From Dehalococcoidia bacterium (GTDB lineage: Bacteria > Chloroflexota > Dehalococcoidia > Lucifugimonadales > VXLM01): 64,000 nt of DNA. Positions 1 through 64,000 of this stretch are shown piece after piece. Each line of letters starts with the position of its first letter. Positions within the stretch are counted from its first letter, which is position 1. The stretch is taken from contig OZ244816.1 of NCBI GenBank assembly GCA_965220255.1, forward strand, positions 1,010,852 through 1,074,851. The letters run 5' to 3'. The notes beneath the pieces were generated by a model. The model was given only the letters and a program-made list of their open reading frames with translations, searched no databases and was not told the DNA's origin. The translations under genes and the position numbers were made by a program.

Positions 1-334
1 CTGTATCTCTCCCCTGGCGGGGGCTGACAGGGGTAGGTATTTGCCTATCGCTCCACTCTCCATTGACCAGAAAGCTCCCCGGCTCTGTCATTCTGAGCGC
101 AGCGCAGCGGAGTCGAAGAATCTAAAGTGTCTGTCCTGACGTGAAGCTGACATAGGGAGTCCTTACGCTGTTTTCACTCTCGGTCACGATACAAGCGTGG
201 CTCTGGCTGTCCGGTCTTGAGATTATGGATTTTAGATTCCTCGCTACGCTCGGAATGACAGCTTGACGGGGGTCGAATCATAGCTGCAAAATCGTTTTGC
301 CTACCCCTGTCAGCCCCGGCGGGGGAGAGATTGT
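1..334. repeat. Composite nested MITE-like repeat, copy 1 (inverted relative to copies at 51362 and 55175; may be cut by window edge)
   Basis: Outer arms 1-38 and 301-334 are inverted repeats (ctgtatctctcccc..gggctgacaggggtagg / cctacccctgtcagcc..gggggagagattg). Inner arms 85-135 and 228-262 (ctgtcattc[ct]gagcg..gaatctaaa) are also inverted. The ~110-nt core matches 55310-55420 at roughly 85-90% by eye. Confidence 0.75.
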
Positions 335-347
335 GGGGTGCGCCGAT

Positions 348-376
348 TTGACGTGTGGGAACAGACGTTCTATATT
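348..376 (+). promoter_or_regulatory. Putative sigma70-type promoter upstream of portal-like ORF
   Basis: TTGACG (348-353), 17-nt spacer, TATATT (371-376). Lies 42-63 nt upstream of the candidate starts at 418/439. Confidence 0.4.
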
Positions 377-417
377 GGGTTGTGGGATAGTCGGCGCAGG
401 GGCGTCGCGGCCCGAAT

Positions 418-2094
418 ATGGGAGCACGGAGAGGATATATGCCAACGAATATCAACGACCCGGACGAGATCATTCGCGCGGTGGGACGGCAGGAGGAGCA
501 GACGCTTCCGCTGCGGGACCGCATGGAGGGGGACTACCGGCTGTACCGGTTGGAGCCGTTCCAGGAGGTGGACGGGTACGGGCAGCCGGTGGAGGGGTTT
601 CGGAGCTACACGTCGAACGCGCCGCAGGTGTACGCGGACAAGGTGATCCAGTGGATCGCACGGGCGGAGTTCGGCATCCGCATCCCGCAGGCGGGCAGGA
701 CGCGGGCGCAGCGGGCGGCGGACGCGCTGAAGGAGAAGTGGACGTGGGGGCTGATGCGGTCGGTCGACCGTCGCATCCAGCAGCGCATGGAGCCGCCGAT
801 GCGCGACCTGACGGCGTTCCACAACGTCGTGCGGGGGATGGTGGCCGGGCGCTGGCTGATGATGAACACGGCGTCGGGCGAGACGGTGGTGGACATGACG
901 CCGTGGGACCCCATGCACACCTACTGGGCCGTCGGGAGTGAGGGGCTGGAGTGGGCGTGCTACAAGGTCCGCAAGACGCGCGGGGAGATTCGCGCCGAGT
1001 ACGGCGTGGACGTCGGGGAGGACATCGACACGCTCAGGGTGGGAGCGCAGGACGGGGACGAGGCGGAACTCGAGGTGTACGATTTCTATGACCGGACGCA
1101 CAACACGGTGGTCGCGGGTAACAGGGTCGTGCTGAAGAGTCCGACGGCGCACGGGTCCGGACGGGTGCCTGTGGTGATCGTTCCGGTCGGGCCGGTGCCG
1201 CTGGTGCAGACCGACTCGGCGGCGGACTCGGTGTCCGACTACGGCGAGAGCGTGTTCAAGTCGAACCGTGAGATCTACGACAAGCACAACCTGATGATGT
1301 CGATCTTCCTGGAGCTTGCGGCGCGGGCGAGGAGGCCACCGCTGGGGGTGAAATCCCGCGACGGGCGTAAGACGCTGGACGAGGACCCGTACATGGAGGG
1401 GACGACGATCAGCATGAGCGAGGGAGACGACGTGGAGGCGTTCCCGCTGCTGAAGACGACGCAGGACGCGGCGGACCTGACGGGGCGGATATCGGGGGAA
1501 GTGCAGCGCGGGTCGATCCCGCACTCGGTCTACGGGGAGCTCCAGTTCCAGCTATCGGGTTTCGCGATCAACACGCTGCGGTCGGGCCTCGATTCGGTGC
1601 TGAGGCCGCGTCTGATCGCGGAGGCGTCGTTCTACTCGCAGGGGCTGGAACTGCTGACGGAGCAGTACGTTTCGGGGCGGTTCTCGGCGCTGACGGGCTC
1701 GGCAGGCGCGTCCTTCGATGCGGCGATGACGCCGGAGGTCATTTCGCGTGGCGGGACGCCGGAGATCAAGCTGGAGGGCAAGTTGCCGGAGGACGACACG
1801 GCGAAGTACGCGCAGGCAAGGATCGCGCGTGAGGGGACAGTGCCGCTGCTGCCGGACAGGTGGATATACGACAACATCCTCAAGATCCGGGACGCGGACA
1901 ACATCGAGCAGGCGGTGTCGGCGCAGGTGGCGCGACGCGGGACGGCGGAGTCGCTGATGCTGAACTCGATGATCGCGTCGGCCGACCAAGGGGACGACGA
2001 CTACGCGCGGCTGTACGAGAGCGAGTTGCGGCTGGCGAGGATGCGGAAGCTGCTGGAGCTGCAGGGGCTGCGGGAGGAGGAAGCGCGTTCGTGA
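418..2094 (+). CDS. Phage portal-like protein (putative)
   Basis: 558-aa ORF. The likelier start is ATG 439, behind GGAGAGGA at 428-435. Size and position at the head of a same-strand scaffold-like plus HK97-like capsid cluster fit a portal. I could not confirm any diagnostic motif by eye. Confidence 0.5.
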   Translation: MGARRGYMPTNINDPDEIIRAVGRQEEQTLPLRDRMEGDYRLYRLEPFQEVDGYGQPVEGFRSYTSNAPQVYADKVIQWIARAEFGIRIPQAGRTRAQRAADALKEKWTWGLMRSVDRRIQQRMEPPMRDLTAFHNVVRGMVAGRWLMMNTASGETVVDMTPWDPMHTYWAVGSEGLEWACYKVRKTRGEIRAEYGVDVGEDIDTLRVGAQDGDEAELEVYDFYDRTHNTVVAGNRVVLKSPTAHGSGRVPVVIVPVGPVPLVQTDSAADSVSDYGESVFKSNREIYDKHNLMMSIFLELAARARRPPLGVKSRDGRKTLDEDPYMEGTTISMSEGDDVEAFPLLKTTQDAADLTGRISGEVQRGSIPHSVYGELQFQLSGFAINTLRSGLDSVLRPRLIAEASFYSQGLELLTEQYVSGRFSALTGSAGASFDAAMTPEVISRGGTPEIKLEGKLPEDDTAKYAQARIAREGTVPLLPDRWIYDNILKIRDADNIEQAVSAQVARRGTAESLMLNSMIASADQGDDDYARLYESELRLARMRKLLELQGLREEEARS

Positions 2095-2213
2095 CGGGGG
2101 ATTCACCGCAGAGGGCGCAGAGAGCGCGGAGTGAAGAGAGAGGGGGAGGGTTTGGGTCTCCCGCCGGAAGTGTTGCCGGATACTTTCGTGCGGTCGCCTG
2201 AGCCGCCTGGGGT

Positions 2214-2241
2214 GTAGGGGCGATTCGCGAATCGCCCCTAC
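2214..2241. repeat. 28-nt perfect palindrome gtaggggcgattcgcgaatcgcccctac
   Basis: Perfect self-complementary 28-mer between the convergent portal-like and NHL genes; it overlaps the NHL stop codon. The identical 28-mer recurs at 25676-25703, and a variant with a different loop is at 36549-36577. Confidence 0.9.
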
Positions 2242-3263
2242 ATTGGTCTCTTGCCGACGGCGAGAGTGGCGCTGACTGCTGGGCCGTCGTCGCTGGAGAA
2301 GCCGTATGAGCCGTTTCCGGCGACCGTGGTGATGATGCCCGTCGTGGCGTCGACTTTGCGGACGCGGTAGTTGCCGGTGTCTACGACGTACAGGTTGCCG
2401 TCGCGGTCGAGGGCGATGCTGTAGGGCATGGAGAGGCTCGCCTTGCTTGCGGGGCCGCCGTCGCCGGAGAAGTCCGCCCTGCCCGTCCCGGCTACGGTCG
2501 TGATCGTGCCGTCGGGGGCGATCTTTCGGATGCGGTTGTTGGCGCCGTCGGCGATGTAGAGGCTGCCGTCGGAGTCGAGGGCGACATCGCGGGGGAGGGC
2601 TATCGCGGCCTGGCTGGCAGGGCCGCCGTCGCCGGAAAAGGCCTGCTTGCCGTTGCCTGCGACTGTTGTGATGGTGCCCGTCGCCATGTCTACCCTGCGA
2701 ATGCGGGAGTTGCGATGGTCGGCAATGTAGAGGTCGCCGCCTGCGCTGCAAGTCACTGCGATTGGTGAGGCGAGCATGGCCTCCGTAGCCGCACCGCCGT
2801 CTCCTGAGTACCCGTGTTCGCCGTTGCCCACGACGGTGGTGATGATTCCCGTGGAAGCGTCGACCCTGCGGATACGGTCGTTCTTGAGGTCGGCGATGTA
2901 GATGTTGCCGTGTCGGTCGAGGGTGGACCCGTGGGGCGATGCGAGTTGGGCGTGGATGGCGGGGCCGTCGTTGCCAGAGTAGCCCTCGGCGCCGCATCCG
3001 GCGACGGTCGCGATGGTGTTGATTGCGGCATCAATCTTTCGAATGCGGGCGTGGTGGGCGTCTGTGACGTAGAGATTGCCTGCACGATCACCCGTGACGC
3101 GCATGGGGTGTGAGGAGAACGAGGCTTGCGTGGCTGGGCCGCCGTCACCTAGGTCGCCAGTGCCTCCGCCCGCGATGGTGGTGATGACGCCTGTGGTCAG
3201 GTCGATCCTGCGGATGCGGCTGTTGCCGACGTCGGAGAAGTATATGGCGTCGTGGATGAACAT
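2238..3263 (-). CDS. NHL-repeat beta-propeller protein (possibly 5'-truncated)
   Basis: Six ~56-aa tandem repeats with the pattern GDGGPA..A.L..P.G[IV]A.D..GNLY[IV]AD..N.RIR[KR][IV]D..TG.ITT[VI]AG.G. The ORF begins mid-repeat and has no signal peptide. Confidence 0.8.
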   Translation of the reverse strand: MFIHDAIYFSDVGNSRIRRIDLTTGVITTIAGGGTGDLGDGGPATQASFSSHPMRVTGDRAGNLYVTDAHHARIRKIDAAINTIATVAGCGAEGYSGNDGPAIHAQLASPHGSTLDRHGNIYIADLKNDRIRRVDASTGIITTVVGNGEHGYSGDGGAATEAMLASPIAVTCSAGGDLYIADHRNSRIRRVDMATGTITTVAGNGKQAFSGDGGPASQAAIALPRDVALDSDGSLYIADGANNRIRKIAPDGTITTVAGTGRADFSGDGGPASKASLSMPYSIALDRDGNLYVVDTGNYRVRKVDATTGIITTVAGNGSYGFSSDDGPAVSATLAVGKRPM

Positions 3264-3335
3264 TGGGGGAGTGTATCACTTGGGGGTTCGTGCTTACCCC
3301 AAGGCTATTACTTCGATAATTGGAAGCTCAGCCGC

Positions 3336-3364
3336 TTGACAGGACCTTCCAAGTGGCGTAGAGT
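3336..3364 (+). promoter_or_regulatory. Putative promoter of the DGQHR island
   Basis: TTGACA (3336-3341), 17-nt spacer, TAGAGT (3359-3364), in a low-GC stretch. Confidence 0.35.
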
Positions 3365-3434
3365 ATGTACGTACGTCCTGCATAAACGTACATTCTTCTG
3401 TGATTTACGTATGTTGTCGCAGGGTGGACGTACA
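3365..3434 (+). promoter_or_regulatory. Operator-like array of ACGTA palindromic cores
   Basis: GTACGTACGT at 3367-3376, then ACGTA cores starting at 3386, 3407 and 3428 (exactly 21 bp apart). ATGTACGT (3365-3372) and ACGTACAT (3386-3393) are inverted repeats. The array lies between the -10 box and the SD of the 44-aa ORF. Confidence 0.4.
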
Positions 3435-3449
3435 GAAAGGAGGTAGGTA

Positions 3450-3584
3450 ATGGTCAACAAACAATATCACGACCAAGCTAGAGGCATCGTCTGTTTCGGA
3501 ATACGGCGCGGGCGACTATCGGCAAGGCAGCTCCAATGGCTGCTTGGCTATGTCGACCGATGCCGACGACAAGAAAAGCCCTAG
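3450..3584 (+). CDS. Small basic ORF (44 aa), hypothetical
   Basis: ATG at 3450 preceded by AAAGGAGG (3436-3443) at 6-nt spacing. Translation is MVNKQYHDQARGIVCFGIRRGRLSARQLQWLLGYVDRCRRQEKP. It is below the ORF-track cutoff and I recognise no homology. Confidence 0.25.
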   Translation: MVNKQYHDQARGIVCFGIRRGRLSARQLQWLLGYVDRCRRQEKP

Positions 3585-3705
3585 GACAAAGCCTAGGGCC
3601 CAGAAGCGACACGGATGGACGATTGTTGGTTCGGACATCCGTGCTCGCACCGTCCAAAGCATACCACACTGTAAGAACACATCTCAAAGACAAGGAGTAG
3701 AGTGA

Positions 3706-4833
3706 ATGATTAGGTTAAGAGCATTTAAGGGTCGCATAGGTATAACGGACTATTACCTTACCATGGCTACGTTTGGAGAGGTTGCACGTATGGTCAGGTA
3801 CAAGGAGAACGATCGTGATTGGCCTGCGGAATTACGACAGCAACGACCACTCAGCATGACACGCGTAAAGAACTTCATGGTCCCTTATCTGGTGGAGAAT
3901 CCTGACCACTTCTACAGTGCATTGGTCGTGGAGCACCTCCGCCCAGGTGAAACGACACATGATGTCAAATTCATCGAGGATCAAGACGACGAGAACACAG
4001 GATGGGTCGAAATGGAGGGCACTGAGATCCTGGAAACTCTTGATGGACAACACAGGCTAAAGTCGATTGAGTTGGCCGTCGAGGAGTCACCAGAGCTCGC
4101 AAGGGAGACGATAGCCGTGTTGATTGTCCCCCACAAGACTGTTGCGGTCGCCCAGCAGCGATTCTCGGACTTGAACAAGAACGCCAAACCGACTCCGAAA
4201 GCGCTGAATGTAATGTTCGAGCAGCGAGAAGAAGCAGCGTTACTAGCCAAGAACCTGGCCAAAAATTCAAAGATGTTGGATGGCCGAGTCAATTTGGCAA
4301 GCTCAAGTTTGTCAAAGCGGTCTCCCTACATAGTCACGATTTCCAGTCTGTACGAGGCGGTGAAAATAGTAGGGCCAGAATTGCAAGGGGACATCGACGC
4401 AAAGTCCGAGCAGTTGGTAAATTACTGGGACACTGCGTTAGCTGCGATGCCTGACTTCGAACGAATGGTGCAGGGAGAATTAACAGCCGGCGACATTCGA
4501 AGCAAGTACGTGTATGCAAGCGGTCTAGGATTTGAGGCATTAGCAGAAGTCATCCGCACTATACTGGATGACCACCCCGACAAATGGGAAACGGTCCTCA
4601 CAAACGGGCTTCCTCGGATAAATTGGGAACTTGGGAACTTTGAGTGGGAAGGGGTCGCACTGATCGCAGGACGAATCGCGATAGCCAGGGCTCCTCGGCG
4701 ACGGACGGCAACGTTGATTAAATACTTGCTTGGGCTACGGGTTGAAGAGAGCCACCTAGCAGACTTGAAAGAGGCCTACAGCAACTTGGGTCGGAACCTT
4801 CCTAGCCCATTGTTTGTCCCGAAGGCCGCATGA
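3706..4833 (+). CDS. DGQHR-domain protein (DndB-like, ParB/Srx-type fold)
   Basis: Literal DGQHR motif (LDGQHRLKSIELAV) and the downstream QRFSDLNKNAKP motif typical of DndB/DGQHR proteins. AAGGAG lies upstream of the ATG. About 50% GC versus higher-GC flanks. Confidence 0.8.
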   Translation: MIRLRAFKGRIGITDYYLTMATFGEVARMVRYKENDRDWPAELRQQRPLSMTRVKNFMVPYLVENPDHFYSALVVEHLRPGETTHDVKFIEDQDDENTGWVEMEGTEILETLDGQHRLKSIELAVEESPELARETIAVLIVPHKTVAVAQQRFSDLNKNAKPTPKALNVMFEQREEAALLAKNLAKNSKMLDGRVNLASSSLSKRSPYIVTISSLYEAVKIVGPELQGDIDAKSEQLVNYWDTALAAMPDFERMVQGELTAGDIRSKYVYASGLGFEALAEVIRTILDDHPDKWETVLTNGLPRINWELGNFEWEGVALIAGRIAIARAPRRRTATLIKYLLGLRVEESHLADLKEAYSNLGRNLPSPLFVPKAA

Positions 4834-4843
4834 GAACGCATGT

Positions 4844-4872
4844 TTGACATCGGTCTGGACGTGGGATAGACT
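4844..4872 (+). promoter_or_regulatory. Putative promoter between DGQHR gene and scaffold-like gene
   Basis: TTGACA (4844-4849), 17-nt spacer, TAGACT (4867-4872). Confidence 0.3.
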
Positions 4873-4934
4873 CGATTTGTGACGGTCGTCGTTCCGGTGG
4901 GATGGGGGCCGAAACTAAACAGAGAGACGCCAAG

Positions 4935-4977
4935 CAGAGCGTCCCGGAGATTGTTCCGGGGCGCTCTGTGTGTTTTT
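4935..4977 (+). terminator. Intrinsic terminator
   Basis: 14-bp stem (4935-4948 pairs with 4955-4968, one G-U pair), 6-nt loop, then tgtgttttt (4969-4977). Confidence 0.7.
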
Positions 4978-5030
4978 CCGGCATCAAGGACGGAGAGACA
5001 TGGTGGAGATTCAGTGAAAGGAGAGACGAG

Positions 5031-5570
5031 ATGGTGATGGCAACGGACATTGAGGAAGACGGGGCGATGGAGGGTGTGGACGAGTCGGAGGGCGAGGTCG
5101 ACGAGTTCGATCTGGCCGAGCTCCGAAGGGAGTTTGCAGGGCAAACTGAGACCGGTGTAGAGAGTCGGGAGGGTGACTCCGGCGGCGACGAGGGGGATTC
5201 CCAGGGGACTGATGAGGAGGAGTCGGAGGAGCTTTCGTCCGAAGGAGAGCCGTTCGGCTCGGACCGGGAGCGGTATCAGGCGGTGGTGCGCGCGGCGCGG
5301 GAGCACGGGCTGGGAATCGACGACCTCGAGGAGCTAGAGCGTGCGGAGAGCGCGGAGGACGTCGAGCGACGGGCGCGGGGCATGGCGGAGCGGCGGACGC
5401 TGAATCGGAGGGTGGAGGCGCTGGAAAGGCAGCTTGCGCCGGTGCAGCAGTTCGACAGCAACCGTCCGAGCGCCCCGTCGGCCGGCTCCGACGAGACTTG
5501 GATCGACCGGTACATGGCGGGAGACCGGAGCGCGCGAGCGGTTGCAGCGGCGCGACGGGCATTCGATTAG
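5031..5570 (+). CDS. Acidic scaffold-like protein (putative)
   Basis: Start chosen at ATG 5031, behind GAAAGGAGAG and downstream of the terminator that lies inside the longer 4902 ORF. The N-terminal half is highly acidic (D/E-rich) and the C-terminal half is helical and charged. It sits between the portal-like and capsid-like ORFs. Confidence 0.4.
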   Translation: MVMATDIEEDGAMEGVDESEGEVDEFDLAELRREFAGQTETGVESREGDSGGDEGDSQGTDEEESEELSSEGEPFGSDRERYQAVVRAAREHGLGIDDLEELERAESAEDVERRARGMAERRTLNRRVEALERQLAPVQQFDSNRPSAPSAGSDETWIDRYMAGDRSARAVAAARRAFD

Positions 5571-5603
5571 CAAAAACACAGACACAGGCAGAAAGGAGAA
5601 CAC

Positions 5604-6476
5604 ATGCCACAAACAACGAGCACAGGAAACCTGGAGAAGGCCCAGAGGACGATGATCGGGCAGATGCTGTACACGACGGAGCACAACGCGCCCGCGATGG
5701 CGCTGGTGACGCACATGAGGCTGCGGCGCGGGGCGTCGAGCGTGGATGTGCCGAAGGCGGGGCAGATGACGGTGTCGGACCTGGTCGAGGGACAGGACAT
5801 CACGGACGAGCAGAGCCTCGGTATGGAGTTCACGACGCTGACCACGTCCGAGGTGGGCGCGAAGGTGGTGGTGACGGACAAGCTGGTGCGGCAGATGCAG
5901 CCGGACGTGTTCAAGGTGATCGGGCGGCAACTCGGCGACGGCATGGCGCGCAAGAAGGACCAAGACGTGATCGCGCTGTACGGGTCGCTGAACGAAGGGA
6001 CTGCACTGGGGGCTGCGGGCGCGACGTTCAACGTCGCCCATGCGGCGGCGGCGTACACGCACGCAGTGGCCAACAAGTTCGGGACGAAGCTCTCGATCGT
6101 CCACCATCCGAACGCACTGTACAGCATCATCAACTCCGGCGCGATTACGCCGGGGGCCAGCGGTCCGGTCGACGCGGGGTGGTCGCGCGACCTGCTCCAG
6201 CGGTTCTTCGCGGGACTCGCGCCGGTGGGCGGAGTGCCGATGTTCCACGACGGCAACATCGAGGTGGACAACGATGGCGACGCGGTGGGCGTGATCGCCG
6301 ACGAGGGCGCGCTCGTCGTGCTGGAGTCGGTGACGATGCGGACGGAGCGTCAGCGGGACGCCTCGCTGCGGGGCACGGAGGTCGTCATCACGGCGGACTA
6401 CGGGGTCTTCGAGCTCGACGACTCTCGCGGCGCGCCGCTCAAGTACGACGCGACCCCGCCGTCGACATCGGAGTAG
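5604..6476 (+). CDS. Major capsid protein, HK97-fold-like (putative)
   Basis: 290 aa, with GAAAGGAG upstream. Composition and layout resemble Phage_capsid/HK97-type coat proteins (e.g. KVVVTDKLVRQM..DVFKVIGRQLGDGMARKKDQDVI). Positioned after a scaffold-like ORF. Recognition by eye only. Confidence 0.55.
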   Translation: MPQTTSTGNLEKAQRTMIGQMLYTTEHNAPAMALVTHMRLRRGASSVDVPKAGQMTVSDLVEGQDITDEQSLGMEFTTLTTSEVGAKVVVTDKLVRQMQPDVFKVIGRQLGDGMARKKDQDVIALYGSLNEGTALGAAGATFNVAHAAAAYTHAVANKFGTKLSIVHHPNALYSIINSGAITPGASGPVDAGWSRDLLQRFFAGLAPVGGVPMFHDGNIEVDNDGDAVGVIADEGALVVLESVTMRTERQRDASLRGTEVVITADYGVFELDDSRGAPLKYDATPPSTSE

Positions 6477-6487
6477 GCACCCCCTCT

Positions 6488-6523
6488 CTGTATCTCTCCC
6501 CCGCCAGCGCGGGGGAGAGATTG
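6488..6523. repeat. Solo hairpin version of the outer arms of the composite repeat
   Basis: ctgtatctctcccc-cgccagcgc-gggggagagattg reproduces the outermost arms of 1-14 and 321-333 with only a 9-nt loop between them. Confidence 0.7.
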
Positions 6524-6592
6524 ATGGGGCTTTTCTCTCCCGCTGAGAGGGTGTCATTGAAAGGGCATCATCCAGCTTCGGAGACGTCTCTG

Positions 6593-6617
6593 GATTCCCG
6601 CTTTCGCGGGAATGACG
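6593..6617. repeat. REP-like hairpin gattcccgctttcgcgggaatgacg
   Basis: Same hairpin family as 14773-14858, 9162-9213 and the variant at 28398-28427. Confidence 0.7.
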
Positions 6618-6730
6618 GTGGTTATGCAAAGGTCTCCGCCGGCAGGGGAGAGACTGATCGGAATTCACAGCAGTTGCTGATACCCGCATGGCCCCGTGTG
6701 CGGGGCAACGTGTTACTCAGGAGGAAATAT

Positions 6731-7108
6731 ATGGACCGGAAGACGCCCGCGACACTGTCGGAAGAATTGGCGAAGCTCGGCTACACGTGGGAGTACCTCG
6801 ACAAGTGGCAGCCGAAGGTCGACATGTACTGGCACGTCGACCAAGTGAACGTCGCGGGTGAGGTGGTCGGGAGGGCGGGCGCGATGCTGCCCAACCTGCC
6901 CGGCCACCCCGACCATCAGGCGAGGTACGCACGGCGAGGCCTGCTGCCGTGGCCGCCGGGCAAAGAGTGCGAGTGCAAGGGCTGTCGCGAGCGGTACGGG
7001 ACCGAGCGCACGGGCCGCAAGTTCATGTCGCCGGATGACGTGGAACGAGAGGTGGCGAGCGACAGGCTGTTTGGGGGTGGGGGCGCGGGTTCCAAAGCCA
7101 AGGAGTAG
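6731..7108 (+). CDS. Hypothetical protein (phage-module ORF)
   Basis: 125 aa. ATG 6731 is preceded by AGGAGGA (6718-6724). It is the only non-repeat part of the 5498-7108 ORF. No function recognised. Confidence 0.5.
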   Translation: MDRKTPATLSEELAKLGYTWEYLDKWQPKVDMYWHVDQVNVAGEVVGRAGAMLPNLPGHPDHQARYARRGLLPWPPGKECECKGCRERYGTERTGRKFMSPDDVEREVASDRLFGGGGAGSKAKE

Positions 7109-7160
7109 CTCTTTTCTATCCACCTCACTATGAATTTCGTTATTATGGACATGACAGGGT

Positions 7161-7189
7161 GTTGACAGCCCAACCACGTGTTCATACAC
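7161..7189 (+). promoter_or_regulatory. Putative promoter of second low-GC island
   Basis: TTGACA (7161-7166), 17-nt spacer, TACACT (7184-7189). Confidence 0.3.
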
Positions 7190-7263
7190 TGATGCACCCA
7201 TGACAAGGTACGGTTCTCATTTGAGGGACTTCGTACCTCCCCTAAAGAAAGAAGATATCACCG

Positions 7264-7671
7264 TTGGCTGAGTCCCTAAGTCAAGTTGTGCCGGTGATGG
7301 TCGCGGCCTTGGTATGTGATACGGCTGCTACTGAGCCCCACTCTAACAAGAAGAGTCTCATTGGCATCTTCGACAGACTGGAGGCGGTTTCTTTCCCGAC
7401 TCAAAGGATACTCTCTCTTTACTTGAAGCTTACTGATGCCGAGGGGCACTATGAGATGGAGGTGCGGTTCGTTCACCTGAACACCGGAAAAGTGTTGGCC
7501 AAGGCCGAAGGCAAACTCAATCACTCTGATCGGTTAACCTCGGCCGAGATGCTTATCCCGTCACTACCTTTTGAGTTTGGTGAGCAGGGGCGGTATGAAT
7601 TCCAAGTCTGGGCCAATTCGATGTTTCTTGGTTCCACAACCATCGACGCCATCCTGCGATCATCGAAATAG
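7264..7671 (+). CDS. Hypothetical small beta-rich protein
   Basis: 135-aa ORF from TTG 7264 (the ATG at 7297 is an alternative start). Low GC. Vaguely resembles uncharacterised DUF-type proteins with the pattern ..CD.A....gK.SLIGIFD.. No function known to me. Confidence 0.45.
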   Translation: MAESLSQVVPVMVAALVCDTAATEPHSNKKSLIGIFDRLEAVSFPTQRILSLYLKLTDAEGHYEMEVRFVHLNTGKVLAKAEGKLNHSDRLTSAEMLIPSLPFEFGEQGRYEFQVWANSMFLGSTTIDAILRSSK

Positions 7672-7682
7672 GAGATTGAACG

Positions 7683-8120
7683 ATGGTAACAACAGATGCT
7701 GAGATAAAGACTCTAGATTCGCCCGCTACCCAATCGGAGGCCAGTGACCATCCCATCATGGGAGAGTGGGGCTCCCTAAACCCTTCCACACCCCCTCTTT
7801 CCGAAGATGATGGAATAGTAGACATGGGTCCGGCATTTGAGGCAACTAGCCTTCTCGGAACATTAAACGATGCACGGCTAAGAGTTCGGCAGCCGTTCCA
7901 AGTGACTATGGCCACAGAGAATGACGACTTCATTGCGGAGGCCGTGGAGATCGACGAGTTCGGCTTTGGCAAGAACCCATCTTCGGCGGTCCGAGATCTG
8001 CAGTTGACGATCGTCGAACTCTACTTCACGCTCAAGAGCGAGGCAGATCGTCTCGGGCCCGATCTCAAGCGCGTGTTCGGCGTGCTCGAATCAAAGCTCG
8101 ATCTCACCCATGACGATTAA
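7683..8120 (+). CDS. HicB-like antitoxin candidate
   Basis: 145 aa. The C-terminal half (FQVTMATENDDFIAEAVEIDEFGFGKNPSSAVRDLQLTIVELYF) resembles the HicB/UPF0150 N-domain pattern. It overlaps the next ORF by 11 nt. Confidence 0.35.
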   Translation: MVTTDAEIKTLDSPATQSEASDHPIMGEWGSLNPSTPPLSEDDGIVDMGPAFEATSLLGTLNDARLRVRQPFQVTMATENDDFIAEAVEIDEFGFGKNPSSAVRDLQLTIVELYFTLKSEADRLGPDLKRVFGVLESKLDLTHDD

Positions 8121-8379
8121 GGCACGGCAGTTTGATCGATTAGTTCAGAAGCTGGGCCTCAAAACCCGAAGCAGCGACCACCTTCTCGCTTGGTTTGAAC
8201 ATGAAGGCAAGATCATCACCAGAACCAAGCGATCTCGCGGTTCCTCCAGTGACCTGCCGATGCAGCACAGCATTCGGCAACAGCTCAAGATGAACGAGCG
8301 AGAGTTCCAAAGCGCCGTCGGCTGTACCCTAACGAAAGAGGACTACCTGAAGATTCTTCGTATGAAGGGGCTGCTGTAG
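8110..8379 (+). CDS. HicA-like toxin candidate
   Basis: 89 aa. FDRLVQKLGLKTRSSDHLLAWFEHEGKIITRTKRS resembles the HicA/YcfA pattern (h..L.k.G...r..gSH). The 11-nt overlap with the upstream ORF is typical of TA pairs. Confidence 0.35.
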   Translation: MTIKARQFDRLVQKLGLKTRSSDHLLAWFEHEGKIITRTKRSRGSSSDLPMQHSIRQQLKMNEREFQSAVGCTLTKEDYLKILRMKGLL

Positions 8380-8395
8380 TCCGGGTTTCCCCGAT

Positions 8396-8424
8396 TTGAC
8401 ATACCAGCACATCCGTCCTATTCT
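8396..8424 (+). promoter_or_regulatory. Putative promoter restarting the phage-like module
   Basis: TTGACA (8396-8401), 17-nt spacer, TATTCT (8419-8424). Confidence 0.3.
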
Positions 8425-8516
8425 TGATTAGTAACCACCCCTGACCGGCACTGAGCGGGTCGGGAGAATAACCGAATACGACAGAGATGCCGGAGCGCGT
8501 CCCAGTTTAGAAAGAG

Positions 8517-8957
8517 TTGGGGCGCGCTTTGATGTTTAACGAAGGGATGATGACGAAGAACTCCGCTGTCATGTCTGCGGCACGGGATCTGTCGGCGGGT
8601 ATGGAGACGGCGTCGGGGCTGTGGGTGCCGGAGGGGTCGGCGGTGGAGATGCCGTATGTGGCGGGGCCGGACGGAGACACGGGCAGAAGTGTGGTCGTAC
8701 ACCGGTTCCGGTTCCACGATCCACGGACGGGACGGAGCCAGGTCTGCCACGTTCCGGCCCATCCCGATGCCGCTCCGGCCGAGATCGAGGACATGGCGGC
8801 GGAGGCTCTCGAGAGTTTTTTGACCGACGCTCACGAGCTGGGTCCGCTGCACCGTCATACGCCGGAGCAGCGCAAGGAGATCGGCGCCGGAATTCGGGAG
8901 TTCCGCGAGTACGCGGCACGGCGACGGCAGAGTGCCATGAACAAGGTCTATTTCTAG
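8517..8957 (+). CDS. Hypothetical protein (phage-module ORF)
   Basis: 146-aa ORF on the module strand with normal (non-Arg/Pro-biased) composition. No function recognised and the start is uncertain. Confidence 0.4.
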   Translation: MGRALMFNEGMMTKNSAVMSAARDLSAGMETASGLWVPEGSAVEMPYVAGPDGDTGRSVVVHRFRFHDPRTGRSQVCHVPAHPDAAPAEIEDMAAEALESFLTDAHELGPLHRHTPEQRKEIGAGIREFREYAARRRQSAMNKVYF

Positions 8958-9011
8958 GACGTTTCACATCATTCCCGCGGAAGAGGACCTTTGCACAACC
9001 TACCCAACGGC

Positions 9012-9146
9012 CTGTCATTCCGAGCGCAGAGAGGAATCTAAGGCGTCCTGAGGGACCTCATTCGGGCCGTTTCAGCTACGGAACTTCACTTGGAGGGCAA
9101 CAACTTTAGATTCCTCATTCCGCTCCGCTTCATTCGGAATGACAGG
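9012..9146. repeat. Short MITE-like hairpin element (gtcattccgagcg...gaatcta arms)
   Basis: Left arm ctgtcattccgagcgcagagaggaatctaagg and right arm ctttagattcctcattccgctccgcttcattcggaatgacagg are inverted. Same arm family as the inner arms of the composite repeat, but with a different short core. Confidence 0.7.
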
Positions 9147-9233
9147 CGCCGGGGTTATGCAGATTCCCGCCCCATATCGTGGTACGGGGTGACGTTCTTT
9201 CGCGGGAATGACGAATTGAGCTGGAGCTTGGCA

Positions 9234-10094
9234 ATGCACCATCGAGAAAGGACATTCAACATGACAGGCACACACGGACGGACACGGGAACAGCTACGCA
9301 AGAGCATCGGGCGGAACTTGATCGGGCACCAGCTGATCGTCTCGGCGGCAACGTCGGGAGGGGACACGTCAGGCCTCATCGACGATACGCTGCTCGGCGG
9401 GGACGATAACTACATCGGGTGGTGGCTCGTCGCGACTTCGTCCGGGGCGAATGCCGGGGAGATACGGCGCGTGTCGGATTACGACTCCGCGACCTCTCGT
9501 TTGAGTTGGACGCGACCGCTGCCGGAAGCAACGGCCGTCAAAGACTCGTACGAGCTGTGGCCTTCCGAGTATCCGCCAGAGGTCATACACGACTACATCA
9601 ACCAGGCCATCGGCGAGGCGGCGGGGCACATCTACGAGCCGGTGGAGGATTTTTCTCTTAATGCGGGCGGGGGGCTGGCACAGTTCACGATACCAGAGGA
9701 CATCGACGCCATCTCGAAGGTGGAGGTCAGGGTTTCTACTGCGTCGCGGTCCGATGTCGATGCGAACACCGCCGTGTGGCGGACGCTGCCACGGCACTTC
9801 TGGGGAATCGACAAGGGGGAATGTGTCTTGACGCTCACGGACGGGGGCAGGCGTCTGGCGGGCGACGCTCCCCTCAAGCTCGTTGGAGGCATGGAGCCGT
9901 CGTCGCTCCTGGCCGACGCCTCGACGACCGTGGTGCCGGACGAGTTCGTTATCGCACGGGCAACGGCGCTGGCACTACTCGCCTCGCCCGACCTGTCGGA
10001 GTCCGGCAGGGAGGCATGTGCAAGGTGGGACGCCCGGACGCGAGAAGCCCGCGCGGCATTCCCGCTGCTGACGAACGTGCGAAGGGTCGGATAG
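9234..10094 (+). CDS. Phage structural protein candidate (adaptor/tail-proximal), hypothetical
   Basis: Start at ATG 9234 or 9261; the upstream part of the 9090 ORF only translates repeats. About 280 aa, on the module strand, immediately precedes the 639-aa ORF. Confidence 0.45.
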   Translation: MHHRERTFNMTGTHGRTREQLRKSIGRNLIGHQLIVSAATSGGDTSGLIDDTLLGGDDNYIGWWLVATSSGANAGEIRRVSDYDSATSRLSWTRPLPEATAVKDSYELWPSEYPPEVIHDYINQAIGEAAGHIYEPVEDFSLNAGGGLAQFTIPEDIDAISKVEVRVSTASRSDVDANTAVWRTLPRHFWGIDKGECVLTLTDGGRRLAGDAPLKLVGGMEPSSLLADASTTVVPDEFVIARATALALLASPDLSESGREACARWDARTREARAAFPLLTNVRRVG

Positions 10095-10153
10095 CAACAC
10101 GAGGCGTCCCAGTCTTTCGAAAGAGGACCGGGACGACGGACTGGAGAAAATAC

Positions 10154-12073
10154 ATGGCGAAGATCGTAGTCAATCAACAAGAGGTATCCCTGGACGGAAA
10201 GCGGTACCGGATCGCGCCGAGGCGAGGGGCCAGCGTGCGGTCGTTCATCGCGTCGCGGTATCCGGGCAAGCTGGTGCTGGGCGACGTGGGGTCGGACTCC
10301 GACCCGAGGCGCAGCGTGATCAAGTGGACCGATCAGCGCGGCGGGCTGGGAGTGTATAAGCTCGATGCGCGAGACCCGGAACTCGACAGGTGCACGTATA
10401 CGTCGTGTGACGTCCGGTACAAGGGAGGGATCACCCTGCCACCGCTCTCACGGTACACCACGGGCGCCGAACTGTCGGGGGACATCACGGCCATCGGGGA
10501 ACTGAACGACGCATACGGTGACAGCGAAATCTACGCGGCGTGGGGCGGAGGGACGGACGTCCGCAAGTACGACAGCAGGACCGACTCGTGGGGCGAGTCG
10601 CTGCACACGCTGCCGGGCGCGGCGTCGGACGCGGTCACGATCTCACACCCCGGCACTCGTGGAAGCCACGCGCAGTATCTCGTCTTCGCGCACGGGGACG
10701 ACGGGTTCACGTACACTTCGGACGGGACGGCCTTCAGCACCAACGGGAGGGACGCAAAGTTCCTTGCGTACTGGAACGACCGCCTGTGGGGCATAGACGA
10801 TGGCGGGAGACTGTGGCAGGGGCCTGCGGGGCCGCTGAGAACAAGCAGGAGCTCGTGCGTCGACGACGCGGTGCTTCCGCTGCCGGCGGGATACGTCACG
10901 TCGCTGTTCGTCGGGCCGGACCGTTCGGGCAGGCCGATTCTCTACGCGGGGACGAAGGTAGGGCTGTACGCCCACGACGACGCGAACAACCGGTTCGTGG
11001 AGACTCCGGCCAGGTGGCCGAAGCACGACACCGGCGGGTCGGGCGCAACGGCGTGGAGGGGAGTCGTCTACGCGCCGGTTGCACGGCACGTCTATGCCTA
11101 TTCGCCGGGGCGTCGCACATTCGACATTGCCTTCCCTCGACGGGGTGAGGACGGCCTGTTCACAACGGCAGGCGCCAGGGGCGGCATCACCAAGCTCCTG
11201 CCGACCCATCTCGACCTCGCGGTGGTGATGGACGGCCTGGGCGCGCCGTTCACGCCCGCCGACGTCTTCCTCTGGGACGGCGTCGGCGTGAGTCACGCTC
11301 ACACCGTCCTCTCATGGATGTCGATAACGGCGGCGTACGTCTCCAACGCCTATGGGAAATACCGGCTGTGGTGGGCGACCGACGAGGGGCTGTTCGGAGC
11401 ATCACCGAACATAGGCTATACGGAGCTGCCCGATTCGCTGACAAACTCGCGATTCGGTCCCGCGGTGTCCTACGCCACGGGCTACCCTGACGCGAACAGC
11501 TTCCTCCGCGCGTCGCACGTCTACCCGTGGTTCGACGCGGGACAGCCCGAGGTGACCAAGACGGCGCTGCGGCTGAGGGTGGAGACGCAAGACTGCACGG
11601 CGACCGAGGTGATCGAGGTGTACGCGGCGGTCGACTACGCAGACGCGTCCCTGGCACTGGTCGGCACGATCACATCGGACGGAACGACAACATTCAATTT
11701 GCCGAATGAGACGACACCGAACGGCATCGACTTCAAGGCCATTCAGATCGAATGCCGGTTGAAGAGGGGGACGGACGAGACGAAGACACCCGTGCTCGTT
11801 TCAATGGCGTTGGAGTACCGCAAGAAGATTCCGACCAAGTACGGGTTCACCTTCGACGTTGCGCTGAACCAGGAGCATGGCGGACGCACGCCGAAGGACA
11901 TGCGCTCTGATCTGGCGGAGGCCATCGAGAGCACGAACCTCGTCGAGTTCACGTTCCGGGACGACGCAGGCACGACGCGGACGCACTATGTGGACGTGGT
12001 CAGCGTGTCGGGCGGCGAGGAGACCGGCCTCGACGAGCGGGGCACGAGCAGGGTGACGGTGGAGGAGATTTAG
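10154..12073 (+). CDS. Large phage structural protein candidate (tail tube/nozzle-type), hypothetical
   Basis: 639 aa from ATG 10154; the 9776 extension overlaps the preceding gene. Beta-rich. Its position after portal, scaffold and capsid mirrors the podovirus gp11/gp12 order. No motif verified. Confidence 0.45.
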   Translation: MAKIVVNQQEVSLDGKRYRIAPRRGASVRSFIASRYPGKLVLGDVGSDSDPRRSVIKWTDQRGGLGVYKLDARDPELDRCTYTSCDVRYKGGITLPPLSRYTTGAELSGDITAIGELNDAYGDSEIYAAWGGGTDVRKYDSRTDSWGESLHTLPGAASDAVTISHPGTRGSHAQYLVFAHGDDGFTYTSDGTAFSTNGRDAKFLAYWNDRLWGIDDGGRLWQGPAGPLRTSRSSCVDDAVLPLPAGYVTSLFVGPDRSGRPILYAGTKVGLYAHDDANNRFVETPARWPKHDTGGSGATAWRGVVYAPVARHVYAYSPGRRTFDIAFPRRGEDGLFTTAGARGGITKLLPTHLDLAVVMDGLGAPFTPADVFLWDGVGVSHAHTVLSWMSITAAYVSNAYGKYRLWWATDEGLFGASPNIGYTELPDSLTNSRFGPAVSYATGYPDANSFLRASHVYPWFDAGQPEVTKTALRLRVETQDCTATEVIEVYAAVDYADASLALVGTITSDGTTTFNLPNETTPNGIDFKAIQIECRLKRGTDETKTPVLVSMALEYRKKIPTKYGFTFDVALNQEHGGRTPKDMRSDLAEAIESTNLVEFTFRDDAGTTRTHYVDVVSVSGGEETGLDERGTSRVTVEEI

Positions 12074-12075
12074 CC

Positions 12076-12360
12076 ATGAGACTGATACACGGACAGGAAT
12101 CGGTGACGGCGGGCACGCCCGCCCAGCTTACGAGCGAGCCGCTGAGGGCGGTGAAGCTCTGGATAAGGTACGCGGACGGGGCCGAAGGCGTCGCACGCCT
12201 TTCGGGAGCGACGGACAGCGAGGCGGGCGTCGAGATCGGTGAACAACTCGCGGAATTCGACTTCACGGCGGCAGGCAGGGGCAGCGTAGACGCCTCCGGG
12301 CTGTACGTGGACGTCTCGACCGGCACGCAGACCGTCACCTGGACGCTGATGGTGGCCTGA
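12076..12360 (+). CDS. Hypothetical 94-aa protein (phage-module ORF)
   Basis: Starts 3 nt after the previous stop. Tight packing typical of phage modules. Confidence 0.4.
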   Translation: MRLIHGQESVTAGTPAQLTSEPLRAVKLWIRYADGAEGVARLSGATDSEAGVEIGEQLAEFDFTAAGRGSVDASGLYVDVSTGTQTVTWTLMVA

Positions 12361-12361
12361 G

Positions 12362-12802
12362 ATGATACCGATCGACAGTACGGACAAAGGCGTGCTCTCG
12401 TGGGCCATAGGCATCCTCATCACGGTCAATCTCGGCGTGCTTGGATGGTCGGTCGCTGTGCTGGACGGGAAGGCGGACGACGCAGCGGTGACGCGCATCG
12501 AGCGGCAGGCGGAGGAGATCGAGCGTCGCGACCGTGACTATCTGGTTCGCTCCCAGATCGAGGACCTCGTGCGGACCGGGTCGCCCTACGTGAGCGACAA
12601 ACCGAAGATCGAGGACCAGCTCGACAAGCTGGAGGCGGACGTCGCCCGCAACGAGGGGGACATCCGCGCCACAACGCGCTCGCTCGTGCGGATCGAGACG
12701 CAGGTCGCGCAGATACGGGAGACGCTGCAAAAGCTGGACGGCAAGCTCGACGAGATCACGGAGGCGCTCGCCCGCGCCGGGGCGCTGGCGCGTCGGGAGT
12801 GA
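12362..12802 (+). CDS. Membrane-anchored coiled-coil protein, hypothetical
   Basis: N-terminal TM helix (WAIGILITVNLGVLGWSVAVL) followed by a heptad-like charged helix. Starts 2 nt after the previous stop. Last ORF of the module. Confidence 0.45.
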   Translation: MIPIDSTDKGVLSWAIGILITVNLGVLGWSVAVLDGKADDAAVTRIERQAEEIERRDRDYLVRSQIEDLVRTGSPYVSDKPKIEDQLDKLEADVARNEGDIRATTRSLVRIETQVAQIRETLQKLDGKLDEITEALARAGALARRE

Positions 12803-12810
12803 GGGGCCAG

Positions 12811-12872
12811 GCCCGTTCGTGGTGAGCCTGTCGAACCATGAACGGGCTGCGCTTCGACAAACTCCGGGCGAG
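12811..12872. repeat. REP-like hairpin (ccgttcgtggtgag..tcgaacc family)
   Basis: 12-bp stem gcccgttcgtgg/ccatgaacgggc. Related copies at 20922-21006 and 29522-29582 share ggttcgaca[ag]gctcaccacgaacgg. Confidence 0.7.
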
Positions 12873-13013
12873 TTGCGAAAACTAGCGCCAATCCCCCAAA
12901 ATTCCCCCTACCCCGGCGCTATCCTATTGGAAGTCGATGCGTTATATAGTGTAGCATCGGCGCGCCGAGGCTAAGCGACGTGCCCTTGGCAGCTCCTGAC
13001 ACGGGAAGCCGAC

Positions 13014-13616
13014 ATGCCCGACCGCAACGATGCTCCGTCAAAGGAAGAAGTAGAGGACCTGGTACGACGAGCGCAGCAGGGACATAGTGAGGCGTTTGGG
13101 GGCCTGTATGAGGCCTACTACGACAAGATCTATCGCTACGTGATGTTCAAGACCGGTGACAGCCTTGAGGCGGAGGACCTGACCGAAGAAGTGTTCCTGA
13201 GGATGTTGGAGTCGATAGGCTCCTTCAAATGGCAGGGGTATCCATTCACGTCGTGGCTCTTTCGTATCGCGCACAACCTGGTAATCGACTACTACCGGAA
13301 GTCCGGACGGCAGAAGAAGACCTCGCTCGACGACGCGATGAGGGTGGTGGGGACGGACGGCGTGGACGTGGACAGGAAGCTCGACATCGAGCTGTCGATC
13401 AAGGAGGTCAAGGATGCGATGGGCGGGCTGACGCAACTGCAGCAGGAGGTGCTCTCGCTGCGGTTCGCGAGCGGGCTGTCGGTCGCAGAGACGGCCGAGG
13501 CGATGGGCAAGAAGGAAAACGCCGTCAAGGCGTTGCAGCACGCGGCGATCAAGAAGCTCCGAACGCTCCTTGGACCGGCGATGGAACAGGGCCTGATAAG
13601 CCAAGGCGGTGCATAG
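13014..13616 (+). CDS. ECF-type RNA polymerase sigma factor
   Basis: Region 2 (YRYVMFKTGDSLEAEDLTEEVFLRM..WLFRIAHNLVIDYYR) and region 4 HTH (LSVAETAEAMGKKENAVKALQHAAIKKLR). Confidence 0.9.
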   Translation: MPDRNDAPSKEEVEDLVRRAQQGHSEAFGGLYEAYYDKIYRYVMFKTGDSLEAEDLTEEVFLRMLESIGSFKWQGYPFTSWLFRIAHNLVIDYYRKSGRQKKTSLDDAMRVVGTDGVDVDRKLDIELSIKEVKDAMGGLTQLQQEVLSLRFASGLSVAETAEAMGKKENAVKALQHAAIKKLRTLLGPAMEQGLISQGGA

Positions 13617-14499
13617 GATGAGCGCAACCGTAGACGACGTACTGAACGAATGCATCGAGCGTCTCGCCTCGGGTGAGACGGTCGAGCAGTGCCTCGCGAG
13701 CTACCCCGACTTCGCGGTCGAGCTGGAGCCACTCCTGCGCACCTCCGCCGCGACGATGAACGTCGCCAACGCGATCACGCATCGCGAGGAGGCCAAGCAG
13801 CGGAGCCGCTATAAATTCATGGCGGCCATTGCCGACAGGGAGAAGACGAGCAAGCAGGGATGGCTCGGACGTCTCATCGGGCCCACGAACTGGCGAGTGA
13901 AACTCGCGCGGACGGCGCTCGTTGCCGTCGGCATCGTCGTGCTGGGGACGGGCACCGCGTACGGCGCGACCGTCGCATCGGAGGACAGCGTTCCCGGCGA
14001 TCCTCTCTACGCCGTCAAGACCCTCAAGGAGGACATCTCCCTGCGGATGCCCAAGTCCGACCTGGCGCGGGCGAAGGAGCACGCCCACCTGGCGAACGTC
14101 CGCACCGAAGAGGTGGGCACCCTCATCGACCGTGGCAGGATGGAGCAGGCGAACGCTCACGTCGTGACTGTCACGTACCACCTGAACTCCTGCGCGGAGA
14201 TCGTCGGCGTCACGGTCACGGCGCATGCCAACCCTCTTGAAATGCCCGCCGCGACCTCATCGATCGACCAAGAGCAGCGGGTAGCCGAGCTCGTCGCGTT
14301 CTACGAGGCCGAAGCACAGCGTGCGCGAAACCGCTTCGAGCGCCGGATGAGGCGACTGCCTCCGCACCGGCAGTGGGAAGCCTACCTGATGATGCAGCAG
14401 TGGGAGCTGATGCACCGAACGTTTATGCAGACCTTACTGAACGACGGGCTGCCCAGATGGACCGTCGGTGTCGACCCGAGGTCCGGACCACCGCAATAG
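13609..14499 (+). CDS. Anti-sigma factor candidate (single TM, DUF5667-like ectodomain)
   Basis: Overlaps the sigma gene stop (start GTG 13609 or ATG 13618). Central TM (ALVAVGIVVLGTGTAYGA), then PGDPLYAVKTLKEDISL, which resembles DUF5667. Confidence 0.6.
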   Translation: MHRMSATVDDVLNECIERLASGETVEQCLASYPDFAVELEPLLRTSAATMNVANAITHREEAKQRSRYKFMAAIADREKTSKQGWLGRLIGPTNWRVKLARTALVAVGIVVLGTGTAYGATVASEDSVPGDPLYAVKTLKEDISLRMPKSDLARAKEHAHLANVRTEEVGTLIDRGRMEQANAHVVTVTYHLNSCAEIVGVTVTAHANPLEMPAATSSIDQEQRVAELVAFYEAEAQRARNRFERRMRRLPPHRQWEAYLMMQQWELMHRTFMQTLLNDGLPRWTVGVDPRSGPPQ

Positions 14500-14530
14500 C
14501 GTCGGACTGCGCCTTACCGCATTGCGTAAC

Positions 14531-14573
14531 CCCCTCTCCCGTCGTGGGAGAGGGCTGGGGTGAGGGTGAGAGG
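14531..14573. repeat. REP hairpin cccctctcccgtcgtgggagagggctggggtgagggtga
   Basis: Near-identical copies at 30393-30428, 51695-51737, 52826-52862 and 55507-55543. Confidence 0.85.
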
Positions 14574-14772
14574 ACCGATTGCACAAGAGTCTCCCCTCAG
14601 CGTGGACGTCCTCAACCCCCAACACCACGCACTTCGCGTCACGCCGATGCTTCTTTCCCCCATGCACCGAAGGCTCGGCACACCACTCCCGGGATAGTTG
14701 GCGTACTCCCTCGTACACGTCCTCCTCGAAACCCAACAGGACTTTGCTAGACTAAGTTGTGTTGACATTTCC

Positions 14773-14858
14773 CGTCATTCCCGCGAAAGCGGGAATCCAG
14801 AGTCCGGCACACATATACTCTCTTTGAGGAATAGATTCCCGCTTTCGCGGGAATGACG
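14773..14858. repeat. Paired gtcattcccgcgaaagcgggaatc hairpins (mini inverted-repeat element)
   Basis: gtcattcccgcgaaagcgggaatc at the left end and gattcccgctttcgcgggaatgac at the right end. Each is self-complementary and each is the inverse of the other. Confidence 0.8.
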
Positions 14859-14988
14859 ACTTGATAACGGATAACAATGAGAAATTCAATAATATTCGAC
14901 CACTAGGCAGTCGTGGAGGCAGCCCTCGAATTACGACTCATGTGGCAACGACGGGGCATACTCCGTACGCCCGGTATCTGGAGCAACG

Positions 14989-15480
14989 ATGATAAATACC
15001 GACGAGATCGAAGCACGAGTGGCGGATGCCCTCAAGGCCCTGGGTGTCCCCTACGAGGTGATCGCCTGCGATCCGGAGTCGGCGGACACGGCCGACTTCT
15101 GCGAGAGGTACGGCTACCGGCTGGAGGACTGCGGGAATACGATCGCCGTCGCGTCAAAACGAGGCGCGAAGAAGTACAGCGCCTGCGTAGTGAGGGGATC
15201 AGACCGGCTGGACGTTAACAGGACGGTCCGTAAGCTGATGGGCGTCTCGCGCGCCTCCTTCGCCTCAGCGGAGGAGGTCATCGCGCTGACCGGGATGATG
15301 ATCGGCGGAGTCACGCCATTCGCACTGCCGGAAGACCTGCCGGTCTACGTCGACCGCAGGGTGATGGATCTCGAAAAGGTGATCCTCGGTTCCGGCAGCC
15401 GCTCATCGAAGATCTGGGTATCGCCTGAAGCGCTTGAGAGGCTGCCGAACGCGGAGGTGGTGGACGGGCTGTCGATGTAG
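14989..15480 (+). CDS. YbaK/EbsC-type aminoacyl-tRNA deacylase domain protein
   Basis: 163 aa. The pattern ..NTIAVASKRG..YSACVVRGSDRLDVNR..IGGVTPFALPEDLPVYVD.. resembles YbaK/ProX editing domains. TGGAG SD at 6-nt spacing. Confidence 0.7.
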   Translation: MINTDEIEARVADALKALGVPYEVIACDPESADTADFCERYGYRLEDCGNTIAVASKRGAKKYSACVVRGSDRLDVNRTVRKLMGVSRASFASAEEVIALTGMMIGGVTPFALPEDLPVYVDRRVMDLEKVILGSGSRSSKIWVSPEALERLPNAEVVDGLSM

Positions 15481-15585
15481 GGGGTGGACCAACCATCTCT
15501 GGCTTTGTTCACCCCGAATGCAGGCCGCCCCAGCTATTCTAAAACCCGCCGCTGGGTTCTTGGGAAATTTAGATTTGAGGTGACG

Positions 15586-15999
15586 TCATGGGCGCGGGGC
15601 ACGTATTAGGTGCAAACCGGGGATGTCGTCAAAGTCGCCGTCGTCTGAGGCGACAGGACAGGAAAGGCGTATTGCGGTGGCCGCGATCCAGGCATCGGCT
15701 GTGCTTAGCTTACGCCCAGCCCTCTCTCGTTCGACACGCAAATTCGCAGAAATGTCCGTCGTTTCTTGGTCAGGCCAGACCACCTCGTATTGGTCTAAAT
15801 GGAGCTCAAGTCTGTTTTTCTGACGCGCGCCCCATCTAGCTTTGTACGCTCCGTACCACACTTCTTCAATCGACTGAAAAGAAACCACCGCGCGCTGACC
15901 AGTCATATGGGGTAGATAGAAGTCGCCTCGCTCATGTCCCTTGAACAGAAGCGAAACAACGCTCGTATCCAAGACAATCACTCTGAATGCTTCCGCCAC
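15586..15999 (-). CDS. vapC: PIN-domain toxin (VapC-like)
   Basis: GTG start. VIVLDTSVV near the N-terminus, later acidic residues (SIEEV.., STADAWIAATA, VASDDGDFD), 137 aa. Classic PIN layout. Confidence 0.8.
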   Translation of the reverse strand: MAEAFRVIVLDTSVVSLLFKGHERGDFYLPHMTGQRAVVSFQSIEEVWYGAYKARWGARQKNRLELHLDQYEVVWPDQETTDISANLRVERERAGRKLSTADAWIAATAIRLSCPVASDDGDFDDIPGLHLIRAPRP

Positions 16000-16838
16000 A
16001 CGTCACGCCCTTCACGGATGCCACGGATGAACTCGTCCACGTCGAAGGGTTCACTGGTTGTAATCACTTTTTCGGGATCGAAGATTTTTGGTTTCGGGTT
16101 TTTCAAGAACGCCTCGACATCAAAAGGATCACTCCACGAACGAGCGAGGTTGAGCTCTTGCACTTCAACTGTTGTCCACCTGTTATTGTCATTGAACCTT
16201 CCCCTCCCTCTCACTTCCACACGCTGTGTGGCAAACCGGAGCATGTCTTCATGGAATTCCTCTGCAAACCTCAGTTGCACGTATTCACCTGAGTAGTCGT
16301 GTAGCTGGGCTGTCCGCTTGTCCCAATTGACCTCGTACAACCATCCATGAAGTAGGGTTTCAGTTACGCCGCTTGTCTTGCGGGCAGCAGTGGGCCTGCG
16401 TGAGATTTCCACCCTGTGGGGGTTGTCCCTGCTACCGAACGAAAGTCGCACACCGTCCGAAAGCTTCGCCGCTGTCGAATGTAGCGTGTCTCCTACGTCT
16501 TTTGGCAGAGTGGAATCTTGCGTGCCATCCCACTCTTTCAAGGCTTCTATTGCCCGATTGCCGAGACCCTCCAAATATGACTGACCATCCGAAGGAGCTT
16601 CTACCTCTAGGTCAGCGATGAAGGAGCCGGACCGTATATCGACTAGACGCAAGGTGCTCTGGTCCCGTATCCACTTTGGGGGTCGGCCAAGACCTTTCTC
16701 ACGGTCTCCCAAGTGCTGCACCATGAGTCGGACGGCATCTTGGATGCCCGTGAGGGCAGTGACGATCTCAGGCACCAAGCCACCGGGCCGGGAATCATCA
16801 GAATCTGATAGAGCAAATGTAAGTCTTTGCGCCGCCAT
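15978..16838 (-). CDS. 286-aa protein in antitoxin position, unknown domains
   Basis: Stop overlaps the PIN start by 22 nt. GGGAGG SD upstream of its ATG. I recognise no HTH, RHH, AbrB or Phd motif. Low-GC patch. Confidence 0.6.
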   Translation of the reverse strand: MAAQRLTFALSDSDDSRPGGLVPEIVTALTGIQDAVRLMVQHLGDREKGLGRPPKWIRDQSTLRLVDIRSGSFIADLEVEAPSDGQSYLEGLGNRAIEALKEWDGTQDSTLPKDVGDTLHSTAAKLSDGVRLSFGSRDNPHRVEISRRPTAARKTSGVTETLLHGWLYEVNWDKRTAQLHDYSGEYVQLRFAEEFHEDMLRFATQRVEVRGRGRFNDNNRWTTVEVQELNLARSWSDPFDVEAFLKNPKPKIFDPEKVITTSEPFDVDEFIRGIREGRDVWRKHSE

Positions 16839-17132
16839 GACCCCCCTCCCGACGCTAGTGCGCTGCCATGGTATTGCGGGGAATATAGTATAGCACCCAC
16901 CTCACATGTCCGCTTTAGGAACCGACCCAATGGGGATAAGCCAGTGTGGCACTCTTATAGCATCTTCGCCTATCGAACGTCTAAGCTTAGAACCCAATCC
17001 CGCGCTGTAGCATGTCCTGACACCTGCCTCTCGACCCTCCAGCTCTCCCTCCCGGTTCACACCATTGACGCCCTCTTAACCCACTCCCGGAATACTGAAA
17101 AGAATTTCCCGAAAAAAACGTCCGAAAAAACC

Positions 17133-17160
17133 TTGACCCCCCTCCGGAGCGGCGTATACT
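17133..17160 (+). promoter_or_regulatory. Putative promoter of ABC exporter operon
   Basis: TTGACC (17133-17138), 16-nt spacer, TATACT (17155-17160), about 110 nt upstream of ATG 17273. Confidence 0.35.
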
Positions 17161-17272
17161 GGATTGTGAGGGTTCTGATTTTCGTGTGAGTTAGGGGGTC
17201 TTATGCCCCCTCTCTGTTTGTCTCCCCTCGTAGATTGATGAAGGGTCCTGCCGGGGGCATAAGCCCGGCCTG

Positions 17273-19072
17273 ATGAGACTACTCATACGAATCCTCCGGT
17301 TCCCGTGGAACCACAAGCGGCGACTCTTGGCCGCATACCTGTTCACAGCAGGCGCTACCGCGGCATACGTATTCCTCCCCCAGCTATTCGGCGACGCGGT
17401 CGATACGGTGGCGGGCCTGATCGAGGCCGGTGAACCCGCCAACTCGGTCATTCTCGGCACCTGCATCCTTATCCTGGTGCTCGGCATCGCGCGCGGCATC
17501 TTCTCGTTCGGGCAGATGTACATGGGCGAGTCGCTCGGACAGCACGTCGTCTACGACCTGCGTAACCGGTTCTACAACCACGTCCAGCACCTGGGATTCG
17601 GCTTCCACGACGGCCAGCATACCGGCAAGCTGATGTCCAAGGCGATCACGGACGTCGAGGCGATCCGCATGTTCGTCAACCTCGTCGTCGTGCGAACGCC
17701 CTACTTCCTGGTCCTGTTCGCCGTGGTCGTGTTCCTGATGATGCGGATCGACTGGCAACTGGGACTGATCAGCCTAGCGCTGCTGCCCATCGCCATGACG
17801 GTGGCAAGCATGATCCGGCTGCGAATGCGGAACGCGTGGCTCGAAGCCCAGGAGAAGCTCGCAGTCCTGAACACCACGCTCCAGGAGAACCTGACGGGCG
17901 CGCGGGTGGTCAAGGCCTTCGCCTCCTCCGATTACGAGGAAGAGAAGTTCCGGGTCCACAACCAGGCCGTCGCCGACGACATGTACAAGGCGATGAGGCT
18001 GCATGCCTTCAACGGCTCGTTCGTGCTCTTCACCTTCATGCTGACGCTCGGCATCGTGCTCCTGTTCGGCGGCCTCGGCGTGATCGACGGGCGCATGACG
18101 CTCGGCGAGTTCACCAAGTTCATCCTCTACCTGCAGATACTGGCCCAGCCGTTCCGCATGGCGGGCATGATCGTGAACAACCTCGCTCGGGCGATGTCCG
18201 CCGCGACTCGCATATTCGAGGTGCTCGACGCGGAGTCGCCGGTCCGTGACCGCCGCAACGCCGTCGAGATGAAACGCGCCGCCGGTCACGTGCGGTTCGA
18301 AAACGTGGGCTTCGAGTACCGCAGGAACGCGCCAGTGCTGGACAGCCTGAACCTCGATGTTCCGGCCGGCCGCGTCGTCGCCCTGCTGGGTGCGCCCGGC
18401 AGCGGCAAGAGCACTCTCGCCAGCCTGATTCCGCGATTCTACGACTCGACATCCGGAACAGTCACGATCGACGGGATTGACGTCCGCGACGTGACGCTGA
18501 AGTCGCTGCGCCGGAACATCGGCGTGGTGCAGCAGGACGTGTTCCTGTTCACCGACACGATAGCCAACAACATAGCCTACGGACGTCCCGACGCGAGCAT
18601 GGATGATGTAATCGCGGCGGCGAAAGTCGCCCAGCTTCACGAGCACATCGAGGGCCTGCCCGACGGCTACGAGACCGTCCTGGGCGAGCGTGGAGTGTCG
18701 CTCTCCGGAGGCCAGCGTCAGCGCCTTTCGATAGCGCGCGCCGTCCTCCTCGACCCGCCGATACTGGTGCTCGACGACTCCACCTCGAGTGTCGACGCGC
18801 GTACTGAGAATGAGATCCGCAAGGCGATGACCTCGGTGATGGAAGGCCGCACGACCTTCATCATCGCGCACCGCCTCAGCACGGTCCATTCCGCCGACAC
18901 GATCGTCGTCCTGCAGGACGGGCGAATAGTGGAGCGCGGCAACCATGCCGAGCTCGTCAATCACGGCGGTCTGTACCGTGAGATCTACGACCTGCAGCTT
19001 CGGCCACAGGAAGAGGTCATGATGGAGTTCGACGTTCCGGAGAAGGTCGCGGCCGGGAGCTCGCCGTCATGA
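17273..19072 (+). CDS. ABC transporter permease/ATP-binding protein (exporter half)
   Basis: N-terminal 6-TM domain. Walker A GAPGSGKST, signature LSGGQRQRLSIARA, Walker B ILVLDDSTS. Confidence 0.9.
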   Translation: MRLLIRILRFPWNHKRRLLAAYLFTAGATAAYVFLPQLFGDAVDTVAGLIEAGEPANSVILGTCILILVLGIARGIFSFGQMYMGESLGQHVVYDLRNRFYNHVQHLGFGFHDGQHTGKLMSKAITDVEAIRMFVNLVVVRTPYFLVLFAVVVFLMMRIDWQLGLISLALLPIAMTVASMIRLRMRNAWLEAQEKLAVLNTTLQENLTGARVVKAFASSDYEEEKFRVHNQAVADDMYKAMRLHAFNGSFVLFTFMLTLGIVLLFGGLGVIDGRMTLGEFTKFILYLQILAQPFRMAGMIVNNLARAMSAATRIFEVLDAESPVRDRRNAVEMKRAAGHVRFENVGFEYRRNAPVLDSLNLDVPAGRVVALLGAPGSGKSTLASLIPRFYDSTSGTVTIDGIDVRDVTLKSLRRNIGVVQQDVFLFTDTIANNIAYGRPDASMDDVIAAAKVAQLHEHIEGLPDGYETVLGERGVSLSGGQRQRLSIARAVLLDPPILVLDDSTSSVDARTENEIRKAMTSVMEGRTTFIIAHRLSTVHSADTIVVLQDGRIVERGNHAELVNHGGLYREIYDLQLRPQEEVMMEFDVPEKVAAGSSPS

Positions 19073-20895
19073 TGCAAACCATGGGTGGAAGGCCGTCCGG
19101 CGCGAGCAAGGACGGGCTCGACGAAGAGGTCTTCGGGAACGCCGTAGACCCCAAGGTCATCCGCAGACTGCTCCCCTACGTCCTCCCTCAGACCCGGCTG
19201 GTCATCATCGCAGTCATCGCAATGCTGCTCTTCGCGGGAACGCAGGTGTCGGTGCCGTGGCTCATCAAGCTCGGTATCGACCGCTACATCGCCCACGACG
19301 ACAGTGCCGGCCTCATCATGGTGGCCGGCCTGTTCTTCGGGAGCGCCGTCGTGAACTGGATATCCCTCTACGTGCAGGACATCACGATAACGAAGGCGGG
19401 ACAGGGCGTCCTGCTGGCTCTGCGTCGCGACATGTTCGCACACATGCAGAAGCAGTCGATGCGCTTCTTCGACAAGACCGAGGTCGGACGCATCATGTCG
19501 CGCGTTCAGGGCGATGTGTACCAGCTCCAGGAGTTCCTCGGCACCATCGTCATGACCGTCGGCGACTTCCTCAGCCTCGGCGGGATCATAGTCGTCATGC
19601 TCCTGCTCGACGTGCAGCTGGGGCTCCTCGCCCTGGTTGTTTTGCCGCTGCTGGCCATAGCAATGGCCGTGTGGCAGCCGTTCGCCAAGAGAACGTTCAT
19701 CAAGGCAAGGGCGACGATCTCCATCGTCAACGCCTCGCTGAACGAGAACATCACCGGCGTTCGCGTCGTCCAGGCGATGAACCGACAGGACGAGAACCTC
19801 CGCCAGTTCGACGTGAAGAACCGGAGCAACCTCAACGCCTTCCTCGGCGCCGGACGGCTCTCGGCGGGCGTTCTGCCGGTGGTCGACTTCCTGCCGGCGG
19901 CGGCAATCGGCCTGGTGCTCTACTTCGGCTCCAGCATGGTCACCGGCGGAGTCATCGAGATCGGCCTGCTGATCGCTTTCATCATGTACATCCAGCGCTT
20001 CTTCGACCCGATCCGCAACCTGACCATCCAGTACACCCTGCTCCAGCGAGCGATGGCATCGGGCACGCGCATCTTCGAGACGCTGGACGTCGAGCCCGAC
20101 ATGGTCGACGCTCCGAACGCCTCCGTACTCCCGCCGGTCCGCGGTGAGATCGAGTTGAAGAACGTGAGCTTCGCCTACAAGAAGGGCGAGGACGTCATTC
20201 ATAACCTGAGCCTTCGCGTGGAGCCGGGACAGTCGGTCGCCATCGTCGGACCGACCGGCGCGGGCAAGACGACGCTCGTGTCGCTCATCGCCCGGTTCTA
20301 CGACGTTGAACAGGGACGAGGCGCTGTCATGGTCGACGGCCACGACGTGCGCGATGTCGTACGCACGTCCCTGGCCAGTCAGATGAGCATGGTGCTGCAG
20401 GAGCCGTTCCTCTTCTCGGGCACCGTGCGCGAGAACATCAAGTACAACCACGTCGACGTATCCGACGAGAAGATGATCGAGGCGGCGGAGGCAGTAGGAG
20501 CGCACGGCTTCATCACCAAGCTCGAAGACGGGTACGACACCTATTTGGAAGAGCGCGGCGAGAACCTGAGCGTCGGCCAGCGCCAGCTCATAAGCTTCGC
20601 CCGCGCCATCGTGGCCGATCCCAAGATACTCATCCTCGACGAGGCGACGGCCAACATCGACAGCCACACCGAGGCGCAGATCCAGCTCGCGCTGCGGAGC
20701 CTGCTAAAGGGCAGGACGGCAATCGTCATCGCCCACCGACTCTCGACCATTCGCGGAGCCGACAAGATCGTCGTGCTCAACAAGGGCGAGTTGGCGGAAG
20801 AGGGCACCCACGACGAGCTACTCGACAGGGACGGTCTCTATTCGCACCTGTACCACATGAACTACGCCGTCCTCGAAGAGATCGGCGTCGCGTAG
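19069..20895 (+). CDS. ABC transporter permease/ATP-binding protein (exporter half)
   Basis: 4-nt ATGA overlap with the previous gene. Walker A GPTGAGKTT, signature LSVGQRQLISFARA, Walker B ILILDEATA. Confidence 0.9.
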   Translation: MMQTMGGRPSGASKDGLDEEVFGNAVDPKVIRRLLPYVLPQTRLVIIAVIAMLLFAGTQVSVPWLIKLGIDRYIAHDDSAGLIMVAGLFFGSAVVNWISLYVQDITITKAGQGVLLALRRDMFAHMQKQSMRFFDKTEVGRIMSRVQGDVYQLQEFLGTIVMTVGDFLSLGGIIVVMLLLDVQLGLLALVVLPLLAIAMAVWQPFAKRTFIKARATISIVNASLNENITGVRVVQAMNRQDENLRQFDVKNRSNLNAFLGAGRLSAGVLPVVDFLPAAAIGLVLYFGSSMVTGGVIEIGLLIAFIMYIQRFFDPIRNLTIQYTLLQRAMASGTRIFETLDVEPDMVDAPNASVLPPVRGEIELKNVSFAYKKGEDVIHNLSLRVEPGQSVAIVGPTGAGKTTLVSLIARFYDVEQGRGAVMVDGHDVRDVVRTSLASQMSMVLQEPFLFSGTVRENIKYNHVDVSDEKMIEAAEAVGAHGFITKLEDGYDTYLEERGENLSVGQRQLISFARAIVADPKILILDEATANIDSHTEAQIQLALRSLLKGRTAIVIAHRLSTIRGADKIVVLNKGELAEEGTHDELLDRDGLYSHLYHMNYAVLEEIGVA

Positions 20896-20921
20896 GTTCC
20901 CACGCAACCCGGACAGCCTCA

Positions 20922-21006
20922 CCCCGTTCGACCCCGTATCAGGTACGGGGCAAGCCCGGAGCCTGTCGAAGAGCGTATCATGGTTCGACAAGCTCACCAC
21001 GAACGG
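20922..21006. repeat. REP-like hairpin cluster (ggttcgacaagctcaccacgaacgg family)
   Basis: Shares motifs with 12811-12872 and 29522-29582. Contains the nested hairpin ccccgtatcaggtacgggg. Confidence 0.7.
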
Positions 21007-21045
21007 CTTTCACGGCCTTCGCAATCACCCTAAAAGGACCGCACC

Positions 21046-21837
21046 ATGACCGACTACTTCCGCGCATCGCGCCACCTCGACCTCGAAGGCGCATACAACC
21101 TCAGGGACATCGGCGGGTACGAGACTACAGACGGGCGAGTGACCCGTCCGAGGACGCTGTACCGGTCCGACAGCCTTCACAGCCTCACGCCGGACTCCCA
21201 ACGCGCTCTCGTGTCGGAGGGACTGCGCACTGTGGTAGACCTGCGGGTGACTGATGCCGTCACGCAGCACCCCAACGTTTTCGAACAGTCGTCGGAGGTG
21301 GACTACAACTGGGTGAACGTCATGGGAGACGTGCCGCTGGTGGAGGTCTCTGACATCAACGTCTCGTCGCTCGGCCCCGACCGCCCGCCGGACATCTACG
21401 CGGCCATCCTCGACGTGCGGCGCGAGTGGATGGGCAAGGTGGTCAAGCTCCTCGCGGCGCCCGGAACTCTGCCCGCGCTCTATCACTGCAACTCCGGTCG
21501 CGACCGCGCGGGCCTCGTGACGATGCTGCTGCTGAGCATCGCAGGCGTTCCTGCGGAGACCATCGTCCGGGACTACAGCTCATCGGCCACGTATCTTTGG
21601 CGGCGCATCCCCGACCGCGAGGCCGGTAAACGGCTGCGCCTCGACCCGGCGGAATTCGACGCCAACGACGAGTTCCGGCAGGCATTCGAGACCGAGCGGA
21701 ACATCGCCCCGCCTCACGCCATGCGCGCCAGCATCGAGCACCTCGAACGCGAGTACAGCGGCGTCCGGCCTTACCTGATGGGCGCGGGCGTCACCGAAGA
21801 AGACCTGGAGCGACTGCGCGGCGCGATGGTGGAGTGA
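21046..21837 (+). CDS. Protein-tyrosine phosphatase (Y_phosphatase3-like)
   Basis: NLRDIGGY..LYRSDSL..VVDLR N-terminal pattern and the CX5R active site HCNSGRDRAG. Confidence 0.8.
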   Translation: MTDYFRASRHLDLEGAYNLRDIGGYETTDGRVTRPRTLYRSDSLHSLTPDSQRALVSEGLRTVVDLRVTDAVTQHPNVFEQSSEVDYNWVNVMGDVPLVEVSDINVSSLGPDRPPDIYAAILDVRREWMGKVVKLLAAPGTLPALYHCNSGRDRAGLVTMLLLSIAGVPAETIVRDYSSSATYLWRRIPDREAGKRLRLDPAEFDANDEFRQAFETERNIAPPHAMRASIEHLEREYSGVRPYLMGAGVTEEDLERLRGAMVE

Positions 21838-21860
21838 GCGGGCGGCGCTATAGCGTCGGC

Positions 21861-23273
21861 TCAGCGCTTCAATATTCCACGTGCTTGAAGCTGCGTCTTC
21901 AAGTACCCCATATCGCGACTCCCTTTAATCGCGTTGCAGGCGTGGCACAGCAGTTGAAGATTGCCAATGGCGTCTAGGCCGCCTTTAGAGCGCGGAGTAA
22001 TGTGATCTATGGTCAAAACATGGAGGGGTAGCTCATACTCACATCCAACGCACTTCCGTTCTTGACAGGCATACAGAAGTTCCTTATCCGACTGCGGATC
22101 CATAGAACCACGAAGCGCCGGATCGTCGGTGCGCGGGGGCGGTTTGCGAAGTATGCGGGGAGTCCAGTCTTCCCATCCATTGCCGTCATCGTCATTGAAA
22201 GGTATTTGTAACTCGCGTCTTGCCCTGTCGGCCAGAACTTGGGCGGCCTGCGGCACGATGTCGATGCCGATCCACTCGCGCCCAAGTTTCTCGGCGGCAA
22301 TGCACGCGGTTGCGCAGCCGCAGAATGGGTCGAGTACAAGGTCTCCCCTATTCGAGGACGCGCTAATTATGCGCTCCAAGAGCGCAACGGGCTTTTGAGT
22401 TCGCCAGCCGGTACGCTCACGCGCCTGTGAATTGATGACATCTATATCAGTCCAAGAAGATTGAACCGGCCTGCCCTTCATCTCATCCAAGTACCGCTTG
22501 CGCCTGATGCCTCCCCTGCTGGTGAAGTGCAATTTCCCCTCCGCGTCCAACTGCTCCATCGTTTCAAGGGGGACACGCCACAGGGACTTCACTCCCTTGT
22601 ATTCGTACTCATATCCTCCGCCTGCCAAACCCTTCGCCGTAATATCGTAGTCGGCCCAAGCCCGTCCGTCGGGGTCTTTATAGCGGAACCTCGCTCTGTA
22701 CGTCTCCTCATACGGGTTGTACTGAGTATTCCAGGTCCAGCGATTGCCTCTTGTGTAGAAGAGTATTGTGTCCGTATTTGCGCCGAACCGTTTTGAGTCG
22801 CTGTGAGCGGTGGTGCGTTGCCAAGTGATCTCATTCTGAAAACTGCTTCCCCCGAACAGAGCATCCATAATTCCCTTCAAGTAATGGGACGCTGCGGGAT
22901 CGCAGTGCAAATAGATGCTTCCGGTCGGCTTCAATACGCGGTGCAGTTCCAGCAGACGCACGCTCATGAACGTAAGGTAGCCGGCCATACTCTCGCCGTT
23001 TGACAGCTTTGCCCCGTTGATTAGGTGAAACAGCGCCGGGCGACGGTACTCGATCTCGTCGATCCACTCCTGCTTCATGTCGTCCAGAGTCCACACGTCG
23101 TCGAACTCCGCTCCCCTTGCCTCGCTGTCCAGTGGCGCGGCATAGGTCTTGTCCGACTTAAAGGGTGGGTCGAGATAGATGAGGTCCACACACTCGGAGT
23201 TTATCCCGCGCAGGATATCGAGATTGTCGCCCGTGAAGATCGTGCGGGAAGGTACGTTGCAGACGTTGGGCAT
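21861..23273 (-). CDS. DNA methyltransferase (beta-class N4/N6, DPPF) fused to C-terminal HNH nuclease domain
   Basis: Motif IV LIYLDPPF near the N-terminus. SAM-binding motif region VLDPFCGCATACIAAEKLGREWIGIDI near residue 310. C-terminal CVGC..DHITPRSKGGLDAIGNLQLLCHACNAIKG is a canonical HNH. Confidence 0.85.
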   Translation of the reverse strand: MPNVCNVPSRTIFTGDNLDILRGINSECVDLIYLDPPFKSDKTYAAPLDSEARGAEFDDVWTLDDMKQEWIDEIEYRRPALFHLINGAKLSNGESMAGYLTFMSVRLLELHRVLKPTGSIYLHCDPAASHYLKGIMDALFGGSSFQNEITWQRTTAHSDSKRFGANTDTILFYTRGNRWTWNTQYNPYEETYRARFRYKDPDGRAWADYDITAKGLAGGGYEYEYKGVKSLWRVPLETMEQLDAEGKLHFTSRGGIRRKRYLDEMKGRPVQSSWTDIDVINSQARERTGWRTQKPVALLERIISASSNRGDLVLDPFCGCATACIAAEKLGREWIGIDIVPQAAQVLADRARRELQIPFNDDDGNGWEDWTPRILRKPPPRTDDPALRGSMDPQSDKELLYACQERKCVGCEYELPLHVLTIDHITPRSKGGLDAIGNLQLLCHACNAIKGSRDMGYLKTQLQARGILKR

Positions 23274-23449
23274 GAAATGGACTCTTCAGTTACTCGCGTC
23301 AAGGCAGCGGCGCTAGTGCGTTACTGCCATCTTAACTCGTGCCACATGATAGAACGGTTGTTCACGCAGGTCAAGTGTCGTCGCTCCTGCTGGGCAAATG
23401 AAAGTCTTGGGTATGGATTCTATTTATGGATGGAAAAAGACCCTTCACC

Positions 23450-24232
23450 CTACCTGTACAGCTGCGTTGCGGTCGTTACGTTTCCGATGTGCCAGAGCAC
23501 AGAGGGCGGCAGGAGTAGGAGCAGGGCGACTACGACCGCCGAGAGCACTGTCGCGAGCACAGGCGGGCCGTACCTGGCGGCCTGGTCGTTGGAGAGCGCG
23601 GCGAGTCGGTCGATGGCCCATCCGCCAGCTGCGAACAGCAGTCCCGCGGAAACTGCCGTGTACATGAAGCGTCCGCCCTCCGAGACCATGCGGAACGGGA
23701 CGCCGAATATCGTGTCGAGGGAGAATCCCACGAAATCGACGAACGGTATCGCGCCCTCGACGTATGCCAGGACGACGTTCGCCTGAGGCAGCGCTACTCC
23801 CCCGAGGAGCAGCGAGAAGACGACCCAGTATGTCGCGCCGATGGCGGCCCAAGGGAGGATGCCCAAGGCGTGGCGTGGAGTCGATGTCTCGAAGGCTCGG
23901 GTAGACCTGTTGATGAGGTATCCAATGACTCCAGCGACCACCAGTCCCGTCAGGCCGCCGACCAGCATGAAGTACACGATGTCGTCGGGCGGCAGGGCGT
24001 CCGCATCGACGGCGAACTTCGAGGTCAGCCCGACGACGTTCGAGATGACGACGGCCGCGCCGAGGGCCGCGCCGTAGAGCCCGAGGCTGGCGGCGAAACG
24101 CCAACGGGGGCGCGAGTCCTCTCGCGGGTCAGCAAGAACGCGTCTGGATGTGTCGGCGGTGGTCGTCACGTGTGTCGTTCGGCGGGACTGCGAGATACTT
24201 CCAGTGTACATCAACGGCCCTTGCCGGAGCAC
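23450..24232 (-). CDS. Multi-pass membrane protein, hypothetical
   Basis: 260 aa with about 6 hydrophobic helices. Its start lies 1 nt after the stop of the upstream radical-SAM gene. Confidence 0.6.
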   Translation of the reverse strand: MLRQGPLMYTGSISQSRRTTHVTTTADTSRRVLADPREDSRPRWRFAASLGLYGAALGAAVVISNVVGLTSKFAVDADALPPDDIVYFMLVGGLTGLVVAGVIGYLINRSTRAFETSTPRHALGILPWAAIGATYWVVFSLLLGGVALPQANVVLAYVEGAIPFVDFVGFSLDTIFGVPFRMVSEGGRFMYTAVSAGLLFAAGGWAIDRLAALSNDQAARYGPPVLATVLSAVVVALLLLLPPSVLWHIGNVTTATQLYR

Positions 24233-24233
24233 T

Positions 24234-25577
24234 TTACGCCGCCTGCAGCCCTCGGTATCCGGGGTGTCCGGGTGCGCCGTACAGGGCGCAGCCGCTGCAC
24301 GAGCGGACCTGTCCGCATGGGGCGGCGGTCGCGGCCTCCGGGCGAGGGGCGGAGACCCTAGCGGGGGCCGGCTGACTTGGCCGCTCCTTGAAGAGTTCGA
24401 GCTTGAGTTGCCGGGCCGGAGTCGCGGCGCTGCCGGGGAACGACACGAAAGGCGTCGCCCGCTTGCGTACGACGCCCATGGCCTGGAGGTCTCGCCACGT
24501 GTCGATCTTGTGGCTCTCGCGCTGCTGGATGATCCGCTCCGCCGAGGTCGGTCCGATGCCCGGCACCCGCAACAGGTCGGTCTTGCTCGCGCCGTTGATG
24601 TCGAGCGGGAACCGGTCGACGTTCGACAGCGCGATGACCGTCTTCGGGTCGTCCTCCAGCGAGAGGAATCCCGCCGGATCGTAGGCGTGGCGTATCTCGT
24701 CGTCCTCGTACCGGTAGATGCGCTTGAGCCAGTCGACCTGGTAGAGGCGGTTCGTCCGCCAGATCGGCGTCGGCTCGTGGTCTTCCAACGGCGTGTAGCG
24801 GATCGGCAGGAACGGGTTGTAGTAGACCCGCTTGAAGTTCCACTGGCCGTAGAGCTGCACCATGCGCTGGTAGACGTCCCAGTCGGACTCGTCGGCTGCG
24901 CCGACGACGAGCTGCGTCACCTGCCCGACCGCGCCTCCTGGATTTCGCTGTCGCAGGAGGCCGTCCATCCAGTGCATCTGCGAGAGCATGTCGCGTTCGA
25001 GGTCCTTCATCTTGCTGAGCCGCCTCATGCCCTCGACCGTCGGCGTTTCGAGGTTCACGGACAGACGGGTTCCCAGCCGGTAGGCCTGCTCGACGTACTC
25101 GTACTCCGTGCCCGGCATGACCTTGAGGTGAATGTACCCCTTGAAGTCGTACTTGTTGCGGACGAGATCGACGACCTTGATGAGCTTCTCCGTCGTCTTG
25201 GAGCCGGAACCCGCCACGCCGGAGCTCAGGAACAGCCCCGCGACGGTGTGCCTCTTCTCCATCTCGTGGAACGTGCGCGCAAGCTCATCTACCTTGAACG
25301 AGAACCTCTTGCGGGGCACCCAGTGACTGTTCGGGCAGAAGTGGCAGTCCATCTTGCAGAAGTCGGTGAACATCACGCGGAACAGGTTGATCGTCTTGCC
25401 GTTCGGCATCGACGCCTTATAGACCCCCGGCGCGGGGTTCTTCTCCGCCCGCGAGTAGGGCGCGCGCACAGCGGCGTAGTCATTCCCCTTTCCCGGACGC
25501 GACAGGACATCGTCCGTAGCCATTCCCGCCAGCTTCTCCAGCTTCTGGTACCTATCCGGGTCGCTCTGTATCAGCAC
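24234..25577 (-). CDS. Radical SAM protein with helix-hairpin-helix (DNA modification/repair-type)
   Basis: CxxxCxxC cluster CKMDCHFC. HhH LLRVPGIGPTSAERIIQQRE near the C-terminus. Extra Cys-containing tail (CGQVRSCSGC). The layout resembles the radical-SAM family usually linked to UDG-like genes; this is from memory and unverified. Confidence 0.75.
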   Translation of the reverse strand: MLIQSDPDRYQKLEKLAGMATDDVLSRPGKGNDYAAVRAPYSRAEKNPAPGVYKASMPNGKTINLFRVMFTDFCKMDCHFCPNSHWVPRKRFSFKVDELARTFHEMEKRHTVAGLFLSSGVAGSGSKTTEKLIKVVDLVRNKYDFKGYIHLKVMPGTEYEYVEQAYRLGTRLSVNLETPTVEGMRRLSKMKDLERDMLSQMHWMDGLLRQRNPGGAVGQVTQLVVGAADESDWDVYQRMVQLYGQWNFKRVYYNPFLPIRYTPLEDHEPTPIWRTNRLYQVDWLKRIYRYEDDEIRHAYDPAGFLSLEDDPKTVIALSNVDRFPLDINGASKTDLLRVPGIGPTSAERIIQQRESHKIDTWRDLQAMGVVRKRATPFVSFPGSAATPARQLKLELFKERPSQPAPARVSAPRPEAATAAPCGQVRSCSGCALYGAPGHPGYRGLQAA

Positions 25578-25675
25578 GATGGCCCTCCCTCAATGAGAAC
25601 GTGTGTTCCTATAAGGACACATGTTCTTACATTAAGCGGGCCGTGTCAAGCCCCAAAATGCCGGGGTTAAACAAC

Positions 25676-25703
25676 GTAGGGGCGATTCGCGAATCGCCCC
25701 TAC
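25676..25703. repeat. 28-nt perfect palindrome gtaggggcgattcgcgaatcgcccctac (second copy)
   Basis: Identical to 2214-2241. Sits just downstream of the PhyH-family gene stop. Confidence 0.9.
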
Positions 25704-25731
25704 TGGAGGCCAGAGGAATTCAGGCAGTCTT

Positions 25732-26721
25732 CTAGAAGCAGAGCGGACTGGTCAGGGAGTATCGCGTGTGGTCCTCGATGCCGCCTTGGCTGGACTCGCG
25801 GGCGATGATGTCGCGCCACATGTCTCGCCAGTCCACGAAGTCGGTCATCTCGCGCTCGGGGTGCATGCGGCTGCGGGCGATCCACGCGGGACGTCCGCCC
25901 TGCCCGACGGGCTGTCCAATGGGCTGATAGCGAAGATCGTAGCTCCATCGGAGGCGGTCGCTCACGTTCACGAGTGAGCTGTGCTGCGTCAGCTTGTTGA
26001 GGATCACGAGGTCGCCGGGGTCGGCGGGCAGTGTCACCCGCTCCTCCGGGATGATCTCGTCGGGAATGCCCTTGAAGTGCGGCTTTAGCTCGGTCGGCTT
26101 GCAGTGGACGGAAAGCTCACCCGCGCGGTGACTGCCGGGAACGACCAGGAGGCATCCGCTCTCCTCATCGACGGGCACCATCGGCACCCACACCGTAAGG
26201 GCGTCGGTCTCGTCGGCATCGGTCTGGAACGCCCAGAGGTCCTGGTGCCACAGCGTCTTCGATATCATCCCGTTCGGCGAGCTCTGGACGGCCTCGGACA
26301 GGGAATGCTCCGGCGGCTTGATGCGCGTGATGTGCAGGGGGCTGACGGCGATCTCGTCGCCGATGAACTGCTCGATGGCGTCCAGCAGGCGCGGACTCCG
26401 CAGCAGGTTGAACATCTGCGGGTGCAGGTACATGGGACGGTCTGCCGACTCATAGGAGTGGGAGACGTAGACGCTCAGGTGGTCGAAGAACTCGTCGCCC
26501 GTGTCTGCCACGAACGCCGACAGCCGGTCGAGCGTGTTCCCGGCCGCATACTTGTGCCGCAGCTTGCCCTCGGCGTACAGCTTCTCGATCAGGCCGTCGA
26601 GCACCACGCCGTACTCGTCGATGAGCGGCTCAATGTCCTGCTCCACGTCCAGCACGCCACGAAGGACGGTGTACCCCTCTTCTCGAAGCTGCTCAGCCGC
26701 CCGCGTTTCCGTAAGAAGCAT
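25732..26721 (-). CDS. Phytanoyl-CoA dioxygenase (PhyH) family Fe(II)/2OG oxygenase
   Basis: 329 aa. LWHQDLWAF and later VVPGSHR motifs are consistent with the PhyH-family HxD...H facial triad. Confidence 0.75.
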   Translation of the reverse strand: MLLTETRAAEQLREEGYTVLRGVLDVEQDIEPLIDEYGVVLDGLIEKLYAEGKLRHKYAAGNTLDRLSAFVADTGDEFFDHLSVYVSHSYESADRPMYLHPQMFNLLRSPRLLDAIEQFIGDEIAVSPLHITRIKPPEHSLSEAVQSSPNGMISKTLWHQDLWAFQTDADETDALTVWVPMVPVDEESGCLLVVPGSHRAGELSVHCKPTELKPHFKGIPDEIIPEERVTLPADPGDLVILNKLTQHSSLVNVSDRLRWSYDLRYQPIGQPVGQGGRPAWIARSRMHPEREMTDFVDWRDMWRDIIARESSQGGIEDHTRYSLTSPLCF

Positions 26722-26729
26722 GTGTCACT

Positions 26730-26802
26730 CGTACCTCGTTCGAGTTATGCAAAGAGTGTATGTGCGCGGTCACGTACAGTCAAGGAGCGTGGGGCTCATA
26801 CG
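26730..26802. repeat. ~75-nt low-copy repeat (copy A)
   Basis: cgtacctcg.tcg.gttatgcaaa.agtgta.gtgcg..cacgt.cagtca.gg.gcgtggggctcatacg is about 85% identical to 29306-29376. Similarity extends left to 26712 / 29288. Confidence 0.75.
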
Positions 26803-26915
26803 TGGGGCGATCGTACTTGGAATTTGGGCTGCCCGTCTCAGTCGTGACTGCGGCGAGTAGCTCGCCCTGTACCCCGATACTGAGCCGGAGGCTAGAGGGC
26901 AGGGGGAGTGCAAAG

Positions 26916-27041
26916 CCAGGGCAATCGCATTTCACACAGGGCCGGGCGTTGAGGGGCCTCCCAACCCACCCGTCTGGACTCCGGCCTTCGCCGGAGTGAC
27001 GATTGCTGGTGTTCCTATCAACTCTAAATGCGATTGCCCTG
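26916..27041. mobile_element. 126-bp MITE with perfect 16-bp terminal inverted repeats
   Basis: TIRs are cagggcaatcgcattt (26916-26931) and aaatgcgattgccctg (27026-27041). Flanked by the 10-bp direct repeat agtgcaaagc (26906-26915 and 27042-27051). Confidence 0.8.
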
Positions 27042-27270
27042 AGTGCAAAGCGCACAATACTTAACCTGATGCTCAGTTATATAGTAGGCTGGAAATGAGT
27101 AGACCGCTGAAAAAACGACCGCAATTGGCGCGGCGTTATGTTGGCGGTGACCACCGTCGTTGCGGGAGTCCTATGAGTACAAGCCACGGACCACAAACCT
27201 ACGGCGATAGAGTCCGATCCCTGCCAGTCCCATCTCGTACAGGCTTTTAACCTTGAGGAGGCAACAATAG

Positions 27271-28257
27271 ATGGAGAACGCCATTTACACCCCGGAAAGC
27301 TACACGGACCGAATACGCCAGGAGCTCGGAAACTGCCTCATCGAGACGAATATTTCTCAAGGTGAGAAGTTCACAGGCAAAGTGCGGGACCGATTCGATC
27401 TTGGAGATCGCATGGCACTCATCACCACCGACCGGCAGAGTGCCTTCGACCGGGTGCTGGCCGCCGTCCCCTTCAAAGGGCAGGCTCTCAACTTAACGAG
27501 CGCATGGTGGTTTGAACAGACCCGCCACATTGTGCCGAACCAGGTCCTATCCATCCCCGATCCAAACGTCACGATTGCCGAAAAGTGTACCGTCTTCCCG
27601 ATTGAGTTCGTGGTGCGTGGATACATCACCGGAACCACGAGCACCTCCCTCTGGACGGTCTACGACAGTGGCCAACGTCAATACTGTGGCATCGATTTGC
27701 CCGACGGCCTGGTTAAAAACCAGAAGCTCTCGACGAATCTCCTCACACCGACCACCAAGGGGGATTATGACCGTCCGATCAGCCCTGACGAGATCGTGTC
27801 CGAGAACTGGATGACGGCCGATGATTGGGAACAATGCAGCCGCATCGCGCAGGAACTCTTCGCTTTCGGTCAATCCAAGGCGGCAGAGCATGGCCTGATT
27901 CTCGTCGATACCAAATATGAGATGGGCCGTGATGAGAACGGTGAGATCCTTCTGATCGACGAGATCCACACTCCTGATTCCAGTCGCTACTGGATCGCCG
28001 ACACTTATGAACAGCGCATGAGGGATGGACAGGAACCCGACAACGTCGACAAAGAATTCCTCCGGCTCTGGTTCACGGAAAACTGCAATCCCTACGAGGA
28101 TGACGTCCTGCCACCGGCGCCGGATGACCTTGTAGTCGAGCTCTCGAGACGCTACATCTACCTTTACGAGACGATCACCGGTCGCTCTTTCGAGTTTCCG
28201 GAGGCGGACCAACCGATCGAGACGCGTTTGAAAAGCAACCTTGAAGGAATCACATGA
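27271..28257 (+). CDS. purC: Phosphoribosylaminoimidazole-succinocarboxamide (SAICAR) synthase
   Basis: GKVRDRFDL..MALITTDRQSAFD..NQVLS..FVVRGYITG.. are hallmark SAICAR synthase motifs (long form, 328 aa). GAGGAGG SD. Confidence 0.9.
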   Translation: MENAIYTPESYTDRIRQELGNCLIETNISQGEKFTGKVRDRFDLGDRMALITTDRQSAFDRVLAAVPFKGQALNLTSAWWFEQTRHIVPNQVLSIPDPNVTIAEKCTVFPIEFVVRGYITGTTSTSLWTVYDSGQRQYCGIDLPDGLVKNQKLSTNLLTPTTKGDYDRPISPDEIVSENWMTADDWEQCSRIAQELFAFGQSKAAEHGLILVDTKYEMGRDENGEILLIDEIHTPDSSRYWIADTYEQRMRDGQEPDNVDKEFLRLWFTENCNPYEDDVLPPAPDDLVVELSRRYIYLYETITGRSFEFPEADQPIETRLKSNLEGIT

Positions 28258-28618
28258 AGGCATACCGAGGGCAATAGACCCCAGGTGATTCTGTTCCCAC
28301 TTCAATTGACGGAAAGCCCTATCCAATAAGCATGAAGTGTAGGCTGACCAGGCGTAAGCGTTCAGAATCGGTGCGAACCCCTCTCTGAGCACAGCACTGT
28401 CATACCCGCGAAAGCGGGTATCCACAGAGGGGTGGCGGGCGTTCATCTCATCAACTCTCAACAGTCACGACCTGGTGCTAAACTTGACCGAGCCAGCGAA
28501 GGACTTTTAAAGTTCTCGCTTATCATCGCAAACACGGTCAACCCTTCTCCGACGAGTTCGTCGCAGGGGCTCGTCAACTTAGCTTGAGCGTTGAGCCAAG
28601 ATTGAATCGAGCGCAAAA

Positions 28619-29266
28619 GTGAAGAAATACATTCTCTTTGACCATGATGGGGTTTTGGTCGATACCGAATTCTGGTACTACAAAGCCGGAGAGCGCGCCC
28701 TGGCTGACATTGGATTTGCCATGGATAGAGATCAATACCTCCGAGACATGATCCAGGGAATGGCCACCTGGGCCCAAGCCAAAGCGGCCGGTATTGATGA
28801 ACAGACCATCAGCAGGCAGCGTGAGGTCCGTAATGTCTATTACCAGGAATACCTGATGACCGAAGACATCGAGATTGACGGCGTCTTGGAAACGCTGGAT
28901 GTGCTCGCAGGTGAGTACAGGATGGGTATCGTTACTACATCCAAACCGGCTGACTTCGCCCTGATACACGAAAAGCGATCCATCCTGGACTATATGGAAT
29001 TCTATTTGGCTAGGGATGACTACAAGCGAGCTAAACCACATCCTGAACCCTATCTGAAAGGACTCCAACGCTTTGGCGCCACTGCCGCTGAAACGGTCGT
29101 TGTTGAAGACTCGGCGAGAGGGCTGAAGTCGGCAATAGCGGCGGGTATTGACTGCATCGTGGTTGCAAACGAGTTCACTGCATCTCAAGATTTGTCCAAG
29201 GCAACTGCAAAGGTCGCTACGTTTAGGGAGTTGCCTTCTGCTATAAGGGGCCTAACAGGCTCATAG
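28619..29266 (+). CDS. HAD-superfamily hydrolase (phosphatase-type)
   Basis: Motif I ILFDHDGVLVDTE, motif III/IV ..KPHPEPYL.. and VVVEDSARGLKSAIAAG. GTG start. Confidence 0.8.
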   Translation: MKKYILFDHDGVLVDTEFWYYKAGERALADIGFAMDRDQYLRDMIQGMATWAQAKAAGIDEQTISRQREVRNVYYQEYLMTEDIEIDGVLETLDVLAGEYRMGIVTTSKPADFALIHEKRSILDYMEFYLARDDYKRAKPHPEPYLKGLQRFGATAAETVVVEDSARGLKSAIAAGIDCIVVANEFTASQDLSKATAKVATFRELPSAIRGLTGS

Positions 29267-29305
29267 TCAGGACCGCGCGCGTTTCCATAAGGAGCGTGTG
29301 GCAGC

Positions 29306-29376
29306 CGTACCTCGCTCGGGTTATGCAAAAAGTGTAAGTGCGATCACGTTCAGTCAGGGGGCGTGGGGCTCATACG
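29306..29376. repeat. ~75-nt low-copy repeat (copy B)
   Basis: See 26730-26802. Confidence 0.75.
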
Positions 29377-29521
29377 GTGATCAAGTGTGGAACCGAAGGG
29401 ATGAAGGGAAGGCGGTCGTGCAGGAAGTAGCAATGGATCAACGGAAAGGGTTGGACCGACGTACTACGGCGCGAAGCATGGTCAGGATGGCCTGTACGTC
29501 GTTGCAAATAACTCGCCCATT

Positions 29522-29582
29522 CCGTTCGGCCTGAGCTTGTCGAAGACCATCTTCGCGGTTCGACAGGCTCACCACGAACGGG
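29522..29582. repeat. REP-like hairpin (ggttcgacaggctcaccacgaacgg family)
   Basis: Shares motifs with 12811-12872 and 20922-21006. Confidence 0.7.
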
Positions 29583-29678
29583 TCCTGCAAAGGCCCGCTC
29601 GCGAGGCTCCCGTGTTGAACCCCGTCGAGCATCCTGATAGAACTACGTAGCACCATCTCATCGACATAGAGGCGTACA

Positions 29679-30365
29679 TTGACAGAGACGCACTTCACCC
29701 CCGAACTCTTCGAGTTCCTTCTCGAGCTGCGGACGAACAACAATCGTGAGTGGTTCCAAGCCAACAAGGGCCGTTACGAGCTGCACGTCAAAGAACCGCT
29801 GCTCCGGTTCATCGAGGACTTCGAGCCGAGCCTGCACTCCGTCAGCACGCGATTCATCGCGGACGCGCGGGCCAACGGCGGCTCGATGTTCCGCATCTAC
29901 CGGGACGTGCGGTTCTCGAAGGACAAGAGTCCCTACAAGACGCAGGCGGCGGTGCAATTCCGTCACGAGGCCGGGAAGTCGGCCCACGCGCCCGGATTCT
30001 ACCTGCACCTTGCTCCCGGCGAGGTCTTCGCCGGCGTCGGCATCTGGCGCCCCGACTCCCCGTCTCTCGGCAAGATACGAAACGCCATCGCGTCGAATCC
30101 CGGCAAGTGGGAGCGCGCCGCGAAGAACCCCGACTTCCTGAGCGAATACTCGATAGGCGGCGAGTCGCTCAAGCGCCCTCCCAAGGGCTTCGACCCGGAC
30201 CACCAGTACATCGACGACCTCAAGCGCAAGGACCATATCGCGTCCGTGGAGTTCGACGAGGGCGACGCCGTCTCTCCGGGCTTCCTCAATGACTTCGCAG
30301 ACGTGTGCCGCCAGGCCTCGCCCTACATGGAGTTCCTCACAACCTCGCTCGGCCTGCCGTACTAG
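29679..30365 (+). CDS. DUF2461/TIGR02453-family protein
   Basis: FEFLLELRTNNNREWFQANKGRYELHVKEPL and RIYRDVRFSKDKSPYKT are typical of this family. TTG start. Confidence 0.75.
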   Translation: MTETHFTPELFEFLLELRTNNNREWFQANKGRYELHVKEPLLRFIEDFEPSLHSVSTRFIADARANGGSMFRIYRDVRFSKDKSPYKTQAAVQFRHEAGKSAHAPGFYLHLAPGEVFAGVGIWRPDSPSLGKIRNAIASNPGKWERAAKNPDFLSEYSIGGESLKRPPKGFDPDHQYIDDLKRKDHIASVEFDEGDAVSPGFLNDFADVCRQASPYMEFLTTSLGLPY

Positions 30366-30392
30366 ATCCCAACTGTCATTCCGGCGGAAGAT

Positions 30393-30428
30393 CCCCTCTC
30401 CCGTTGTGGGAGAGGCTGGGGTGAGGGT
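30393..30428. repeat. REP hairpin cccctctcccgttgtgggagaggctggggtgagggt
   Basis: Member of the 14531 family. Preceded by ctgtcattccggcggaag. Confidence 0.8.
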
Positions 30429-30511
30429 CTACGAGGCTGTCAGGCGAGAACACGGTCGCACCACACCGAATTGGTATAGCATCTAAGCAAGAAACCCAGA
30501 GGTATACCCAA

Positions 30512-31282
30512 ATGAACATCACCGACTACGGAAATTCCTACGTCACGTGGACGGGCTTCGTCGTCAAAGACGACACTCGCGTGCCGGGCCACATGCCGTG
30601 GCCGAACACCGTCCGCATCCTCCTCGACTCGCGGTGCTGGATCACCGACGATTCGGGCGATGAACGCGAGTACAACATGCTCTCGCCGTGCCGCACGGAG
30701 TGGATGTACCGCTCCGACGTGCTCTGGCAGGAGCCCAACTACGAGTTCGCGGGAATCTACTCCGATGCCGAGTGGATGGCCGGACACATCAGGGCAGGCG
30801 ACGTCAACGAGTTCGGAGGTGACTGGCGAGTGGCCCAGCCCATCGAGGGACGGTTCAAGGAGCTCAAGACCGTCGTCCGCCACTACCCGAAGGTCCAAAA
30901 GCTGGACAACGACCGGCAGGTCGTGGAGGCCACACAGGACTACCTGCCGATCATAGCCCGCACGGAGGTCTGGAGCGACGACGGCAAGACGCGAGCCACC
31001 GTCGAGTACCCGGTCAAGACGATGAACGTCCAGATCGAACGCGGGAGGATGCAGGTCGACACCGGCCCCCTCATCTACCCCGACTTCCAGAGCGCAGAGG
31101 AGTCCGAGATACGCAAGCTCCAGTTCGCGTACGTCTGCTACAACACCGACGACGTTGCGGAGTTCGTCCTTCGCGCCCCGACGCCGGTGACCAGCGGCGA
31201 CAGCGAGGTGGGCACCTACATCGACTACTCCGACATACGCCGCGTCCCTATGCAAAACACCTTCTACGCGGCGATGATCTGA
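30512..31282 (+). CDS. Hypothetical protein (256 aa)
   Basis: Clean ORF with normal composition. No motif recognised. Confidence 0.55.
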   Translation: MNITDYGNSYVTWTGFVVKDDTRVPGHMPWPNTVRILLDSRCWITDDSGDEREYNMLSPCRTEWMYRSDVLWQEPNYEFAGIYSDAEWMAGHIRAGDVNEFGGDWRVAQPIEGRFKELKTVVRHYPKVQKLDNDRQVVEATQDYLPIIARTEVWSDDGKTRATVEYPVKTMNVQIERGRMQVDTGPLIYPDFQSAEESEIRKLQFAYVCYNTDDVAEFVLRAPTPVTSGDSEVGTYIDYSDIRRVPMQNTFYAAMI

Positions 31283-31292
31283 AGGGAAAGAC

Positions 31293-31838
31293 ATGTCGTC
31301 GAAATTGAACATGCTCATCAAGGTACTGCTGGCGCTTCTGCTATTGTTCGGAAATGTCCTGTTAGCCATTGCGATTATCAATGTTTCCTCCGTGTTTGAC
31401 ACAGTAAACAGGCTGGGAGAGACCGCCAGCACCTTAGAAAAGACCGCCGAAGGGGCAGGGAAGGATGTTAGCCGCGCAGTGGATGAGTTGGATCAAGTGC
31501 AGGCGGATATAAGTAGGATGGCGGAGAGTTTCGATCGTAACGCGAACGCTATGAGCGAGTCAGTTTCACTGGCTGCAACCGCCCTTGAAGAGGCAGGGCA
31601 AAATATCAGCCGCACAGTAGATGAGCTGGATCAAGTGCAGACAGACATAGGCAAGGTGGCTGAAAGTTCCGACATTATCGCTAACACAATGAGTGACTCG
31701 GTATCGCGTGCCGCAGATGCCCTCGAACAGGCCAGGCAGGATGTTGATCGCGCAGTCGATACCTTGGATCTGACGCAGGCTGACATTCGTAACTTGGCGG
31801 AGAACCTCCGCTTGATCGCGAACGCAACGCCCCCCTAG
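31293..31838 (+). CDS. Membrane-anchored protein with ~46-aa tandem helical repeats
   Basis: N-terminal TM (VLLALLLLFGNVLLAIAIINV). Then repeats G[KQ][DN][VI]SR[AT]VDELDQVQ[AT]DI..[MV]AES......[AT]MS[ED]SVS.AA.ALE[EQ]A, 2.7 copies. Low GC. Confidence 0.6.
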   Translation: MSSKLNMLIKVLLALLLLFGNVLLAIAIINVSSVFDTVNRLGETASTLEKTAEGAGKDVSRAVDELDQVQADISRMAESFDRNANAMSESVSLAATALEEAGQNISRTVDELDQVQTDIGKVAESSDIIANTMSDSVSRAADALEQARQDVDRAVDTLDLTQADIRNLAENLRLIANATPP

Positions 31839-31893
31839 GCGACTGGACAATTTTGACTTGCAATCTTGCCTAGAGATTCCGCCGGAAACCACC

Positions 31894-32562
31894 ATGGGAC
31901 ACTTCCCAATATTGAACCAAAATAAGAACCCCATCATCTCCGGCCTCTACGTCATCGTGGGCCCCGACGCAACGAGAGATCGTCCCGTCGTGGAGGTCGC
32001 ACAGGCGGCCTTGCGCGGCGGCGCGCGTCTCCTGCAACTCCGCTACAAGACGGGCGACCGTGGCGACGTGCTGCCAGTGGCCATCAGGTTGCGAGAGCTG
32101 TGCCACGACCACGGGGCGCTGTTCTTCGTGAACGACGACATCGCGCTCGGATTCGCCTGTGACGCGGATGGTGTACACCTGGGGCAGTCCGACCTTCCCG
32201 TGGACGTTGCGAGGCGGATCCTCGCGCCGGGCAAGCTGATCGGCCGCTCGAACAACACGGACGCGGAGGTCGAGGAGTCGGTGTCGATGGGTGTAGACTA
32301 CGTTGCGGTCGGCGCGGTGTTCCCGACGACGACCGTGGGAAAGGGTGCGCGTCAGGCCATCGGGCTCGACGGCATCAGTCGCGCCCGCGACCTCATGGAC
32401 CTGCCGCTCGTGGCGATAGGCGGCATCAACGAGAGCAACGTCGGGGCTGTCATACGGGCCGGGGCCGACTGCGTGTCAGTTATCAGCGCCGTCACGATGG
32501 CTGACGACCCCGAAGCCGCCGCCCGACGATTGGTCGAGGCCATAGAAACCGCAAGGAGTTGA
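31894..32562 (+). CDS. thiE: Thiamine-phosphate synthase
   Basis: LYVIVGPD, LLQLRYK, DGVHLGQSDLP, AVGAVFPTTTVGKG, VAIGGI motifs. ATG 31894 preferred over TTG 31858. Confidence 0.85.
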   Translation: MGHFPILNQNKNPIISGLYVIVGPDATRDRPVVEVAQAALRGGARLLQLRYKTGDRGDVLPVAIRLRELCHDHGALFFVNDDIALGFACDADGVHLGQSDLPVDVARRILAPGKLIGRSNNTDAEVEESVSMGVDYVAVGAVFPTTTVGKGARQAIGLDGISRARDLMDLPLVAIGGINESNVGAVIRAGADCVSVISAVTMADDPEAAARRLVEAIETARS

Positions 32563-32565
32563 CCC

Positions 32566-33216
32566 CTGAGTACCACACCTGACCGCAAGTACGAGCTTCA
32601 AGCTATAGCAGAATCGGCATCGCAGGAGTTCGCAAGCACCCACGCCGACCGCGAGCAGGGGCTTCGCCTCTCGCGGGAGATCGTCCGCAACTCCGCCAAC
32701 TCGATCCGCGCCACTCACCGGGGAGAGCACGATCAGGCGCGGGAGCTCCTCATCGAGGTGAGGAAGCTCGCGGAGAAGGCCATCGCCCTCCGTGAGCAGC
32801 AGCCCCGTGTGTACTATGGCGGCTACATCGAGGACGCCCTCAAGGAGTACACGGAGGCCGCCGTAACCCTCGCCCTCATCGAGGGCCGCCCCATGCCCAC
32901 CGCCGACGAGCTTGGCATCGGGGCGGCGCCCTACCTGGGTGGCCTCTCAGACACCGTAGGCGAGTTGCGGCGCTTCATCCTCGACGCGCTCCGAACCGAC
33001 GACTTCTCCCGCTGCGAAGAGTTGCTCGACGTCATGGACGAGATATACACCGTCCTCGTCACGATGGACTACCCCGACGCGGTGACGCGGGGCCTCCGCC
33101 GGAGCACGGACATGGTGCGCGGCATCCTCGAACGCACCCGCGGCGACCTCACCGTCGCCCTCCGCCAACAGCGGCTCGAAGAGCGCCTCGCCGAGGCGCG
33201 GGAACGGTTCGAATAG
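32566..33216 (+). CDS. Translin-family protein (apparent CTG start)
   Basis: Homology-like sequence (LSREIVRNSANSIRATHRGEHDQARELL..YYGGYIEDALKEYTEA..GELRRFILDAL..RTRGDLT) begins well upstream of the first ATG/GTG/TTG (GTG 32758). The frame is open from 32563. CTG 32566 sits 7 nt after AAGGAG (32553-32558). Confidence 0.65.
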   Translation: MSTTPDRKYELQAIAESASQEFASTHADREQGLRLSREIVRNSANSIRATHRGEHDQARELLIEVRKLAEKAIALREQQPRVYYGGYIEDALKEYTEAAVTLALIEGRPMPTADELGIGAAPYLGGLSDTVGELRRFILDALRTDDFSRCEELLDVMDEIYTVLVTMDYPDAVTRGLRRSTDMVRGILERTRGDLTVALRQQRLEERLAEARERFE

Positions 33217-33242
33217 AAGACAGTCCATTTAGGGAGCCTCAA

Positions 33243-33569
33243 ATGAGCATCAGCAACGGTATGCGACTGGTACATCCCGGTGAGATTCTGGGCGAGGAAC
33301 TTCAGGAGCTAGGCATGTCGGCCAATGCCTTAGCCATCGCCTTGAGAGTACCAACCAACCGGATTACCGCGATATTGAAAGGACAGCGCGGAATAACAGC
33401 AGACACGGCCCTGCGGTTGTCTCGCTACCTAGGTACTACACCGCAGCTCTGGCTGAATCTGCAGCAGACTTACGAACTGCGAACCACGGAGATCGAGTCC
33501 GGCGAGGACATTGCGGAACGAGTGCGACCGAGAGAGATGGCGCAAGCCACAGGCAGCCGGTCTGAGTAA
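33243..33569 (+). CDS. higA: HigA-family antitoxin / XRE HTH protein
   Basis: HPGEILGEELQELGMSANALAIALRVPTNRITAILKGQRGITADTALRLSRYLGTTPQLWLNLQ is the classic HigA (VapI-type) HTH pattern. Confidence 0.8.
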   Translation: MSISNGMRLVHPGEILGEELQELGMSANALAIALRVPTNRITAILKGQRGITADTALRLSRYLGTTPQLWLNLQQTYELRTTEIESGEDIAERVRPREMAQATGSRSE

Positions 33570-33599
33570 CTGTTTAGCTACGGTTCACTTCATCATCCC

Positions 33600-34325
33600 G
33601 TGAAGCTCACCATCATCATCCCCGCCTTCAACGAAGAGGCCTACCTCCCATCGACCCTTGACGCAATTCAGACCTCCGCTGCCCATCTTCGTGCCCACTC
33701 GGACGTTGAGAGCAACATAATCGTCGTCGACAACAATAGCGAGGATGACACAGCCACCGTCGCCCAAAGCAAGGGGGCGACGGTCGTCCACGAGCCGGTA
33801 CAGGGCATTGCCCGCGCTCGAAACGCCGGGGCAGCCCACGCCGACGGTGATGTTCTCGTCTTCGTCGATGCGGACGTTATCCTGCCGCCCACACTGCTTG
33901 AAGAGATCCACACAACGTTGAGCGACCCGGCCTGCGTCGGCGGCGCGGTTGACGTTGACTACCGCCCCAAGCGCCGTTTCATCAGGTTCTACCTGCGTGC
34001 GTGGCGCATCCTCTCGCGCCTGACTGGAATGGCACAGGGAGCGACGCAGTTCTGCCGCAAGTCCGTCTTCGATGAAGTGGGAGGCTACGACGAGCAGGCG
34101 TGGATCGGTGAGGACGCCGACTTCTTCTGGGCGCTCAAGAAATATGCCAAGAGGACCGACCGCACCGTGCGGTTCATACGCGACCCACGGGTAAGGGCAT
34201 CCTCCCGCCGCTTCGACAAGTGGCCGCTGTGGAAGACCTTGGTCTGGACCAACCCGCTCTTCATCGCCCTGTTCCGCCGTCGGAAGGCGTTCTGGGGCGG
34301 GTGGTACTCGCGCGCGGTGAGATAG
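33600..34325 (+). CDS. Family 2 glycosyltransferase
   Basis: IIIPAFNEE, VVDNNSEDDT and the FVDADV (DxD) motifs. GTG start. Confidence 0.8.
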   Translation: MKLTIIIPAFNEEAYLPSTLDAIQTSAAHLRAHSDVESNIIVVDNNSEDDTATVAQSKGATVVHEPVQGIARARNAGAAHADGDVLVFVDADVILPPTLLEEIHTTLSDPACVGGAVDVDYRPKRRFIRFYLRAWRILSRLTGMAQGATQFCRKSVFDEVGGYDEQAWIGEDADFFWALKKYAKRTDRTVRFIRDPRVRASSRRFDKWPLWKTLVWTNPLFIALFRRRKAFWGGWYSRAVR

Positions 34326-34438
34326 TAGGCCGCACGGGCGCGTAACCTTGAATGCCGTTCACGGCTATGGTACTTTTACGGCGCTTCCAAACATAGGCAA
34401 AGCACACGAAGTCTTCCCGTCACAGGGGAGGCTTTTTC

Positions 34439-36526
34439 ATGGGGGACAAGATGCAGGAAATCATCTTCTTCGCAATCGGCGCGGCCGTCGTCGGACTGCT
34501 GTTCGCTGTCTACCTCACCTTGAGCATTTTGCGGGAGGACGAGGGCAACGAGCGAGTACGGTTCATCGGCGACGCCATCCGGAAGGGCGCTGCCGCCTTC
34601 CTCAAGCGCGAGTACGGCGTTCTGGCGGTCTTCGTGATCGTCGTCGTCATCATTCTTGCCCTGTTCATCGACTACGACATCCTGGGCAAGGTGGGTGAAA
34701 GCTCCGACGGCCTCCCGTCCACGGCCATCGCCTACCTCATCGGGGCCGTCGGCTCCGCGCTCGCCGGATACATCGGCATGAGCATCGCCGTTCGCGCCAA
34801 CACGCGCACGACCGTCAAGGCGCAGACGGGACTCAACCCCGCCCTTCGCCTGGCCTTCAACAGCGGCGCAGTTATGGGGCTGACGGTTGTCGGCATCGGG
34901 CTGCTCGGCGTCGCGATCCTGTACTGGATATTCAAGGACATCCAGATCGTCGCCGGATTCGGCATGGGCGCGTCGTCCATCGCGCTATTCGCCAGGGTCG
35001 GCGGCGGCATCTATACCAAGGCGGCGGACGTGGGAGCCGACCTCGTCGGCAAGGTCGAGGCGGGCATCCCCGAGGACGATCCCCGCAACCCCGCAACCAT
35101 CGCCGACAACGTGGGCGACAACGTGGGCGACGTAGCCGGTATGGGCGCGGACCTGTTCGAGTCGTACGTCGGCTCGATCATCGCGACCCTCGCGCTGGCG
35201 GCGACGGGTGGCGCGCTCCTCGCAGAAAAGGGCCTGATTACCCTGAACGCGGACCTCGCCGACACTGCAAAGAACTTCGACCACGAGCTGTTCATGCTCC
35301 CAATCCTCGTCGCCTCCGTGGGCATCATCGCGTCAATCCTCGGAACGTTCCTCGTACGAGCCCCGGAGGGCGCTCACATGGGCCGCCTCCTCTGGTCGCT
35401 TCGGACCGGCATATTCTCCTCCGGCATACTGGTGCTCATTGCGGCCGGCATACTTATCCCCCTGCTTGACCTTCCCTTCCAGCTATTCTGGGTGATTCTC
35501 ATCGGTCTTGTGGCGGGACAGGTCATCGGTACGGCCTCGGAGGTCGCGACATCCTACGAGTACCGGTTCACGAAGTCACTGGCCGCGCAGTCCGAGACAG
35601 GTCCGGCGACGGTCATCATCGGTGGCCTCGGACTGGGAATGCTGAGCACGCTCGTGCCCGGCATCGTGGTGGTCATCGCCATGTGGCTAACCAACGATCT
35701 CGCTGGCACCTACGGCGTAGCACTTGCGGCAGTAGGGATGCTGTCCACGCTCGGAATCACCCTTGCCACGGACGCCTACGGCCCCGTGGCCGACAACGCG
35801 GGCGGCATCGCGGAGCAGGCGGGACTCGATCCTGAGGTCCGCGAGCGCACGGACGCGCTCGACTCGCTCGGCAACACGACTGCGGCCACCGGAAAGGGCT
35901 TCGCCATCGGGTCGGCGGTTCTGACCGCTCTCGCCCTCATGGCTGCCTACTCGGAAGTCACCGACGTGAGTGTGTTCAACCTCACGGACGTGAAGGTGCT
36001 CATGGGCGTCCTGCTCGGCAGCCTCATGCCCTTCCTCTTTGCCGCGCTCACGATGCAGGCGGTCGGACGGGCCGCGGGCGCGATGGTGCAGGAGGTGCGC
36101 CGTCAGTTCCGTGAGATTGCCGGACTGATGGAGGGCGAGGCGGAGGCCGACTACGCGCGAGCCGTCGACATCAGCACACGAGGCGCAATGCGCGAGATGG
36201 TCCTGCCCGGACTCATCGCCATCATCGCCCCCGTAGCCGTCGGGGCTATTCTCGGCGCAGAGGCGCTGGGCGGGCTCCTCATAGGCGCGATTGCCACCGG
36301 CTTCCTGCTCGCCATCATGATGGCCAATGCGGGAGGCGCGTGGGACAACGCCAAGAAGTACGTCGAGGCGGGCGCACACGGCGGCAAGGGCACCAAGCAA
36401 CACGAGGCCGTCGTAGTCGGAGACACCGTAGGCGACCCCTTCAAGGACACGTCGGGCCCCGCGCTGAACATCCTCATCAAGCTCATGTCCATCGTCGCCC
36501 TCGTCTTCGCGCCGCTGTTCTTGTAG
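34439..36526 (+). CDS. hppA: Membrane-bound proton-translocating pyrophosphatase
   Basis: About 16 TM helices. H+-PPase signatures [40 protein letters not shown] and [22 protein letters not shown]. Confidence 0.95.
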
Positions 36527-36548
36527 GCGGATTTGTCGGTTCTTGTTC

Positions 36549-36577
36549 GTAGGGGCAGGTTTGAAACCTGCCCCTAC
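36549..36577. repeat. 29-nt palindrome gtaggggcaggtttgaaacctgcccctac
   Basis: Shares the gtagggg....cccctac stem ends with the 28-mers at 2214 and 25676. Located 23 nt after the hppA stop. Confidence 0.85.
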
Positions 36578-36615
36578 CTGTATGCGGTCGGAAATCACCG
36601 CCCCAGGAGGTAGAC

Positions 36616-37662
36616 ATGCCAACGATATCGGAACGCGATCTTCACGACGTAGTCAGACGAGTCCTCGATGCGGCGGGCGCAAGCGAGGCGAACGCCGCCC
36701 GAATGGCAGACGCGCTGGTGTCGGCCAACATGCGCGGCGTGGACACCCACGGCGTGTTCCATCTCAATGGGTACGTCCAAGCCATCCTCGACGGAAAGCT
36801 CGACGCCACGGCCAGCCCGTCCATCGTGCGCGAGACGCCCAACACGGCGCTCGTGGACGGCAACCGGACGTTCGGCCACGTCGCGGCGAAGTTCGCCACC
36901 GACGTCGCCGTGCGAAAGGCCAAGACCCACGACGTTGCCGTCGTCGGACTGGTCCGCTCGGAGCACATCGGGCGGCTCGGCGAATACGCGGAGATAGCTG
37001 CGGCCGAGGGCGTGGTCGCCATCGTCTGCGGCGCGGGATACTCCCTGCTTGGGAGCAAGGTTGCCGCCCCCTACGGCGGAAGCAAGGGGCTGCTAAGCTC
37101 GAACCCGATAGCTATAGGATTCCCCGGCGACGAGGAGCCCGGAATGGTCTTCGACTACGCCACCACGGCGATGGCGAACTCCAAGATGAACCTCTACAAG
37201 ATGCGAAACGAGGAGCTCCCCCAGGGCACCGTCATCGACAAGGACGGCTACCCTACGACCAACCCCACCGCTGTACAGGAGGGTGGCTACCTCCTCCCGT
37301 TTGGCGGCCACAAGGGCTTTGCCCTGATGATGGCCGTGGAGTTCCTCGGACAGGTCCTCGTTGGCTCCGACGCCGTGGAGGACGACGGGATGGGCACCCC
37401 GTCGATGGTGCGGCAGGGCGTCTCGATCATCGCCATTCGCGCCGACGTCTTCCGCCCTGACGCCGACTTCAAGCGGCGCGCCGACGAGATTGTCCGCGAA
37501 GTCAGAAGCATCCCACCCGCGCCGGGCTTCGAGCGGGTCATGGCCCCCGGCGACCCGGAGTCACGAGCACAGGCGCAACGCTCTGCTGAGGGCATTCCGG
37601 TCCCAGACAAGGTCTGGCAGCTTATCGTCGAGGCAGGCGAGTCGGTGGGCGTGGCGGTCTAA
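36616..37662 (+). CDS. Ldh2-family (malate/L-lactate/sulfolactate-type) dehydrogenase
   Basis: 348 aa. N-terminal pattern ..LVSANMRGVDTHGV..L..Y and ..FGGHKGFALMMAVE.. resemble the Ldh_2 family. GGAGG SD. Confidence 0.75.
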   Translation: MPTISERDLHDVVRRVLDAAGASEANAARMADALVSANMRGVDTHGVFHLNGYVQAILDGKLDATASPSIVRETPNTALVDGNRTFGHVAAKFATDVAVRKAKTHDVAVVGLVRSEHIGRLGEYAEIAAAEGVVAIVCGAGYSLLGSKVAAPYGGSKGLLSSNPIAIGFPGDEEPGMVFDYATTAMANSKMNLYKMRNEELPQGTVIDKDGYPTTNPTAVQEGGYLLPFGGHKGFALMMAVEFLGQVLVGSDAVEDDGMGTPSMVRQGVSIIAIRADVFRPDADFKRRADEIVREVRSIPPAPGFERVMAPGDPESRAQAQRSAEGIPVPDKVWQLIVEAGESVGVAV

Positions 37663-37748
37663 GGGGGCGCTTCGAGAGTCTCCTACTTCTCGTTAGCTCA
37701 TTTGGAAGCAACTTCTCTTAAAAGTCGGCTATCAAAAAAGAGGGTGGG

Positions 37749-38114
37749 TTAATTTCGTGGTTCCTCTGATGACTCAGAGGTCAAGAGTAATCGCTCAATC
37801 ATTTGAAACTGTACATCAATGCATTCTTCAAATGCTCTGCGTGCATAGTCAGAAGAATGCTCAGTGTTTTCAAGTGCTATTTCATGAAGCTCCTCAATAG
37901 ACATAGCAAGCCACCTTACGAGATCGAGCTTGTAGAGTTCCTCGGACACGGATGGCGCGTAGCGTTGCCGAATCTCTTCATGCGTTTGGCAGAAGACTTG
38001 CGCGAATACGGCCAACACTCCTACGAATCCTTCCATGGTGAGGTGTTGGTACACGGTCTTGAGTTCATCTGGCAACTCTCCTCGCATTATGGAGTCACGG
38101 TAGTCGTCGCCCAT
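37749..38114 (-). CDS. Hypothetical protein (121 aa, low GC)
   Basis: Clean ORF in a low-GC patch directly downstream of the CorC-type gene. No motif recognised. Confidence 0.45.
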   Translation of the reverse strand: MGDDYRDSIMRGELPDELKTVYQHLTMEGFVGVLAVFAQVFCQTHEEIRQRYAPSVSEELYKLDLVRWLAMSIEELHEIALENTEHSSDYARRAFEECIDVQFQMIERLLLTSESSEEPRN

Positions 38115-38136
38115 GATGAATTACTCCCTACTTTCT

Positions 38137-39321
38137 TCACTCCGCCGTCTCGCCGGAGTCGCCCTGGGCCGTCACCTTCAGCGTCTTCAGCCGCCGCCCG
38201 ACCGTCGAGACAACCTCGATGGTCAGGCCGTCGTGGGTCACCTTCTCGCCGATGGTGGGTATCTTGCCGAGCCGCTGGTACACCAACCCCCCCAGCGTAT
38301 CGAAGCCGTCGGCCTCCACAACCACGTCGAGGCGGTCGCGAAGATCGTCCAGGCTCGCGCGGGCGTCCATGATGTACTCGTTCTCGGCTGTCTGCTCGAT
38401 CTCCGGCTCGCCGGAGTCGAACTCGTCCTGGATCTCACCGACGATCTCCTCGAGCAGGTCCTCGATGGTGACGATGCCCTCTGCCCCGCCGTACTCGTCG
38501 ATGACAATCGCTATGTGGACGCGAGTCTCCTGGAACTCGGTGAGCAGCTCTTCGAGGGTCTTGGTCTCCGGTATGAAGATAGGTGCCCTCAGCATCTCCT
38601 CCGTCAGCATGGTGGAATCATCCGCCGGATCATTGAGGATCTTCAGCAGGTCTCTCGCGTAGACCAGCCCCTCAATATGGTCAAGGGCCTCTCTGTAGAC
38701 CGGCAGACGGCTGTGCCCTGACTCGATCATGCGGTCGACGACATCGGAAATGGGTGTGCCTATTTCGACCGCCTCAACGTCCACGCGCGGCACCATGATT
38801 TCGCGCGCGATGGTCGTGTCCAACTCCACGACGCCGCGGATCATCCGCACCTCGAACTCTTCAAGAGGCTCGCCCTCGTTGTCGACCGCCATGTTCAGGT
38901 CGGCTGCGAAGGCGTCAGCGGGTGAGGCCGCTCCGGTTCCTCCGTTGCCGTCCGCTTCGGCACTCATGCGGGCGACTACGAGACGCAGACCACCCACAAG
39001 CGTCAGGGCCGCCAGGGCCGCGACCGTGACCGCGGACCAGTTCCCGTTCCAGAAGAGAATGGCGAACGACGCGCTTGAAAGGACGGCGGCCGCAACGGCG
39101 ACGTGTTTGATCGTGCTGAGACCGACTGTCGCGCCCATGGGAAGGCGGTCGAGCATTCGGAGCAAAGGAGTACGTGGCGAGCGAGGCGCGACTGCCTGCT
39201 GGAGACGCTCGAGACGCTCCACAGCCGCAAGGCCGACCTCGGCGCGAACTGCGAGAGCGTACACGGCCAGGGAGATCGCCACGAAGGCGAGCGGTATTAA
39301 GCTGCTACTGTCAGGGTCCAC
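38137..39321 (-). CDS. HlyC/CorC-family transporter (DUF21-CBS-CorC_HlyC)
   Basis: N-terminal TM domain, CBS pair ([10 protein letters not shown].., SRLPVY..), C-terminal [30 protein letters not shown]. Confidence 0.85.
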
Positions 39322-39339
39322 TGTACTCGACTCTTCGTC

Positions 39340-40716
39340 CTATGAAGAGTCTTCTCCTCCGTCGCTGCTGCGTTTCTTCTTCTTGTCCGTGATTCTCGCG
39401 GGCACGCCGACCGCCATGGCATCCGGCGGCACATCCTTCGTCACGACCGCGCCCGCAGCGGTCTGTGCGCCGTCCCCTATCTCAACCGGGGCTACCAACA
39501 TGGTATCGCATCCGATGAATGCACCGTCGCCGATGCGGGTGGGCTGCTTGCTCTCACCGTCGTAGTTCACCGTGACGGTGCCCGCCCCGATGTTGACGTC
39601 ATCACCCACCTCGGCGTCGCCCAGATAGCTGAAATGTGCAGACTTCGAGTTTCGTCCGATGGTGCTGCGGTTCACCTCCGCGAAGTTGCCGAGAACGGCT
39701 CTCTCCGCGATGTGCGAGCCCGGTCGTATGTGGGTGAACGGCCCGACGCTCACGCGCGATTCCAGCTTCGATCCTTCGACGACCGACGACCACACTCTAC
39801 ACTCACTGCCTATCTGAGCGCCGTCTATGATCGTGTTCGGACCGAGCACGCACCGGTCGGCGACACTCGTCGCCCCCGTGATGTGTGTGTTTGGCAGGAC
39901 GGTAGTGTCCTGTCCGAGCGACACGTCTGCGTCAATGTACACCGTCCCGGAATCGGGCATCGTCACGCCACTCCTCATCCAGTGGAGCCGTATCCTCTCC
40001 CGAAGATGTGTCTCGGCTTCCGAAAGCTGCACCCGGTCATTGATGCCGAGCGCCTCCGCAGGGTCGTCGACCTCGATGGACCCGGGCGGCGTTCCCTGCT
40101 CCACGGCCATGCCGATGACGGCGGGCAGGTAGTATTCGCCGCTGTCCGACGGCTCCACGGCATCCAGGGCTTCCCAAAGCCACGGTCCGTTGAAGCAGTA
40201 GGACCCGACGTTGACCTCGCCGATTGTCTTCACTTGCTCATCTGCGTCATGGTCTTCGATGATCTCCGTAATCGCGCCCGACGAGTCCCGGACGACCCTC
40301 CCGAGCCCGGAAGTATCGCAGTGGGCCGTGAGAAGCGAAGCGCTGGCGTCCATCGACTCGTGGTGTTCCAACAGGTTGCGGAGCGTCTCAGGACGAACGA
40401 GCGGGACATCGCCGTTCAACACTGCCACCGTCTCAACGTCGCGGAGCAGCTCCTTCGCTTGGAGGGCAGCGTGTCCGGTACCCAGCATGTCGGTCTGCAC
40501 GGCGTACTCGACGGTGTCGCCAAGCAGTTCCCGTACGGGGCCGTCACTGGAAGGGGAGACGATGACGACGATTCGGTCGTATCCGGCCCCCTTCGCGGCG
40601 TCCACGACATGCCGCACCAGTTCCTTCCCGCAGATCTTGTGAAGGACCTTGGAGAGCCCCGACCTCATGCGGACGCCCTTGCCGGCGGCGAGAATCACTG
40701 CTGCCTTAGTAGACAT
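39340..40716 (-). CDS. glmU: Bifunctional UDP-N-acetylglucosamine pyrophosphorylase / GlcN-1-P acetyltransferase
   Basis: AVILAAGKGVRMRS nucleotidyltransferase motif at the N-terminus (start ATG 40716). C-terminal hexapeptide-repeat left-handed beta-helix region. Confidence 0.9.
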   Translation of the reverse strand: MSTKAAVILAAGKGVRMRSGLSKVLHKICGKELVRHVVDAAKGAGYDRIVVIVSPSSDGPVRELLGDTVEYAVQTDMLGTGHAALQAKELLRDVETVAVLNGDVPLVRPETLRNLLEHHESMDASASLLTAHCDTSGLGRVVRDSSGAITEIIEDHDADEQVKTIGEVNVGSYCFNGPWLWEALDAVEPSDSGEYYLPAVIGMAVEQGTPPGSIEVDDPAEALGINDRVQLSEAETHLRERIRLHWMRSGVTMPDSGTVYIDADVSLGQDTTVLPNTHITGATSVADRCVLGPNTIIDGAQIGSECRVWSSVVEGSKLESRVSVGPFTHIRPGSHIAERAVLGNFAEVNRSTIGRNSKSAHFSYLGDAEVGDDVNIGAGTVTVNYDGESKQPTRIGDGAFIGCDTMLVAPVEIGDGAQTAAGAVVTKDVPPDAMAVGVPARITDKKKKRSSDGGEDSS

Positions 40717-40937
40717 CGCCCTTAGAAACGACAAACGCCCGACGCGCAACCGAGATAGTGCGCCAGGCGTGACTCGCGAATATGGTCTTGCGTCTGTCCT
40801 CTTCGTCGTCCACCGTTTCGGTCATGCTACCACCGTGCGCTAAGAAGGGTCAACCGGGTTCAAAGTCGGCTGGAGATTGCTGGCTACGAGCCCTCAGTGC
40901 GGCGCGCCCCACCTGCGACTGCGTGTCCTACTGGCCG

Positions 40938-41366
40938 CTACTCCTTCCCATCGCTGTCATCCTTGCCGGGGCCAAGCTCAGCACGTGCTCTTCCTTCCGG
41001 GAGTATGAGCATTACGCCCCCCACGATGATGCTGCCGGCGATAGCGACAAAGGCCAACTCTGCCCCAGCTACAGCGGCTATTGGAATCGACAAGCCGAGG
41101 CAGGCCGCCGTATAGCCGATGACGGCTCTGATGCGCCCATTTGACGGACTGGCAAAGCGGGGCCGCGTAGGCAGACTTCGCAACTCCTCTTTCATCCTCG
41201 CCTCCACGCGGGCGTCGATTGTATCCTGCACCCGTTCCAAGAACGACTCAATGACCTCGTCCTCGTGGTCTAGACCAAGTTCCTGACGGGCCTTGACAGC
41301 CACTCTGAGCTCTTCGTCGACATCCGTTGAAGTGTCTTGCTGTCGCATCTGCGTCCTTCCCCTCAT
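40938..41366 (-). CDS. Hypothetical membrane protein
   Basis: Charged helical N-terminal half, then two hydrophobic helices (VIGYTAACLGLSIPIAAVAGAELAFVAIAGSIIVGGVMLIL). Confidence 0.5.
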   Translation of the reverse strand: MRGRTQMRQQDTSTDVDEELRVAVKARQELGLDHEDEVIESFLERVQDTIDARVEARMKEELRSLPTRPRFASPSNGRIRAVIGYTAACLGLSIPIAAVAGAELAFVAIAGSIIVGGVMLILPEGRARAELGPGKDDSDGKE

Positions 41367-41455
41367 TCATCGTATGGAGATGCAATGTGGCGTGATGTAA
41401 TTACGTTAGGATGGAAGCATATTCCTTACAGATTGTCAATGACGGGGCGAAGGAG

Positions 41456-42629
41456 GGGACTGTTTCAGGGAGTGTAGGAACTGACAGAGGATTGAGGGAA
41501 GGGAGAGTCACCTTTAGAATTGGAGATGTCTAAAACCATTTCAAAAGGATGAATCTCCCATGCGCATCATACGCCTCGCTCAGCAACCCGTCGAGGCCGA
41601 TCCCACACCACCGGGTCAGTGTCCAAGATGTGCAGCACAAGCCTGGCACAAGTGGGGTAGCTCCAAACTCCGCAAGATCGTGGACGTGAACGTCACCCAT
41701 GTAACCACTCAGCGATATCGCTGCAAGAATTGTGGTAAGACGATGACTGCCAGACCGAAAGGTGTGGGAAGAGCCGGACGCAGCCATTCGTTCATGGCTC
41801 TACTCGGCGTGCTGTACGCATTGGGACTGAGTCATCGGGGTATAGAGACTGCGTTGGGACTGTTCGGTCACCGTGTCGACCACGTGAGCAGTTGGAGGGA
41901 TATACAAAGGCTGGGCAAGGCGGTGAAAAGACGACTGCCGGAGGGCAAGGCACGGGTTGTGGGCGTGGACGAGACATGGGTGAAGATCAAGGACAGATCG
42001 AGGCCGGTGGGAGTGGTGATAGACGTGGGGGGAAGGGTGTTGAGCATAGAGCTGACCGGCACGGAGTTCGACTATGAGAGTTGGTTTGAGTCGATGGCGG
42101 ATGAGTTGGGAGTGGAAGTAGTGGTGACAGATGACTCGACCGACTACTCGATACCGACTGGGTGCGGCTCAGTGATACGTCAGCAGTGTCTGGTGCATAT
42201 GAAACGGACCTTGGGCCGTGCTATCGGCAGACTCCCTGAGAACATACGTAATCGGTACGGTGACCTGCTCGACCAGATCACCGAGACCGTTCGGGAGTTG
42301 CCACCCGATGGCGCCGACAGGCTGTTCAGATGGTTACAGGACAGACGGTTACCATCGGAACTGAGACGACTGGTGATACACCTGCTGGAACGATGGAGAC
42401 AGATGACGGTGCACCAACGACGATCAGGAGTCCCAAATAGCACGAACTGGGTGGAAGGAAGGTTCGGACGGATCAAACCAAGGTACAGGACGACGAGAGG
42501 ACTGAAGACCGAATCAGGAGCAGTCAACTTCATGGCGGTAGTCTGCGATGTCCTCGCCTAACCACCAGCGCAGTATCCCAGACCAACAACGCCTCGTCTC
42601 CAGTTCACTACATCAAGTGAAACAGTCCC
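41456..42629 (+). mobile_element. IS1-family insertion sequence (single-ORF type), intact
   Basis: Ends are gggactgtttca (41456-41467) and tgaaacagtccc (42618-42629), extendable as imperfect ~26-bp IRs. They fit the IS1-like GGnnnTG terminus. Flanked by the 9-bp direct repeat gcgaaggag (41447-41455 and 42630-42638). Confidence 0.8.
41560..42561 (+). CDS. IS1-family transposase (zinc-finger + DDE)
   Basis: N-terminal CPRC...QRYRCKNCGKT resembles the IS1 InsA zinc finger (..QRY.C..C.KT). VGVDETWVKIKD is DDE-type. Confidence 0.7.
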   Translation: MRIIRLAQQPVEADPTPPGQCPRCAAQAWHKWGSSKLRKIVDVNVTHVTTQRYRCKNCGKTMTARPKGVGRAGRSHSFMALLGVLYALGLSHRGIETALGLFGHRVDHVSSWRDIQRLGKAVKRRLPEGKARVVGVDETWVKIKDRSRPVGVVIDVGGRVLSIELTGTEFDYESWFESMADELGVEVVVTDDSTDYSIPTGCGSVIRQQCLVHMKRTLGRAIGRLPENIRNRYGDLLDQITETVRELPPDGADRLFRWLQDRRLPSELRRLVIHLLERWRQMTVHQRRSGVPNSTNWVEGRFGRIKPRYRTTRGLKTESGAVNFMAVVCDVLA

Positions 42630-42689
42630 GCGAAGGAGCGGCGGGAAAGTGACGTTGTGGGAAAGACGGGCGTGGGACAAGGGGTTCTC

Positions 42690-43451
42690 CTATGCCGCGA
42701 CGATCTTGCTCACCACGAAGATGGCCGCGTACGGCGCGGTCTCGGTGCCGGGGTAGGGGTTCAACTCGCGCATCGAGAACACGTACTGCCCGATACCCTG
42801 CGCCGAACCACCGATCGCGCGCTGATCGAGAACGAACTCGTGCATACCGAGAGGCCTTTCCCCATCGACCACGTCGACGCGCACCTTCGCGAGTCCTGAG
42901 ACGACGCAGTTGGTCGCGGCAGGACACCGTGAGTCCTCCGAAACGTCGATAAACGTGACCCTGAGTCCCTCGTCGCCGAAAACGGCCTCCTGCCCGATGT
43001 GAAGCTCGAATGGCGAGTCGAGCAGCGCCGTGACGGGGTCGCTGGCTCCTTCCTCTCCTGAAACTGCACGGGCCAGCGGCCTCTGGGTTATCACGTCCCA
43101 GATGTTGTCGATACGCGCGGACGCAACGAGGCCGTCCTCGATGGATATTACCGCCTCGTGCGGCGTCAAGGCGGCGGCGAGTGGAATGTCGGTCCTGTCA
43201 CCGTAACCCGGATGCGAGCTTTCAAACCCGAAGGTGTACAGCACACAGGTCTCGCAGTCCCCTTCTGCGCGGTCAATCAGTTCCACGCTCTCGGGGAGTC
43301 CGTCGAACCGGAAGGTCGGACTGTTTCGCAGAAAGCTCTCCGCCAAGCGCCGGTCGACCTCGTCGTCTCCGGTGTCCGATGAGCATGCCGCGAACGCGAG
43401 CAGGACCACGATGAATACGGCCAGTCCTATGACCACGCGCTTGACGCTCAT
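42690..43451 (-). CDS. Lipoprotein, hypothetical
   Basis: Start ATG 43451. Signal peptide with lipobox LLAFAAC. No catalytic motif recognised. Confidence 0.6.
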   Translation of the reverse strand: MSVKRVVIGLAVFIVVLLAFAACSSDTGDDEVDRRLAESFLRNSPTFRFDGLPESVELIDRAEGDCETCVLYTFGFESSHPGYGDRTDIPLAAALTPHEAVISIEDGLVASARIDNIWDVITQRPLARAVSGEEGASDPVTALLDSPFELHIGQEAVFGDEGLRVTFIDVSEDSRCPAATNCVVSGLAKVRVDVVDGERPLGMHEFVLDQRAIGGSAQGIGQYVFSMRELNPYPGTETAPYAAIFVVSKIVAA

Positions 43452-43566
43452 GCTTGGTTCTCTATAATGCAACATAGTCTGCGAAGCGGGCTAACGGGTT
43501 AAGTTCAGTTTTTCACACCCGCGCCGCCTCGCGCAATGTCCGCGATATCGAAAGGAGCTTTCAGCA

Positions 43567-44463
43567 ATGGGTGACAAGAGCGTAGGATTCGTCGGCCTGG
43601 GGATCATGGGCAAGCCGATGGCAAGGAACCTCATGGCCGCGGGGTACTCGCTGACCGTCTACGACGTGGTGGGGAGCGCCATAGAGGAACTGGTGACTGA
43701 TGGAGCGACCGGCGCTTCGTCGGCGCGTGAGGCCGCGGAGGCCTCGTCCGTCACGATAACCATGGTGCCGGACTCCCCGCAGTCGGAGGCAGCCATTCTC
43801 GGACCGGACGGCGTCCTCGAAGGGACGGCCAAGGGCAACGGCATCATCGACATGAGCTCCATCGCCCCGGGAACGTCCCAGAAGATCGGCGCGGCCTGCG
43901 ACGAGGCGGGCGTGGCATTCCTCGACGCGCCCGTGAGCGGCGGTGAGCCGAAGGCCATCGACGGCACCCTCGCGATCATGGTCGGCGGCAGCCAGGAAGT
44001 CTTTGACGCGCACAGGGATATGCTGGACGTGCTGGGCGGAAGCGTGGTGCTCTGCGGCGGCTACGGCGCAGGCAACACGACCAAGCTGGCAAACCAGATC
44101 ATCGTCGCAATCAATGTCGAGGCAGTTAGCGAGGCTCTCGTCCTTGCGAGGAAGGCCGGCCTCGACCCGAACGTCGTCTACGAGGCAATCAAGGGCGGTC
44201 TCGCGGGCAGCACCGTGCTCGACGCCAAGGGCACCATGATGATCGCCGGGGACTTCAATCCCGGTTTCCGCATCAAGCTCCACCAGAAGGACCTCAACAA
44301 CGCCCTCATCACGGGCAAGGAGCTTGGCGTGCCGCTCCCCGTGACGGCCCTCGTGCAGCAGATGCTCGGCTCCCTTATGAACGATGGCAAGGGCGACCAC
44401 GACCACGCCGCCATAGCAAACTTCATCGAGGACATGGCGGGAGTCACCATCGCGGAGGGTTAG
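43567..44463 (+). CDS. 2-hydroxy-3-oxopropionate (tartronate semialdehyde) reductase-like NAD(P) oxidoreductase
   Basis: GFVGLGIMGKPMARNL Rossmann motif and the overall 3-hydroxyisobutyrate dehydrogenase family pattern (..DAPVSGGE..A..GTL.IMVGG..). Confidence 0.85.
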   Translation: MGDKSVGFVGLGIMGKPMARNLMAAGYSLTVYDVVGSAIEELVTDGATGASSAREAAEASSVTITMVPDSPQSEAAILGPDGVLEGTAKGNGIIDMSSIAPGTSQKIGAACDEAGVAFLDAPVSGGEPKAIDGTLAIMVGGSQEVFDAHRDMLDVLGGSVVLCGGYGAGNTTKLANQIIVAINVEAVSEALVLARKAGLDPNVVYEAIKGGLAGSTVLDAKGTMMIAGDFNPGFRIKLHQKDLNNALITGKELGVPLPVTALVQQMLGSLMNDGKGDHDHAAIANFIEDMAGVTIAEG

Positions 44464-44691
44464 TCGGGTTCAACCTCCGTGTAGTTTCCGAACTACATTC
44501 TCTTCGAGGGGGCTACGACGAGCCCCCTCTCCCTCGGAGTCTGCCTCAAGAGTTGGATGGCCGGCGACTCGTGGGACTCCATACTCGCCCGCGCCGACCT
44601 GATCGGCGACCCTAGTTACATCACCCCCGAGGCAAGGCGGACACTACGAGGTCGAGGAGATCGAATCGTTGCGAGACGAAGGAATGGTCTG

Positions 44692-45156
44692 ATGAATAAA
44701 GAAGAGGTCATCACCCGCGTAAAGACCGAGCGCAGTCGCTGGAGCGACATCATTGCCCAGATCGACGACGATATGATGCTGAAACCCGGGGTCGAGGGGC
44801 ACTGGTCCGTCAAGGATATGCTCGCCCATGTGGTCTGGTACGAGCGAGAGATAGTTGGAGTGCTCACGGCACGTGCCTTCGTCGGCTCCGACCTCTGGGC
44901 ACTGCCGCTGGACGAGCGCAACGCCGGAGTCTATGAGGAGACCAGGAACATGACCCTGGAGGAAGTCCGCGCCGAGTCCGCAAGAGTGTTCCCTCAACTC
45001 TTGGAACTACTCGAGGCTCTCCCCGAAGACGCCTATGGAGACGCTTCCTGCTTCCCGGGAATGCCCGCTGAGTGGGAGCCGTGGTTCATAATCGCCGGCA
45101 ACACCTTCAACCACTACCTCGACCACACCCAGTCCCTCAAGCAGTTGCTGGAGTAG
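44692..45156 (+). CDS. DinB/ClbS-like four-helix-bundle protein
   Basis: Start ATG 44692. WSVKDMLAHVVWYERE and NHYLDHTQSL His-containing helices are typical of the DinB_2/DUF1706 superfamily. Confidence 0.6.
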   Translation: MNKEEVITRVKTERSRWSDIIAQIDDDMMLKPGVEGHWSVKDMLAHVVWYEREIVGVLTARAFVGSDLWALPLDERNAGVYEETRNMTLEEVRAESARVFPQLLELLEALPEDAYGDASCFPGMPAEWEPWFIIAGNTFNHYLDHTQSLKQLLE

Positions 45157-45207
45157 CTCGGCTTGGGATGCGCGTCATCGCGCCCCCAACCTGGCGCACC
45201 CAAATCC

Positions 45208-45258
45208 TTCATCGCAACCTTCATCGCGGACATGGACGGAATCACCATCGCGGAGGGC
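45208..45258 (+). pseudogene. Relic 3' end of a garR-like gene
   Basis: Encodes FIATFIADMDGITIAEG versus the genuine C-terminus AIANFIEDMAGVTIAEG at 44410-44460. 42/51 nt identical by my count. The stop codon is lost. Confidence 0.65.
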
Positions 45259-45267
45259 TGGCGGCCC

Positions 45268-45663
45268 CTATCTCGTCCAGACGTTGAACCCTTCGGCCTG
45301 AAAGTCCGAATCGTACGCGAGCGCCGTCGTGACGCCGTAGCTCTTCATGACGACGAAGCTCATGCAGTCGACCAGGCTAAGGTTGCGTTTCCCACGCCGT
45401 TCTAGGAGTTGGACGGCTTCCATGTGGTCTTCCGGGGTGACCCAATGAACCTTCAGGTGGCGCGTATCCTTGAGAAAGGTTAGCGCCGCATGGAGCCCCA
45501 ACCTCCGCTGGATGAGAGCTGCGCTTTCCAGCACAACATAGTTGTGAGTCAGGACGGGAATTTGCTGTTGAAACGCGGTCTGGAGATGTCCAACCGCTTC
45601 TTCGTGGTGAGGGTCGGCACCGTCGATAGCGGCATACGTTGCCGAAGTATCAAGGAAGATCAA
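45268..45663 (-). CDS. vapC: PIN-domain toxin VapC
   Basis: MIFLDTSA.. N-terminus and conserved acidic residues. 131 aa. 4-nt overlap with the upstream RHH gene. Confidence 0.85.
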   Translation of the reverse strand: MIFLDTSATYAAIDGADPHHEEAVGHLQTAFQQQIPVLTHNYVVLESAALIQRRLGLHAALTFLKDTRHLKVHWVTPEDHMEAVQLLERRGKRNLSLVDCMSFVVMKSYGVTTALAYDSDFQAEGFNVWTR

Positions 45664-45950
45664 TGATCGCTAAACGCTTCTTCCAATGCCTCGTCGTGAC
45701 GTTCGGACACAGGGCTCAATTCGCCTTGCTCCGAACGGCCCATTCCGATGAACGTGAGGTCTTCGATGGAGACGGGCTTTGCATTGCCGGGTACAGGATA
45801 CTGTTTTTCCCCCTGTCGGTCTTCCGGCGCGATCTGCCGCTCCACCGCCTTACGAACGAATGCCGCGAAGGAAATGCCTTCGGCGGACGCCCTCTGTTGC
45901 GCCAGCGCGTAAGTCGCCTCATCCATTCGTATGTGGGCCCGCCTCATCAT
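45660..45950 (-). CDS. vapB: Ribbon-helix-helix antitoxin (VapB/CopG-like)
   Basis: HIRMDEATYALAQQRASAEGISFAAFVRKAVERQI is an RHH pattern. Immediately upstream of and overlapping vapC. Confidence 0.75.
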   Translation of the reverse strand: MMRRAHIRMDEATYALAQQRASAEGISFAAFVRKAVERQIAPEDRQGEKQYPVPGNAKPVSIEDLTFIGMGRSEQGELSPVSERHDEALEEAFSDH

Positions 45951-46067
45951 GGTCCCGCCCTCCCGCGCGTGGTAAGCGTATTATAGCACCCCGCCTCGGC
46001 CCGGTGATTCTCAAACCCTCAGTTCCGGCGTTGACTTCAACAGGTGTCGCGAACTACCGAAATGCGC

Positions 46068-46562
46068 CTATTTCGGCAGCCTGATTTTCACTTCACGTTC
46101 GACATGGGCATCGCGGCCCCGTGCAACGTCGACGGTTGCGACAAGGGTCCAACTGAACCCCCAGGAACTGCTGGCATCGCGCTCCAGAGCCTTGGCTTCC
46201 TCGAAATGTGGCGGCGCCGAGTTGCTCACAACGAGTCTCACCCTCCTGCTCTCAATCGCGCCCCCGGTCAGCCTCGTCTCCTCCATGAATTGGACGGTGC
46301 TGTGTACGAACGATTCCTTGCGCTCCTGCGCCACGTGTCTAGTCTGTCCGGAGATGACCCTGTTGGTTGCGTAGAAGTCGGGCACGAACGACTCGCCTCT
46401 CTGGATGTAGCGCTCTTCGCAGACCAGGTCGAGACGACCGCTCCTCACCGAAACGTTGGCGCTAGGCTGTAGCTCCACAAGAACGTCGATCGTCTCGCCC
46501 AGGTTGTAGGTCCGAGCCTCAAACCCCACGCTCAATTCCAGAGGATCACCTCGTTGTATCAT
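46068..46562 (-). CDS. Hypothetical beta-sandwich-like protein (164 aa)
   Basis: Start ATG 46562 (MIQRGDPLEL..). The longer 46820 extension is Arg-rich and overlaps the VOC gene in another frame. Confidence 0.5.
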   Translation of the reverse strand: MIQRGDPLELSVGFEARTYNLGETIDVLVELQPSANVSVRSGRLDLVCEERYIQRGESFVPDFYATNRVISGQTRHVAQERKESFVHSTVQFMEETRLTGGAIESRRVRLVVSNSAPPHFEEAKALERDASSSWGFSWTLVATVDVARGRDAHVEREVKIRLPK

Positions 46563-46575
46563 TGCGCGTCTCCTG

Positions 46576-47004
46576 TTAGTCCGCCGTCGCCTTAAGCTCC
46601 TGGCTGATGCGCCGCGCCCACGGAGTTTCCGAGAATCCACTGAGCATCCCGCTGGGCAACATGAAGCGGCTCGTCGATTGGCCCCAAGATTCCGTCTTCG
46701 GCGGCTGTACGACCCGCCACCCGCGCTCGCTGATGGCGTCCGTGGCGTCCTCAACCGAGTCCACCTCGAACTCCACGGAGAAGCCGAGCGGGATGCGGTC
46801 GTCGGCAGCCTTGTCGCCATAGGTCGCTTCGGCAGCGGCGCTTCTCGACCAGATGCTGAAGTGCAACGCCCCGGATATCTCGACCGTCGCGTACCCGCCG
46901 CCCGGTTGGTGCTCGACGGTCAGGCCCAGCACCTCGCGATAGAACTCCACGGCGGCATCGACATCGTCCACCACTTCGGCAATCGCCGATATGTGCCTGA
47001 TCAC
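46576..47004 (-). CDS. VOC (glyoxalase/bleomycin-resistance/dioxygenase) family protein
   Basis: 142 aa. ISAIAEVVDDVDAAVEFYREVLGL.. is the typical VOC beta-alpha-beta-beta-beta N-terminus. Confidence 0.75.
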   Translation of the reverse strand: MIRHISAIAEVVDDVDAAVEFYREVLGLTVEHQPGGGYATVEISGALHFSIWSRSAAAEATYGDKAADDRIPLGFSVEFEVDSVEDATDAISERGWRVVQPPKTESWGQSTSRFMLPSGMLSGFSETPWARRISQELKATAD

Positions 47005-47044
47005 GTGTTCCTCCCCGTGCGCTGTTCGGAACCGACTCTTCCCC

Positions 47045-48214
47045 CTACCCTACGCCCATCAGCCTCGCCGCGTTCCCACCGCAGATCAGGTCGATGTCCG
47101 CCTGGTCGAGAAAATCAAGGTTGAGGCTGAGCGACTCGCGACTCTGCAGGTACGTCTGGAAGCGCATCACCATTGGGATGTCCGTGCCCCACATCAGGCG
47201 GTCGGCCCCCAGCCGCTCGACCACCTTCTCCAACGCTGGCCTGATCTGTCGCATGGGGAAGTCGTACATGCCCCCGCAGAAGATGGCGAAGAGTAGCTGC
47301 ACGTGGAAGTTCGGATTGCCGATCGGGAGAGCGTCGTAGGCCGCGTCCGGCACGTCGATGCCGTTCTCGTCCGCAAAAGAACGCCAGCTCAGTCCGTGAG
47401 TCAGCACGACGGGCACGTCGGGGTAGCACTCCATGAACCGGCTGATAGTCTCGAATTCCGTCAGGTCCATACCTGCGCCGCTGTCGGTGCGCGCCAACGA
47501 CGTGTAGCCCGGCGTCACGAAGAGGGGTACGCCCAGCGTGGCGAAGTGCTCCCAAAACGGGGCGAGGGGCTCACTCACCCAGTCGGTCGACTGCCCGTAC
47601 AGGGCCATGTGGTCGGGCAGCATCTGGAGGCCGTGCAGACCAAGGTCACTGATGGCGTGGTCCAACTCGGCAATAGCCCCGTCGGGGTCGGGGGCGATCT
47701 TCCACTCAGGAACGTGTGCGAGCGCCTGTATCCGGTCGGGATACGCCCGCACCGCGTCAGCGACGAGACCGTTCCCGATGCCCAGGTAAGGCGTGCGGTG
47801 CAACAGGGCCCAGTCGACCTCGGCGTAGTCCATCTCGGCGATCAGGTCGTCCGCAGTGAACTCCATGTCCACCACAGACGGCGGCATGTACTGCTTGAAA
47901 TAGTCCTCGCCGTCGGCGGTCCACTCGAACCGCCCGAACTCCGTCGCCCGGAAGTCGGCCTCCTTCAGCGCACCGAACCCGCGCGGCATGGACGGATCCA
48001 ACAGCCCGCTGTTGTCCCCTACAACTCTGTCACGACGACGCCAAACCGGCATGAAGTGCGAAGCAATGGCAAGCTGCAGATGACGTTGGAATTCATCCCG
48101 GTCCTCAAACCCGCCGTCGCCCTTCATGTCGGGAAATATGTACGCGTGCCCGTCGTAGATCATGGTGCTTGGAACGGCCTCCCGCGGAGAGTGGTCGCGC
48201 ACAGTATATATCAC
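47045..48214 (-). CDS. Amidohydrolase-2 family metal-dependent hydrolase
   Basis: 389 aa. TIM-barrel hydrolase pattern with ..VLTHGL.. and C-terminal LMWGTDIPM typical of PF04909-like proteins (from memory). Confidence 0.7.
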   Translation of the reverse strand: MIYTVRDHSPREAVPSTMIYDGHAYIFPDMKGDGGFEDRDEFQRHLQLAIASHFMPVWRRRDRVVGDNSGLLDPSMPRGFGALKEADFRATEFGRFEWTADGEDYFKQYMPPSVVDMEFTADDLIAEMDYAEVDWALLHRTPYLGIGNGLVADAVRAYPDRIQALAHVPEWKIAPDPDGAIAELDHAISDLGLHGLQMLPDHMALYGQSTDWVSEPLAPFWEHFATLGVPLFVTPGYTSLARTDSGAGMDLTEFETISRFMECYPDVPVVLTHGLSWRSFADENGIDVPDAAYDALPIGNPNFHVQLLFAIFCGGMYDFPMRQIRPALEKVVERLGADRLMWGTDIPMVMRFQTYLQSRESLSLNLDFLDQADIDLICGGNAARLMGVG

Positions 48215-48303
48215 AGGACGTTACCCCAACTTGAGGCGATGCCCCATGCCCTCAACCTACGCACCCGTGTACACTACCCGCCACCACGACAGGACGGGCC
48301 AGC

Positions 48304-48873
48304 ATGAAGCTTTACACCAAGAGCGGCGACGATGGAACGACGGGCCTTCTATTCGGCGGCAGGGCGTCCAAGGCAGGGCCGCGAACGGAGGCCTACGGCG
48401 CTATCGACACTGCCATTTCGGCCATGGGGATGGCGCGGGCTCTTTCATCCGACGAGCGGGTCAAGGACATCCTCCTGCAGTGCCAGCACGATATGTTCAC
48501 CGCCGCCACCGAGGTGGCCGTCGACCCCGCGCACTACGACCTGCTGATAGAGAACTTCTCGCCGGTCACCGGGGACATGGTCGGGCGCTTGGAGCGATGG
48601 ATCGACGCCCTCACTGAAGAGATCGACCTGCCTCCGCGCTTCATCGTTCCCGGTGCATCTGCCGCGTCGGGCGCTATGGACCTCGCACGCACACTCACAC
48701 GGGACGCCGAGCGCCGCACCGTCGCCCTCGCGGAATCGGAGCCGCCCCGCAACGACAACGTCCTGCGCTACGTCAACCGTCTTTCCGACCTGTTATTCAT
48801 CCTCGCCCGCTACGAGGACAGGGACCTGCCGTTCGAGATTACAACCGGCGAGATGCGCCGCGAGGCGGAATAG
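48304..48873 (+). CDS. ATP:cob(I)alamin adenosyltransferase, PduO type
   Basis: MKLYTKSGDDGTTGLLFGGRASK..RTEAYGAIDTAISAMG and ..FIVPGAS.. motifs. Confidence 0.85.
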   Translation: MKLYTKSGDDGTTGLLFGGRASKAGPRTEAYGAIDTAISAMGMARALSSDERVKDILLQCQHDMFTAATEVAVDPAHYDLLIENFSPVTGDMVGRLERWIDALTEEIDLPPRFIVPGASAASGAMDLARTLTRDAERRTVALAESEPPRNDNVLRYVNRLSDLLFILARYEDRDLPFEITTGEMRREAE

Positions 48874-48890
48874 CGGTCCGCTGAAGGTAG

Positions 48891-50063
48891 CTACCTGGTG
48901 GGTGGTTCGTACGAAACATCCAGCCACGGCGTCTCGATGCGAACGCCCCCGAGATAGCGGGAATCCATGAGGGCGGCGTGCGCCCCCGTCGTCAGCAGGC
49001 TGCGCTCTACGGGGTACTGGGCCCGCCCCGTCAGGAACATTTCCTGTATGGCGATCCCCTGCGCGCCGAACGACTCCTTAATGGTCGTGTCGCCGGTGTG
49101 AAACCCCGTGCTGACAGTCGCGCCCTTCACCCGTGCGGCATACGCGAATCCCCGCACGTGCCGGTCGAGCATCAGGGTCGTGGCGTGGAAGCCGTCCACG
49201 TACTCAAGTTGAAACAGAACAGGACGAACGCAGTTGTCCTCCATACGTCCGGCTTCGACTTCCGCGATGCGCGACTCCGCGTCTGCCGCGAGATCCCTCG
49301 GCCACAGTCCCTCCTCAGCCGCTTCCCAAACGGCGTCACCTTCCAGGCACCGGACAGCAGCGATACCCGTCTCACCACCCCGACGCCGCTCGACCATGCA
49401 CTGCAGCGCCTCCAACCCGTGGAAACCGTACGAGTCGAGCCCGTTCGGGTACGGATTGAAGTGGCCCAGCACCAGCGCGTCGTCGATCTCTACGCCGATC
49501 TCGTGCTCCAACCACGGCGTGCGGCCGGTGACGGGCAGGGAAGAGCCTGCCATGAATGGAATGCCGAGCTCCAACGCGCGGTCGTACATCCACCTGGCGT
49601 CTTCCCACGTGTACGCGAGATGCTTGTCGCTGAAAACCGGTATCGCGCGACCTGAGAGGCCGATCATCCCACAGACCTGCTCGAAGAAGTGCCGGCGCGG
49701 ATAAAGCTGACGTCCGCGCTCGTTGGGCGAGTAGTCGCCGTGCTCGGCGATGATGAGCACCCCGTCGACCGCAATCTCGCCGATCTCCCAGCCCGGAGCT
49801 GTCGGCCAGGGCCCGCTCATAGGCTGCTGCAGTGTCAGCGCCGACCGGATGCTGGGGAACAGCTCGATCTCGTGCTCGCGGGCGAACTCGACCCCGATAT
49901 CCTGCGGATGGAGTTGCTCCATGTACATCGAGACGACATCCACCTGCGACTCAACGATGCCCGAAGGCATCGGGAAGCCCTCCACGAACCGTGACACCAG
50001 CAGGTCGGCATGAGACCCGGGAAAGAACGTCGTGACAATCGCGGCGATCTTCTTGCGCGCCAT
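48891..50063 (-). CDS. Hypothetical protein (390 aa)
   Basis: Start ATG 50063 (MARKKIAAIVTTFFPGSHADL..). The upstream 140 codons of the 50483 ORF are Arg/Ser-rich and overlap the divergent gene region. Confidence 0.55.
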   Translation of the reverse strand: MARKKIAAIVTTFFPGSHADLLVSRFVEGFPMPSGIVESQVDVVSMYMEQLHPQDIGVEFAREHEIELFPSIRSALTLQQPMSGPWPTAPGWEIGEIAVDGVLIIAEHGDYSPNERGRQLYPRRHFFEQVCGMIGLSGRAIPVFSDKHLAYTWEDARWMYDRALELGIPFMAGSSLPVTGRTPWLEHEIGVEIDDALVLGHFNPYPNGLDSYGFHGLEALQCMVERRRGGETGIAAVRCLEGDAVWEAAEEGLWPRDLAADAESRIAEVEAGRMEDNCVRPVLFQLEYVDGFHATTLMLDRHVRGFAYAARVKGATVSTGFHTGDTTIKESFGAQGIAIQEMFLTGRAQYPVERSLLTTGAHAALMDSRYLGGVRIETPWLDVSYEPPTR

Positions 50064-50226
50064 CAGGTGAGGGCAACCTCCTCTGCAAGGTGCGGCGTAT
50101 GATATGGCCGCAGCTACGATGCGGGCAAGGCTGCGATTAGGCGGTTTCCGTGTGGCCTCCCGCTTGGACATCTCCCGACCCCGTGATACCATCGACTGGT
50201 GATCGATACCGAAATTCGAGAGAGGC

Positions 50227-50811
50227 ATGGCCGTTCTTAGCGAGCACATCGACCTGGAGCAGACGGAGTTTGCGAGCGTCGACCTTCTGGAGGGCGAGCG
50301 TACTGAGACGACCCTGAGCCTCCGCGACGACTCAAAGGGCAGGCGCAACGCACCGACCGATATGTTGGTGCTGACAGACCGCCGTCTCATCCACCTCGTG
50401 GACGACGGACGTACCCGGGATGCCGTGTTCGTCTGGCTCGGCGATATCTTCGCCGTACGCGTGGGCACGGAACGAAAGGGCAATATCGGCGGCTACATCT
50501 GGGGCGTTCTCGCGTTCATCGCCGCCTCGCTCGTCTGGACCGTATGGGACCAGCCCGTCCTTGACGTAATCGTGGCGGGCCTCGTGCTCCTCATGGGCGT
50601 CTACCTCGTGTGGGACCGCATAAACACAGCCCCCATCTTCCAGGTGACCATAAGCGCCGGAGGGTCGCAGATGACGATGAACGTCCATCGCTCAGTCCCG
50701 CCGGAGCTCGTGTACGCGTTCACCAACAGGGTGTTCGAGACCAAGGCCCGGGGCGACCGCCCCGATGACGACGACCACGACTCCCGCGCGACGTTCTTCG
50801 CGCCGGGGTAA
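50227..50811 (+). CDS. Hypothetical membrane protein
   Basis: GAGAGAGG SD. Soluble N-terminal ~90 aa, then two TM helices (IWGVLAFIAASLVWTVW, VIVAGLVLLMGVYLVW). Confidence 0.55.
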   Translation: MAVLSEHIDLEQTEFASVDLLEGERTETTLSLRDDSKGRRNAPTDMLVLTDRRLIHLVDDGRTRDAVFVWLGDIFAVRVGTERKGNIGGYIWGVLAFIAASLVWTVWDQPVLDVIVAGLVLLMGVYLVWDRINTAPIFQVTISAGGSQMTMNVHRSVPPELVYAFTNRVFETKARGDRPDDDDHDSRATFFAPG

Positions 50812-50832
50812 CCCTGCCCCTTCAATCGAGGG

Positions 50833-51315
50833 CTAGTACAGGCTCCCGCTCTGCCAGCGCCGGAACCACAGCGTCAGCAGAGCGAACACGCCCAGGATGA
50901 AGACCGCTCCCACGAAGTCCTGCGCCAGAGCCGCGTTCTTCGCGTCGCCGAGCAGCGGCCTGATCGCCATGGACGCGGAACCCCCCACGAGGATCAGGAA
51001 CGGCGCCGTCAGACCCAGCGGCACGTGCTTGAACCGACCCACCCTCACGGCCCTGAAGAACGTGGCGTCCAGAAACGTCATCAGCACGGCGAACAGGTAC
51101 GAGACTCCACCCACCGTGCCAAGCTGGCTGAACGCGACCGGAGCTATGGCATTGGCGATGAGGAGTCCCACGACCAAATAGAGAAACCTGAGAGGCCGCG
51201 CCGGTTCCCTCCATGCACCTCGCCACGCCCTTCGAGTCTCCCTCCAACGCCACGCCACCAGCTTCCCGAGCAGCCTAAGGGGCAATAAGACGACTTTCGC
51301 AAGAAGGGCAAGCAT
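50833..51315 (-). CDS. Hypothetical membrane protein
   Basis: 160 aa with 4 predicted TM helices. Confidence 0.5.
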   Translation of the reverse strand: MLALLAKVVLLPLRLLGKLVAWRWRETRRAWRGAWREPARPLRFLYLVVGLLIANAIAPVAFSQLGTVGGVSYLFAVLMTFLDATFFRAVRVGRFKHVPLGLTAPFLILVGGSASMAIRPLLGDAKNAALAQDFVGAVFILGVFALLTLWFRRWQSGSLY

Positions 51316-51361
51316 TGCCCGTCATTATAGAGGCATCTGGATTCCCGCCTCCGCCGAAAAT

Positions 51362-51683
51362 CCCCTCTCCCACGACGGGCTGACAGGGGTAGGCAAAACG
51401 ATATTGCAGCTATGATTCCGAACCCTACCTTTCTGTCATTCCGAGCGTAGGGAGGAATCTAAAGTCCATAACCGCAAGACCGGACGGCCAGTGCCGCACT
51501 TCTCATCATCACCAGCAGTTAAACCGGGCAGAATTCTCCGTGTCGGCGTTACCTTGTGACAGACACTTTAGATTCTTCGACTCCGCTGCGCTACGCTCAG
51601 AATGACAGTGGTCGGACTGCTCGCAGGTTCATGGAGAGTGGCTGATAGTCAAATACATACCCCCTCTCCCGTTCGCGGGAGAG
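51362..51683. repeat. Composite nested MITE-like repeat, copy 2
   Basis: cccctctccc..gggctgacaggggtaggcaaaacgatattgcagctatgatt..ctgtcattccgagcgtagggaggaatctaaag..[divergent core]..cactttagattcttcgactccgctgcgctacgctcagaatgacag..atggagagtgg..caaatacatacccc. Collinear with the reverse complement of 1-334. Confidence 0.75.
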
Positions 51684-51694
51684 CCGCCGTCTTT

Positions 51695-51737
51695 CCTCCT
51701 CTCCCTTGAGGGAGAGGATTGAGGTGAGGGTGAGGGT
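51695..51737. repeat. REP hairpin (cctctcccttgagggagagg + ggtgagggtgagggt)
   Basis: Member of the 14531 family. Abuts the tsaD stop. Confidence 0.75.
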
Positions 51738-51744
51738 TCCACCC

Positions 51745-52770
51745 CTACCCCAACCGCAGCGTCGGCACAACGTCCATGTCCCAGCCGTACTGCGGCGCGT
51801 CCTTGAGGTGGTGCCAGGCCGCCGCACCGATCATCGCGCCATTGTCGGTGCACAGGCCCGGACGCGGAACGATGACGGGCACCGGCGAGCGCGCAATGGC
51901 CTCTTTGCGGAGCAGGCTGTTCGCCGCTACGCCCCCACCAAGCACAATCCCTGACACCCGGTAGGTCTCCGCGGCGGACACGCAGCGAGTGACGATGCTG
52001 TCCACGACGGCCTCCTGGAACGCCGCCGCCACGCCTGCCAGCTCCGACTCGTCGATCTCGTCCTCGCCGGGCGGGTACCATCCCTTCTCCTGCGCCCGGT
52101 GGAGCATAGCAGTCTTGAGTCCGCTGAAGCTGAAGTCGAGCGAGTCCTTGACGTTGGGGCGCGGGAACCGCTTCTCCGGGCCATGCGGTCGCTCGGACAT
52201 CCTCTGTATCTCGGGACCGCCGGGGAATCCCAGTCCCAGCACCCGCGCGGCCTTGTCGAACGCCTCACCGGCCGCGTCGTCGCGCGTCTGTCCAACCAGC
52301 TCGTAGCGCCCGTGGTCGCGCATGAGCACGAGATCGGTGTGCCCCCCTGACGCGATGAGGCAGAGCAGGGGGAAACCGGGATCGTTCGCGGGGTCGGGAA
52401 TATCCTCCAGCCACGCGGCATAGATGTGCCCTTCAAGGTGGTTGATGCCCACCAGTGGCGTACCCTCGGCCAGGGCAAGACCCTTCGCCGCGTTCACTCC
52501 GACGAGGAGCGCGCCCGCAAGGCCGGGGCCATACGTGACCGCGATCCCGTCGAGGTCGCGCAGTTCGATGGTCGCCTGCTCCATGGCCTCCCTGACCACG
52601 GCGTTGAACGTGAGCATGTGCTGGCGCGAGGCAAGTTCCGGCACGATGCCGCCGTACTGGGCGTGCATGTCGATCTGCGTAGCGACGACGTTAGAGTGGA
52701 TCGTCCTCCCGTCCTCGATGACGGCGGCCGCCGTCTCGTCGCAGGATGTCTCGATACCGAGGATCTTCAT
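51745..52770 (-). CDS. tsaD: tRNA N6-adenosine threonylcarbamoyltransferase
   Basis: MKILGIETSCDETAAAV, NHLEGHIYA, LIASGGHT and GVAAN motifs of Kae1/TsaD. Confidence 0.95.
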   Translation of the reverse strand: MKILGIETSCDETAAAVIEDGRTIHSNVVATQIDMHAQYGGIVPELASRQHMLTFNAVVREAMEQATIELRDLDGIAVTYGPGLAGALLVGVNAAKGLALAEGTPLVGINHLEGHIYAAWLEDIPDPANDPGFPLLCLIASGGHTDLVLMRDHGRYELVGQTRDDAAGEAFDKAARVLGLGFPGGPEIQRMSERPHGPEKRFPRPNVKDSLDFSFSGLKTAMLHRAQEKGWYPPGEDEIDESELAGVAAAFQEAVVDSIVTRCVSAAETYRVSGIVLGGGVAANSLLRKEAIARSPVPVIVPRPGLCTDNGAMIGAAAWHHLKDAPQYGWDMDVVPTLRLG

Positions 52771-52825
52771 GCCGGCTAGTTTCCAGAGTTTAACATTCGC
52801 TGCACAAGTCTACCGAACTGTCTTT

Positions 52826-52862
52826 CCCCTCTCCCGTCGTGGGAGAGGGCTAGGGTGAGGGT
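52826..52862. repeat. REP hairpin cccctctcccgtcgtgggagagggctagggtgagggt
   Basis: Member of the 14531 family. Confidence 0.8.
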
Positions 52863-52894
52863 TGCGTACACACCCATCTGGACTACGCCGCCGG

Positions 52895-54094
52895 CTACCC
52901 TTCGCCCGTCAGGACGTCGGCCAGCCGCGTGATGCCCTCCCGGATCTCGTCGGGCGTGTTGTACCCGTAGCACAGACGGGCGAAGTTCTTCGCCGAGACC
53001 CCGTCCGGACTGAAGATCGGACCCGGCTGGTACCCTACGTCGGCCTCCAGCGCCGCATCCAGGGAACCTGCGAGGTCGGTGCTTTCCGGCATCTCCAGCC
53101 AGACATAGAGCCCGCCTTCCGGCCTGCTCCACTTGGCCTGGGAGCCGAAGTTCTCCCCGAGGGCGGAGAGCATGGCGTCTCGCTTGGTGCGCTGGACGCC
53201 GTTGATCTTCTGAATGTGGTCGTCGAGGTGCTTCTCGGCGAAGCGGTGGATGGCCCACGACGCGAACTGGTTCACGCCGCCGCCGCTCTTGATGGGCCTG
53301 AGCCGCAGCAGCATCTCCTCGGAGGCGGCCACGTATCCGATTCTCATGCCCGGTCCCGTTATCTTCGAGAAGGAGCCGACGTAGCTGACGATGCCTTCCC
53401 CGTCCAGCGATGCGATGGACGGCACGTTCTCACCCTCAAATCGTAGGTCGACGTAGCAATCGTCCTCGATGATGGCGATACCCTGCCTACGGGCGATGTC
53501 GAGCATCGCCTGCCTTCGCTCCAGCGACATCGTCCACCCCTGCGGGTTCTGGAACGTGGGGATCGTGTATAAGAGCTTGGTGCGGCTGCCCTCATTCTTC
53601 GCCTTGACGATGGCCGTCTCCAACGCGTCCGGCAGCATCCCGTCGTCGTCGCATTCGATGCCGCGAACGTCCGCCCCGAATCGCTGGAGTTGCCGCAGCG
53701 TCCCGCTGTACACGTAGCACTCGGTGAACACCACGTCGCCGGGGTCGATCAGGGCCTCGATGAGGATGTGGTTCGGCTGGCTTGAACCGTCGGCCAGGAG
53801 GATATTGTCCGGTTCCGTCTCGATGCCGCGGTCCCGCGCAAGCTTGCGGGTGACGTACTCCCGAAGGGGCGGATACCCCTGGTCATGCGGGTAGATGGCG
53901 AGCTCGCGGCCCTCCTCCGCGACGGCCTCCCGGACGCACTCGGCGAGGGCCTCCGTCGGCACCGTGTCGGGATCGGGGTACGCAATCGCGAAGTCGTACT
54001 TCGCCCGGTTGATGACGCGCGCAGGCGCGGGCTCCGGCACGCGGGACGCGAACAAGCTCTCAAGGTTGAATCCGCCGGTCTCGGTCATCGACAC
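52895..54094 (-). CDS. PLP-dependent aminotransferase (class I/II)
   Basis: 399 aa. SFSKITGPGMRIGY PLP-lysine motif. ..Y.HDQGYPPLRE.. N-terminal pattern. Confidence 0.85.
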   Translation of the reverse strand: MSMTETGGFNLESLFASRVPEPAPARVINRAKYDFAIAYPDPDTVPTEALAECVREAVAEEGRELAIYPHDQGYPPLREYVTRKLARDRGIETEPDNILLADGSSQPNHILIEALIDPGDVVFTECYVYSGTLRQLQRFGADVRGIECDDDGMLPDALETAIVKAKNEGSRTKLLYTIPTFQNPQGWTMSLERRQAMLDIARRQGIAIIEDDCYVDLRFEGENVPSIASLDGEGIVSYVGSFSKITGPGMRIGYVAASEEMLLRLRPIKSGGGVNQFASWAIHRFAEKHLDDHIQKINGVQRTKRDAMLSALGENFGSQAKWSRPEGGLYVWLEMPESTDLAGSLDAALEADVGYQPGPIFSPDGVSAKNFARLCYGYNTPDEIREGITRLADVLTGEG

Positions 54095-54253
54095 ACTCCT
54101 ACGGCCGCTAGAGTTTCGACCTCAAAGCCTACCCTAATTCGGGCAACCGTGCACGGCGTGGATGGGGAGAGACCGGTTGTTGCCATCCCACCCCGTGATA
54201 CCATACGCCCACCTTGGCCGAGGGCACACCGAACTGCAGAGGAGGCGCCGATT

Positions 54254-55168
54254 ATGAGCAACGCACTGCCCACCGCGATACTGGGTCGGACGGGCATCGA
54301 GGTCACGCGACTCGGCTTCGGGACGGCGCTGTGGCGACCGGACCGACACCATTGGACCGAAGAGGCCGCGTCGGAGGTCTACAACGAGGTGCTCGAACAC
54401 GGCATCAACTTCCTCGACACGGCCTATGACTACATGTTCGCCGAGGAGTGGATCGGCAGGAGCATCAGAGACCGCTATGACGAGTTCCGGCTGGCGACAA
54501 AGTGCGGCTGCACCGACTCGCAGTTCGACCGCAACAGCTCCAAACACGACTGGACCCGCGCGAACTTCCTGAGCAACATCGAAGGAAGCCTCGAACGGCT
54601 GGGACGCGACAGCGTGGACATCATCCAGCCACACAACCCGACTGTTGCCGAGGTCGAGGACGGCGGACTCGTCGACGCCATGAGGGAGATGCGCGACTCC
54701 GGCAAGGTGCGCCATCTCGGCATCTCGACGACCCTGCCGTACCTGCCGACCTTCCTCGACTGGGACGTGTTCGACACCATGCAGATACCCTACTCCGCCC
54801 TGGAGCGTGAGCACGAGGACTGGATCACCAAGGCCGCCGAGGCGGGAGTGGGCATCATCATCCGTGGCGGCGTCGCGCAGGGCGAGTCGTCCTCAGGCGA
54901 CCGCGCCGGCACGTGGGGCCAGTTCGAGCGAGCGGGCCTGGACGAATTGCGCGAACCCGACGAGAGTCGCTCCGCGTTCGTGCTCCGCTTCACCCTCTCT
55001 CACCCGCACGCCCACACGATCATCGTCGGCACCACCCGCGTCGCGCACCTCCGCGAGAACGTGGAGGCCGTCATGCGCGGCCCTCTACCGGACGACGTGT
55101 ACGCCGAAGCCAAGCGCCGCCTAGACGCCATCGGCCAGACCCCCGTGCCCACGGGTGACGACGAGTGA
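54254..55168 (+). CDS. Aldo/keto reductase
   Basis: Start ATG 54254. LGRTGIEVTRLGFGT, INFLDTAYDY, GKVRHLGIS motifs. Confidence 0.85.
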   Translation: MSNALPTAILGRTGIEVTRLGFGTALWRPDRHHWTEEAASEVYNEVLEHGINFLDTAYDYMFAEEWIGRSIRDRYDEFRLATKCGCTDSQFDRNSSKHDWTRANFLSNIEGSLERLGRDSVDIIQPHNPTVAEVEDGGLVDAMREMRDSGKVRHLGISTTLPYLPTFLDWDVFDTMQIPYSALEREHEDWITKAAEAGVGIIIRGGVAQGESSSGDRAGTWGQFERAGLDELREPDESRSAFVLRFTLSHPHAHTIIVGTTRVAHLRENVEAVMRGPLPDDVYAEAKRRLDAIGQTPVPTGDDE

Positions 55169-55174
55169 TGCCTA

Positions 55175-55545
55175 TTCCCTCTCCCGTCCTGGGCTGACAG
55201 GGGTAGGTAAAACGAATTTTAGCTATGATACGGCTACAGCAACTCTGTCATTCCAAGCACCCCCTGTCATTCCGAGCACCACCCTGTCATTCCGAGCGCA
55301 GCGAGGAATCTAAAATCCATACCCGCAAGACCGGACGGCCAGTGCCACGCTTGTATAGTGACCAAGAGCGAAAACAGCGTAAGAACTCCCTATATCAGCT
55401 TTGCGTTGGGACAGACACTTTAGATTCTTCGACTCCGCTACGCTCCGCTCAGAATGACAGTGCCGGGTTGCTTTCTGTTCAATGGACAGTGAACCCCTTG
55501 CGTATTCCCCTCTCCCTTGAGGGAGAGGGCCAGGGTGAGGGTGAT
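55175..55545. repeat. Composite nested MITE-like repeat, copy 3 (with triplicated arm motif)
   Basis: Same order of modules as copy 2. ctgtcattcc[ag]agcac occurs three times in tandem (55245-55300). Core 55310-55420 closely matches the reverse complement of 135-228. Ends in a 14531-family hairpin (55507-55543). Confidence 0.75.
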
Positions 55546-55567
55546 GGTGAAGGCCAAGGAGGTCAAA

Positions 55568-56428
55568 ATGAAAATCGACATCATCGGCTCCGGCACCCCG
55601 TCTCCGGCCTCCGAGAGGTTCGGCTCCTGCTACGTCGTGAACGTCGGCGATGAGCGGCTGATGTTCGACTGCGGCCCCGCGTCGACGCACAAGCTGGTGA
55701 AGATGGGGATACCGCTCACCGAGATCGAGAACCTCTTCTTCACGCACCACCACTTCGATCACGACGTCGACTACCCGTGCTTCATCCTCAGCCGCTGGAA
55801 CCTCTTCACGGGCGGTGAGGAGGACCTTCGGGTGTACGGCCCCAACCTGACCGAACGGATCACCCACCGCATCATGGACGAGAACGAGGGCGCGTTCGCC
55901 CATGACTGGATCGCGAGGATCAACCACCCGCTGAGCCTCAACGCCTTCACGTCGCGGGGCGGCGTGCTCCCTCGACCGGCTCCCGTCGTGGTCGCCAAGG
56001 ATATCGGCCCGGGGAAGATCGTCGACGGCCCGGACTGGGAGGTCACCGCCGCACCCGCAGAGCACGTGCAGCCGTGGCTCGACTCCCTCGCCTACCGGAT
56101 CGACAGCGACGAGGGCAGCGTCGTGGTCACGGGCGACACGAGGCCCTGCGACAGCGTCGTTGAGCTCGCCAGGGACGTGGACACGATGGTCTGCCTCTGC
56201 ACGTACATCGAGGACGATGCGGAGGGCACGGCGGAGGAGGAGTACATGTGCGGCAGCGAAACCGCCGCCAAGATGGCCCAGGACGCGGGCGCCAAGCGAC
56301 TCGTCATCGTGCACCAGACCGACGCCATGGACGCTCCCGGCGAGACCGAGCGCGCCCTCCGCGACATTTCACGCCACTATGACGGCGAGATCGTCTGGGG
56401 CCGCGAGCTGATGACCGTGGCCGTGTAG
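55568..56428 (+). CDS. MBL-fold metallo-hydrolase
   Basis: Start ATG 55568. HxHxDH motif (FTHHHFDHD). RNase Z/beta-lactamase-fold-like layout. Confidence 0.8.
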   Translation: MKIDIIGSGTPSPASERFGSCYVVNVGDERLMFDCGPASTHKLVKMGIPLTEIENLFFTHHHFDHDVDYPCFILSRWNLFTGGEEDLRVYGPNLTERITHRIMDENEGAFAHDWIARINHPLSLNAFTSRGGVLPRPAPVVVAKDIGPGKIVDGPDWEVTAAPAEHVQPWLDSLAYRIDSDEGSVVVTGDTRPCDSVVELARDVDTMVCLCTYIEDDAEGTAEEEYMCGSETAAKMAQDAGAKRLVIVHQTDAMDAPGETERALRDISRHYDGEIVWGRELMTVAV

Positions 56429-56443
56429 CGGCTCCTGACCTGC

Positions 56444-56887
56444 GTGTGGGACAATATAGACATGGAAGATCGCCTCACGGTAGGACGTGTGGTTCGTGCG
56501 CTGCTGAGCGCGTTCTTCACCACGGCCGCGACCGCTGCCGTGTTCCTGCCCACCCTCGGTCCGCTGCTCGACCACCACTACGCCGAGCGTCTGCCGAACC
56601 ATGCCCACCTGTATTTCGGTACCGGCGGCCCCGACCACGTTCACCCTTTCGAGGTCCAGGACCACTACCACTACTACCCCGATGAGACCCCGCGCGACGG
56701 CATCGTCTACCTGGCCTCGTACGACGGCACCAGCCCGGTGATGATCGACGCGACGGTGCATGCTATCCAGCAGTCACCGCCCTTCATTGGCCCGGACAAC
56801 GACCCCACAGCCTACGGCCCTTCCCCCGATTCCCCCATTCCCGACGACGCGGTACTCGCCGTACCCAAGAGACCCCCTCGCGCCTAG
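56444..56887 (+). CDS. His-rich membrane-anchored protein, hypothetical
   Basis: N-terminal TM (ALLSAFFTTAATAAVFLPTL), then LLDHHYAERLPNHAHLYFGTGGPDHVHPFEVQDHYHYY (10 His in 39 residues by my count). Confidence 0.5.
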   Translation: MWDNIDMEDRLTVGRVVRALLSAFFTTAATAAVFLPTLGPLLDHHYAERLPNHAHLYFGTGGPDHVHPFEVQDHYHYYPDETPRDGIVYLASYDGTSPVMIDATVHAIQQSPPFIGPDNDPTAYGPSPDSPIPDDAVLAVPKRPPRA

Positions 56888-56992
56888 CTCCTTTCCCGCA
56901 TTCCGGCTTTGACCGTTCCGGCCGGGCTCGCCCACACATCAGCGTGGTGCACCCGTCTGCTGGAGCGGCGTAAGTTTGCGAAAGGAGCTTTC

Positions 56993-57787
56993 ATGCAGCT
57001 TGTATTCAACAAGAGATATTGGCTTGCGGCGGCGGTCGCTGCCGTGCTGAGCCTGACGGTCAGTGCAGTATTCGCTCACGAGGGCAGAGAGGTGGGCGAC
57101 TACCGGATCAACATCGGATGGATCGTGGAACCGGCCTACGAGGGGTTCATCAATGGGGTGGAACTCCGCGTGACCAGGGTGATGGAGGGTGGCGATGATC
57201 ACCACGGCGAGTCGTCGTCGATGAGCATGGACGAGTCGGGAGATGGCATGGCGATGCCCGATCACCACGGCGGAGCGCTGACCGTCGAGGGTCTTCAAAA
57301 CACCCTCCAGGTGGAGGTCACCTACGTTCCGACAGGAGCGTCGAGGGTGGTCAACCTTAGCGCGGACGTGTACGAAGCGGGCCGCTACACGGCGGACCTG
57401 TTGCCGACGACGCCGGGGGTGTACGAGTTCCGCGTCTTCGGGGCCATCGAGGGGATGCAGGTCGACGAGACCTTCGCCTCGATGGGGGGCGGCGGCGGAT
57501 TCGACGACATCCGGCCGCTGGCGTCGCTCCAGTTCCCCGAAGAGCTCCCGTCCGTCCGCGAGATGGAAAGCGCGGTGCGCGGCGCCATCAGCACGGCCGA
57601 GGAGGCTCGTGATGCAGCGAAAGAGGGACCGGGCGTACTGCCCATCATTGCCCTGGCGTTCGGTGCAACAGGTATGGTGCTTGGGACCGTCGGCCTCGTT
57701 ATCGGACTGCGGCAGCAGCCCGGTAGGGATCTCTGCGACCGTACCCGCCAATCGGCAAGCTCCACTGTTCGTGGGGCGGGACGATGA
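56993..57787 (+). CDS. Secreted/anchored protein with N-terminal His after signal peptide and His-rich loop (paralog 1)
   Basis: GAAAGGAG SD. Signal peptide ..LTVSAVFA|HEGREVGDYRINIGW. Loop GGDDHHGESSSMSMDESGDGMAMPDHHGG. C-terminal TM (LPIIALAFGATGMVLGTVGLVIGL). Confidence 0.65.
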   Translation: MQLVFNKRYWLAAAVAAVLSLTVSAVFAHEGREVGDYRINIGWIVEPAYEGFINGVELRVTRVMEGGDDHHGESSSMSMDESGDGMAMPDHHGGALTVEGLQNTLQVEVTYVPTGASRVVNLSADVYEAGRYTADLLPTTPGVYEFRVFGAIEGMQVDETFASMGGGGGFDDIRPLASLQFPEELPSVREMESAVRGAISTAEEARDAAKEGPGVLPIIALAFGATGMVLGTVGLVIGLRQQPGRDLCDRTRQSASSTVRGAGR

Positions 57788-57975
57788 CTCGGTCGCCTAT
57801 GACATCTCCCCCTGCGCCCTTATTCCGAAGACCCAATTCTCGCCGTTCAGGAGAAATCCCTAGCGCCTGACTCCTTTCATTGGCATAGGCATTGATCGTT
57901 CCGGTTGGGTCACCCTCGTAGTATAGTAATGTGGCCCGCACGTCGGGACGGCGTCAGCTCGCGAAAGGAGCATTC

Positions 57976-58677
57976 ATGCGACTGGTATTCAACAAGAGAT
58001 ATTGGCTTGTGGCAGCGGTCGCTGCCATACTGGGACTGGTAGTTGGAACCGTAGTAGCCCACGACGGCCGGGAGGTCGGCGACTACCGCATCAACGTCGG
58101 CTGGATCGTGGAACCGGCCTACGAAGGATTTCCCAATGGCGTGGAGGTCCGTGTGATCAAGGTAGCGGAGAGTGGTGGTGATGATCACCACGGCGAGTCC
58201 ACGGCGGCGGCTGATGACCATCACGGCGACTCGGGGGCGGTGAAGGGGTTGGAAAACACCCTGCAAGTGGAAGTCGTATACGTTTCCACCGGCGCTTCGA
58301 GGGTAGTCACCCTGAGCGCGGACGCGGACGAGCCCGGTCGCTACACCGCAGACCTCATACCGTCCACCCCTGGCGTGTACGAACTCCGCGTATTCGGGGC
58401 AATCGAGGGCATGCTGGTAGACGAGACGTTCGCCTCACATGGCGGAGGCGGCGACTTCGACGACATCCAGTCGCCTGCGGCGCTCCAGTTCCCAGAAGAA
58501 CTCCCGTCCGCCCGCGAGATGGAGAGTGCAGTGCGGGGAGCCATCAACACGGCGGAAGAAGCGCGCGACGCAGCGGAGGAGGGACCGGGCGTGCTGCCCA
58601 TTATTGCCCTGGCTTTCGGTGCAGCAGGGATGGTGCTTGGGATCGTCGGCCTCGTTGTTGGACTGCGGAGACGGTGA
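57976..58677 (+). CDS. Secreted/anchored protein with N-terminal His after signal peptide and His-rich loop (paralog 2)
   Basis: Tandem duplicate of 56993-57787, including the upstream region and SD. ..VGTVVA|HDGREVGDYRINVGW. Loop SGGDDHHGESTAAADDHHGDSG. C-terminal TM. Confidence 0.65.
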   Translation: MRLVFNKRYWLVAAVAAILGLVVGTVVAHDGREVGDYRINVGWIVEPAYEGFPNGVEVRVIKVAESGGDDHHGESTAAADDHHGDSGAVKGLENTLQVEVVYVSTGASRVVTLSADADEPGRYTADLIPSTPGVYELRVFGAIEGMLVDETFASHGGGGDFDDIQSPAALQFPEELPSAREMESAVRGAINTAEEARDAAEEGPGVLPIIALAFGAAGMVLGIVGLVVGLRRR

Positions 58678-58706
58678 CGGGTCTCTCGGTAAGGCCCACA
58701 AACAAT

Positions 58707-58735
58707 AAGGGTGGCCTCCGCTGGAGGCCACCCTT
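58707..58735. terminator. Bidirectional hairpin terminator between convergent genes
   Basis: aagggtggcctcc-gctg-gaggccaccctt (12-13 bp stem). T/A-rich on both flanks (aacaat..; ..attcatcc). Confidence 0.55.
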
Positions 58736-58759
58736 ATTCATCCTCGGGCTGATTTGCAG

Positions 58760-59137
58760 CTAGCTGGCTGCGGCTGCGGACTTGGGGGCCGCAGCTTCTT
58801 TCGCTTCCTCTTCCGGCTCCGCTTCGGCGGCGCCGTTGGTGCTTGCCACTTCCGGCTCGACCGGGGCCGCCACCGGTTCCATACCCATCTTCTCGCGGAC
58901 AACCTCGACCGCCGGACTGACCTGCTGCCGCAGGTTGTCGATGGTCGGGCTGATGTTGTGGCCGATCTGGCCGGCTATGTCCTCGGCCCGATTCCTCCAC
59001 GCATCGCTGTGCTCGGCGATGCCCGCTCGCGTCTCCGCGCCGGACTTGGGAGCAAGCAGCATGCCGACCGCAGCGCCTACCAGTCCGCCCAACACGAACC
59101 CTGAAATAAATGCCATTCCGCTATCGTTATCAGCCAT
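58760..59137 (-). CDS. YtxH-domain protein
   Basis: FISGFVLGGLVGAAVGMLLAPKSGAETR is the YtxH signature. Confidence 0.75.
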   Translation of the reverse strand: MADNDSGMAFISGFVLGGLVGAAVGMLLAPKSGAETRAGIAEHSDAWRNRAEDIAGQIGHNISPTIDNLRQQVSPAVEVVREKMGMEPVAAPVEPEVASTNGAAEAEPEEEAKEAAAPKSAAAAS

Positions 59138-59167
59138 GATATGTATCCTCCTTATATTGGACTGAAC

Positions 59168-59437
59168 TCACGAATCCGCGCGAGACCGTCGCAGTAGAAA
59201 AGATAGTACCTTCCCAATCCCTGATGCCACACCCGCGCCCGAGGATGACGACTCCGAGAACCGCTCCGATATCGCGTCCGCCACTTCCCTTGTACTCTTT
59301 AACGTTCCATCCACCGATTCGAGTACGCTCGACAGCTTCCTGTAGACCACAAAGAGAGCGACGCCGGTAAAGACCAAGACGAAGATTAGAAGAATGTCCC
59401 GGATGATTCCGACGACATATGCCGTGTCTTGCAGCAA
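59168..59437 (-). CDS. DUF948-like small membrane protein
   Basis: 89 aa. N-terminal TM then a helical region (..LSSVLESVDGTLKSTREVADAISE..). Commonly paired with YtxH genes (from memory). Confidence 0.6.
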   Translation of the reverse strand: MLQDTAYVVGIIRDILLIFVLVFTGVALFVVYRKLSSVLESVDGTLKSTREVADAISERFSESSSSGAGVASGIGKVLSFLLRRSRADS

Positions 59438-59628
59438 CTCACACCCCTCCTTCGCCCCGACACTGAGTTAATCGTAGCACGCGAATTGAACCTGTGTAAA
59501 CGAATTTTAGGTCACGTGAAAGGGAATTACGCAGTGCTGTCGGCGGTGGGGGTCCAGCCCTTCATTGGGCCCGGCTCCAATTTGGAAATCCGAATGGGTC
59601 GGTGGTACGTTAAGTGGTAATGAGGGGG

Positions 59629-59656
59629 ACGCGGGCAGTGCTGCCCGCGTTTTGTT
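59629..59656 (+). terminator. Intrinsic terminator-like hairpin in the 5' leader of the 582-aa lipoprotein gene
   Basis: acgcgggc (59629-59636) pairs with gcccgcgt (59643-59650), 6-nt loop, then tttgtt (59651-56). AAGGAG (59661-66) and ATG 59677 follow. Confidence 0.55.
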
Positions 59657-59676
59657 ACGCAAGGAGATGAGCGCCT

Positions 59677-61425
59677 ATGAGGTATAGGACGGTCATCTGC
59701 GGGCTGTTGGCTGCGGTGGTGGGATTCCCGCCGGTGACGATGCTATTGGCGTGCGGTCAGGAGGCGGATGAACCTATCCCGCAAGCCCAGGAAGTCCGTG
59801 CGCCCGAAGTCGTAACGCCGGACGCAGCAGTCGAGACGCCCAAGCAGGACAAAGCAACGTCGTCTGCGCCGCCTGCGACCCCGGCGACACCCGAACCGGC
59901 GAAAGCCGAGGAACCCGAACTCGTCACAACGACCTTCCCGCCGCTGGGATTGCACGTTGACATCTTTCCATATCGTGACGGGCCGGTAACGTTGGAACGC
60001 CGAATTGTCGATGCCGACATAATTGCCATTGTCAGCTTGGAGAGTTCGACAACCGCCGTCGAAACACTTACACATGAAGGACTGACCGGTTATGTCGGCG
60101 CGTTGAAGTTCACGTTCACCGTCGAGGAACTCATCAAGTCACCTGACGGCAGCCCACCAACTCAAATAGTGGCCATGGTGGGTTCCTTGCAGGCGTATGC
60201 CGAACGTTCGGATGCACAGGCCAGAGCCGAGATGATGGCAAGTGATCGAGACACGCAATGGGACGACCGGCAGGCAATCGTGTTCCTTGCCACACACAGT
60301 TTAGAGTTTCCGGGTTCGTTGGCCGACGATCTTTACTTCATGTCATACGTCGACTATACCTATGGACTTGGGGACAGCTACTCCATAGCCAGCATACGGA
60401 ACCAGCTATGGCTGCCGGAAGCGAGGGATAGCGACAATGGCGGGGGTACCACGGCGCGGACGCCACAGGAACGTCGATTCGTAACCGGCATTGCACAAGA
60501 GGTTCCCGACATCACCTATAAGGCAGCGACCGTGTTTACCGAATCCACTTCCATTGCGCTTTCTGAATTCAGAGCTATGGTTGCCCGCATTGAAGCTGAG
60601 CTAGCCGGACAATCTATAGGATACCGAAGGTGCGTTCAGGCAAATTACGAACGCTTGCAGAAAGCAGCGCTCTGGGCTGCACGCGGCGATGATTTCATGT
60701 CGCCTGAAACGTTCACGACAGAAATAGGTTCGGGCGAAAAGGCCGGTACCGAAATCATATACAACACCCGGAAGATCGTTCACGGCCCGAACGGGTGGGA
60801 ATCACGCTCTGAGCTTCTAGGAACGAACGCTGCACTGTTCCGATTTGGCGAAACTACGAAGTTGGATACGCTTACTATCGGAGGGCGTGACAGCCTAAAC
60901 GCTGAGAAAGCGGAAATCGAAATTGTTTGGCACGTCCAACCTATGGAGACTGTCAGACCGCTGCCAAGCGGTTTCTACAGCTTCACGTGGAAGTACCACA
61001 GGGCCGAGTACATCCTGTGCGCACCCGACGTTTTCTACAACCATACCGTGAACGTAACCGTGACCGCACCCACGGGCACCCTGCACGAGGCGTTCTTCGA
61101 CCCCGTGACCGACGGCTCGGCCATAGCTGCTGACTCGTCCAACGGCATTCTCAAACCCGCGTCCTTCACCGACGCCAACAACGCCTCAGCGAACATCCAG
61201 CGCATCGAGTGGGCGTCCGACACGGTGAAGGTGAAGGTCAGTCCCCACACGGGGCTTACTGGCCAGACCGTGGACTTCATCGAGTTGGACGGGGCGGTGT
61301 CGCTGTCACTAAAGATAGCCGACGCGACGGTGGATGCAGCGAACAACACGCTGAGTTGGAGCGTGTCGTCACAGCCCTGGCACGACGGGGATTTGTTGGT
61401 GGTGCGGATACGGGAGGAGTGGTAG
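59677..61425 (+). CDS. Large lipoprotein, hypothetical
   Basis: Signal peptide with lipobox MLLAC. Pro/Ala/Thr-rich linker. 582 aa. No catalytic motif recognised. Confidence 0.65.
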   Translation: MRYRTVICGLLAAVVGFPPVTMLLACGQEADEPIPQAQEVRAPEVVTPDAAVETPKQDKATSSAPPATPATPEPAKAEEPELVTTTFPPLGLHVDIFPYRDGPVTLERRIVDADIIAIVSLESSTTAVETLTHEGLTGYVGALKFTFTVEELIKSPDGSPPTQIVAMVGSLQAYAERSDAQARAEMMASDRDTQWDDRQAIVFLATHSLEFPGSLADDLYFMSYVDYTYGLGDSYSIASIRNQLWLPEARDSDNGGGTTARTPQERRFVTGIAQEVPDITYKAATVFTESTSIALSEFRAMVARIEAELAGQSIGYRRCVQANYERLQKAALWAARGDDFMSPETFTTEIGSGEKAGTEIIYNTRKIVHGPNGWESRSELLGTNAALFRFGETTKLDTLTIGGRDSLNAEKAEIEIVWHVQPMETVRPLPSGFYSFTWKYHRAEYILCAPDVFYNHTVNVTVTAPTGTLHEAFFDPVTDGSAIAADSSNGILKPASFTDANNASANIQRIEWASDTVKVKVSPHTGLTGQTVDFIELDGAVSLSLKIADATVDAANNTLSWSVSSQPWHDGDLLVVRIREEW

Positions 61426-61455
61426 GGGTTGTCGACGGGCCGCCGAGTTGGGACC

Positions 61456-62703
61456 CTAACCCGCCGCCGGTACAGCCTTCGGCAGAGTGAAGCTGAAGAC
61501 GCTGCCTCTGCCGGGTTCGCTCTCTACCCAGATTCGGCCTCCGTGGGCCTCGATGATGCCCTTTGCGATGCTGAGGCCGATGCCAGCACCGCCGGAGTCG
61601 CGGTGGCGTGCGGGGTCTGCGCGGTAGGCGCGTTCGAAGATCTTGGGCAGGTCGCGCCGGCGGATGCCCTCTCCAGTGTCGGCCACCTGCACGTGGACTT
61701 CCTCACCGGCGTCCACTGCTCGTATCGAGATGGAGCCGTCGGGCGGCGTGTAGCGGATGGAGTTTTGCACAAGGTTGTAGAGCACCCGCTGGACGCGCTG
61801 GGAGTCCATCGAGACGGGTGAGATATCCTCCGCGACCTCGCCCTCCAGCCGGAGACGCCGGTTGTTCGCCTGCGCCGCCATGCTTTCGAGCGTGTCGGAT
61901 ATGAGGTCCTGGATGGACGACGACTCGATGTGGAGTGCCAGGATGCCTGCGTCGATCTGGGAAAGCTCGAAGAGGTCGCCTATGAGGCCGCTGAGGTTCT
62001 CGACCTCGGATTGAATCGTCGCGAGGTAGCGGGTCTTGGTGTCCTCGTCGGTCACTACGCCGTCGTTGATGCTCTCGATCATGGCGCGAATGGAGGCGAG
62101 CGGCGTCCGGAGGTCGTGGGATACCGCGCCGAAGAGCTCCTTGCGGGCGTTTTCGAGGTCGCGCTCGCGCTCGAAACTTCCCTGGAGCCGCTCGACCATG
62201 TCGTTGAAGGCCGCAGCAAGCTCGCCGACCTCGTCGTTGGACTCGACTGGCACCCTCGTGTCGAGGCTTCCGGTATTGATCTCGCGGACGGCGCTGACGA
62301 ATCCGCTCATCACTCGCGCCGTGGGCACGGAGGAGGCGTAGGCCACGAAGATGGAAATGCCGACCGAGAAGACGGTGAGCACGACGAGGAGGTAGAGGTC
62401 GTGCTGTGAGAAGAACATGAGGACGGCGACGAACCAGACGTTGGCGAGGGAGAGCGCCATTACGAGGGCGGATATGAGGATGAGACGGCTGCGAATCGAA
62501 CGCGCCCAAGAGGGCAGCCCGAACTGGGAGACGGCGACGCCGAGGGCGACGGTGATCCCGCCGGACAGGAGGAGGAAGAGGCCAAGGGCGACCAGGTCGC
62601 CGGCGGGCGGGTCGAGGAGCACGACGGTGGCGGCCAGTACGACGGCCAGAAGGATAAGCAGCGTCGCCACCGCCTGCACGGAGTGTTTTGCAAGTGCGGC
62701 CAT
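61456..62703 (-). CDS. Sensor histidine kinase (TM-HAMP-HisKA-HATPase)
   Basis: Two TM helices. H-box SHDLRTPLASI, N-box LYNLVQNSIRYT, G1 DTGEGI, G2 GGAGIGLSIAKG. Confidence 0.9.
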   Translation of the reverse strand: MAALAKHSVQAVATLLILLAVVLAATVVLLDPPAGDLVALGLFLLLSGGITVALGVAVSQFGLPSWARSIRSRLILISALVMALSLANVWFVAVLMFFSQHDLYLLVVLTVFSVGISIFVAYASSVPTARVMSGFVSAVREINTGSLDTRVPVESNDEVGELAAAFNDMVERLQGSFERERDLENARKELFGAVSHDLRTPLASIRAMIESINDGVVTDEDTKTRYLATIQSEVENLSGLIGDLFELSQIDAGILALHIESSSIQDLISDTLESMAAQANNRRLRLEGEVAEDISPVSMDSQRVQRVLYNLVQNSIRYTPPDGSISIRAVDAGEEVHVQVADTGEGIRRRDLPKIFERAYRADPARHRDSGGAGIGLSIAKGIIEAHGGRIWVESEPGRGSVFSFTLPKAVPAAG

Positions 62704-63392
62704 TAGTCTGCCTCGAACTTGTAGCCGACGCCCCAGACGGTCTTGATGTACCTCGGCTTGAGGGGGTCGGACTCCAGCTTCGCCCGGAGACGGCGGATGT
62801 GGACGGTCACGGTGGAGTAGTCGGCGGCGTAGGAGTAGTCCCAGACCTGGTCCATGAGCTGCGTCCTGGTGAAGACGTGGTTGGGATGAGACGCCAGGAA
62901 GAAGAGGAGGTCGAACTCTTTGGCCGTCAGCGTGACCTTGCGTGGGCCGTCGGTCACCTCCCTGGTGTCGGGGTTGATTTCCAGCGATCCGAACTTGAGC
63001 GTAGAGCCAGTGCCCGTTCCCGGACTCGCCTGCGCCCGCCGCAGGACCGACTTGACACGGGCGACGAGCTCTCGCGGGCTGAATGGCTTGACCATGTAGT
63101 CGTCCGCGCCCATCTCAAGTCCGACGATGCGGTCGGTCTCCTCTCCACGTGCCGTGAGCATGATGATGGGCACGTCGGAGTTCTTGCGGAGGATGCGACA
63201 GACCTCGAGTCCGTCGAGGATGGGGAGCATGAGGTCTAGGACGACGAGGTCGGGGTTCCACTCCTGGGCGACCTTGAGCGCGTCGGCCCCGTCAGCCGCG
63301 ATGGCGGCGTCGTACCCTTCGAGCTTCAGGTATCGCTCGACGACCTCCGTCACAACACGCTCGTCGTCTACGATGAGTATTCGAGTCGCCAT
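62703..63392 (-). CDS. OmpR-family response regulator
   Basis: Start ATG 63392 (MATRILIVDDE). Receiver D in VVLDLMLP. C-terminal winged helix (..YIKTVWGVGYKF). Stop overlaps the kinase start. Confidence 0.9.
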   Translation of the reverse strand: MATRILIVDDERVVTEVVERYLKLEGYDAAIAADGADALKVAQEWNPDLVVLDLMLPILDGLEVCRILRKNSDVPIIMLTARGEETDRIVGLEMGADDYMVKPFSPRELVARVKSVLRRAQASPGTGTGSTLKFGSLEINPDTREVTDGPRKVTLTAKEFDLLFFLASHPNHVFTRTQLMDQVWDYSYAADYSTVTVHIRRLRAKLESDPLKPRYIKTVWGVGYKFEAD

Positions 63393-63642
63393 GATGTCGT
63401 CGCGCCGGTCGCTCGCACCTTCGAAGTGTGGTGTTTTCAGTATACGCGAGTTGGCGGGTGCAGGCGCGGGCTGTGAAGGGGTCATCGGTCCTTCCCGTTC
63501 GTTTGGTTGGTCTCCATACTACGGGGTAAAGGTTTCCGCCTCATTACGTACCTTACAGAACTGTTAACGCTTTGGAGGCGGCGCTCCCACCCCTCGTCGC
63601 GTAGAATGAACTGCCACAATTACGAATCGCGAGGAGGATGAG

Positions 63643-64000
63643 ATGTCGCGAGCACCTGAGTACGGGATCATCTACAACTGGGACGGCGCTCCGCATGGCC
63701 ACCACGAGTTTCCGCAGACGATGGAGCAGTTCCTGGGCTCGATGTACGCCCCGCTGGAGGACACGCAGGTGGGAGCGCATTTCTGGTGCATAGGAGAGCA
63801 CGTCGCGCGGTACCGGAGCGAGGTGCAGGAGACCACCGGCGAGCACGTGGGCAGGGAGTACCACAGCACCCACGCCTACACGTTCAGCGAGAATGTTCTG
63901 GCGATGCTGGAACGTGGGGAGGACGCCCAGGCGGCCGCGATCGAGAGGGGCCATGAGCTGGGGATGCACGTCTACGCGTCGGTGCGCATGAACGACAACC
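63643..64000 (+). CDS. Hypothetical protein, 3'-truncated by window end
   Basis: ATG 63643 behind GAGGAGGA. The frame stays open to the last base (MSRAPEYGIIYNWDGAPHGHHEF..). Not in the ORF track because it has no stop. Confidence 0.6.
   Translation, partial: MSRAPEYGIIYNWDGAPHGHHEFPQTMEQFLGSMYAPLEDTQVGAHFWCIGEHVARYRSEVQETTGEHVGREYHSTHAYTFSENVLAMLERGEDAQAAAIERGHELGMHVYASVRMNDN

What the first reader, a model, noticed from the sequence alone, without database searches (positions are those of the whole stretch)
418..12802. Podovirus-style head/tail gene module lacking visible lysis, integration or replication genes and colonised by host repeats
Seen directly:
- Same-strand order is a 558-aa portal-like ORF, a 179-aa acidic ORF, a 290-aa HK97-like capsid ORF, a 125-aa ORF, [island], then ORFs of 146, ~286, 639, 94 and 146 aa (the last TM + coiled coil).
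- Junctions are 2-3 nt (12073/12076, 12360/12362).
- The order resembles the portal-scaffold-capsid-tubular A/B arrangement of T7-like podoviruses (established gene order, by memory).
- The module stops abruptly at 12802 against an ECF sigma operon. No integrase, tRNA, att-like repeat, lysin or tail fibre is visible.
- Its intergenic gaps (1-334, 6480-6700, 8960-9215) are filled with the same REP/MITE families found between housekeeping genes elsewhere in the window. This implies long residence in this genome.

Inference: it is either a decaying cryptic prophage or a retained, possibly domesticated particle-forming module (GTA-like or tailocin-like). The individual promoters at 348, 4844 and 8396 would keep the segments expressed despite the insertions.
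Basis: partly seen in the sequence, partly recalled or inferred. Interest (0 to 1): 0.55.

Follow-up and report, generated by a model that had tools for sequence, protein, structure and literature searches.

The report
Domesticated podovirus head-and-tail-hub gene module
A bacterium (a Dehalococcoidia from uncultured-community assemblies) keeps only the shell, portal and stubby-tail genes of an ancient virus, and at least 14 related species have kept them largely intact at a fixed chromosomal site behind DNA-damage-type promoters, so this looks like a co-opted virus-like particle rather than a dying prophage.

Summary
Window 348-12802 encodes a portal (fold confirmed), an acidic scaffold-like protein, an HK97-family capsid protein, two small virion-module proteins, an adaptor-like protein, a podovirus tail nozzle (fold confirmed) and two small lineage-specific proteins.

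No terminase, integrase, tRNA, fibre, ejection, replication or recognisable lysis gene is present here or in the flanks of related genomes.

- **Conservation.** The module sits between mfd and an ECF sigma operon in 14 species-level Dehalococcoidia genomes.
- **Selection.** dN/dS is 0.11-0.24, like neighbouring host genes. Its dS tracks that of mfd, and its codon usage matches the host.
- **Origin.** Free relatives are about 40 kb marine metagenomic phages, at most 50% identical. 55 of 57 carry TerL next to the portal gene, so terminase loss is derived.
- **Regulation.** Three conserved promoters each carry a GAAC-N4-GTTC (Cheo/LexA-type) box, and two conserved leader hairpins follow.

Best reading: a domesticated, probably SOS-controlled, particle-forming remnant. 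Whether it packages DNA with a terminase supplied in trans, or instead interferes with related phages, is unresolved.

It is a new variant of a known kind (GTA or defective-prophage particle). Interest is moderate to high.

The parts
348..376 (+). Promoter P1 (TTGACG-17-TATATT) for the portal gene. A GAAC-N4-GTTC palindrome (359-370) fills the spacer next to the -10 element.
   Evidence: One search gives the consensus match. One search shows the promoter aligned in 16 genomes: half-sites are invariant in 15 and the 4-nt spacer varies. Searches list the exact sites.
418..2094 (+). Portal protein (558 aa; the start may be the ATG at 439). It lacks the proline-rich C-terminal tail seen in relatives of 591-622 aa.
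   Evidence: One search found more than 1126 homologues. One search is the alignment; the AF2 model (pLDDT 69) gives 50 best PDB matches that are all phage portals, E down to 7e-13.
2238..3263 (-). NHL-repeat beta-propeller gene inserted between the portal and scaffold operons. It is conserved at this spot in 13 of the 14 species.
   Evidence: TEN_NHL, E = 6e-36; 72-85% identity; absent in L017; dN/dS 0.21.
3264..4833 (+). Low-GC insertion carrying an orphan DndB/DGQHR gene (3706-4833). It is present only in this genome among those compared.
   Evidence: DndB, E = 4e-74; GC 0.51; no counterpart in L001-L018.
4834..4872 (+). Promoter P2 (TTGACA-17-TAGACT, 4844-4872) for the scaffold-capsid operon. 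The box GAACGCATGTTT (4834-4845) overlaps the -35 element.
   Evidence: One search shows AGAACGCATGTTTGAC essentially invariant in 15 genomes. One search lists it as a one-mismatch site. It fits the extended consensus CGAACRNRYGTTYC quoted in PMC2248561.
4923..4982 (+). Conserved leader element 1: AGAGACGCC, then a 16-bp hairpin (4934-4969), then a T-run. It looks like a terminator or attenuator upstream of the scaffold start codon.
   Evidence: terminator-like site; conserved in 15 genomes, with almost no variation to test covariation; only two copies of the motif in the window.
5031..5570 (+). Scaffold-like acidic protein (179 aa, pI 4.26).
   Evidence: One search gives the composition; the C-terminal 90 residues are homologous to the phage gene just upstream of the capsid gene (hhalign 98% and 94%); stop codons in other species within 4902-5030 show that stretch is leader, not coding.
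5604..6476 (+). Major capsid protein of the HK97-fold family (290 aa).
   Evidence: PF25209, 47 bits against a cut-off of 27; PHROG major head; 58-61% identical to the capsid gene of the 40-kb phages; 85-98% identical across 14 species.
6731..7108 (+). Small virion-module protein (125 aa). It is homologous to the 120-aa gene that follows the capsid gene in free phages.
   Evidence: hhalign 96%, E = 4e-9; dN/dS 0.11.
7264..8379 (+). Variable island of low-GC cargo: DUF6941 (7264-7671), a 145-aa ORF (7683-8120) and an overlapping 89-aa ORF (8110-8379).
   Evidence: DUF6941, E = 1e-14; presence varies between species; GC 0.53.
8396..8424 (+). Promoter P3 (TTGACA-17-TATTCT) for the tail-hub operon. 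A degenerate GAAC-N4-GTYC box (8407-8418) sits in the same spacer position as in P1.
   Evidence: Most species read GAAC-N4-GTCC. The window copy has two mismatches.
8483..8531 (+). Conserved leader element 2, a paralogue of element 1: AGAGATGCC plus a hairpin (core 8497-8525) that abuts the ATG at 8532.
8532..8957 (+). Small virion-module protein (141 aa from the ATG at 8532; 146 aa from the TTG at 8517). It is homologous to a 144-aa phage gene.
   Evidence: hhalign 96.6%, E = 6e-10; dN/dS 0.17.
9261..10094 (+). Putative portal-nozzle adaptor (277 aa). It is a homologue of the 422-aa phage gene that immediately precedes the nozzle gene, with an in-frame loss of an internal domain of about 140 aa.
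   Evidence: hhalign 99.9%. One search shows the domain present in the phage and in L015 but deleted in the other 12 species. The adaptor role is inferred from position only; no PDB sequence match was found.
10154..12073 (+). Tail nozzle/hub protein (639 aa, beta-propeller).
   Evidence: the AF2 model (pLDDT 85) best matches Pa223, VP1, Pan3, P22 gp10, Pam1 and T7 gp12 nozzle proteins. (propeller). (37% identical to the 623-aa phage gene).
12076..12360 (+). Conserved 94-aa protein of unknown role, tightly coupled to the nozzle gene.
   Evidence: 77-89% identity; dN/dS 0.17; no phage homologue found.
12362..12802 (+). Conserved 146-aa protein with an N-terminal hydrophobic helix and a long coiled coil. 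It is restricted to this lineage. Possible roles are a plug or needle, or a membrane protein.
   Evidence: sequence; 81 homologues, all at least 64% identical and none on contigs with the phage gene layout; some carry PF10805; dN/dS 0.12; only weak coiled-coil matches.

Best explanation
**What it is (shown).** The region is the structural core of an ancient podovirus prophage: portal, scaffold, HK97-type capsid, two small virion proteins, an adaptor-like protein and a tail nozzle, plus two lineage-specific small proteins.

**How it has evolved (shown).**
- It has been inherited vertically at one chromosomal site, between mfd and an ECF sigma operon, through at least 14 species of Dehalococcoidia.
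- Purifying selection on it is as strong as on neighbouring host genes.
- It lacks TerS/TerL, the block of large genes between portal and scaffold, tail fibres, replication, integration and recognisable lysis genes. Its free relatives carry these.

**How it is controlled.**
- Shown: it is organised in three transcription units, each with a conserved sigma-70-type promoter.
- Shown: each promoter holds a GAAC-N4-GTTC-type palindrome in or next to its core elements. Two of the units also have a conserved, paralogous leader hairpin.
- Inferred: the palindromes are LexA (SOS) operators, so the module is switched on by DNA damage.
- Inferred: the hairpins add a second, attenuator-like control.

**What it does (inferred).**
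- The products assemble a fibre-less capsid with a portal and a stubby tail hub, that is, a domesticated phage-like particle.
- In podoviruses the adaptor and nozzle normally dock only on DNA-filled heads. Their retention therefore suggests that a terminase acts in trans. It could be encoded elsewhere in the genome (GTA-like or PBSX-like) or brought by an infecting relative.
- The benefit to the cell is not established.
For: **Identity of the parts.**
- Portal fold.
- Nozzle fold.
- Capsid family.
- Homology of the scaffold, the 125-, 146- and 286-aa proteins to phage genes at the same positions.

**Conservation and synteny.**
- 14 species-level genomes carry the same gene order.
- P-II, Amt and Mfd lie upstream in 9 of them.
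- The ECF sigma lies downstream.

**Selection and residence time.**
- dN/dS is 0.11-0.24, against Mfd 0.13, P-II 0.15 and Amt 0.06.
- dS of the portal, capsid and 146-aa genes correlates with dS of mfd (rho 0.57-0.76) and has the same magnitude.
- GC3 is 0.77-0.91, like host genes. Free phages have 34-49% GC overall.

**Loss of terminase is derived.**
- 55 of 57 IMG/VR relatives have TerL within 400 nt upstream of the portal gene.
- No TerL or TerS homologue is found in the 64-kb window or in any module locus.
- Viral relatives are all at most 50% identical, while the chromosomal clade is at least 74% identical.

**Regulation.**
- P1, P2 and P3 and their boxes are conserved across species.
- The window has only three exact boxes and all are intergenic.
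- One box, with a second one-mismatch box 6 nt after it, lies directly upstream of a TIGR03916/COG4277-type radical-SAM repair gene. That operon type is reported as an SOS regulon member (PMC8565304).
- GAACn4GTTC and CGAACRNRYGTTYC are the Gram-positive LexA consensus (PMC2248561).
- From my own knowledge, not checked here: Dehalococcoides LexA binds this same motif (Fernandez de Henestrosa et al. 2002, J Bacteriol).
Against: - No particle, transcript or protein has been observed.
- Without a terminase, canonical head filling and tail docking should not occur, and I could not search whole genomes for one.
- No lysis genes were recognised.
- Two of the 14 species carry a possibly inactivating lesion: a stop codon in the L011 portal gene and a frameshift in the L015 nozzle gene. 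The function may therefore be dispensable, or these may be assembly errors.
- The LexA assignment rests on motif logic only. No lexA or recA promoter of this organism was available as a positive control. P3 in this window has two mismatches. Exact-box counts in the window are not by themselves significant (3 observed against 1.15 expected).
- The leader hairpins show conservation but almost no covariation.
Confidence: 0.6

Rival explanations
1. **Anti-phage interference module.** The resident portal, scaffold, capsid, adaptor and nozzle proteins are made when a related 40-kb podovirus infects. Expression could be triggered by the phage's own late-gene antiterminator acting on the conserved leader terminators, or by infection-induced damage. 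The resident proteins then co-assemble with the phage's proteins. The resulting particles lack fibres and ejection proteins and are dead, which lowers the burst size.
For: - A related phage family exists and lysogenises Dehalococcoidia. L019 carries TerL, portal, the giant gene and the capsid gene next to tRNA genes.
- The missing functions are exactly those that make a virion infectious.
- The adaptor has lost an internal domain.
- Terminator-like leaders downstream of promoters resemble phage late-operon control.
- The inter-operon gaps collect defence-type cargo: DndB, methyltransferases, PIN and a toxin-antitoxin-like pair.
Against: - The module proteins are only 37-61% identical to those of known free relatives, which may be too divergent to co-assemble.
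- The Cheo-type boxes point to host SOS control rather than phage-specific induction.
- No known defence family matches the structural genes.
- No experimental precedent was examined here.
Confidence: 0.2
2. **True gene transfer agent.** A terminase and lysis functions encoded elsewhere in the chromosome complete the module, which packages random host DNA into podovirus-like particles released on SOS induction.
For: - Inheritance is vertical, selection is purifying, and self-mobility genes are absent.
- Retention of the adaptor and nozzle implies that heads are filled.
- From my own knowledge: RcGTA also has essential genes scattered outside its main cluster.
Against: - No terminase lies in the cluster, in the 64-kb window or in 10-kb flanks of 14 genomes. 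Every characterised GTA head-tail cluster I know of includes TerL.
- No ejection or internal-core proteins and no fibres are present, so DNA delivery to a recipient is hard to explain.
Confidence: 0.15
3. **Neutral, slowly decaying cryptic prophage.** The remnant has no function. The ORFs look intact only because too little time has passed.
For: - Essential phage functions are missing.
- Repeats and foreign genes have invaded the gaps.
- Two species have a lesion in one gene each.
- The window's portal has lost its C-terminal tail and the adjacent 93-aa gene.
Against: - Synonymous divergence between species reaches 0.3-0.7, yet dN/dS stays at 0.11-0.24 for eight genes, equal to mfd.
- Promoters, operators and leaders are conserved while the flanking sequence is not.
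- Insertions occur only between operons, never inside them.
Confidence: 0.04
4. **Ordinary complete prophage.** The integrase, terminase and lysis genes lie just outside the window.
For: The window starts only 417 nt upstream of the portal gene, so this genome's own upstream sequence was not seen. Look-ups of its contig failed.
Against: - In 10 related genomes with 10 kb of upstream sequence, the portal promoter is preceded by a variable island of 1.7-6.7 kb and then mfd.
- That island holds HNH, methyltransferases and restriction-like or secreted proteins. No terminase or integrase was found there.
- Downstream is a host ECF sigma operon.
Confidence: 0.01

Closest known systems
Gene transfer agents of the RcGTA type (Rhodobacter capsulatus and other Alphaproteobacteria)
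   Same: - It is a chromosomal phage structural cluster with no integrase or replication genes.
- It is inherited vertically and kept under purifying selection across species.
- It appears to be controlled by host-type promoters.
   Different: - RcGTA is siphovirus-like and its cluster starts with TerS/TerL and includes a protease, tail tube and tape measure.
- This module is podovirus-like (adaptor plus nozzle) and has no terminase in the cluster.
- Its promoters carry LexA-type boxes, whereas RcGTA is under CtrA/GafA control (from my own knowledge).
- It lies in Chloroflexota.
SOS-inducible defective prophages that make phage-like particles (Bacillus subtilis PBSX and relatives)
   Same: - It is a conserved, non-infectious prophage remnant.
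- Its late genes sit behind damage-responsive control.
- Retention across related species suggests a benefit.
   Different: - PBSX is a contractile-tailed particle with terminase, a full tail and lysis genes, and it has its own repressor (Xre).
- This module has none of these.
Virion module of T7-like and P22-like podoviruses (portal, scaffold, capsid, adaptor gp11/gp4, nozzle/hub gp12/gp10)
   Same: - Portal and nozzle folds match.
- The scaffold gene lies directly before the capsid gene.
- The adaptor-position gene lies directly before the nozzle gene.
   Different: - There are no fibres or tailspikes, no internal core or ejection proteins and no terminase.
- Sequence similarity to characterised phages is nil: tblastn against 50,697 GenBank phage records finds nothing.
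Uncultured marine phages of about 40 kb (for example MN694034.1 and 524 IMG/VR contigs) and the L019 Dehalococcoidia prophage
   Same: They are true homologues of the portal (35-50%), scaffold C-terminus, capsid (48-61%), the 120-, 144- and 422-aa genes and the nozzle (37%).
   Different: - They are complete genomes with TerS-TerL, four genes including a 1386-1782-aa giant between portal and scaffold, a tail fibre (PHROG 892) and replication genes.
- The free (non-integrated) phages have low GC (34-49%); L019 has 62%.
Capsid-forming phage-inducible chromosomal islands (cf-PICIs)
   Same: They are chromosomal elements that encode their own capsid and portal but not a complete tail, and depend on functions supplied in trans.
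   Different: - cf-PICIs are mobile, with an integrase, replication genes, their own small terminase and att sites.
- This module has none of these and co-diverges with the chromosome.

Membership tests
Gene transfer agent | Phage-like structural gene cluster fixed in the chromosome, vertically inherited and under purifying selection | tested here: met
Gene transfer agent | Large terminase that packages host DNA | tested here: not met
   No TerL or TerS homologue in the window or in 14 module loci with 10-kb flanks. 55 of 57 free relatives have TerL next to the portal gene. An unlinked copy elsewhere in the genome could not be searched for.
Gene transfer agent | Particles are released and transfer random host DNA to recipients | not testable with these tools
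   Needs particle purification and DNA analysis. No lysis, fibre or ejection genes were recognised in the locus.
Intact or recently integrated prophage | Integrase, att repeats or a tRNA target, terminase, lysis and replication genes, and foreign base composition | tested here: not met
   No tRNA. No such genes in the locus or in relatives' flanks. GC and GC3 are host-like.
Podovirus (T7/P22-type) virion module | Dodecameric-portal fold protein | tested here: met
   all 50 best PDB matches are portals, with podoviruses first (probability 1.00, E = 7e-13).
Podovirus (T7/P22-type) virion module | HK97-fold major capsid protein preceded by a scaffold gene | tested here: met
   Pfam PF25209 above its cut-off and PHROG major-head matches. 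The acidic 179-aa protein is homologous to the phage gene preceding the capsid gene. The capsid structure was not modelled.
Podovirus (T7/P22-type) virion module | Beta-propeller nozzle/hub protein | tested here: met
   Pa223, VP1, Pan3, P22 gp10, Pam1 and T7 gp12.
Podovirus (T7/P22-type) virion module | Adaptor (gp11/gp4-like) between portal and nozzle | tested here: inconclusive
   The 277-aa protein is homologous to the phage gene abutting the nozzle gene. No structure was predicted and no PDB sequence match was found.
Podovirus (T7/P22-type) virion module | Tail fibres or spikes and internal core/ejection proteins | tested here: not met
   Homologues of the phage fibre (PHROG 892) and of the 572-, 309-, 104- and 1782-aa block are absent.
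Tailocin (R- or F-type) | Tail tube, sheath and baseplate genes without a capsid or portal | tested here: not met
   A capsid and portal are present. No tube, sheath or baseplate family matched.
LexA (SOS) regulon of the Gram-positive/Chloroflexi type | Cheo-type operator (C)GAAC-N4-GTTC(G) overlapping the promoter | tested here: met
   The P1 box is exact in 15 of 16 genomes, with 13 of 15 spacers fitting RNRY. The P2 box fits GAAC-RNRY-GTTY in 14 of 15 genomes (L011 reads GCAC). P3 is degenerate. The consensus is quoted from PMC2248561.
LexA (SOS) regulon of the Gram-positive/Chloroflexi type | LexA binding and induction by DNA damage | not testable with these tools
   The only support is indirect. 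The same motif, in tandem, lies upstream of a COG4277-type repair gene in the window.
Phage satellite (PICI / cf-PICI) | Integrase, replication module, own small terminase and helper-induced excision | tested here: not met
   None were found. The element co-diverges with mfd.
Encapsulin nanocompartment | HK97-fold shell gene without portal or tail, next to cargo with a targeting peptide | tested here: not met
   Portal, scaffold, adaptor-like and nozzle genes accompany the shell gene.

The most novel reading that the evidence does not exclude
A previously undescribed class of domesticated phage particle. It would be a terminase-less, fibre-less podovirus capsid with portal and tail hub, under LexA control plus a private leader-RNA switch, fixed in a clade of Dehalococcoidia (Chloroflexota). 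From memory of the MAG names, which I did not verify, these are sponge symbionts. It would be either the first GTA-like system in Chloroflexota and the first built on a podovirus, or a capsid-based device with a new role such as phage-assembly poisoning or cargo or DNA release during stress in the host.
Probability: 0.3. Interest if true: 0.8.

Novelty: new variant of a known kind. Interest (0 to 1): 0.62.

Why it matters
- **A different starting point for domestication.** Domesticated phage particles (GTAs, tailocins, PBSX-like elements) are known from few lineages and are built almost always on long-tailed phages. This would be a podovirus-derived, terminase-less case in Chloroflexota. It is conserved over at least 14 species and 206 capsid variants in public assemblies, and is annotated only as 'hypothetical protein'.
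- **A host link for an uncultured phage family.** The module and the L019 prophage tie a large family of about 40-kb marine phages (524 IMG/VR contigs, with no Pfam or PHROG model for their portal or nozzle) to Dehalococcoidia hosts.
- **A testable regulatory circuit.** The conserved promoters, operators and leaders define a compact circuit that can be tested by EMSA, reporter fusions and metatranscriptome mapping in an uncultured group.
- **A minimal particle.** If the particle forms, it raises the question of what a head with a tail hub, but without terminase, fibres or ejection proteins, is selected for.

Tried and rejected
**This genome's own upstream sequence.** Six exact-product look-ups failed, so I relied on relatives.

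**Searches that found nothing.**
- Sequence searches of the portal, nozzle, capsid, adaptor-like, 94-aa and 146-aa proteins against PDB gave nothing useful.
  - The nozzle hit was only a generic propeller.
  - The 94-aa match to designed armadillo proteins (E = 4e-7) looks compositional and was not used.
  - The 146-aa matches are coiled-coil noise.
- tblastn of the portal and nozzle against 50,697 GenBank phage records gave no match.
- Rfam has nothing for the leaders.
- PADLOC matches only DndB and the methyltransferase. The LmuB hit to the 146-aa protein is coiled-coil bias.
- Literature searches for a described GTA or conserved capsid module in sponge or SAR202 Chloroflexi found nothing relevant. 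The Dehalococcoides LexA paper is not in the library.

**Ideas considered and dropped.**
- An ECF-sigma reading of GGAAC...GTT in P1. The spacing is 4 nt, not 16-18.
- The 222-aa ORF from 4902 as the scaffold start. Its first 43 codons are the leader and carry stop codons in six other species. The dN/dS near 1 for that ORF is an artefact of this.
- A stop codon in the L016 adaptor-like gene. It lies upstream of the true start.
- Searching for an unlinked TerL with the protein database. Thousands of phage TerLs would swamp the 120-row output.

Full report
**1. The observation**

- The true start of the acidic protein is the ATG at 5031, giving 179 aa with pI 4.26.
- The longer ORF from 4902 runs through a conserved non-coding leader. 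That stretch contains stop codons in six other species.
- The tight junctions, the ECF sigma and anti-sigma genes at 13014-14499 and the absence of any tRNA in 64 kb are all confirmed.
- The three promoter-like sites at 348, 4844 and 8396 are confirmed.
- Dispersed repeats in the gaps are confirmed. For example, 54-261 matches 55284-55491 at 89%.

- Two genes separate the portal from the scaffold gene: an NHL-repeat gene on the minus strand (2238-3263) and a low-GC orphan DndB gene (3706-4833).
- The island at 7264-8379 holds a DUF6941 gene and two small overlapping ORFs.

**2. What the proteins are**

- **Portal (558 aa).** It has no Pfam, PHROG, NCBIfam or PDB sequence match. It has more than 1126 homologues. 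An AlphaFold model built on 40 of them (pLDDT 69) gives phage portals as all 50 best PDB matches, headed by the podoviruses Pan3 and SU10 and including T7, P22 and N4.
- **Capsid (290 aa).** It matches Pfam Phage_capsid_4 above the curated cut-off and several PHROG major-head families.
- **Nozzle (639 aa).** The model (pLDDT 85) best matches podovirus nozzle/hub proteins: Pa223, VP1, Pan3, P22 gp10, Pam1 and T7 gp12.
- **Other proteins, by profile comparison.**
  - The scaffold C-terminus is homologous to the phage gene that precedes the capsid gene.
  - The 125-aa protein is homologous to the 120-aa gene that follows the capsid gene.
  - The 146-aa protein at 8532-8957 is homologous to a 144-aa phage gene.
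  - The 286-aa protein is homologous to the 422-aa gene that abuts the nozzle gene, which is the adaptor position. That role is inferred from position, not tested.
- **The last two proteins (94 and 146 aa).** No phage homologue was found for either. The 146-aa protein, which has an N-terminal hydrophobic helix and a coiled coil, has only 81 relatives, all in the same bacterial clade.

**3. Where it comes from**

- The closest free relatives are phage-sized contigs of about 40 kb from marine metagenomes, such as MN694034.1, and 524 IMG/VR contigs. All are at most 50% identical in the portal.
- Their gene order is TerS, TerL, portal, 572 aa, 309 aa, 104 aa, a giant of 1638 aa or more (1782 aa in the portal-anchored contigs), scaffold, capsid, 120, 249, 144, three small genes, 422, nozzle, 134, tail fibre, then more tail and replication genes.
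- TerL ends within 400 nt of the portal gene in 55 of 57 viral loci that extend far enough upstream.
- One Dehalococcoidia MAG (L019) carries what looks like a complete prophage of this family. It has TerL, portal, the giant gene and the capsid gene next to tRNA genes. The family therefore infects this class.
- None of these proteins is found in 50,697 GenBank phage records.

**4. The module is old, fixed and maintained**

- **Distribution.** A scan of one genome per GTDB species found the same module in 14 further species, all labelled Dehalococcoidia or Chloroflexota MAGs. Portal identity is 74-95%. Several MAG names (APA_bin_48, SB0661_bin_13) suggest sponge symbionts to me. That is from memory and was not verified.
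- **Gene order.** It is the same everywhere: portal, NHL gene (minus strand), scaffold, capsid, 125 aa, a variable island, 146 aa, adaptor-like, nozzle, 94 aa, 146 aa.
- **Left flank.** In nine genomes the upstream side is P-II, Amt and Mfd, followed by a variable 1.7-6.7 kb stretch. That stretch holds HNH, methyltransferases and restriction-like or secreted proteins. It never holds a terminase or integrase. The most divergent lineage (L017, L022) has arg genes on the left instead, again with no terminase.
- **Selection.** Pairwise dN/dS is 0.13 for the portal, 0.11 for the capsid, 0.11 for the 125-aa protein, 0.17, 0.24 and 0.11 for the tail-hub proteins, and 0.17 and 0.12 for the last two. 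The neighbouring host genes give 0.13 (Mfd), 0.15 (P-II) and 0.06 (Amt).
- **Co-divergence.** Synonymous divergence of the module genes matches that of mfd pair by pair, with Spearman rho of 0.57-0.76.
- **Composition.** GC3 is 0.77-0.91, like host genes. DndB and the island have GC3 near 0.6, and the free phages have 34-49% GC overall.
- **Pattern of insertions.** Foreign genes and repeats are found only between the three operons.
- **Signs of decay.**
  - The window's portal lacks the proline-rich C-terminal tail and the adjacent 93-aa gene.
  - L011 has a stop at portal codon 190.
  - L015 has a frameshift in the nozzle gene.
  - Twelve species have lost an internal domain of about 140 aa from the adaptor-like protein. 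The phage and L015 keep it.

**5. Control elements, which are a new observation**

- **P1.** Homology between species begins exactly at the portal promoter. In 15 of 16 genomes it reads TTGAC(G/T)-N5-GAAC-N4-GTTC-TAT. The half-sites are invariant and the 4-nt spacer varies, and 13 of 15 spacers fit RNRY.
- **P2.** It carries AGAACGCATGTTTGAC. This fits GAAC-RNRY-GTTY and overlaps the -35 element. It is essentially invariant in 15 genomes.
- **P3.** It has GAAC-N4-GTCC in the same spacer position as P1. The copy in this window is more degenerate.
- **What the motif resembles.** It matches the Cheo box, the LexA consensus of Gram-positive bacteria (PMC2248561). From my own knowledge it also matches the LexA box of Dehalococcoides.
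- **Other copies in the window.** Only three exact copies exist and all are intergenic.
  - One, followed by a second one-mismatch copy, lies 20 nt upstream of a TIGR03916/COG4277-type radical-SAM plus HhH gene. That operon type is reported as an SOS regulon member in several phyla (PMC8565304).
  - The other exact copy lies 79 nt upstream of a methyltransferase-HNH fusion gene.
- **Inference.** LexA control of the module is an inference from these points.
- **Leader hairpins.** P2 and P3 are each followed by a conserved, mutually similar leader: AGAGAYGCC, then a long GC-rich hairpin.
  - In leader 1 a T-run follows the hairpin.
  - In leader 2 the hairpin abuts the start codon.
  - These are the only two copies in the window.
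  - There is no Rfam match.
  - They are almost invariant, so covariation cannot support or refute the fold.

**6. Most likely mechanism**

- **Shown.** This is a vertically inherited, selection-maintained podovirus head and tail-hub gene set, stripped of packaging, ejection, adsorption, replication and integration genes, and arranged in three conserved transcription units.
- **Inferred.**
  - DNA damage relieves LexA repression.
  - The leaders add an attenuator-type check.
  - The proteins assemble a fibre-less phage-like particle.
- **The terminase problem.** In podoviruses the adaptor and nozzle dock on DNA-filled heads. Keeping them under selection therefore argues that a terminase acts in trans. 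It would be encoded elsewhere (GTA- or PBSX-like) or brought in by an infecting relative. In the second case the module could act as an assembly poison. I could not search whole genomes, so this remains open.
- **My estimates.**
  - Domesticated particle module with its function unresolved: 0.6.
  - Interference with related phages: 0.2.
  - True GTA: 0.15.
  - Neutral remnant: 0.04.
  - Hidden complete prophage: 0.01.

**7. Comparison and novelty**

- It works like a GTA or a defective-prophage particle, but it fails the terminase criterion for a GTA within the locus.
- It is not a tailocin, satellite, encapsulin or intact prophage.
- It shares folds and local gene order with T7/P22-type virion modules, but it lacks fibres and core proteins.
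- I found no description of it in the literature library. NCBI labels the capsid protein as hypothetical.
- I rate it a new variant of a known kind, with moderate to high interest.

Noticed in passing
window 25597-25626 and 24234-25577 (minus strand): Tandem Cheo-type boxes (GAACGTGTGTTC exact, then GGACACATGTTC) lie 20-38 nt upstream of a radical-SAM plus HhH gene matching TIGR03916 (E = 8e-82, below its curated cut-off). This is probably a LexA-regulated repair operon, and it is the best internal calibration for the LexA box in this organism.
   Followed up: partly
window 21861-23273 (minus strand) and 23352-23363: A fused N6/N4 DNA methyltransferase plus HNH endonuclease gene (470 aa) has an exact GAAC-N4-GTTC site 79 nt upstream. 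Its spacer (GGTT) does not fit RNRY.
   Followed up: partly
window 3264-4833: An orphan DndB/DGQHR gene sits in a 0.51-GC insertion with no dndACDE nearby. It is absent from all 14 related genomes at this position, so it is a recent acquisition between the portal and scaffold operons.
   Followed up: partly
window 7683-8379: Overlapping 145-aa and 89-aa ORFs look like a toxin-antitoxin pair. The 89-aa protein is 97-98% identical in L013 and L014 (dN/dS 0.02), while its partner is only 68-69% identical. No family matched.
   Followed up: partly
window 54-316, 51377-51608, 55191-55491, 14772-14864, 9011-9041, 6588-6618: At least two families of short dispersed repeats (MITE/REP-like) occupy intergenic gaps both inside the module and among housekeeping genes.
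   Followed up: partly
L019 4400-21590 (contig CBDFJU010000004.1): An apparently complete prophage of the same phage family lies in another Dehalococcoidia MAG. It has TerL (56% identical to the marine phage TerL), a portal, a 1386-aa giant gene and a capsid gene, with tRNA-His and tRNA-Ile just upstream. It links an uncultured marine phage family to Dehalococcoidia hosts.
   Followed up: partly
L015 8440-8490 and 9915-9965: The portal promoter with its box is duplicated about 1.5 kb upstream in this species (TTGACTCATTAGGAACGTGAGTTCTATT). What the second copy drives was not determined.
   Followed up: no
L011 10566-10568; L015 19585-19600: There is an in-frame stop at portal codon 190 in L011 and a frameshift in the nozzle gene of L015. 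Each is either real lineage-specific inactivation or an assembly error.
   Followed up: partly
L002-L004, L020, L024-L103: This large family of marine phages of about 40 kb has a portal, nozzle and most virion genes with no Pfam or PHROG model. It carries a 1638-1782-aa (or longer) gene, with DUF7831 in some members, between the portal and scaffold genes.
   Followed up: partly
L007 7927-8967, L018 8626-9678, L013 7011-7895, L014 7184-8995, L016 6990-9382: The stretch between mfd and the portal promoter is a variable hotspot. It holds DNA methyltransferases, restriction-like proteins, HNH and secreted proteins that differ from species to species, as in a defence island.
   Followed up: partly

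Follow-up and report, generated by a model that had tools for sequence, protein, structure and literature searches.

A solitary DndB/DpdB-family DGQHR gene on an exchanged cassette in a podophage-derived gene cluster, with candidate self-operators of the GTACGTAC type

To our knowledge, every role described for DndB and DpdB is that of an accessory component in a large defence system based on DNA modification. The locus described here raises the question of what a gene of this family does when it stands alone between structural genes of phage type. We consider it reasonably probable that the window (the whole 64-kb stretch of DNA that was analysed) holds an exchanged 1.5-kb cassette within a podophage-derived cluster, and that this cassette carries one functional orphan DndB/DpdB-family gene which would repress itself through GTACGTAC-type palindromes, a reading based on locus comparison and on the behaviour of characterized relatives. 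Compared loci are numbered with the prefix L, and the features that delimit the cassette are as follows.

3293..4830, forward strand: inserted cassette (island), delimited by colinear blastn against the empty-site element L189 and by GC contrast
3706..4833, forward strand: DndB/DpdB-family DGQHR gene, 375 aa, with Shine-Dalgarno sequence AAGGAG at 3692-3697 and ATG at 3706
4838..4985, forward strand: conserved promoter-leader-terminator of the scaffold/capsid operon, not part of the island, with promoter at 4844-4872 and terminator hairpin at 4934-4969 followed by a T-run

Alignment identifies the island as a true insertion, with a portal gene on one side and scaffold/capsid genes on the other, because the near-identical element L189 has 162 bp in place of window positions 3293-4830. 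Homology to L189 stops at 3292 and restarts at 4831, the 162 bp between are unrelated, and outside this gap the element is 83-90% identical to the window. GC content is 0.48-0.54 across 3151-4800 and 0.62-0.70 in the flanks on both sides, in agreement with the original prediction of a moron-like island of about 50% GC inside a phage-type structural cluster. The neighbour that had been called portal-like was identified as a portal gene by its fold, which Foldseek matched to the portals of phages SU10, Pan3 and T7 (E 3e-13, probability 1.00); searches by sequence with Pfam, PHROGs, PDB phmmer and phage tblastn gave no match. The capsid gene has a Pfam match and a tblastn match to podophage major capsid proteins. 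The surrounding genes are a podophage-derived structural cluster in a Chloroflexota (Dehalococcoidia-type) chromosome, and the host element resembles an incomplete phage module that may have been domesticated. Comparison of the loci shows the gap between portal and scaffold genes to be a variable site with insertion/deletion polymorphism; the DGQHR gene is missing from all 80 of the capsid's phage relatives that were compared.

One earlier claim had to be given up, namely that a terminator at 4935-4977 closes the island. This terminator belongs to the leader of the scaffold/capsid operon and is foreign to the island, because its unit also exists where the island is absent, in the empty-site element L189. 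The same unit (4838-4985) is 83-92% identical at the nucleotide level in L002 and L106-L108. L002, L106 and L108 carry a different hairpin after the cassette stop codon, which was lost from the window copy, leaving it lacking the own terminator of a typical moron.

The island appears from these comparisons to be an imported and horizontally exchanged 1.5-kb cassette. Measured against L002, L106 and L108, the dS of the DGQHR gene is 1.4-2.3 and that of the portal, capsid and sigma genes 0.24-0.32, so that, relative to sister copies, the cassette gene has diverged at synonymous sites about 5-8 times as much as the genes around it (some dN/dS values comparing scaffold and o8517 with L002 were left out owing to a wrong frame). 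Homology to L001 runs from the -35 element through the stop codon, and homologues at 60-80% identity adjoin unrelated housekeeping genes. The cassette is present at one copy per genome where this is visible. No shared terminal or flanking repeats and no target duplications were detected across the four loci compared, and no transposase or integrase was found in the flanks of L001, L002, L004, L005 and L104-L108. The cassette did not show the features of a transposable element or integron cassette, and no mechanism of mobility emerged. The ends of the L001 cassette bear an 11-nt inverted repeat, which lacks conservation and was attributed to chance.

Profile searches bore out the original assignment of the 375-aa protein as DGQHR/DndB-like. 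It matches Pfam DndB PF14072 over profile positions 3-337 of 338 (E 3.6e-74, 250.3 bits against a cut-off of 29.1) and exceeds the cut-off of TIGR03187 DGQHR (148.6 against 58.85 bits), but falls below that of the DndB equivalog TIGR03233 (195.5 against 328 bits), for which dpd-linked Chloroflexota proteins reach 179-187 bits. The sole PADLOC label is DndB (1.3e-62). The DGQHR motif lies at residues 113-117 (nt 4042-4056), QRFSDLNKNAKP is also present, and DGQHR together with a Q..F.DLN..AK motif is invariant or nearly so among relatives. An AF2 model of the protein reached a pLDDT of 86.9; SspE and ParB-N domains ranked highest in a PDB structure search, with non-significant E-values, and a PDB sequence search with the family profile gave no match. 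The protein is predicted to have a ParB/Srx-type NTPase domain followed by a helical C-terminal domain. DpdB is a homodimeric, DNA-stimulated ATPase of the ParB fold (PMC10164549), and a DndB-like protein binds both ATP and GTP (bioRxiv 10.1101/2025.10.10.680097). By analogy, DpdB-like biochemistry is likely here. Codon comparisons show the solitary gene to be under strong purifying selection (dN/dS 0.05-0.13), and these values together with the full-length ORFs speak against a pseudogene or decaying remnant.

As had been predicted, no dnd or dpd genes accompany it. No Dnd/Dpd partner family was found among the 67 window ORFs in the top 25 families listed per scan, within which strong matches to DndC/D/E, DptFGH or DpdA/TGT would rank, and none was found at L001-L007, L028 and L104-L108. 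A dndB gene adjoining dndCDE, as expected of a Dnd system, was found neither in the 64-kb window nor in the flanks of close homologues, and the window lacks a B gene clustered with dpdA and preQ0 genes, as expected of a Dpd system. Judged by these surroundings, the cassette is a real orphan variant of the known DndB/DpdB family.

The gene could be a displaced component: a phosphorothioation or 7-deazaguanine system located elsewhere in the chromosome would use its product in trans as B subunit or regulator (DndB or DpdB). This would fit the nearest system-linked relatives, which at 36-38% identity hold the DpdB position in complete dpd clusters of Dehalococcoidia and Tepidiformaceae, and physical linkage is not mechanistically needed for DpdA and DpdB, which form no stable complex (PMC10164549). 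Set against this, the gene is solitary at 12 or more homologous loci in different genomes and the cassette is present or absent within one and the same element. Furthermore, the best 120 DpdA relatives include none from the source contig (3,477,165 bp) or the contigs of L002, L004 and L005, and the same 120 matches recovered the dpd-bearing genomes of L009, L012 and L013. A scan of the L008 genome found a single DGQHR gene of the family, and the operator spacing differs from that of dpd-linked operators. We regard a displaced component as unlikely.

Upstream of the gene, four ACGT-core sites lie between the -10 element and the Shine-Dalgarno sequence of the window cassette:

3336..3364, forward strand: sigma-70-type promoter TTGACA-N17-TAGAGT (consensus scan, 10/12 matches), with TTGACA at 3336-3341, a spacer of N17 and TAGAGT at 3359-3364
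3367..3376, forward strand: candidate operator O1, GTACGTACGT, a perfect GTACGTAC palindrome overlapping the predicted transcription start, with the GTACGTAC columns invariant in alignment A1
3384..3392, forward strand: candidate operator O2, AAACGTACA, ACGT core at 3386, with an ACGTAC or GTAC counterpart in L001, L002 and L105
3404..3413, forward strand: candidate operator O3, TTTACGTATG, ACGT core at 3407, 21 bp past O2, a middle site found in some loci only
3426..3434, forward strand: candidate operator O4, GGACGTACA, abutting the Shine-Dalgarno sequence, 42 bp from O2

The promoter, the ACGTA triplet spaced at 21 bp, a 44-aa ORF with its Shine-Dalgarno sequence and the DGQHR gene were all read where the original prediction had placed them. 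ACGTA occurs at 3386, 3407 and 3428, in exact 21-bp steps, and once more at 3369. This clustering is local, with 7 of the 86 ACGTA matches in the window (both strands) falling in 3368-3432, and the sole perfect GTACGTAC in 64 kb is at position 3367. A wider regulon within the window was considered and rejected, there being no other perfect GTACGTAC and one-mismatch matches at chance level; heptamer half-sites beyond the cassette are scattered singles. TTGACA at -35 and a TAnnnT -10 element recur at the same position in L001, L002, L004 and L104-L107, and a TACGTAC(G/A)GAAAGGAGG block is conserved in the window, L001, L002, L004, L105 and L106.

The array proved to be conserved in related loci. 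GTACGT/ACGTAC/TACGTA hexamers are at least 20-fold enriched upstream of 14 of the 17 clade members, with counts of 3-12 in most members of the clade (at least 49% identity) against at most 0.3 expected, and are absent upstream of every relative below 45% identity. Against the operator reading, the 200 nt upstream lack the motif in three clade members (L027, L029 and L014), and the spacing departs from both N10 in Salmonella and N21 in the dpd-linked relatives. In 12 loci the cores lie 21 or 42 bp (+/-1) apart. In Salmonella, the promoter of DndB has two footprints of the protein at TACG-N10-CGTA and is repressed by it (PMC4507180). As in a DndB-type autorepressor, the promoter examined here carries palindromic TACG/CGTA sites that are conserved and clade-specific. 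The candidate operators are also kept in relatives that lack the micro-ORF, which leaves the large protein as the one candidate binder that is always present. The repeated GTACGTAC sites on the promoter are therefore most likely the repressor sites of the cassette's own protein, an assignment based on precedent and co-occurrence. Autorepression would be the best-supported mechanism, because the hexamers are clade-specific, the 21/42-bp spacing recurs and Salmonella DndB binds a comparable palindrome in its own promoter. The earlier suggestion that the array is bound by the DGQHR protein itself likewise appears to be the best reading, given the match of the conserved array to the TACG/CGTA half-sites footprinted by the Salmonella protein.

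Within the predicted 5' UTR the palindromes base-pair among themselves as well, so that an RNA-level role and a DNA-level role are not separable. The array might instead be a 5'-UTR RNA structure, a site for a host factor or a DNA methylation site. In the predicted mRNA, base pairing (G-U pairs included) joins O1 to O4 together with the flanking CCTGC and GCAGG, and the whole leader fold has a z of -4.3 against shuffles; moreover, GTAC, ACGT and TACGTA are typical restriction-modification targets, and in L002 a gene for an MTase-Mrr fusion adjoins the cassette. A transcript-level function is hard to reconcile with L105, where the palindrome sits between -35 and -10 and hence upstream of the transcript, or with L104, where one palindrome copy overlaps the -35 element. 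The motif also accompanies the cassette in many different hosts and is confined to this protein clade, and the DndB footprints provide a precedent for protein binding. These points make a role other than that of an operator for the DGQHR protein very unlikely.

Another possible reading is anti-defence: a mobile DndB/DpdB paralogue might shut down resident or recipient dnd/dpd operons through their TACG/CGTA-type operators, regulating itself by the same sites. The outer half-sites of the window array, TACGTCC (3372-3378) and its reverse complement GGACGTA (3426-3432), are the heptamers of the palindrome found upstream of the DGQHR gene in the dpd clusters L010, L011 and L013. The cassette sits in a phage-derived element, allele turnover is much faster in it than in the adjoining genes, and true phages also have solitary DGQHR genes. 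Yet the gap between the half-sites is 47 nt here and 13-21 nt in dpd promoters, many copies occupy plain chromosomal surroundings without mobile-element genes, and repressing modification genes alone would be of no obvious help to an invader. Operator mimicry for anti-defence is accordingly held to be distinctly unlikely, and self-repression remains our preferred reading of the sites.

Between the operators and the DGQHR gene, the window cassette has a further layer:

3450..3584, forward strand: 44-aa Arg-rich micro-ORF, with Shine-Dalgarno sequence GAAAGGAGG at 3436-3444 and ATG at 3450
3578..3599, forward strand: hairpin 1 (GCCCTAGG, 6-nt loop, CCTAGGGC), containing the micro-ORF stop codon, with three pairs showing compensatory changes (consensus fold, pair counts)
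3606..3648, forward strand: hairpin 2, a long interrupted stem (inverted repeat I3), followed by a conserved TACCACA at 3662-3668

An ORF of 35-48 aa with a Shine-Dalgarno sequence occupies the micro-ORF position in 7 loci. Its variable columns are distributed over the codon positions as 17/8/30, a coding signature, and the peptide core GIRRRRL..RQLQWLLGYVERC is conserved; the micro-ORF has no matches in Pfam, NCBIfam or PADLOC. The previously proposed 44-aa ORF thus stands as a coding sequence, but not as a universal part of the unit, being missing from L005, L007, L024, L026 and L028 and, at 49-65% identity, from relatives in which both gene and operators are retained. Because such relatives have operators without the micro-ORF, its product is not the operator-binding factor. 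Hairpin 2 shows a compensatory change between CGGATG/CATCCG in the window and CGGGTG/CACCCG in sister loci, and the structured spacer between micro-ORF and large gene is 121 nt long. Micro-ORF and hairpins are confined to the closest relatives of the window cassette, and an Rfam scan of 3200-5100 (E up to 1) matched neither the leader hairpins nor the downstream leader to any family.

This arrangement could suggest a two-gene module of the toxin-antitoxin or abortive-infection type, in which a toxic DGQHR protein would be kept in check by the micro-protein or a hairpin RNA, with the palindromes serving the autoregulation usual for toxin-antitoxin pairs. The cassette is small, autoregulated under our reading, AT-richer than its host and sporadic, its small upstream ORF and structured spacer are conserved, and the element in which it occupies one hot spot has PemK, PIN and DUF6941 genes in its second. 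In addition, published work places the ParB-like N-terminal part of DndB in one group with the AbiU1/AIPR/COG1479 families (PMC3632139). On the other hand, the tightly coupled genes of a type II toxin-antitoxin pair are always found together, whereas micro-ORF and hairpins are absent at 49-65% identity while gene and operators stay, and a 121-nt spacer is atypical for such pairs. PADLOC recognises DndB only, and the C-terminal domain has no conserved nuclease-type catalytic motif, neither of HEPN type nor of SspE type. A HEPN-type Rx4-6H candidate, RVEESH near the C-terminus of the window protein, was rejected, its R being replaced in most relatives (consensus 'GLPV...H'). A toxin-antitoxin arrangement is therefore given very little weight.

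We hypothesize that a self-repressing orphan would work as follows. A dimer of the protein would bind the GTACGTAC-type palindromes on one face of the helix, as DndB does on TACG-N10-CGTA, and copies two and four helical turns apart would cooperate to occlude RNA polymerase and keep expression of the protein low. DNA binding is probably switched by the binding or hydrolysis of a nucleotide in the DGQHR pocket, similarly to DpdB and ParB. Transcripts of the closest clade would encode the 44-aa Arg-rich micro-protein first, followed by the two hairpins before the main gene, and both probably tune output of the large protein. As to the ultimate function, a self-contained accessory role on DNA, either regulatory or of the defence-island type, is favoured over DNA modification because no modification enzyme travels with the cassette; this is the least certain step, and the originally suggested roles in superinfection exclusion, defence or anti-defence are speculative. 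More specifically, the cassette might be a minimal single-effector immunity or counter-immunity module, in which an autoregulated ParB-fold NTPase loads on GTACGTAC-type sites, is gated in its most derived form by the Arg-rich micro-protein and an RNA hairpin, and has incoming DNA, resident DNA or dpd/dnd promoters as its target, with no modification enzyme involved. We put this forward as a speculative and rather unlikely extension; if true, orphan DGQHR proteins would form a separate functional class and not leftovers of Dnd or Dpd.

The locus defines a conserved DndB-family clade that appears to live alone under strong purifying selection, to keep a recognisable form of the family's self-operator and to be swapped among Chloroflexota genomes and phage-derived elements, and a matching empty site is available. 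Should the orphan possess an activity of its own, it would be a compact and easily testable addition to the ParB-fold NTPase switches and would help to explain the solitary DGQHR genes scattered in phages and defence islands. Even as a mere self-repressing passenger, it would provide a clean natural example for DndB-type operator recognition, with N10, N21 and 21/42-bp phasing as spacing variants.

Among known systems, DndB/DptB of Salmonella enterica Cerro 87 and Streptomyces lividans share PF14072 and the DGQHR domain with the window protein, and one Salmonella DndB is about 31% identical to it. DptB has its own promoter with repeated, footprinted TACG/CGTA palindromic sites and represses its own operon, and similar sites are present at the window promoter. 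Unlike DndB, the window protein scores under the equivalog cut-off, is not followed by dndCDE here or in close homologues, has full GTACGTAC palindromes phased at 21/42 bp in place of TACG-N10-CGTA, and is preceded by a micro-ORF and structured leader. The closest system-linked relatives are the DGQHR proteins at the DpdB position of the Chloroflexota dpd clusters L009-L013, from the same phylum (DpdA and QueE in all five clusters; DpdE, DpdF and QueC in three each). Their genes have a TACGT(CC)-N21-(GG)ACGTA palindrome upstream and share TACGT/ACGTA half-sites with the window. In contrast, the window gene has no DpdA, QueC/D/E or DpdC-K beside it and a different operator spacing, and its DGQHR corresponds to DGQQR in DpdB of Salmonella Montevideo.

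KorB of plasmid RK2 is a nucleotide switch of the ParB/Srx fold that represses promoters through short palindromes on mobile DNA. The parallel would lie in the mechanism. The window has no ParA or KorA partner, and only the gene's own promoter is visible as a target in its 64 kb. Phage morons resemble the cassette in their independent promoter, atypical GC, insertion between conserved structural genes and presence/absence polymorphism, here with L189 as the empty site; they differ in that the window copy has lost the downstream hairpin kept in L002, L106 and L108 and that the cassette also occurs outside phage contexts. Finally, although only about 24% identical to the window protein, the solitary DGQHR proteins of Vibrio phage Va_PF430-3_p42 and Pseudoalteromonas phage KB12-38 are likewise encoded by stand-alone DndB-like genes without dnd partners.

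The locus is best filed as an orphan, probably self-regulated cassette of the DndB/DpdB family, carried as a moron in a phage-derived gene cluster, and does not belong to any Dnd or Dpd system. Its elements, from direct reading of window positions 3000-5200 and a consensus scan, are:

3336-3341 and 3359-3364, + strand: promoter, TTGACA-N17-TAGAGT
3367-3376, + strand: GTACGTACGT
3386, 3407 and 3428, + strand: ACGTA cores, exactly 21 bp apart
3450-3584, + strand: 44-aa Arg-rich ORF (micro-ORF), ATG at 3450 behind the SD GAAAGGAGG
3706-4833, + strand: 375-aa ORF with DGQHR and QRFSDLNKNAKP, ATG at 3706 behind AAGGAG

The sequence features that the original prediction listed are all present, as is the low GC content (0.48-0.54 at about 3150-4800 vs 0.62-0.70 on either side), and the prediction's description and most of its reasoning were upheld. 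Of the 86 ACGTA matches in the window (both strands), seven are packed into 65 bp, and the sole perfect copy of GTACGTAC in the 64 kb lies at 3367.

The 375-aa protein matches Pfam DndB from end to end (E 3.6e-74), passes the cut-off of the DGQHR domain model and is labeled DndB by PADLOC; against the NCBI DndB equivalog it reaches only 195.5 bits (cut-off 328 bits). Its AF2 model is confident (pLDDT 86.9). The top PDB matches of this model, SspE and ParB N-terminal domains, are not significant, so the putative ParB/Srx fold is assigned from the family literature (PMC3632139, PMC10164549, bioRxiv 10.1101/2025.10.10.680097). Across 30 relatives, D113, G114, Q115, R117 and a Q..F.DLN..AK block vary little or not at all, and the C-terminal domain shows no conserved nuclease-type motif.

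The matches listed for 67 window ORFs include no partner family of the Dnd, Dpt, Ssp or Dpd kind, and the window past about 15 kb is ordinary housekeeping DNA. The DndB-like gene stands alone here, as it does in every close relative; homologues sharing 60-80% identity belong to Chloroflexota, for the most part to Dehalococcoidia MAGs. The contexts of the homologous loci (L-numbers) are:

L001: between an ABC-transporter gene and gidB
L002/L003, L106, L107, L108: phage-type position as in the window
L004: flanked by sodC and a hydantoinase gene
L005/L008: DUF58 cluster on one side, amidohydrolase gene on the other
L006: flanked by FAD-oxidase and ornithine cyclodeaminase genes
L007: ahead of a thiolase gene
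L028: behind yidC
L104: adjoining ilvD
L105: adjoining DUF499-DUF1156-SNF2 defence genes

The closest system-linked relatives (L009-L013, 36-38% identity) are DGQHR/DndB-family proteins filling the DpdB position of complete Chloroflexota dpd clusters, which hold DpdA, DpdE, DpdF, QueC and QueE; their DndB and DGQHR model scores resemble those of the window protein. Remoter relatives adjoin Dnd-associated methyltransferases or helicases. That the orphan gene is a displaced component working in trans is a minority possibility: the best 120 matches to a Chloroflexota DpdA query included dpd-bearing genomes and none from solitary-gene contigs, indirect evidence that argues against an unlinked dpd cluster.

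The cassette is a genuine insertion. The upstream 558-aa protein has no sequence-level annotation in Pfam, PHROGs, PDB phmmer or phage tblastn searches; its model resembles the SU10, Pan3 and T7 phage portals (E to 3e-13, probability 1.00). The 290-aa product is a major capsid protein of the podophage type (Pfam, tblastn); IMG/VR contains more than 500 relatives of it, and the DndB-like gene accompanies none of the 80 that were fetched. A related element in a 3.64-Mb chromosome (L189) has the window's gene order (portal, 93-aa ORF, reverse-strand NHL gene, scaffold, capsid) and lacks the DndB-like gene; in colinear blastn, window positions 3293-4830 stand against 162 unrelated bp. Against L001, where the context is unrelated, homology starts at the -35 element and stops at the stop codon. 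Neither terminal repeats nor target duplications nor recombinase genes were found around the cassette. In comparisons of the window with L002, L106 and L108, dS is 0.24-0.32 for portal, capsid and sigma genes vs 1.4-2.3 for the DndB-like gene; cassette alleles have therefore been exchanged, not co-inherited. The dN/dS of 0.05-0.13 shows that the gene is under strong purifying selection.

The surrounding block (418-14500) is a podophage-type structural module comprising a fold-confirmed portal, scaffold, major capsid and conserved 146-aa and 765-aa proteins, with no terminase, replication or integrase genes visible and an ECF sigma factor gene (13014-13616) directly after it. It shares 83-92% nucleotide identity with other Chloroflexota chromosomes (L002, L189) and may be what remains of a prophage, either domesticated or decaying. 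An NHL/teneurin-type beta-propeller gene (2238-3263, - strand), also present in L189, separates the portal gene from the island. L002 keeps only a 57-aa NHL remnant (L002 9366-9539) adjoining an inserted N6/N4-methyltransferase-Mrr fusion gene, and the portal-scaffold gap thus gathers several independent insertions. A second low-GC variable hot spot (7050-8400), which separates the capsid gene from the next conserved one, holds DUF6941 (7264-7671) and small ORFs (7683-8120, 8110-8379) in the window, a PemK toxin gene in L002, and DUF6941 plus a PIN gene in L189. A low-GC3 reverse-strand pair, a PIN-domain protein (15586-15999) and an overlapping 286-aa protein without Pfam match (15978-16838), may be another imported toxin-type module.

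A terminator at 4935-4977 had been taken to close the island. The hairpin (4934-4969, followed by a T-run) belongs to a unit (4838-4985) that is kept in empty-site L189: a second promoter-like site from the consensus scan (TTGACA-N17-TAGACT, 4844-4872), a leader about 60 nt long and this strong intrinsic terminator, immediately 5' of the scaffold gene. With L002 and L106-L108 the unit shares 83-92% identity; it is more conserved than neighboring coding DNA across five related elements and has no Rfam match. Its conservation, empty site included, marks it as the scaffold/capsid operon's leader and not as a part of the island; it looks like a late-operon leader of the lambda PR'-tR' type or like a gene for a small RNA that would need antitermination. 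Sister copies of the cassette have about 170 extra nt past the stop codon, bearing their own GGGGACGC...GCGTCCCC hairpin; this segment was lost in the window, where the stop codon abuts the conserved leader.

Within the cassette, a 35-48-aa ORF with a strong SD occupies an equivalent position in seven loci. By codon position, its variable columns number 17, 8 and 30; the core of the peptide is conserved. The micro-ORF stop codon falls inside hairpin 1, and two hairpins lie ahead of the large gene:

3578-3599: hairpin 1
3606-3648, + strand: hairpin 2, then a TACCACA box

In these hairpins 91% of cells pair, compensatory changes occur at four pairs and slid controls collapse. Conservation of the upstream module slightly exceeds that of the gene (80-82% vs 73-76% nucleotide identity). 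Micro-ORF and hairpins occur only in relatives of at least 74% identity, and are an add-on that probably tunes large-gene expression. A TA/Abi-like module is a minority possibility.

Palindromes of the GTACGTAC type travel with the gene through differing hosts and contexts. In 14 of 17 clade members (at least 49% identity), the upstream module has 3-12 GTACGT, ACGTAC and TACGTA hexamers (expected at most 0.3); every relative below 45% identity lacks them upstream. Intervals of 21 or 42 (±1) bp between ACGT cores turn up repeatedly, in the window, L001, L004, L005, L006, L007, L024, L026, L028 and L104-L106. The first site lies over the predicted start point or within the promoter spacer (L105), and the last abuts the RBS of whichever gene comes first (micro-ORF in the closest clade, DndB-like gene in L028). 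Sites are kept in relatives without the micro-ORF, leaving the large protein as the only constant candidate binder. That this protein is an operator-mimic anti-defence factor is a minority possibility. The palindromes also pair with each other in the predicted 5' UTR upon folding, and may thus act at the RNA level.

Salmonella DndB (DptB) footprints two TACG-N10-CGTA palindromes at its own promoter and binds mutated versions more weakly (PMC4507180). Each dpd-linked Chloroflexota gene has a TACGT(CC)-N21-(GG)ACGTA palindrome about 100 nt upstream, a likely operator of the dpd system, and its heptamers recur in the window as the outer half-sites, TACGTCC and GGACGTA. Because of the conserved clade-specific sites, the DndB footprint precedent and these shared heptamers, we read the ACGTA array as the clade's version of a putative family operator. 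The large protein would bind it cooperatively on one helical face, resulting in autorepression, which nucleotide binding would probably modulate; DpdB is a DNA-stimulated ATPase (PMC10164549) and a DndB-like protein binds ATP and GTP (bioRxiv 10.1101/2025.10.10.680097). The dpd-linked genes carry a further ACGT in codons 3-4 (ATGGCGACGTA), and their products are of the DGQHR type, whereas DpdB of Salmonella Montevideo is of the DGQQR type. The biology of the cassette is coherent and extends known family behavior rather than upsetting it.

Follow-up and report, generated by a model that had tools for sequence, protein, structure and literature searches.

A radical-SAM/HhH locus of an uncultured Dehalococcoidia bacterium as a probable pair of adjacent SOS-type units of different origin

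Background

Three neighbouring minus-strand genes of an uncultured Dehalococcoidia bacterium code for a radical-SAM protein with a helix-hairpin-helix (HhH) region (here called rSAM), a membrane protein and a beta-class DNA methyltransferase fused to an HNH nuclease (MTase-HNH), which raises the question of whether they work as one system. The initial annotation of the 64-kb stretch of DNA that contains them (hereafter, the window) proposed a single DNA modification/restriction or damage-response module, with the caveat that the genes could have been acquired separately. All three open reading frames were recovered with the coordinates given there and, because each has many homologues, they are true genes and not chance ORFs. 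Our analysis points, with moderate confidence, to two neighbouring transcription units that differ in evolutionary origin, and each of them is preceded by a predicted LexA operator (GAAC-N4-GTTC). It is the perfect boxes in the promoter regions of both the rSAM and the MTase-HNH genes that give the locus the look of two SOS-type units. Thus, the damage-response part of the earlier proposal gained unexpected support from these predicted boxes, whereas the one-module part did not hold.

A divergent radical-SAM/HhH protein

The rSAM gene (24234..25577, minus strand) codes for 447 aa, and both Pfam Radical_SAM and HHH_3 match its product, as expected from the original description of a CKMDCHFC cluster combined with HhH. 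This CX3CX2C cluster motif (aa 74-81; 25335..25358, minus strand) is present in 83/83 orthologues and is invariant in our alignment A1, while the HhH region (aa 325-364; 24486..24605, minus strand; HHH_3 E 3e-8) has ComEA HhH domains as its sole PDB sequence matches. The label "TIGR03916-type" is correct as a loose family match, but the score of 275.6 bits is below the curated cutoff of 343.5. Radical-SAM core and C-terminal HhH are shared with TIGR03916 proteins, with 34-38% identity that extends over most of the length in the best matches. The model match begins at residue 49 (model position 37), indicating a divergent N-terminus. Judged by its sequence, rSAM represents a branch of the TIGR03916/COG4277 "DNA modification/repair radical SAM" family that is divergent and has no partner gene nearby. 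Its GC3 of 0.89 is native codon usage.

Past the end of the model match, the clade adds a Cys3-His C-terminal tail, C-x5-C-x2-C-x4-G-x-PGHP (aa 421-439; 24261..24317, minus strand), in which C421, C427, C430, G437, H438 and P439 do not vary in A1. Of the 83 orthologues, 70 have the strict motif; in ten of the remaining 13 the first spacing is longer but all three Cys and PGHP are retained, two have one substituted residue and one is cut by a contig end. Two relatives at 53-55% (P0314 and P0315) also have Cys-rich tails, but the canonical proteins of Leisingera and Bacteroides have none. The AF2 model of rSAM is poor (pLDDT 66.6, tail unmodelled), and with this low-confidence model the nearest solved folds were HydE, lipoyl synthase and biotin synthase (TM ~0.38-0.49). 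Spore photoproduct lyase (SPL; SplB, COG1533) is another radical-SAM enzyme thought to act on DNA, and SplB-type enzymes are SOS-regulated in several phyla (PMC8565304, PMC3765255), but it has no sequence-family match with rSAM, and none of the nearest folds, again for a low-confidence model, is SPL.

Elsewhere, genes of the TIGR03916/COG4277 family share a LexA-regulated operon with that of a DUF4130(-UDG) partner (PMC4951493, PMC8565304), and in canonical TIGR03916 systems the partner overlaps, is directly adjacent or is fused (P0428). In contrast, a search within 10 kb of rSAM in 84 species, and of the whole 64-kb window, revealed no DUF4130/UDG partner, and phmmer at E<=1 returned no TIGR03915 or UdgX homologue from the window or any of the loci. 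Such a partner could be encoded elsewhere in the genome. No neighbour is conserved across the 84 Dehalococcoidia loci with an rSAM orthologue, and the earlier suggestion that the membrane protein fills the UDG-partner slot is misleading because neither gene is there in 70 orthologous loci of other species. At least four separate contexts do have an MTase of PF01555 type close to an rSAM orthologue; we treat this recurrence, for which the statistics are weak, as a hot-spot or chance effect.

A membrane protein attached to rSAM in one sub-clade

The second gene (23450..24169, minus strand) codes for a lineage-specific multi-pass membrane protein of 239 aa. It was initially described as 260 aa starting 1 nt after the rSAM stop, which is an ORF-extension artefact: the true start is at 24169, 64 nt past the stop. 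In the 13 aligned loci, these 64 nt contain frame-breaking indels and a conserved start (GTG or ATG) aligns with 24169, and nearly all of the 73 homologue clusters are 239 aa long. The protein belongs to no known family, with no match in Pfam, NCBIfam, PADLOC or PHROG. Its AF2 model is an all-helical bundle (pLDDT 77.9), with which a Foldseek search of the PDB returned no hit below E 0.066.

In 17/17 contexts of one sub-clade, and in 0/70 other species, the gene follows rSAM directly on the same strand. The rSAM proteins of loci with the membrane gene all fall in one clade, in which the gene was lost once (L004/L015). The pairing is real and confined to this sub-clade. Could the membrane protein nevertheless be an unrelated passenger, near rSAM only through the 64-nt spacing and with no part in its function? 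We take this possibility seriously but do not favour it. Consistent with a passenger, 70 rSAM loci are without the gene, L004/L015 lost it but kept rSAM, L005 and L016 tolerate the insertion of a 252-aa gene between the pair, and the membrane protein evolves much faster (48% identity versus 79% for rSAM). The spacer also has a promoter-like element of its own, a TG(n)TACACT motif (24203..24210, minus strand) resembling an extended -10 element, which is kept in the 13 aligned loci amid varying flanks and is also found in the distant L334; we assign it a putative promoter function. But in the 17 contexts examined the gene is never away from rSAM and is always in the same orientation and order, and the two are still adjacent in L334/L335, where the flanking genes have changed completely. 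We therefore prefer to regard the membrane protein as an accessory specific to its clade.

A horizontally acquired MTase-HNH cassette

The third gene (21861..23273, minus strand) codes for 470 aa and is the beta-class MTase with a canonical C-terminal HNH that had been proposed: PF01555 (E 4e-44) is followed by PF01844/PF14279 (E ~1e-10). The motif order, IV (DPPF) before I (DPFCGCAT), is that of the beta class, and the nearest solved relatives are the N6-adenine MTases M.MboIIA, CcrM, M.RsrI and Type III Mod, which share both PF01555 and this order. In alignment A2, the catalytic and Zn residues C408, C411, D423, H424, N438, C443, C446 and N447 show no variation, and H444 shows almost none. 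The same fusion is present in at least 119 of the 120 clusters listed at >=59% identity. Essentially no full-length fusion match was found in 50,697 GenBank phage and 72,556 plasmid records, the closest MTase-only relatives sit on phage and viral contigs, and our literature search found no described example of a beta-class MTase with a C-terminal HNH.

The middle segment (aa 149-285; 22419..22829, minus strand), presumably the target-recognition domain (TRD), is hypervariable in A2. P0218 is 29% identical in this segment but 94-96% identical in the other three (N-terminal, C-terminal MTase, HNH), and P0313 shows the reverse, with 75% in the middle and 46-61% elsewhere. The family has thus swapped its TRDs, as R-M MTases do in modular fashion between otherwise near-identical frameworks. 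Type IIG/IIC R-M enzymes are single polypeptides whose two activities share one recognition domain, and MTase-HNH resembles them in having nuclease and MTase in one chain. It differs from these and from other beta-class MTases in its C-terminal HNH, the activity of which is predicted, and its LexA-type promoter box.

MTase-HNH is a separate, horizontally acquired unit. BLASTN synteny and junction comparison delimit a single-gene cassette (21838..23448) with its own 176-bp leader between the convergent membrane and tyrosine-phosphatase genes; the interval is 1611 nt in the window versus 46 nt in L001. The gap of 176 bp between the membrane and MTase genes (23274-23449) and the lower GC of the latter (0.55-0.58 versus 0.65-0.70) agree with the initial annotation, and GC3 is 0.66 for MTase-HNH versus 0.89 for rSAM and 0.81 for the membrane gene. 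The gene is absent from the otherwise syntenic close relatives L001, L007, L008 and L012, occurs in only three further loci of the genus and is solitary at seven loci of other Dehalococcoidia, which represent five further, unrelated contexts. The separate-acquisition caveat was correct, because the gene is missing from syntenic relatives, carries its own promoter and foreign codons and stands alone elsewhere.

The predicted MTase-HNH promoter, TTGACC-17 nt-TATCAT (23346..23374, minus strand), has its spacer filled by a perfect box (23352-23363). L002, L009 and L014 share this architecture, perfect box included, and in all four cassette loci of the genus the box lies inside TTGACx-17-TAxCAT. 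One-mismatch boxes abut the -10 element in L087, L250 and L089. Because boxes are missing in L088, L251/L252, L253, L047 and L084, SOS control of this family would be lineage-limited. An ordinary constitutive single-chain R-M enzyme for phage defence, with a box of no regulatory meaning, would agree with those members without a box in L088, L251/L252 and L253, with TRD swapping, which is typical of R-M diversification, and with the PADLOC matches to Type II and Type III MTase models. We consider it unlikely, since all four genus loci keep a perfect box positioned exactly in the 17-nt spacer although TRD replacement lowers overall protein identity to as little as ~70%, the boxes of the three more distant loci come from two genomic contexts, the promoter design is used a second time at 359-370, and 64 kb has only three perfect boxes. 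Damage-responsive expression of MTase-HNH in this lineage remains our preferred reading.

Predicted LexA operators

A perfect GAAC-N4-GTTC box (25597..25608) precedes the GTG start of rSAM by 20-31 nt. A second box with one mismatch, GAACATGTGTCC (25615..25626, minus strand), overlaps a putative -10 element 17 nt downstream of TTGACA (25644-25649), a tentative promoter assignment; this upstream box is present in every close relative. Across 83 species, the rSAM box has the consensus AGAACATATGTTCT, is perfect in 31 (0.07 expected) and occurs with at most one mismatch at -75..-21 in 75 (1.4 expected). In Firmicutes and Actinobacteria the LexA motif is GAAC-N4-GTTC, and variants of this motif are described for Chloroflexi/Dehalococcoides (PMC4951493). 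The COG1573-COG4277/TIGR03915-TIGR03916 operon is LexA-regulated in Verrucomicrobia and Bacteroidetes, which parallels the LexA control predicted here (PMC4951493, PMC8565304). The rSAM gene is apparently an old, conserved, DNA-damage-inducible DNA enzyme gene.

Perfect matches in the window number three (1.15 expected), all promoter-proximal: at rSAM, at MTase-HNH and at ORF 418-2094. That these are sites of another regulator or non-functional palindromes is quite improbable: the motif is short, 12/100 shuffles of the window gave at least three boxes and no lexA gene was found in the window, but the site upstream of rSAM is kept in position and sequence far beyond expectation, its consensus fits the published LexA motif class (PMC4951493) and the rSAM family is already known to belong to the SOS regulon of other phyla (PMC4951493, PMC8565304).

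The idea that all three genes act together as one conserved modification/restriction or damage-response module is the least probable of all, and very much so: they share a strand with no terminator detected between them, two of the three have LexA-type boxes and MTase genes recur near rSAM orthologues (M+R pairs in L028, L036 and L077, an MTase-nuclease fusion in L047, MTase-HNH in L084), but neighbourhood comparison showed that the arrangement is not conserved, syntenic relatives keeping rSAM, membrane and phosphatase genes without MTase-HNH, which elsewhere has neither rSAM nor membrane gene nearby, while 70 rSAM loci lack the membrane gene and MTases near other rSAM orthologues are of different families and orientations. 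Since no terminator was detected, read-through from the rSAM promoter could still couple the three genes transcriptionally.

Proposed functions of the two units

In the two-unit reading, unit 1 would be native and vertically inherited, an SOS-type radical-SAM enzyme binding DNA through its ComEA-like HhH and presumably directing 5'-deoxyadenosyl radical chemistry at a DNA lesion or base. In the one sub-clade that includes the source organism, the fast-evolving helical membrane protein would have been added downstream and stayed attached since, probably expressed by read-through and from its own promoter-like element; a physical link between the two proteins may be envisaged. Unit 2 would be a horizontally acquired single-gene cassette behind a LexA-type box, whose adenine-type MTase, intact HNH and swappable TRD suggest a one-polypeptide restriction-modification-like enzyme. 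Basal expression would keep host sites methylated, and DNA damage, including that from phage or prophage activity, would raise nuclease levels.

Both units have partial parallels. Colicin HNH DNases are SOS-controlled. The 13E12 repeat family of M. tuberculosis consists of LexA-regulated HNH nuclease genes (PMC4181829), and in both cases, as here, a GAAC-N4-GTTC-type SOS box precedes an HNH gene whose genomic setting is variable or mobile, but those proteins are without a fused DNA MTase or swappable recognition domain. For the membrane protein, a comparison is offered by YneA, SidA and ChiZ, SOS-induced membrane proteins that arrest cell division. The Rv2719c (ChiZ) operon is LexA-regulated (PMC4181829), and these too are lineage-restricted, fast-evolving membrane proteins downstream of an SOS-box promoter. 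They are much smaller and mostly single-pass, and our comparison found no sequence or fold similarity to the membrane protein, so that the resemblance may serve as a lead only.

Gene content and synteny of the rSAM locus

Three minus-strand open reading frames lie in this part of the window, as the initial annotation described. The first (24234-25577) encodes a 447-aa radical-SAM/HhH protein (rSAM) in which the CKMDCHFC motif is seen and which exceeds the Pfam cutoffs for both Radical_SAM (37.5 bits) and HHH_3 (34 bits). It is followed by a membrane protein gene and, after a 176-bp gap, by a gene (21861-23273) for a 470-aa protein, MTase-HNH, that combines a PF01555 methyltransferase domain (151.5 bits against a threshold of 26.7, E 4e-44) with a C-terminal HNH.

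The proposal that these genes form a conserved module is contradicted by comparison with related genome loci, all 80 of which come from Dehalococcoidia/Chloroflexota MAGs. In the closest syntenic relative (L001, rSAM protein 91% identical) the gene order is PhyH, rSAM, membrane protein (239 aa), tyrosine phosphatase, ABC and ABC, and the membrane and phosphatase genes are just 46 nt apart; window positions 21838-23448, i.e., the MTase-HNH gene with its leader, are therefore an indel. Within the genus, the membrane-phosphatase slot is empty in four syntenic loci (L001, L007, L008 and L012), occupied by MTase-HNH in the window, L002, L009 and L014, and filled with other cargo in L003, L005, L006, L010, L011 and L013. 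Comparison of the junction sequences of the MTase-HNH cassette made no target-site duplications or repeats evident.

The lower GC content of the MTase gene, which had been offered as a caveat to the module, was verified (0.55-0.58 versus 0.65-0.70 for its neighbors) and is mirrored in GC3 (0.66, versus 0.89 for rSAM, 0.81 for the membrane gene, and 0.85 and 0.87 for the flanking genes). Elsewhere, MTase-HNH stands solitary among unrelated housekeeping genes (L087/L250, L088, L089, L251/L252 and L253), and the caveat of separate acquisition is thus well founded. The rSAM, membrane and MTase-HNH genes are not a conserved module; what ties rSAM to MTase-HNH is a common predicted regulator and not co-inheritance. 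Genes linked by a shared regulatory box, and not by gene order, also call for caution when function is deduced from adjacency.

Two further segments of the window vary between close relatives. A lower-GC segment (about 0.51-0.56) at 26803-29272, with genes for a SAICAR synthetase (27271-28257) and a HAD hydrolase (28619-29266), has no counterpart in otherwise syntenic L001 and is a second indel near this locus. At 15484-17090, the window carries a 286-aa ORF (15978-16838, GC3 0.57) unrelated to the Phage_P4_cII-like and Beta_protein genes found in the corresponding part of L001 (16825-19515).

LexA-type boxes upstream of rSAM and MTase-HNH

In Firmicutes and Actinobacteria, LexA recognizes GAAC-N4-GTTC, and variants of this motif have been reported for Chloroflexi/Dehalococcoides (PMC4951493). 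Only three perfect sites are present in the 64-kb window, versus 1.15 expected. One is a predicted LexA operator, GAACACACGTTC (25597-25608), located 20-31 nt upstream of the GTG start of rSAM, and a one-mismatch box (25615-25626), also upstream of rSAM, overlaps a putative -10. The second (23352-23363) lies in the MTase-HNH leader within the arrangement TTGACC-tgcgt-GAACAACCGTTC-TATCAT, the sole sigma-70-like promoter match in the region. The third (359-370) has a design identical to that of the MTase-HNH promoter, with TTGACG, 5 nt, the box and then TATATT.

Conservation of the rSAM box is strong. Between -75 and -21, a perfect box was found in 31 of 83 species versus 0.07 expected, and a box with at most one mismatch in 75 of the 83 versus 1.4 expected, with the consensus AGAACATATGTTCT. 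LexA controls the TIGR03916-TIGR03915 (COG4277-COG1573) operon in Verrucomicrobia and Bacteroidetes (PMC4951493, PMC8565304). The TIGR03916/COG4277 rSAM is reportedly encoded by about 20% of bacterial genomes and counted among the SOS genes of several phyla (PMC4951493); LexA regulation is typical of the family without formally defining it. Based on the box conservation together with the published motif and regulation, we predict that rSAM is an SOS gene across the Dehalococcoidia.

A LexA operator is expected to be palindromic, to overlap or abut the promoter and to be shared by orthologs. The rSAM box has these features; for MTase-HNH the conservation is lineage-limited. All four loci of the genus that bear the cassette have a perfect box within the promoter spacer, and in L087, L250 and L089 a one-mismatch box adjoins the -10 of MTase-HNH. 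No box was found upstream of the MTase gene in five other contexts comprising six loci (L088, L251/L252, L253, L047 and L084). The window itself contains no lexA gene. Binding by LexA, induction and the enzyme chemistry at this locus are inferences.

The rSAM protein: family, partner and C-terminal tail

Assignment of rSAM to the TIGR03916 type stood with respect to the HhH and the CX3CX2C motif, which is kept in 83/83 orthologs, but the protein scored 275.6 bits (E 7.6e-82, residues 49-387 matched) against the NCBIfam model, short of its curated 343.5-bit cutoff. The closest representatives of 50% clusters, P0314 and P0315, likewise fall under this cutoff with 313-315 bits, and relatives at 37-48% identity score on either side of it (284-404 bits). 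We found no solved structure of a TIGR03916-family protein. The AF2 model of rSAM is weak (pLDDT 66.6), with the C-terminal tail unmodelled, and matches generic HydE, LipA and BioB barrels only.

Members of the TIGR03916 family are typically adjacent or fused to a TIGR03915/DUF4130 protein, in which a UDG-like domain is common. Canonical TIGR03916 genes on plasmids, whose products share 34-38% identity with the window protein, adjoin a gene annotated as 'UdgX family' or 'TIGR03915 family', and a DUF4130-rSAM complex has been modelled in a recent preprint (10.64898/2026.08.19.745780). The distant relative P0428 is a 666-aa rSAM-HhH-DUF4130 fusion, which confirms the canonical rSAM-DUF4130 link outside the clade of the window. 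With phmmer (E<=1), neither a UdgX-family protein from Leisingera nor a TIGR03915 protein from Bacteroides retrieved a DUF4130/UdgX partner from the window or from 84 Dehalococcoidia loci (10 kb on each side), all translated into six-frame ORFs. Another distant relative, P0342, is a 550-aa rSAM-HhH-ApbE fusion, which hints at a flavin-transferase link or may be a gene-calling fusion.

Clustering of 1,523 ORFs from the 84 loci revealed no conserved rSAM neighbor, with no ORF cluster accompanying rSAM in more than 17 of them. One cluster (c14) that appeared to be a same-strand neighbor was discarded, as it looks like a wrong-frame ORF.

Beyond the stretch matched by the family model, the Dehalococcoidia proteins share a C...C-x2-C...G-x-PGHP tail, the key residues of which are invariant in the rSAM ortholog alignment (A1). 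The strict pattern is present in 70/83 orthologs; of the other 13, 10 retain it except that the first spacing is longer, two have one substituted residue and one is truncated by the contig end. Cys-rich tails are also found in P0314 and P0315 (53-55% identity). An rSAM branch that keeps the predicted SOS switch and has a new Cys-rich tail, without a nearby partner gene, would be simpler to study biochemically, as a one-protein system.

A clade-specific membrane protein downstream of rSAM

The membrane ORF had been described as 260 aa long (23450-24232), starting 1 nt past the rSAM stop. This start was rejected because, in 13 aligned loci, frame-breaking indels occur in the 64 nt that follow the rSAM stop. 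The conserved GTG/ATG start in the same alignment corresponds to window position 24169, and nearly all of the 73 homolog clusters are 239 aa long. Within the 64-nt spacer, the motif TG(n)TACACTGGAAG (window 24203-24210) is kept while surrounding bases vary (L001-L014 and L334); it resembles an extended -10 and could be a promoter or other regulatory element.

In all 17 contexts inspected, the membrane gene follows rSAM directly and in the same orientation. The pairing is kept in L334/L335, where the membrane protein is 48% and rSAM 79% identical and the flanking genes are wholly different. In two species (L005 and L016) the pair is interrupted by a 252-aa gene (about 11400-12200 and 1423-2181, respectively), the product of which has a hydrophobic N-terminal half. 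The membrane gene is missing from 70 loci of other species, and in a neighbor-joining rSAM tree its carriers form one clade, with loss in L004/L015. We read it as a clade-specific rSAM companion. Its product matched nothing in Pfam, NCBIfam, PADLOC or PHROG, and neither it nor rSAM matched an anti-phage defense family in PADLOC-DB v2. The AF2 model, a usable helical bundle (pLDDT 77.9), gave nothing below E 0.066 in a Foldseek search against the PDB.

The MTase-HNH family

In MTase-HNH, motif IV (DPPF, aa 35-38) precedes motif I (DPFCGCAT, aa 315-322), the order of a beta-class enzyme, and both are invariant in the alignment of its relatives (A2). The HNH (PF01844, 41 bits; PF14279, 41.4 bits; above threshold) is intact in its catalytic residues and two CxxC zinc pairs, with C408, C411, D423, H424, N438, C443, C446 and N447 invariant in A2 and H444 nearly so. 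The PF01555-HNH fusion is common to at least 119 of the 120 clusters listed (>=59% identity), with lengths of 455-511 aa. The nearest solved relatives are adenine MTases, and PADLOC matched Type II and Type III models (MTase_II and MTase_III) only. Metagenome and viral scans returned chiefly MTase-only relatives at 40-59% identity; the closest MTase-only relatives are in actinophage genomes and on IMG/VR contigs, where a few HNH-fused relatives (about 40% identity) also occur.

The MTase motifs are near-invariant in A2, whereas the middle segment is hypervariable. The L009 allele (P0218) is 95% identical in the N-terminal part, 96% in the C-terminal MTase part and 94% in the HNH, versus only 29% in the putative target-recognition domain (TRD, aa 149-285); the pattern is the opposite in P0313. 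This points to recognition-domain swapping, as likewise seen in restriction-modification (R-M) systems, and TRD modules, if truly interchangeable, would provide specificity swaps of natural origin. Judging by its architecture and TRD mosaicism, MTase-HNH is a putative single-chain, Type IIG/IIC-like R-M system. In the literature we found no paper describing an MTase-HNH fusion; for the predicted LexA control of an HNH gene, the LexA-controlled HNH genes of the M. tuberculosis 13E12 family are a precedent (PMC4181829).

Further MTase or R-M genes are found close to rSAM orthologs in L028, L036, L042, L077, L047 and L084. In four of them rSAM is followed directly, and in the same orientation, by a different PF01555 MTase of 315 aa (L028 11488-13154, L036 5489-7159, L077 11457-12769 and L042 11540-12487), which is an independent R-M gene insertion beside rSAM; in 3/4 of these loci an overlapping 240-aa ORF follows, which may be a restriction enzyme. 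L047 carries an MTase whose C-terminal segment is Mrr-type-like by eye (5163-6713, minus strand), L084 a 603-aa MTase-HNH (5872-7683, minus strand), and L014 a tandem pair of MTase-HNH genes that differ in their recognition domains (12311-15359). Ten of 13 MTase genes lie within 3 kb of rSAM, a hint that its surroundings are a hot spot for MTase/R-M genes; with related loci collapsed, only ~4-5 independent events are left, and we judged the enrichment not significant.

Possible regulation of the two units by DNA damage

In our best explanation, held with moderate confidence, the locus consists of two units. A native SOS unit would consist of rSAM and its clade-specific membrane companion, and an acquired cassette with an SOS box would encode a single-chain, specificity-swapping methylase-nuclease. 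At basal expression, the cassette would methylate the host sites; upon DNA damage, the levels of its nuclease would be raised. We regard the fuller reading as speculative and rather unlikely to hold in its entirety: the Dehalococcoidia SOS regulon would have recruited a self-contained, horizontally mobile MTase-HNH whose recognition domain is exchanged between strains, so that damage would switch on a sequence-programmable nuclease for damage-boosted restriction, abortive suicide or homing; separately, the widespread SOS rSAM would, in this clade, have been freed of its DUF4130/UDG partner by acquiring a Cys3-His tail that binds metal and, within one lineage, a membrane partner of its own. If true, the placing of an R-M-like enzyme under a LexA operator would couple DNA-damage signaling to restriction or self-cleavage, and the setting of this predicted link would be Chloroflexota, a phylum with almost no genetics.

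Other genes of the window

The third box lies 48 nt upstream of a plus-strand ORF (418-2094) with native codon usage (GC3 0.91), the 558-aa product of which had no match in Pfam, NCBIfam, PADLOC, PHROG or GenBank phages. At least 224 full-length relatives (44-51% identity) are found on IMG/VR viral contigs, and the ORF looks like a viral-type gene under a predicted SOS box. In L254, its homolog comes after a 460-aa ORF that matches a P-loop weakly, and for this reason the 558-aa protein may be portal-like. Also near the window start, a plus-strand gene of low GC3 (3706-4833, GC3 0.58) encodes a DndB-like protein (Pfam E 4e-74; PADLOC DndB) and may be part of a phosphorothioation-associated or defense islet.
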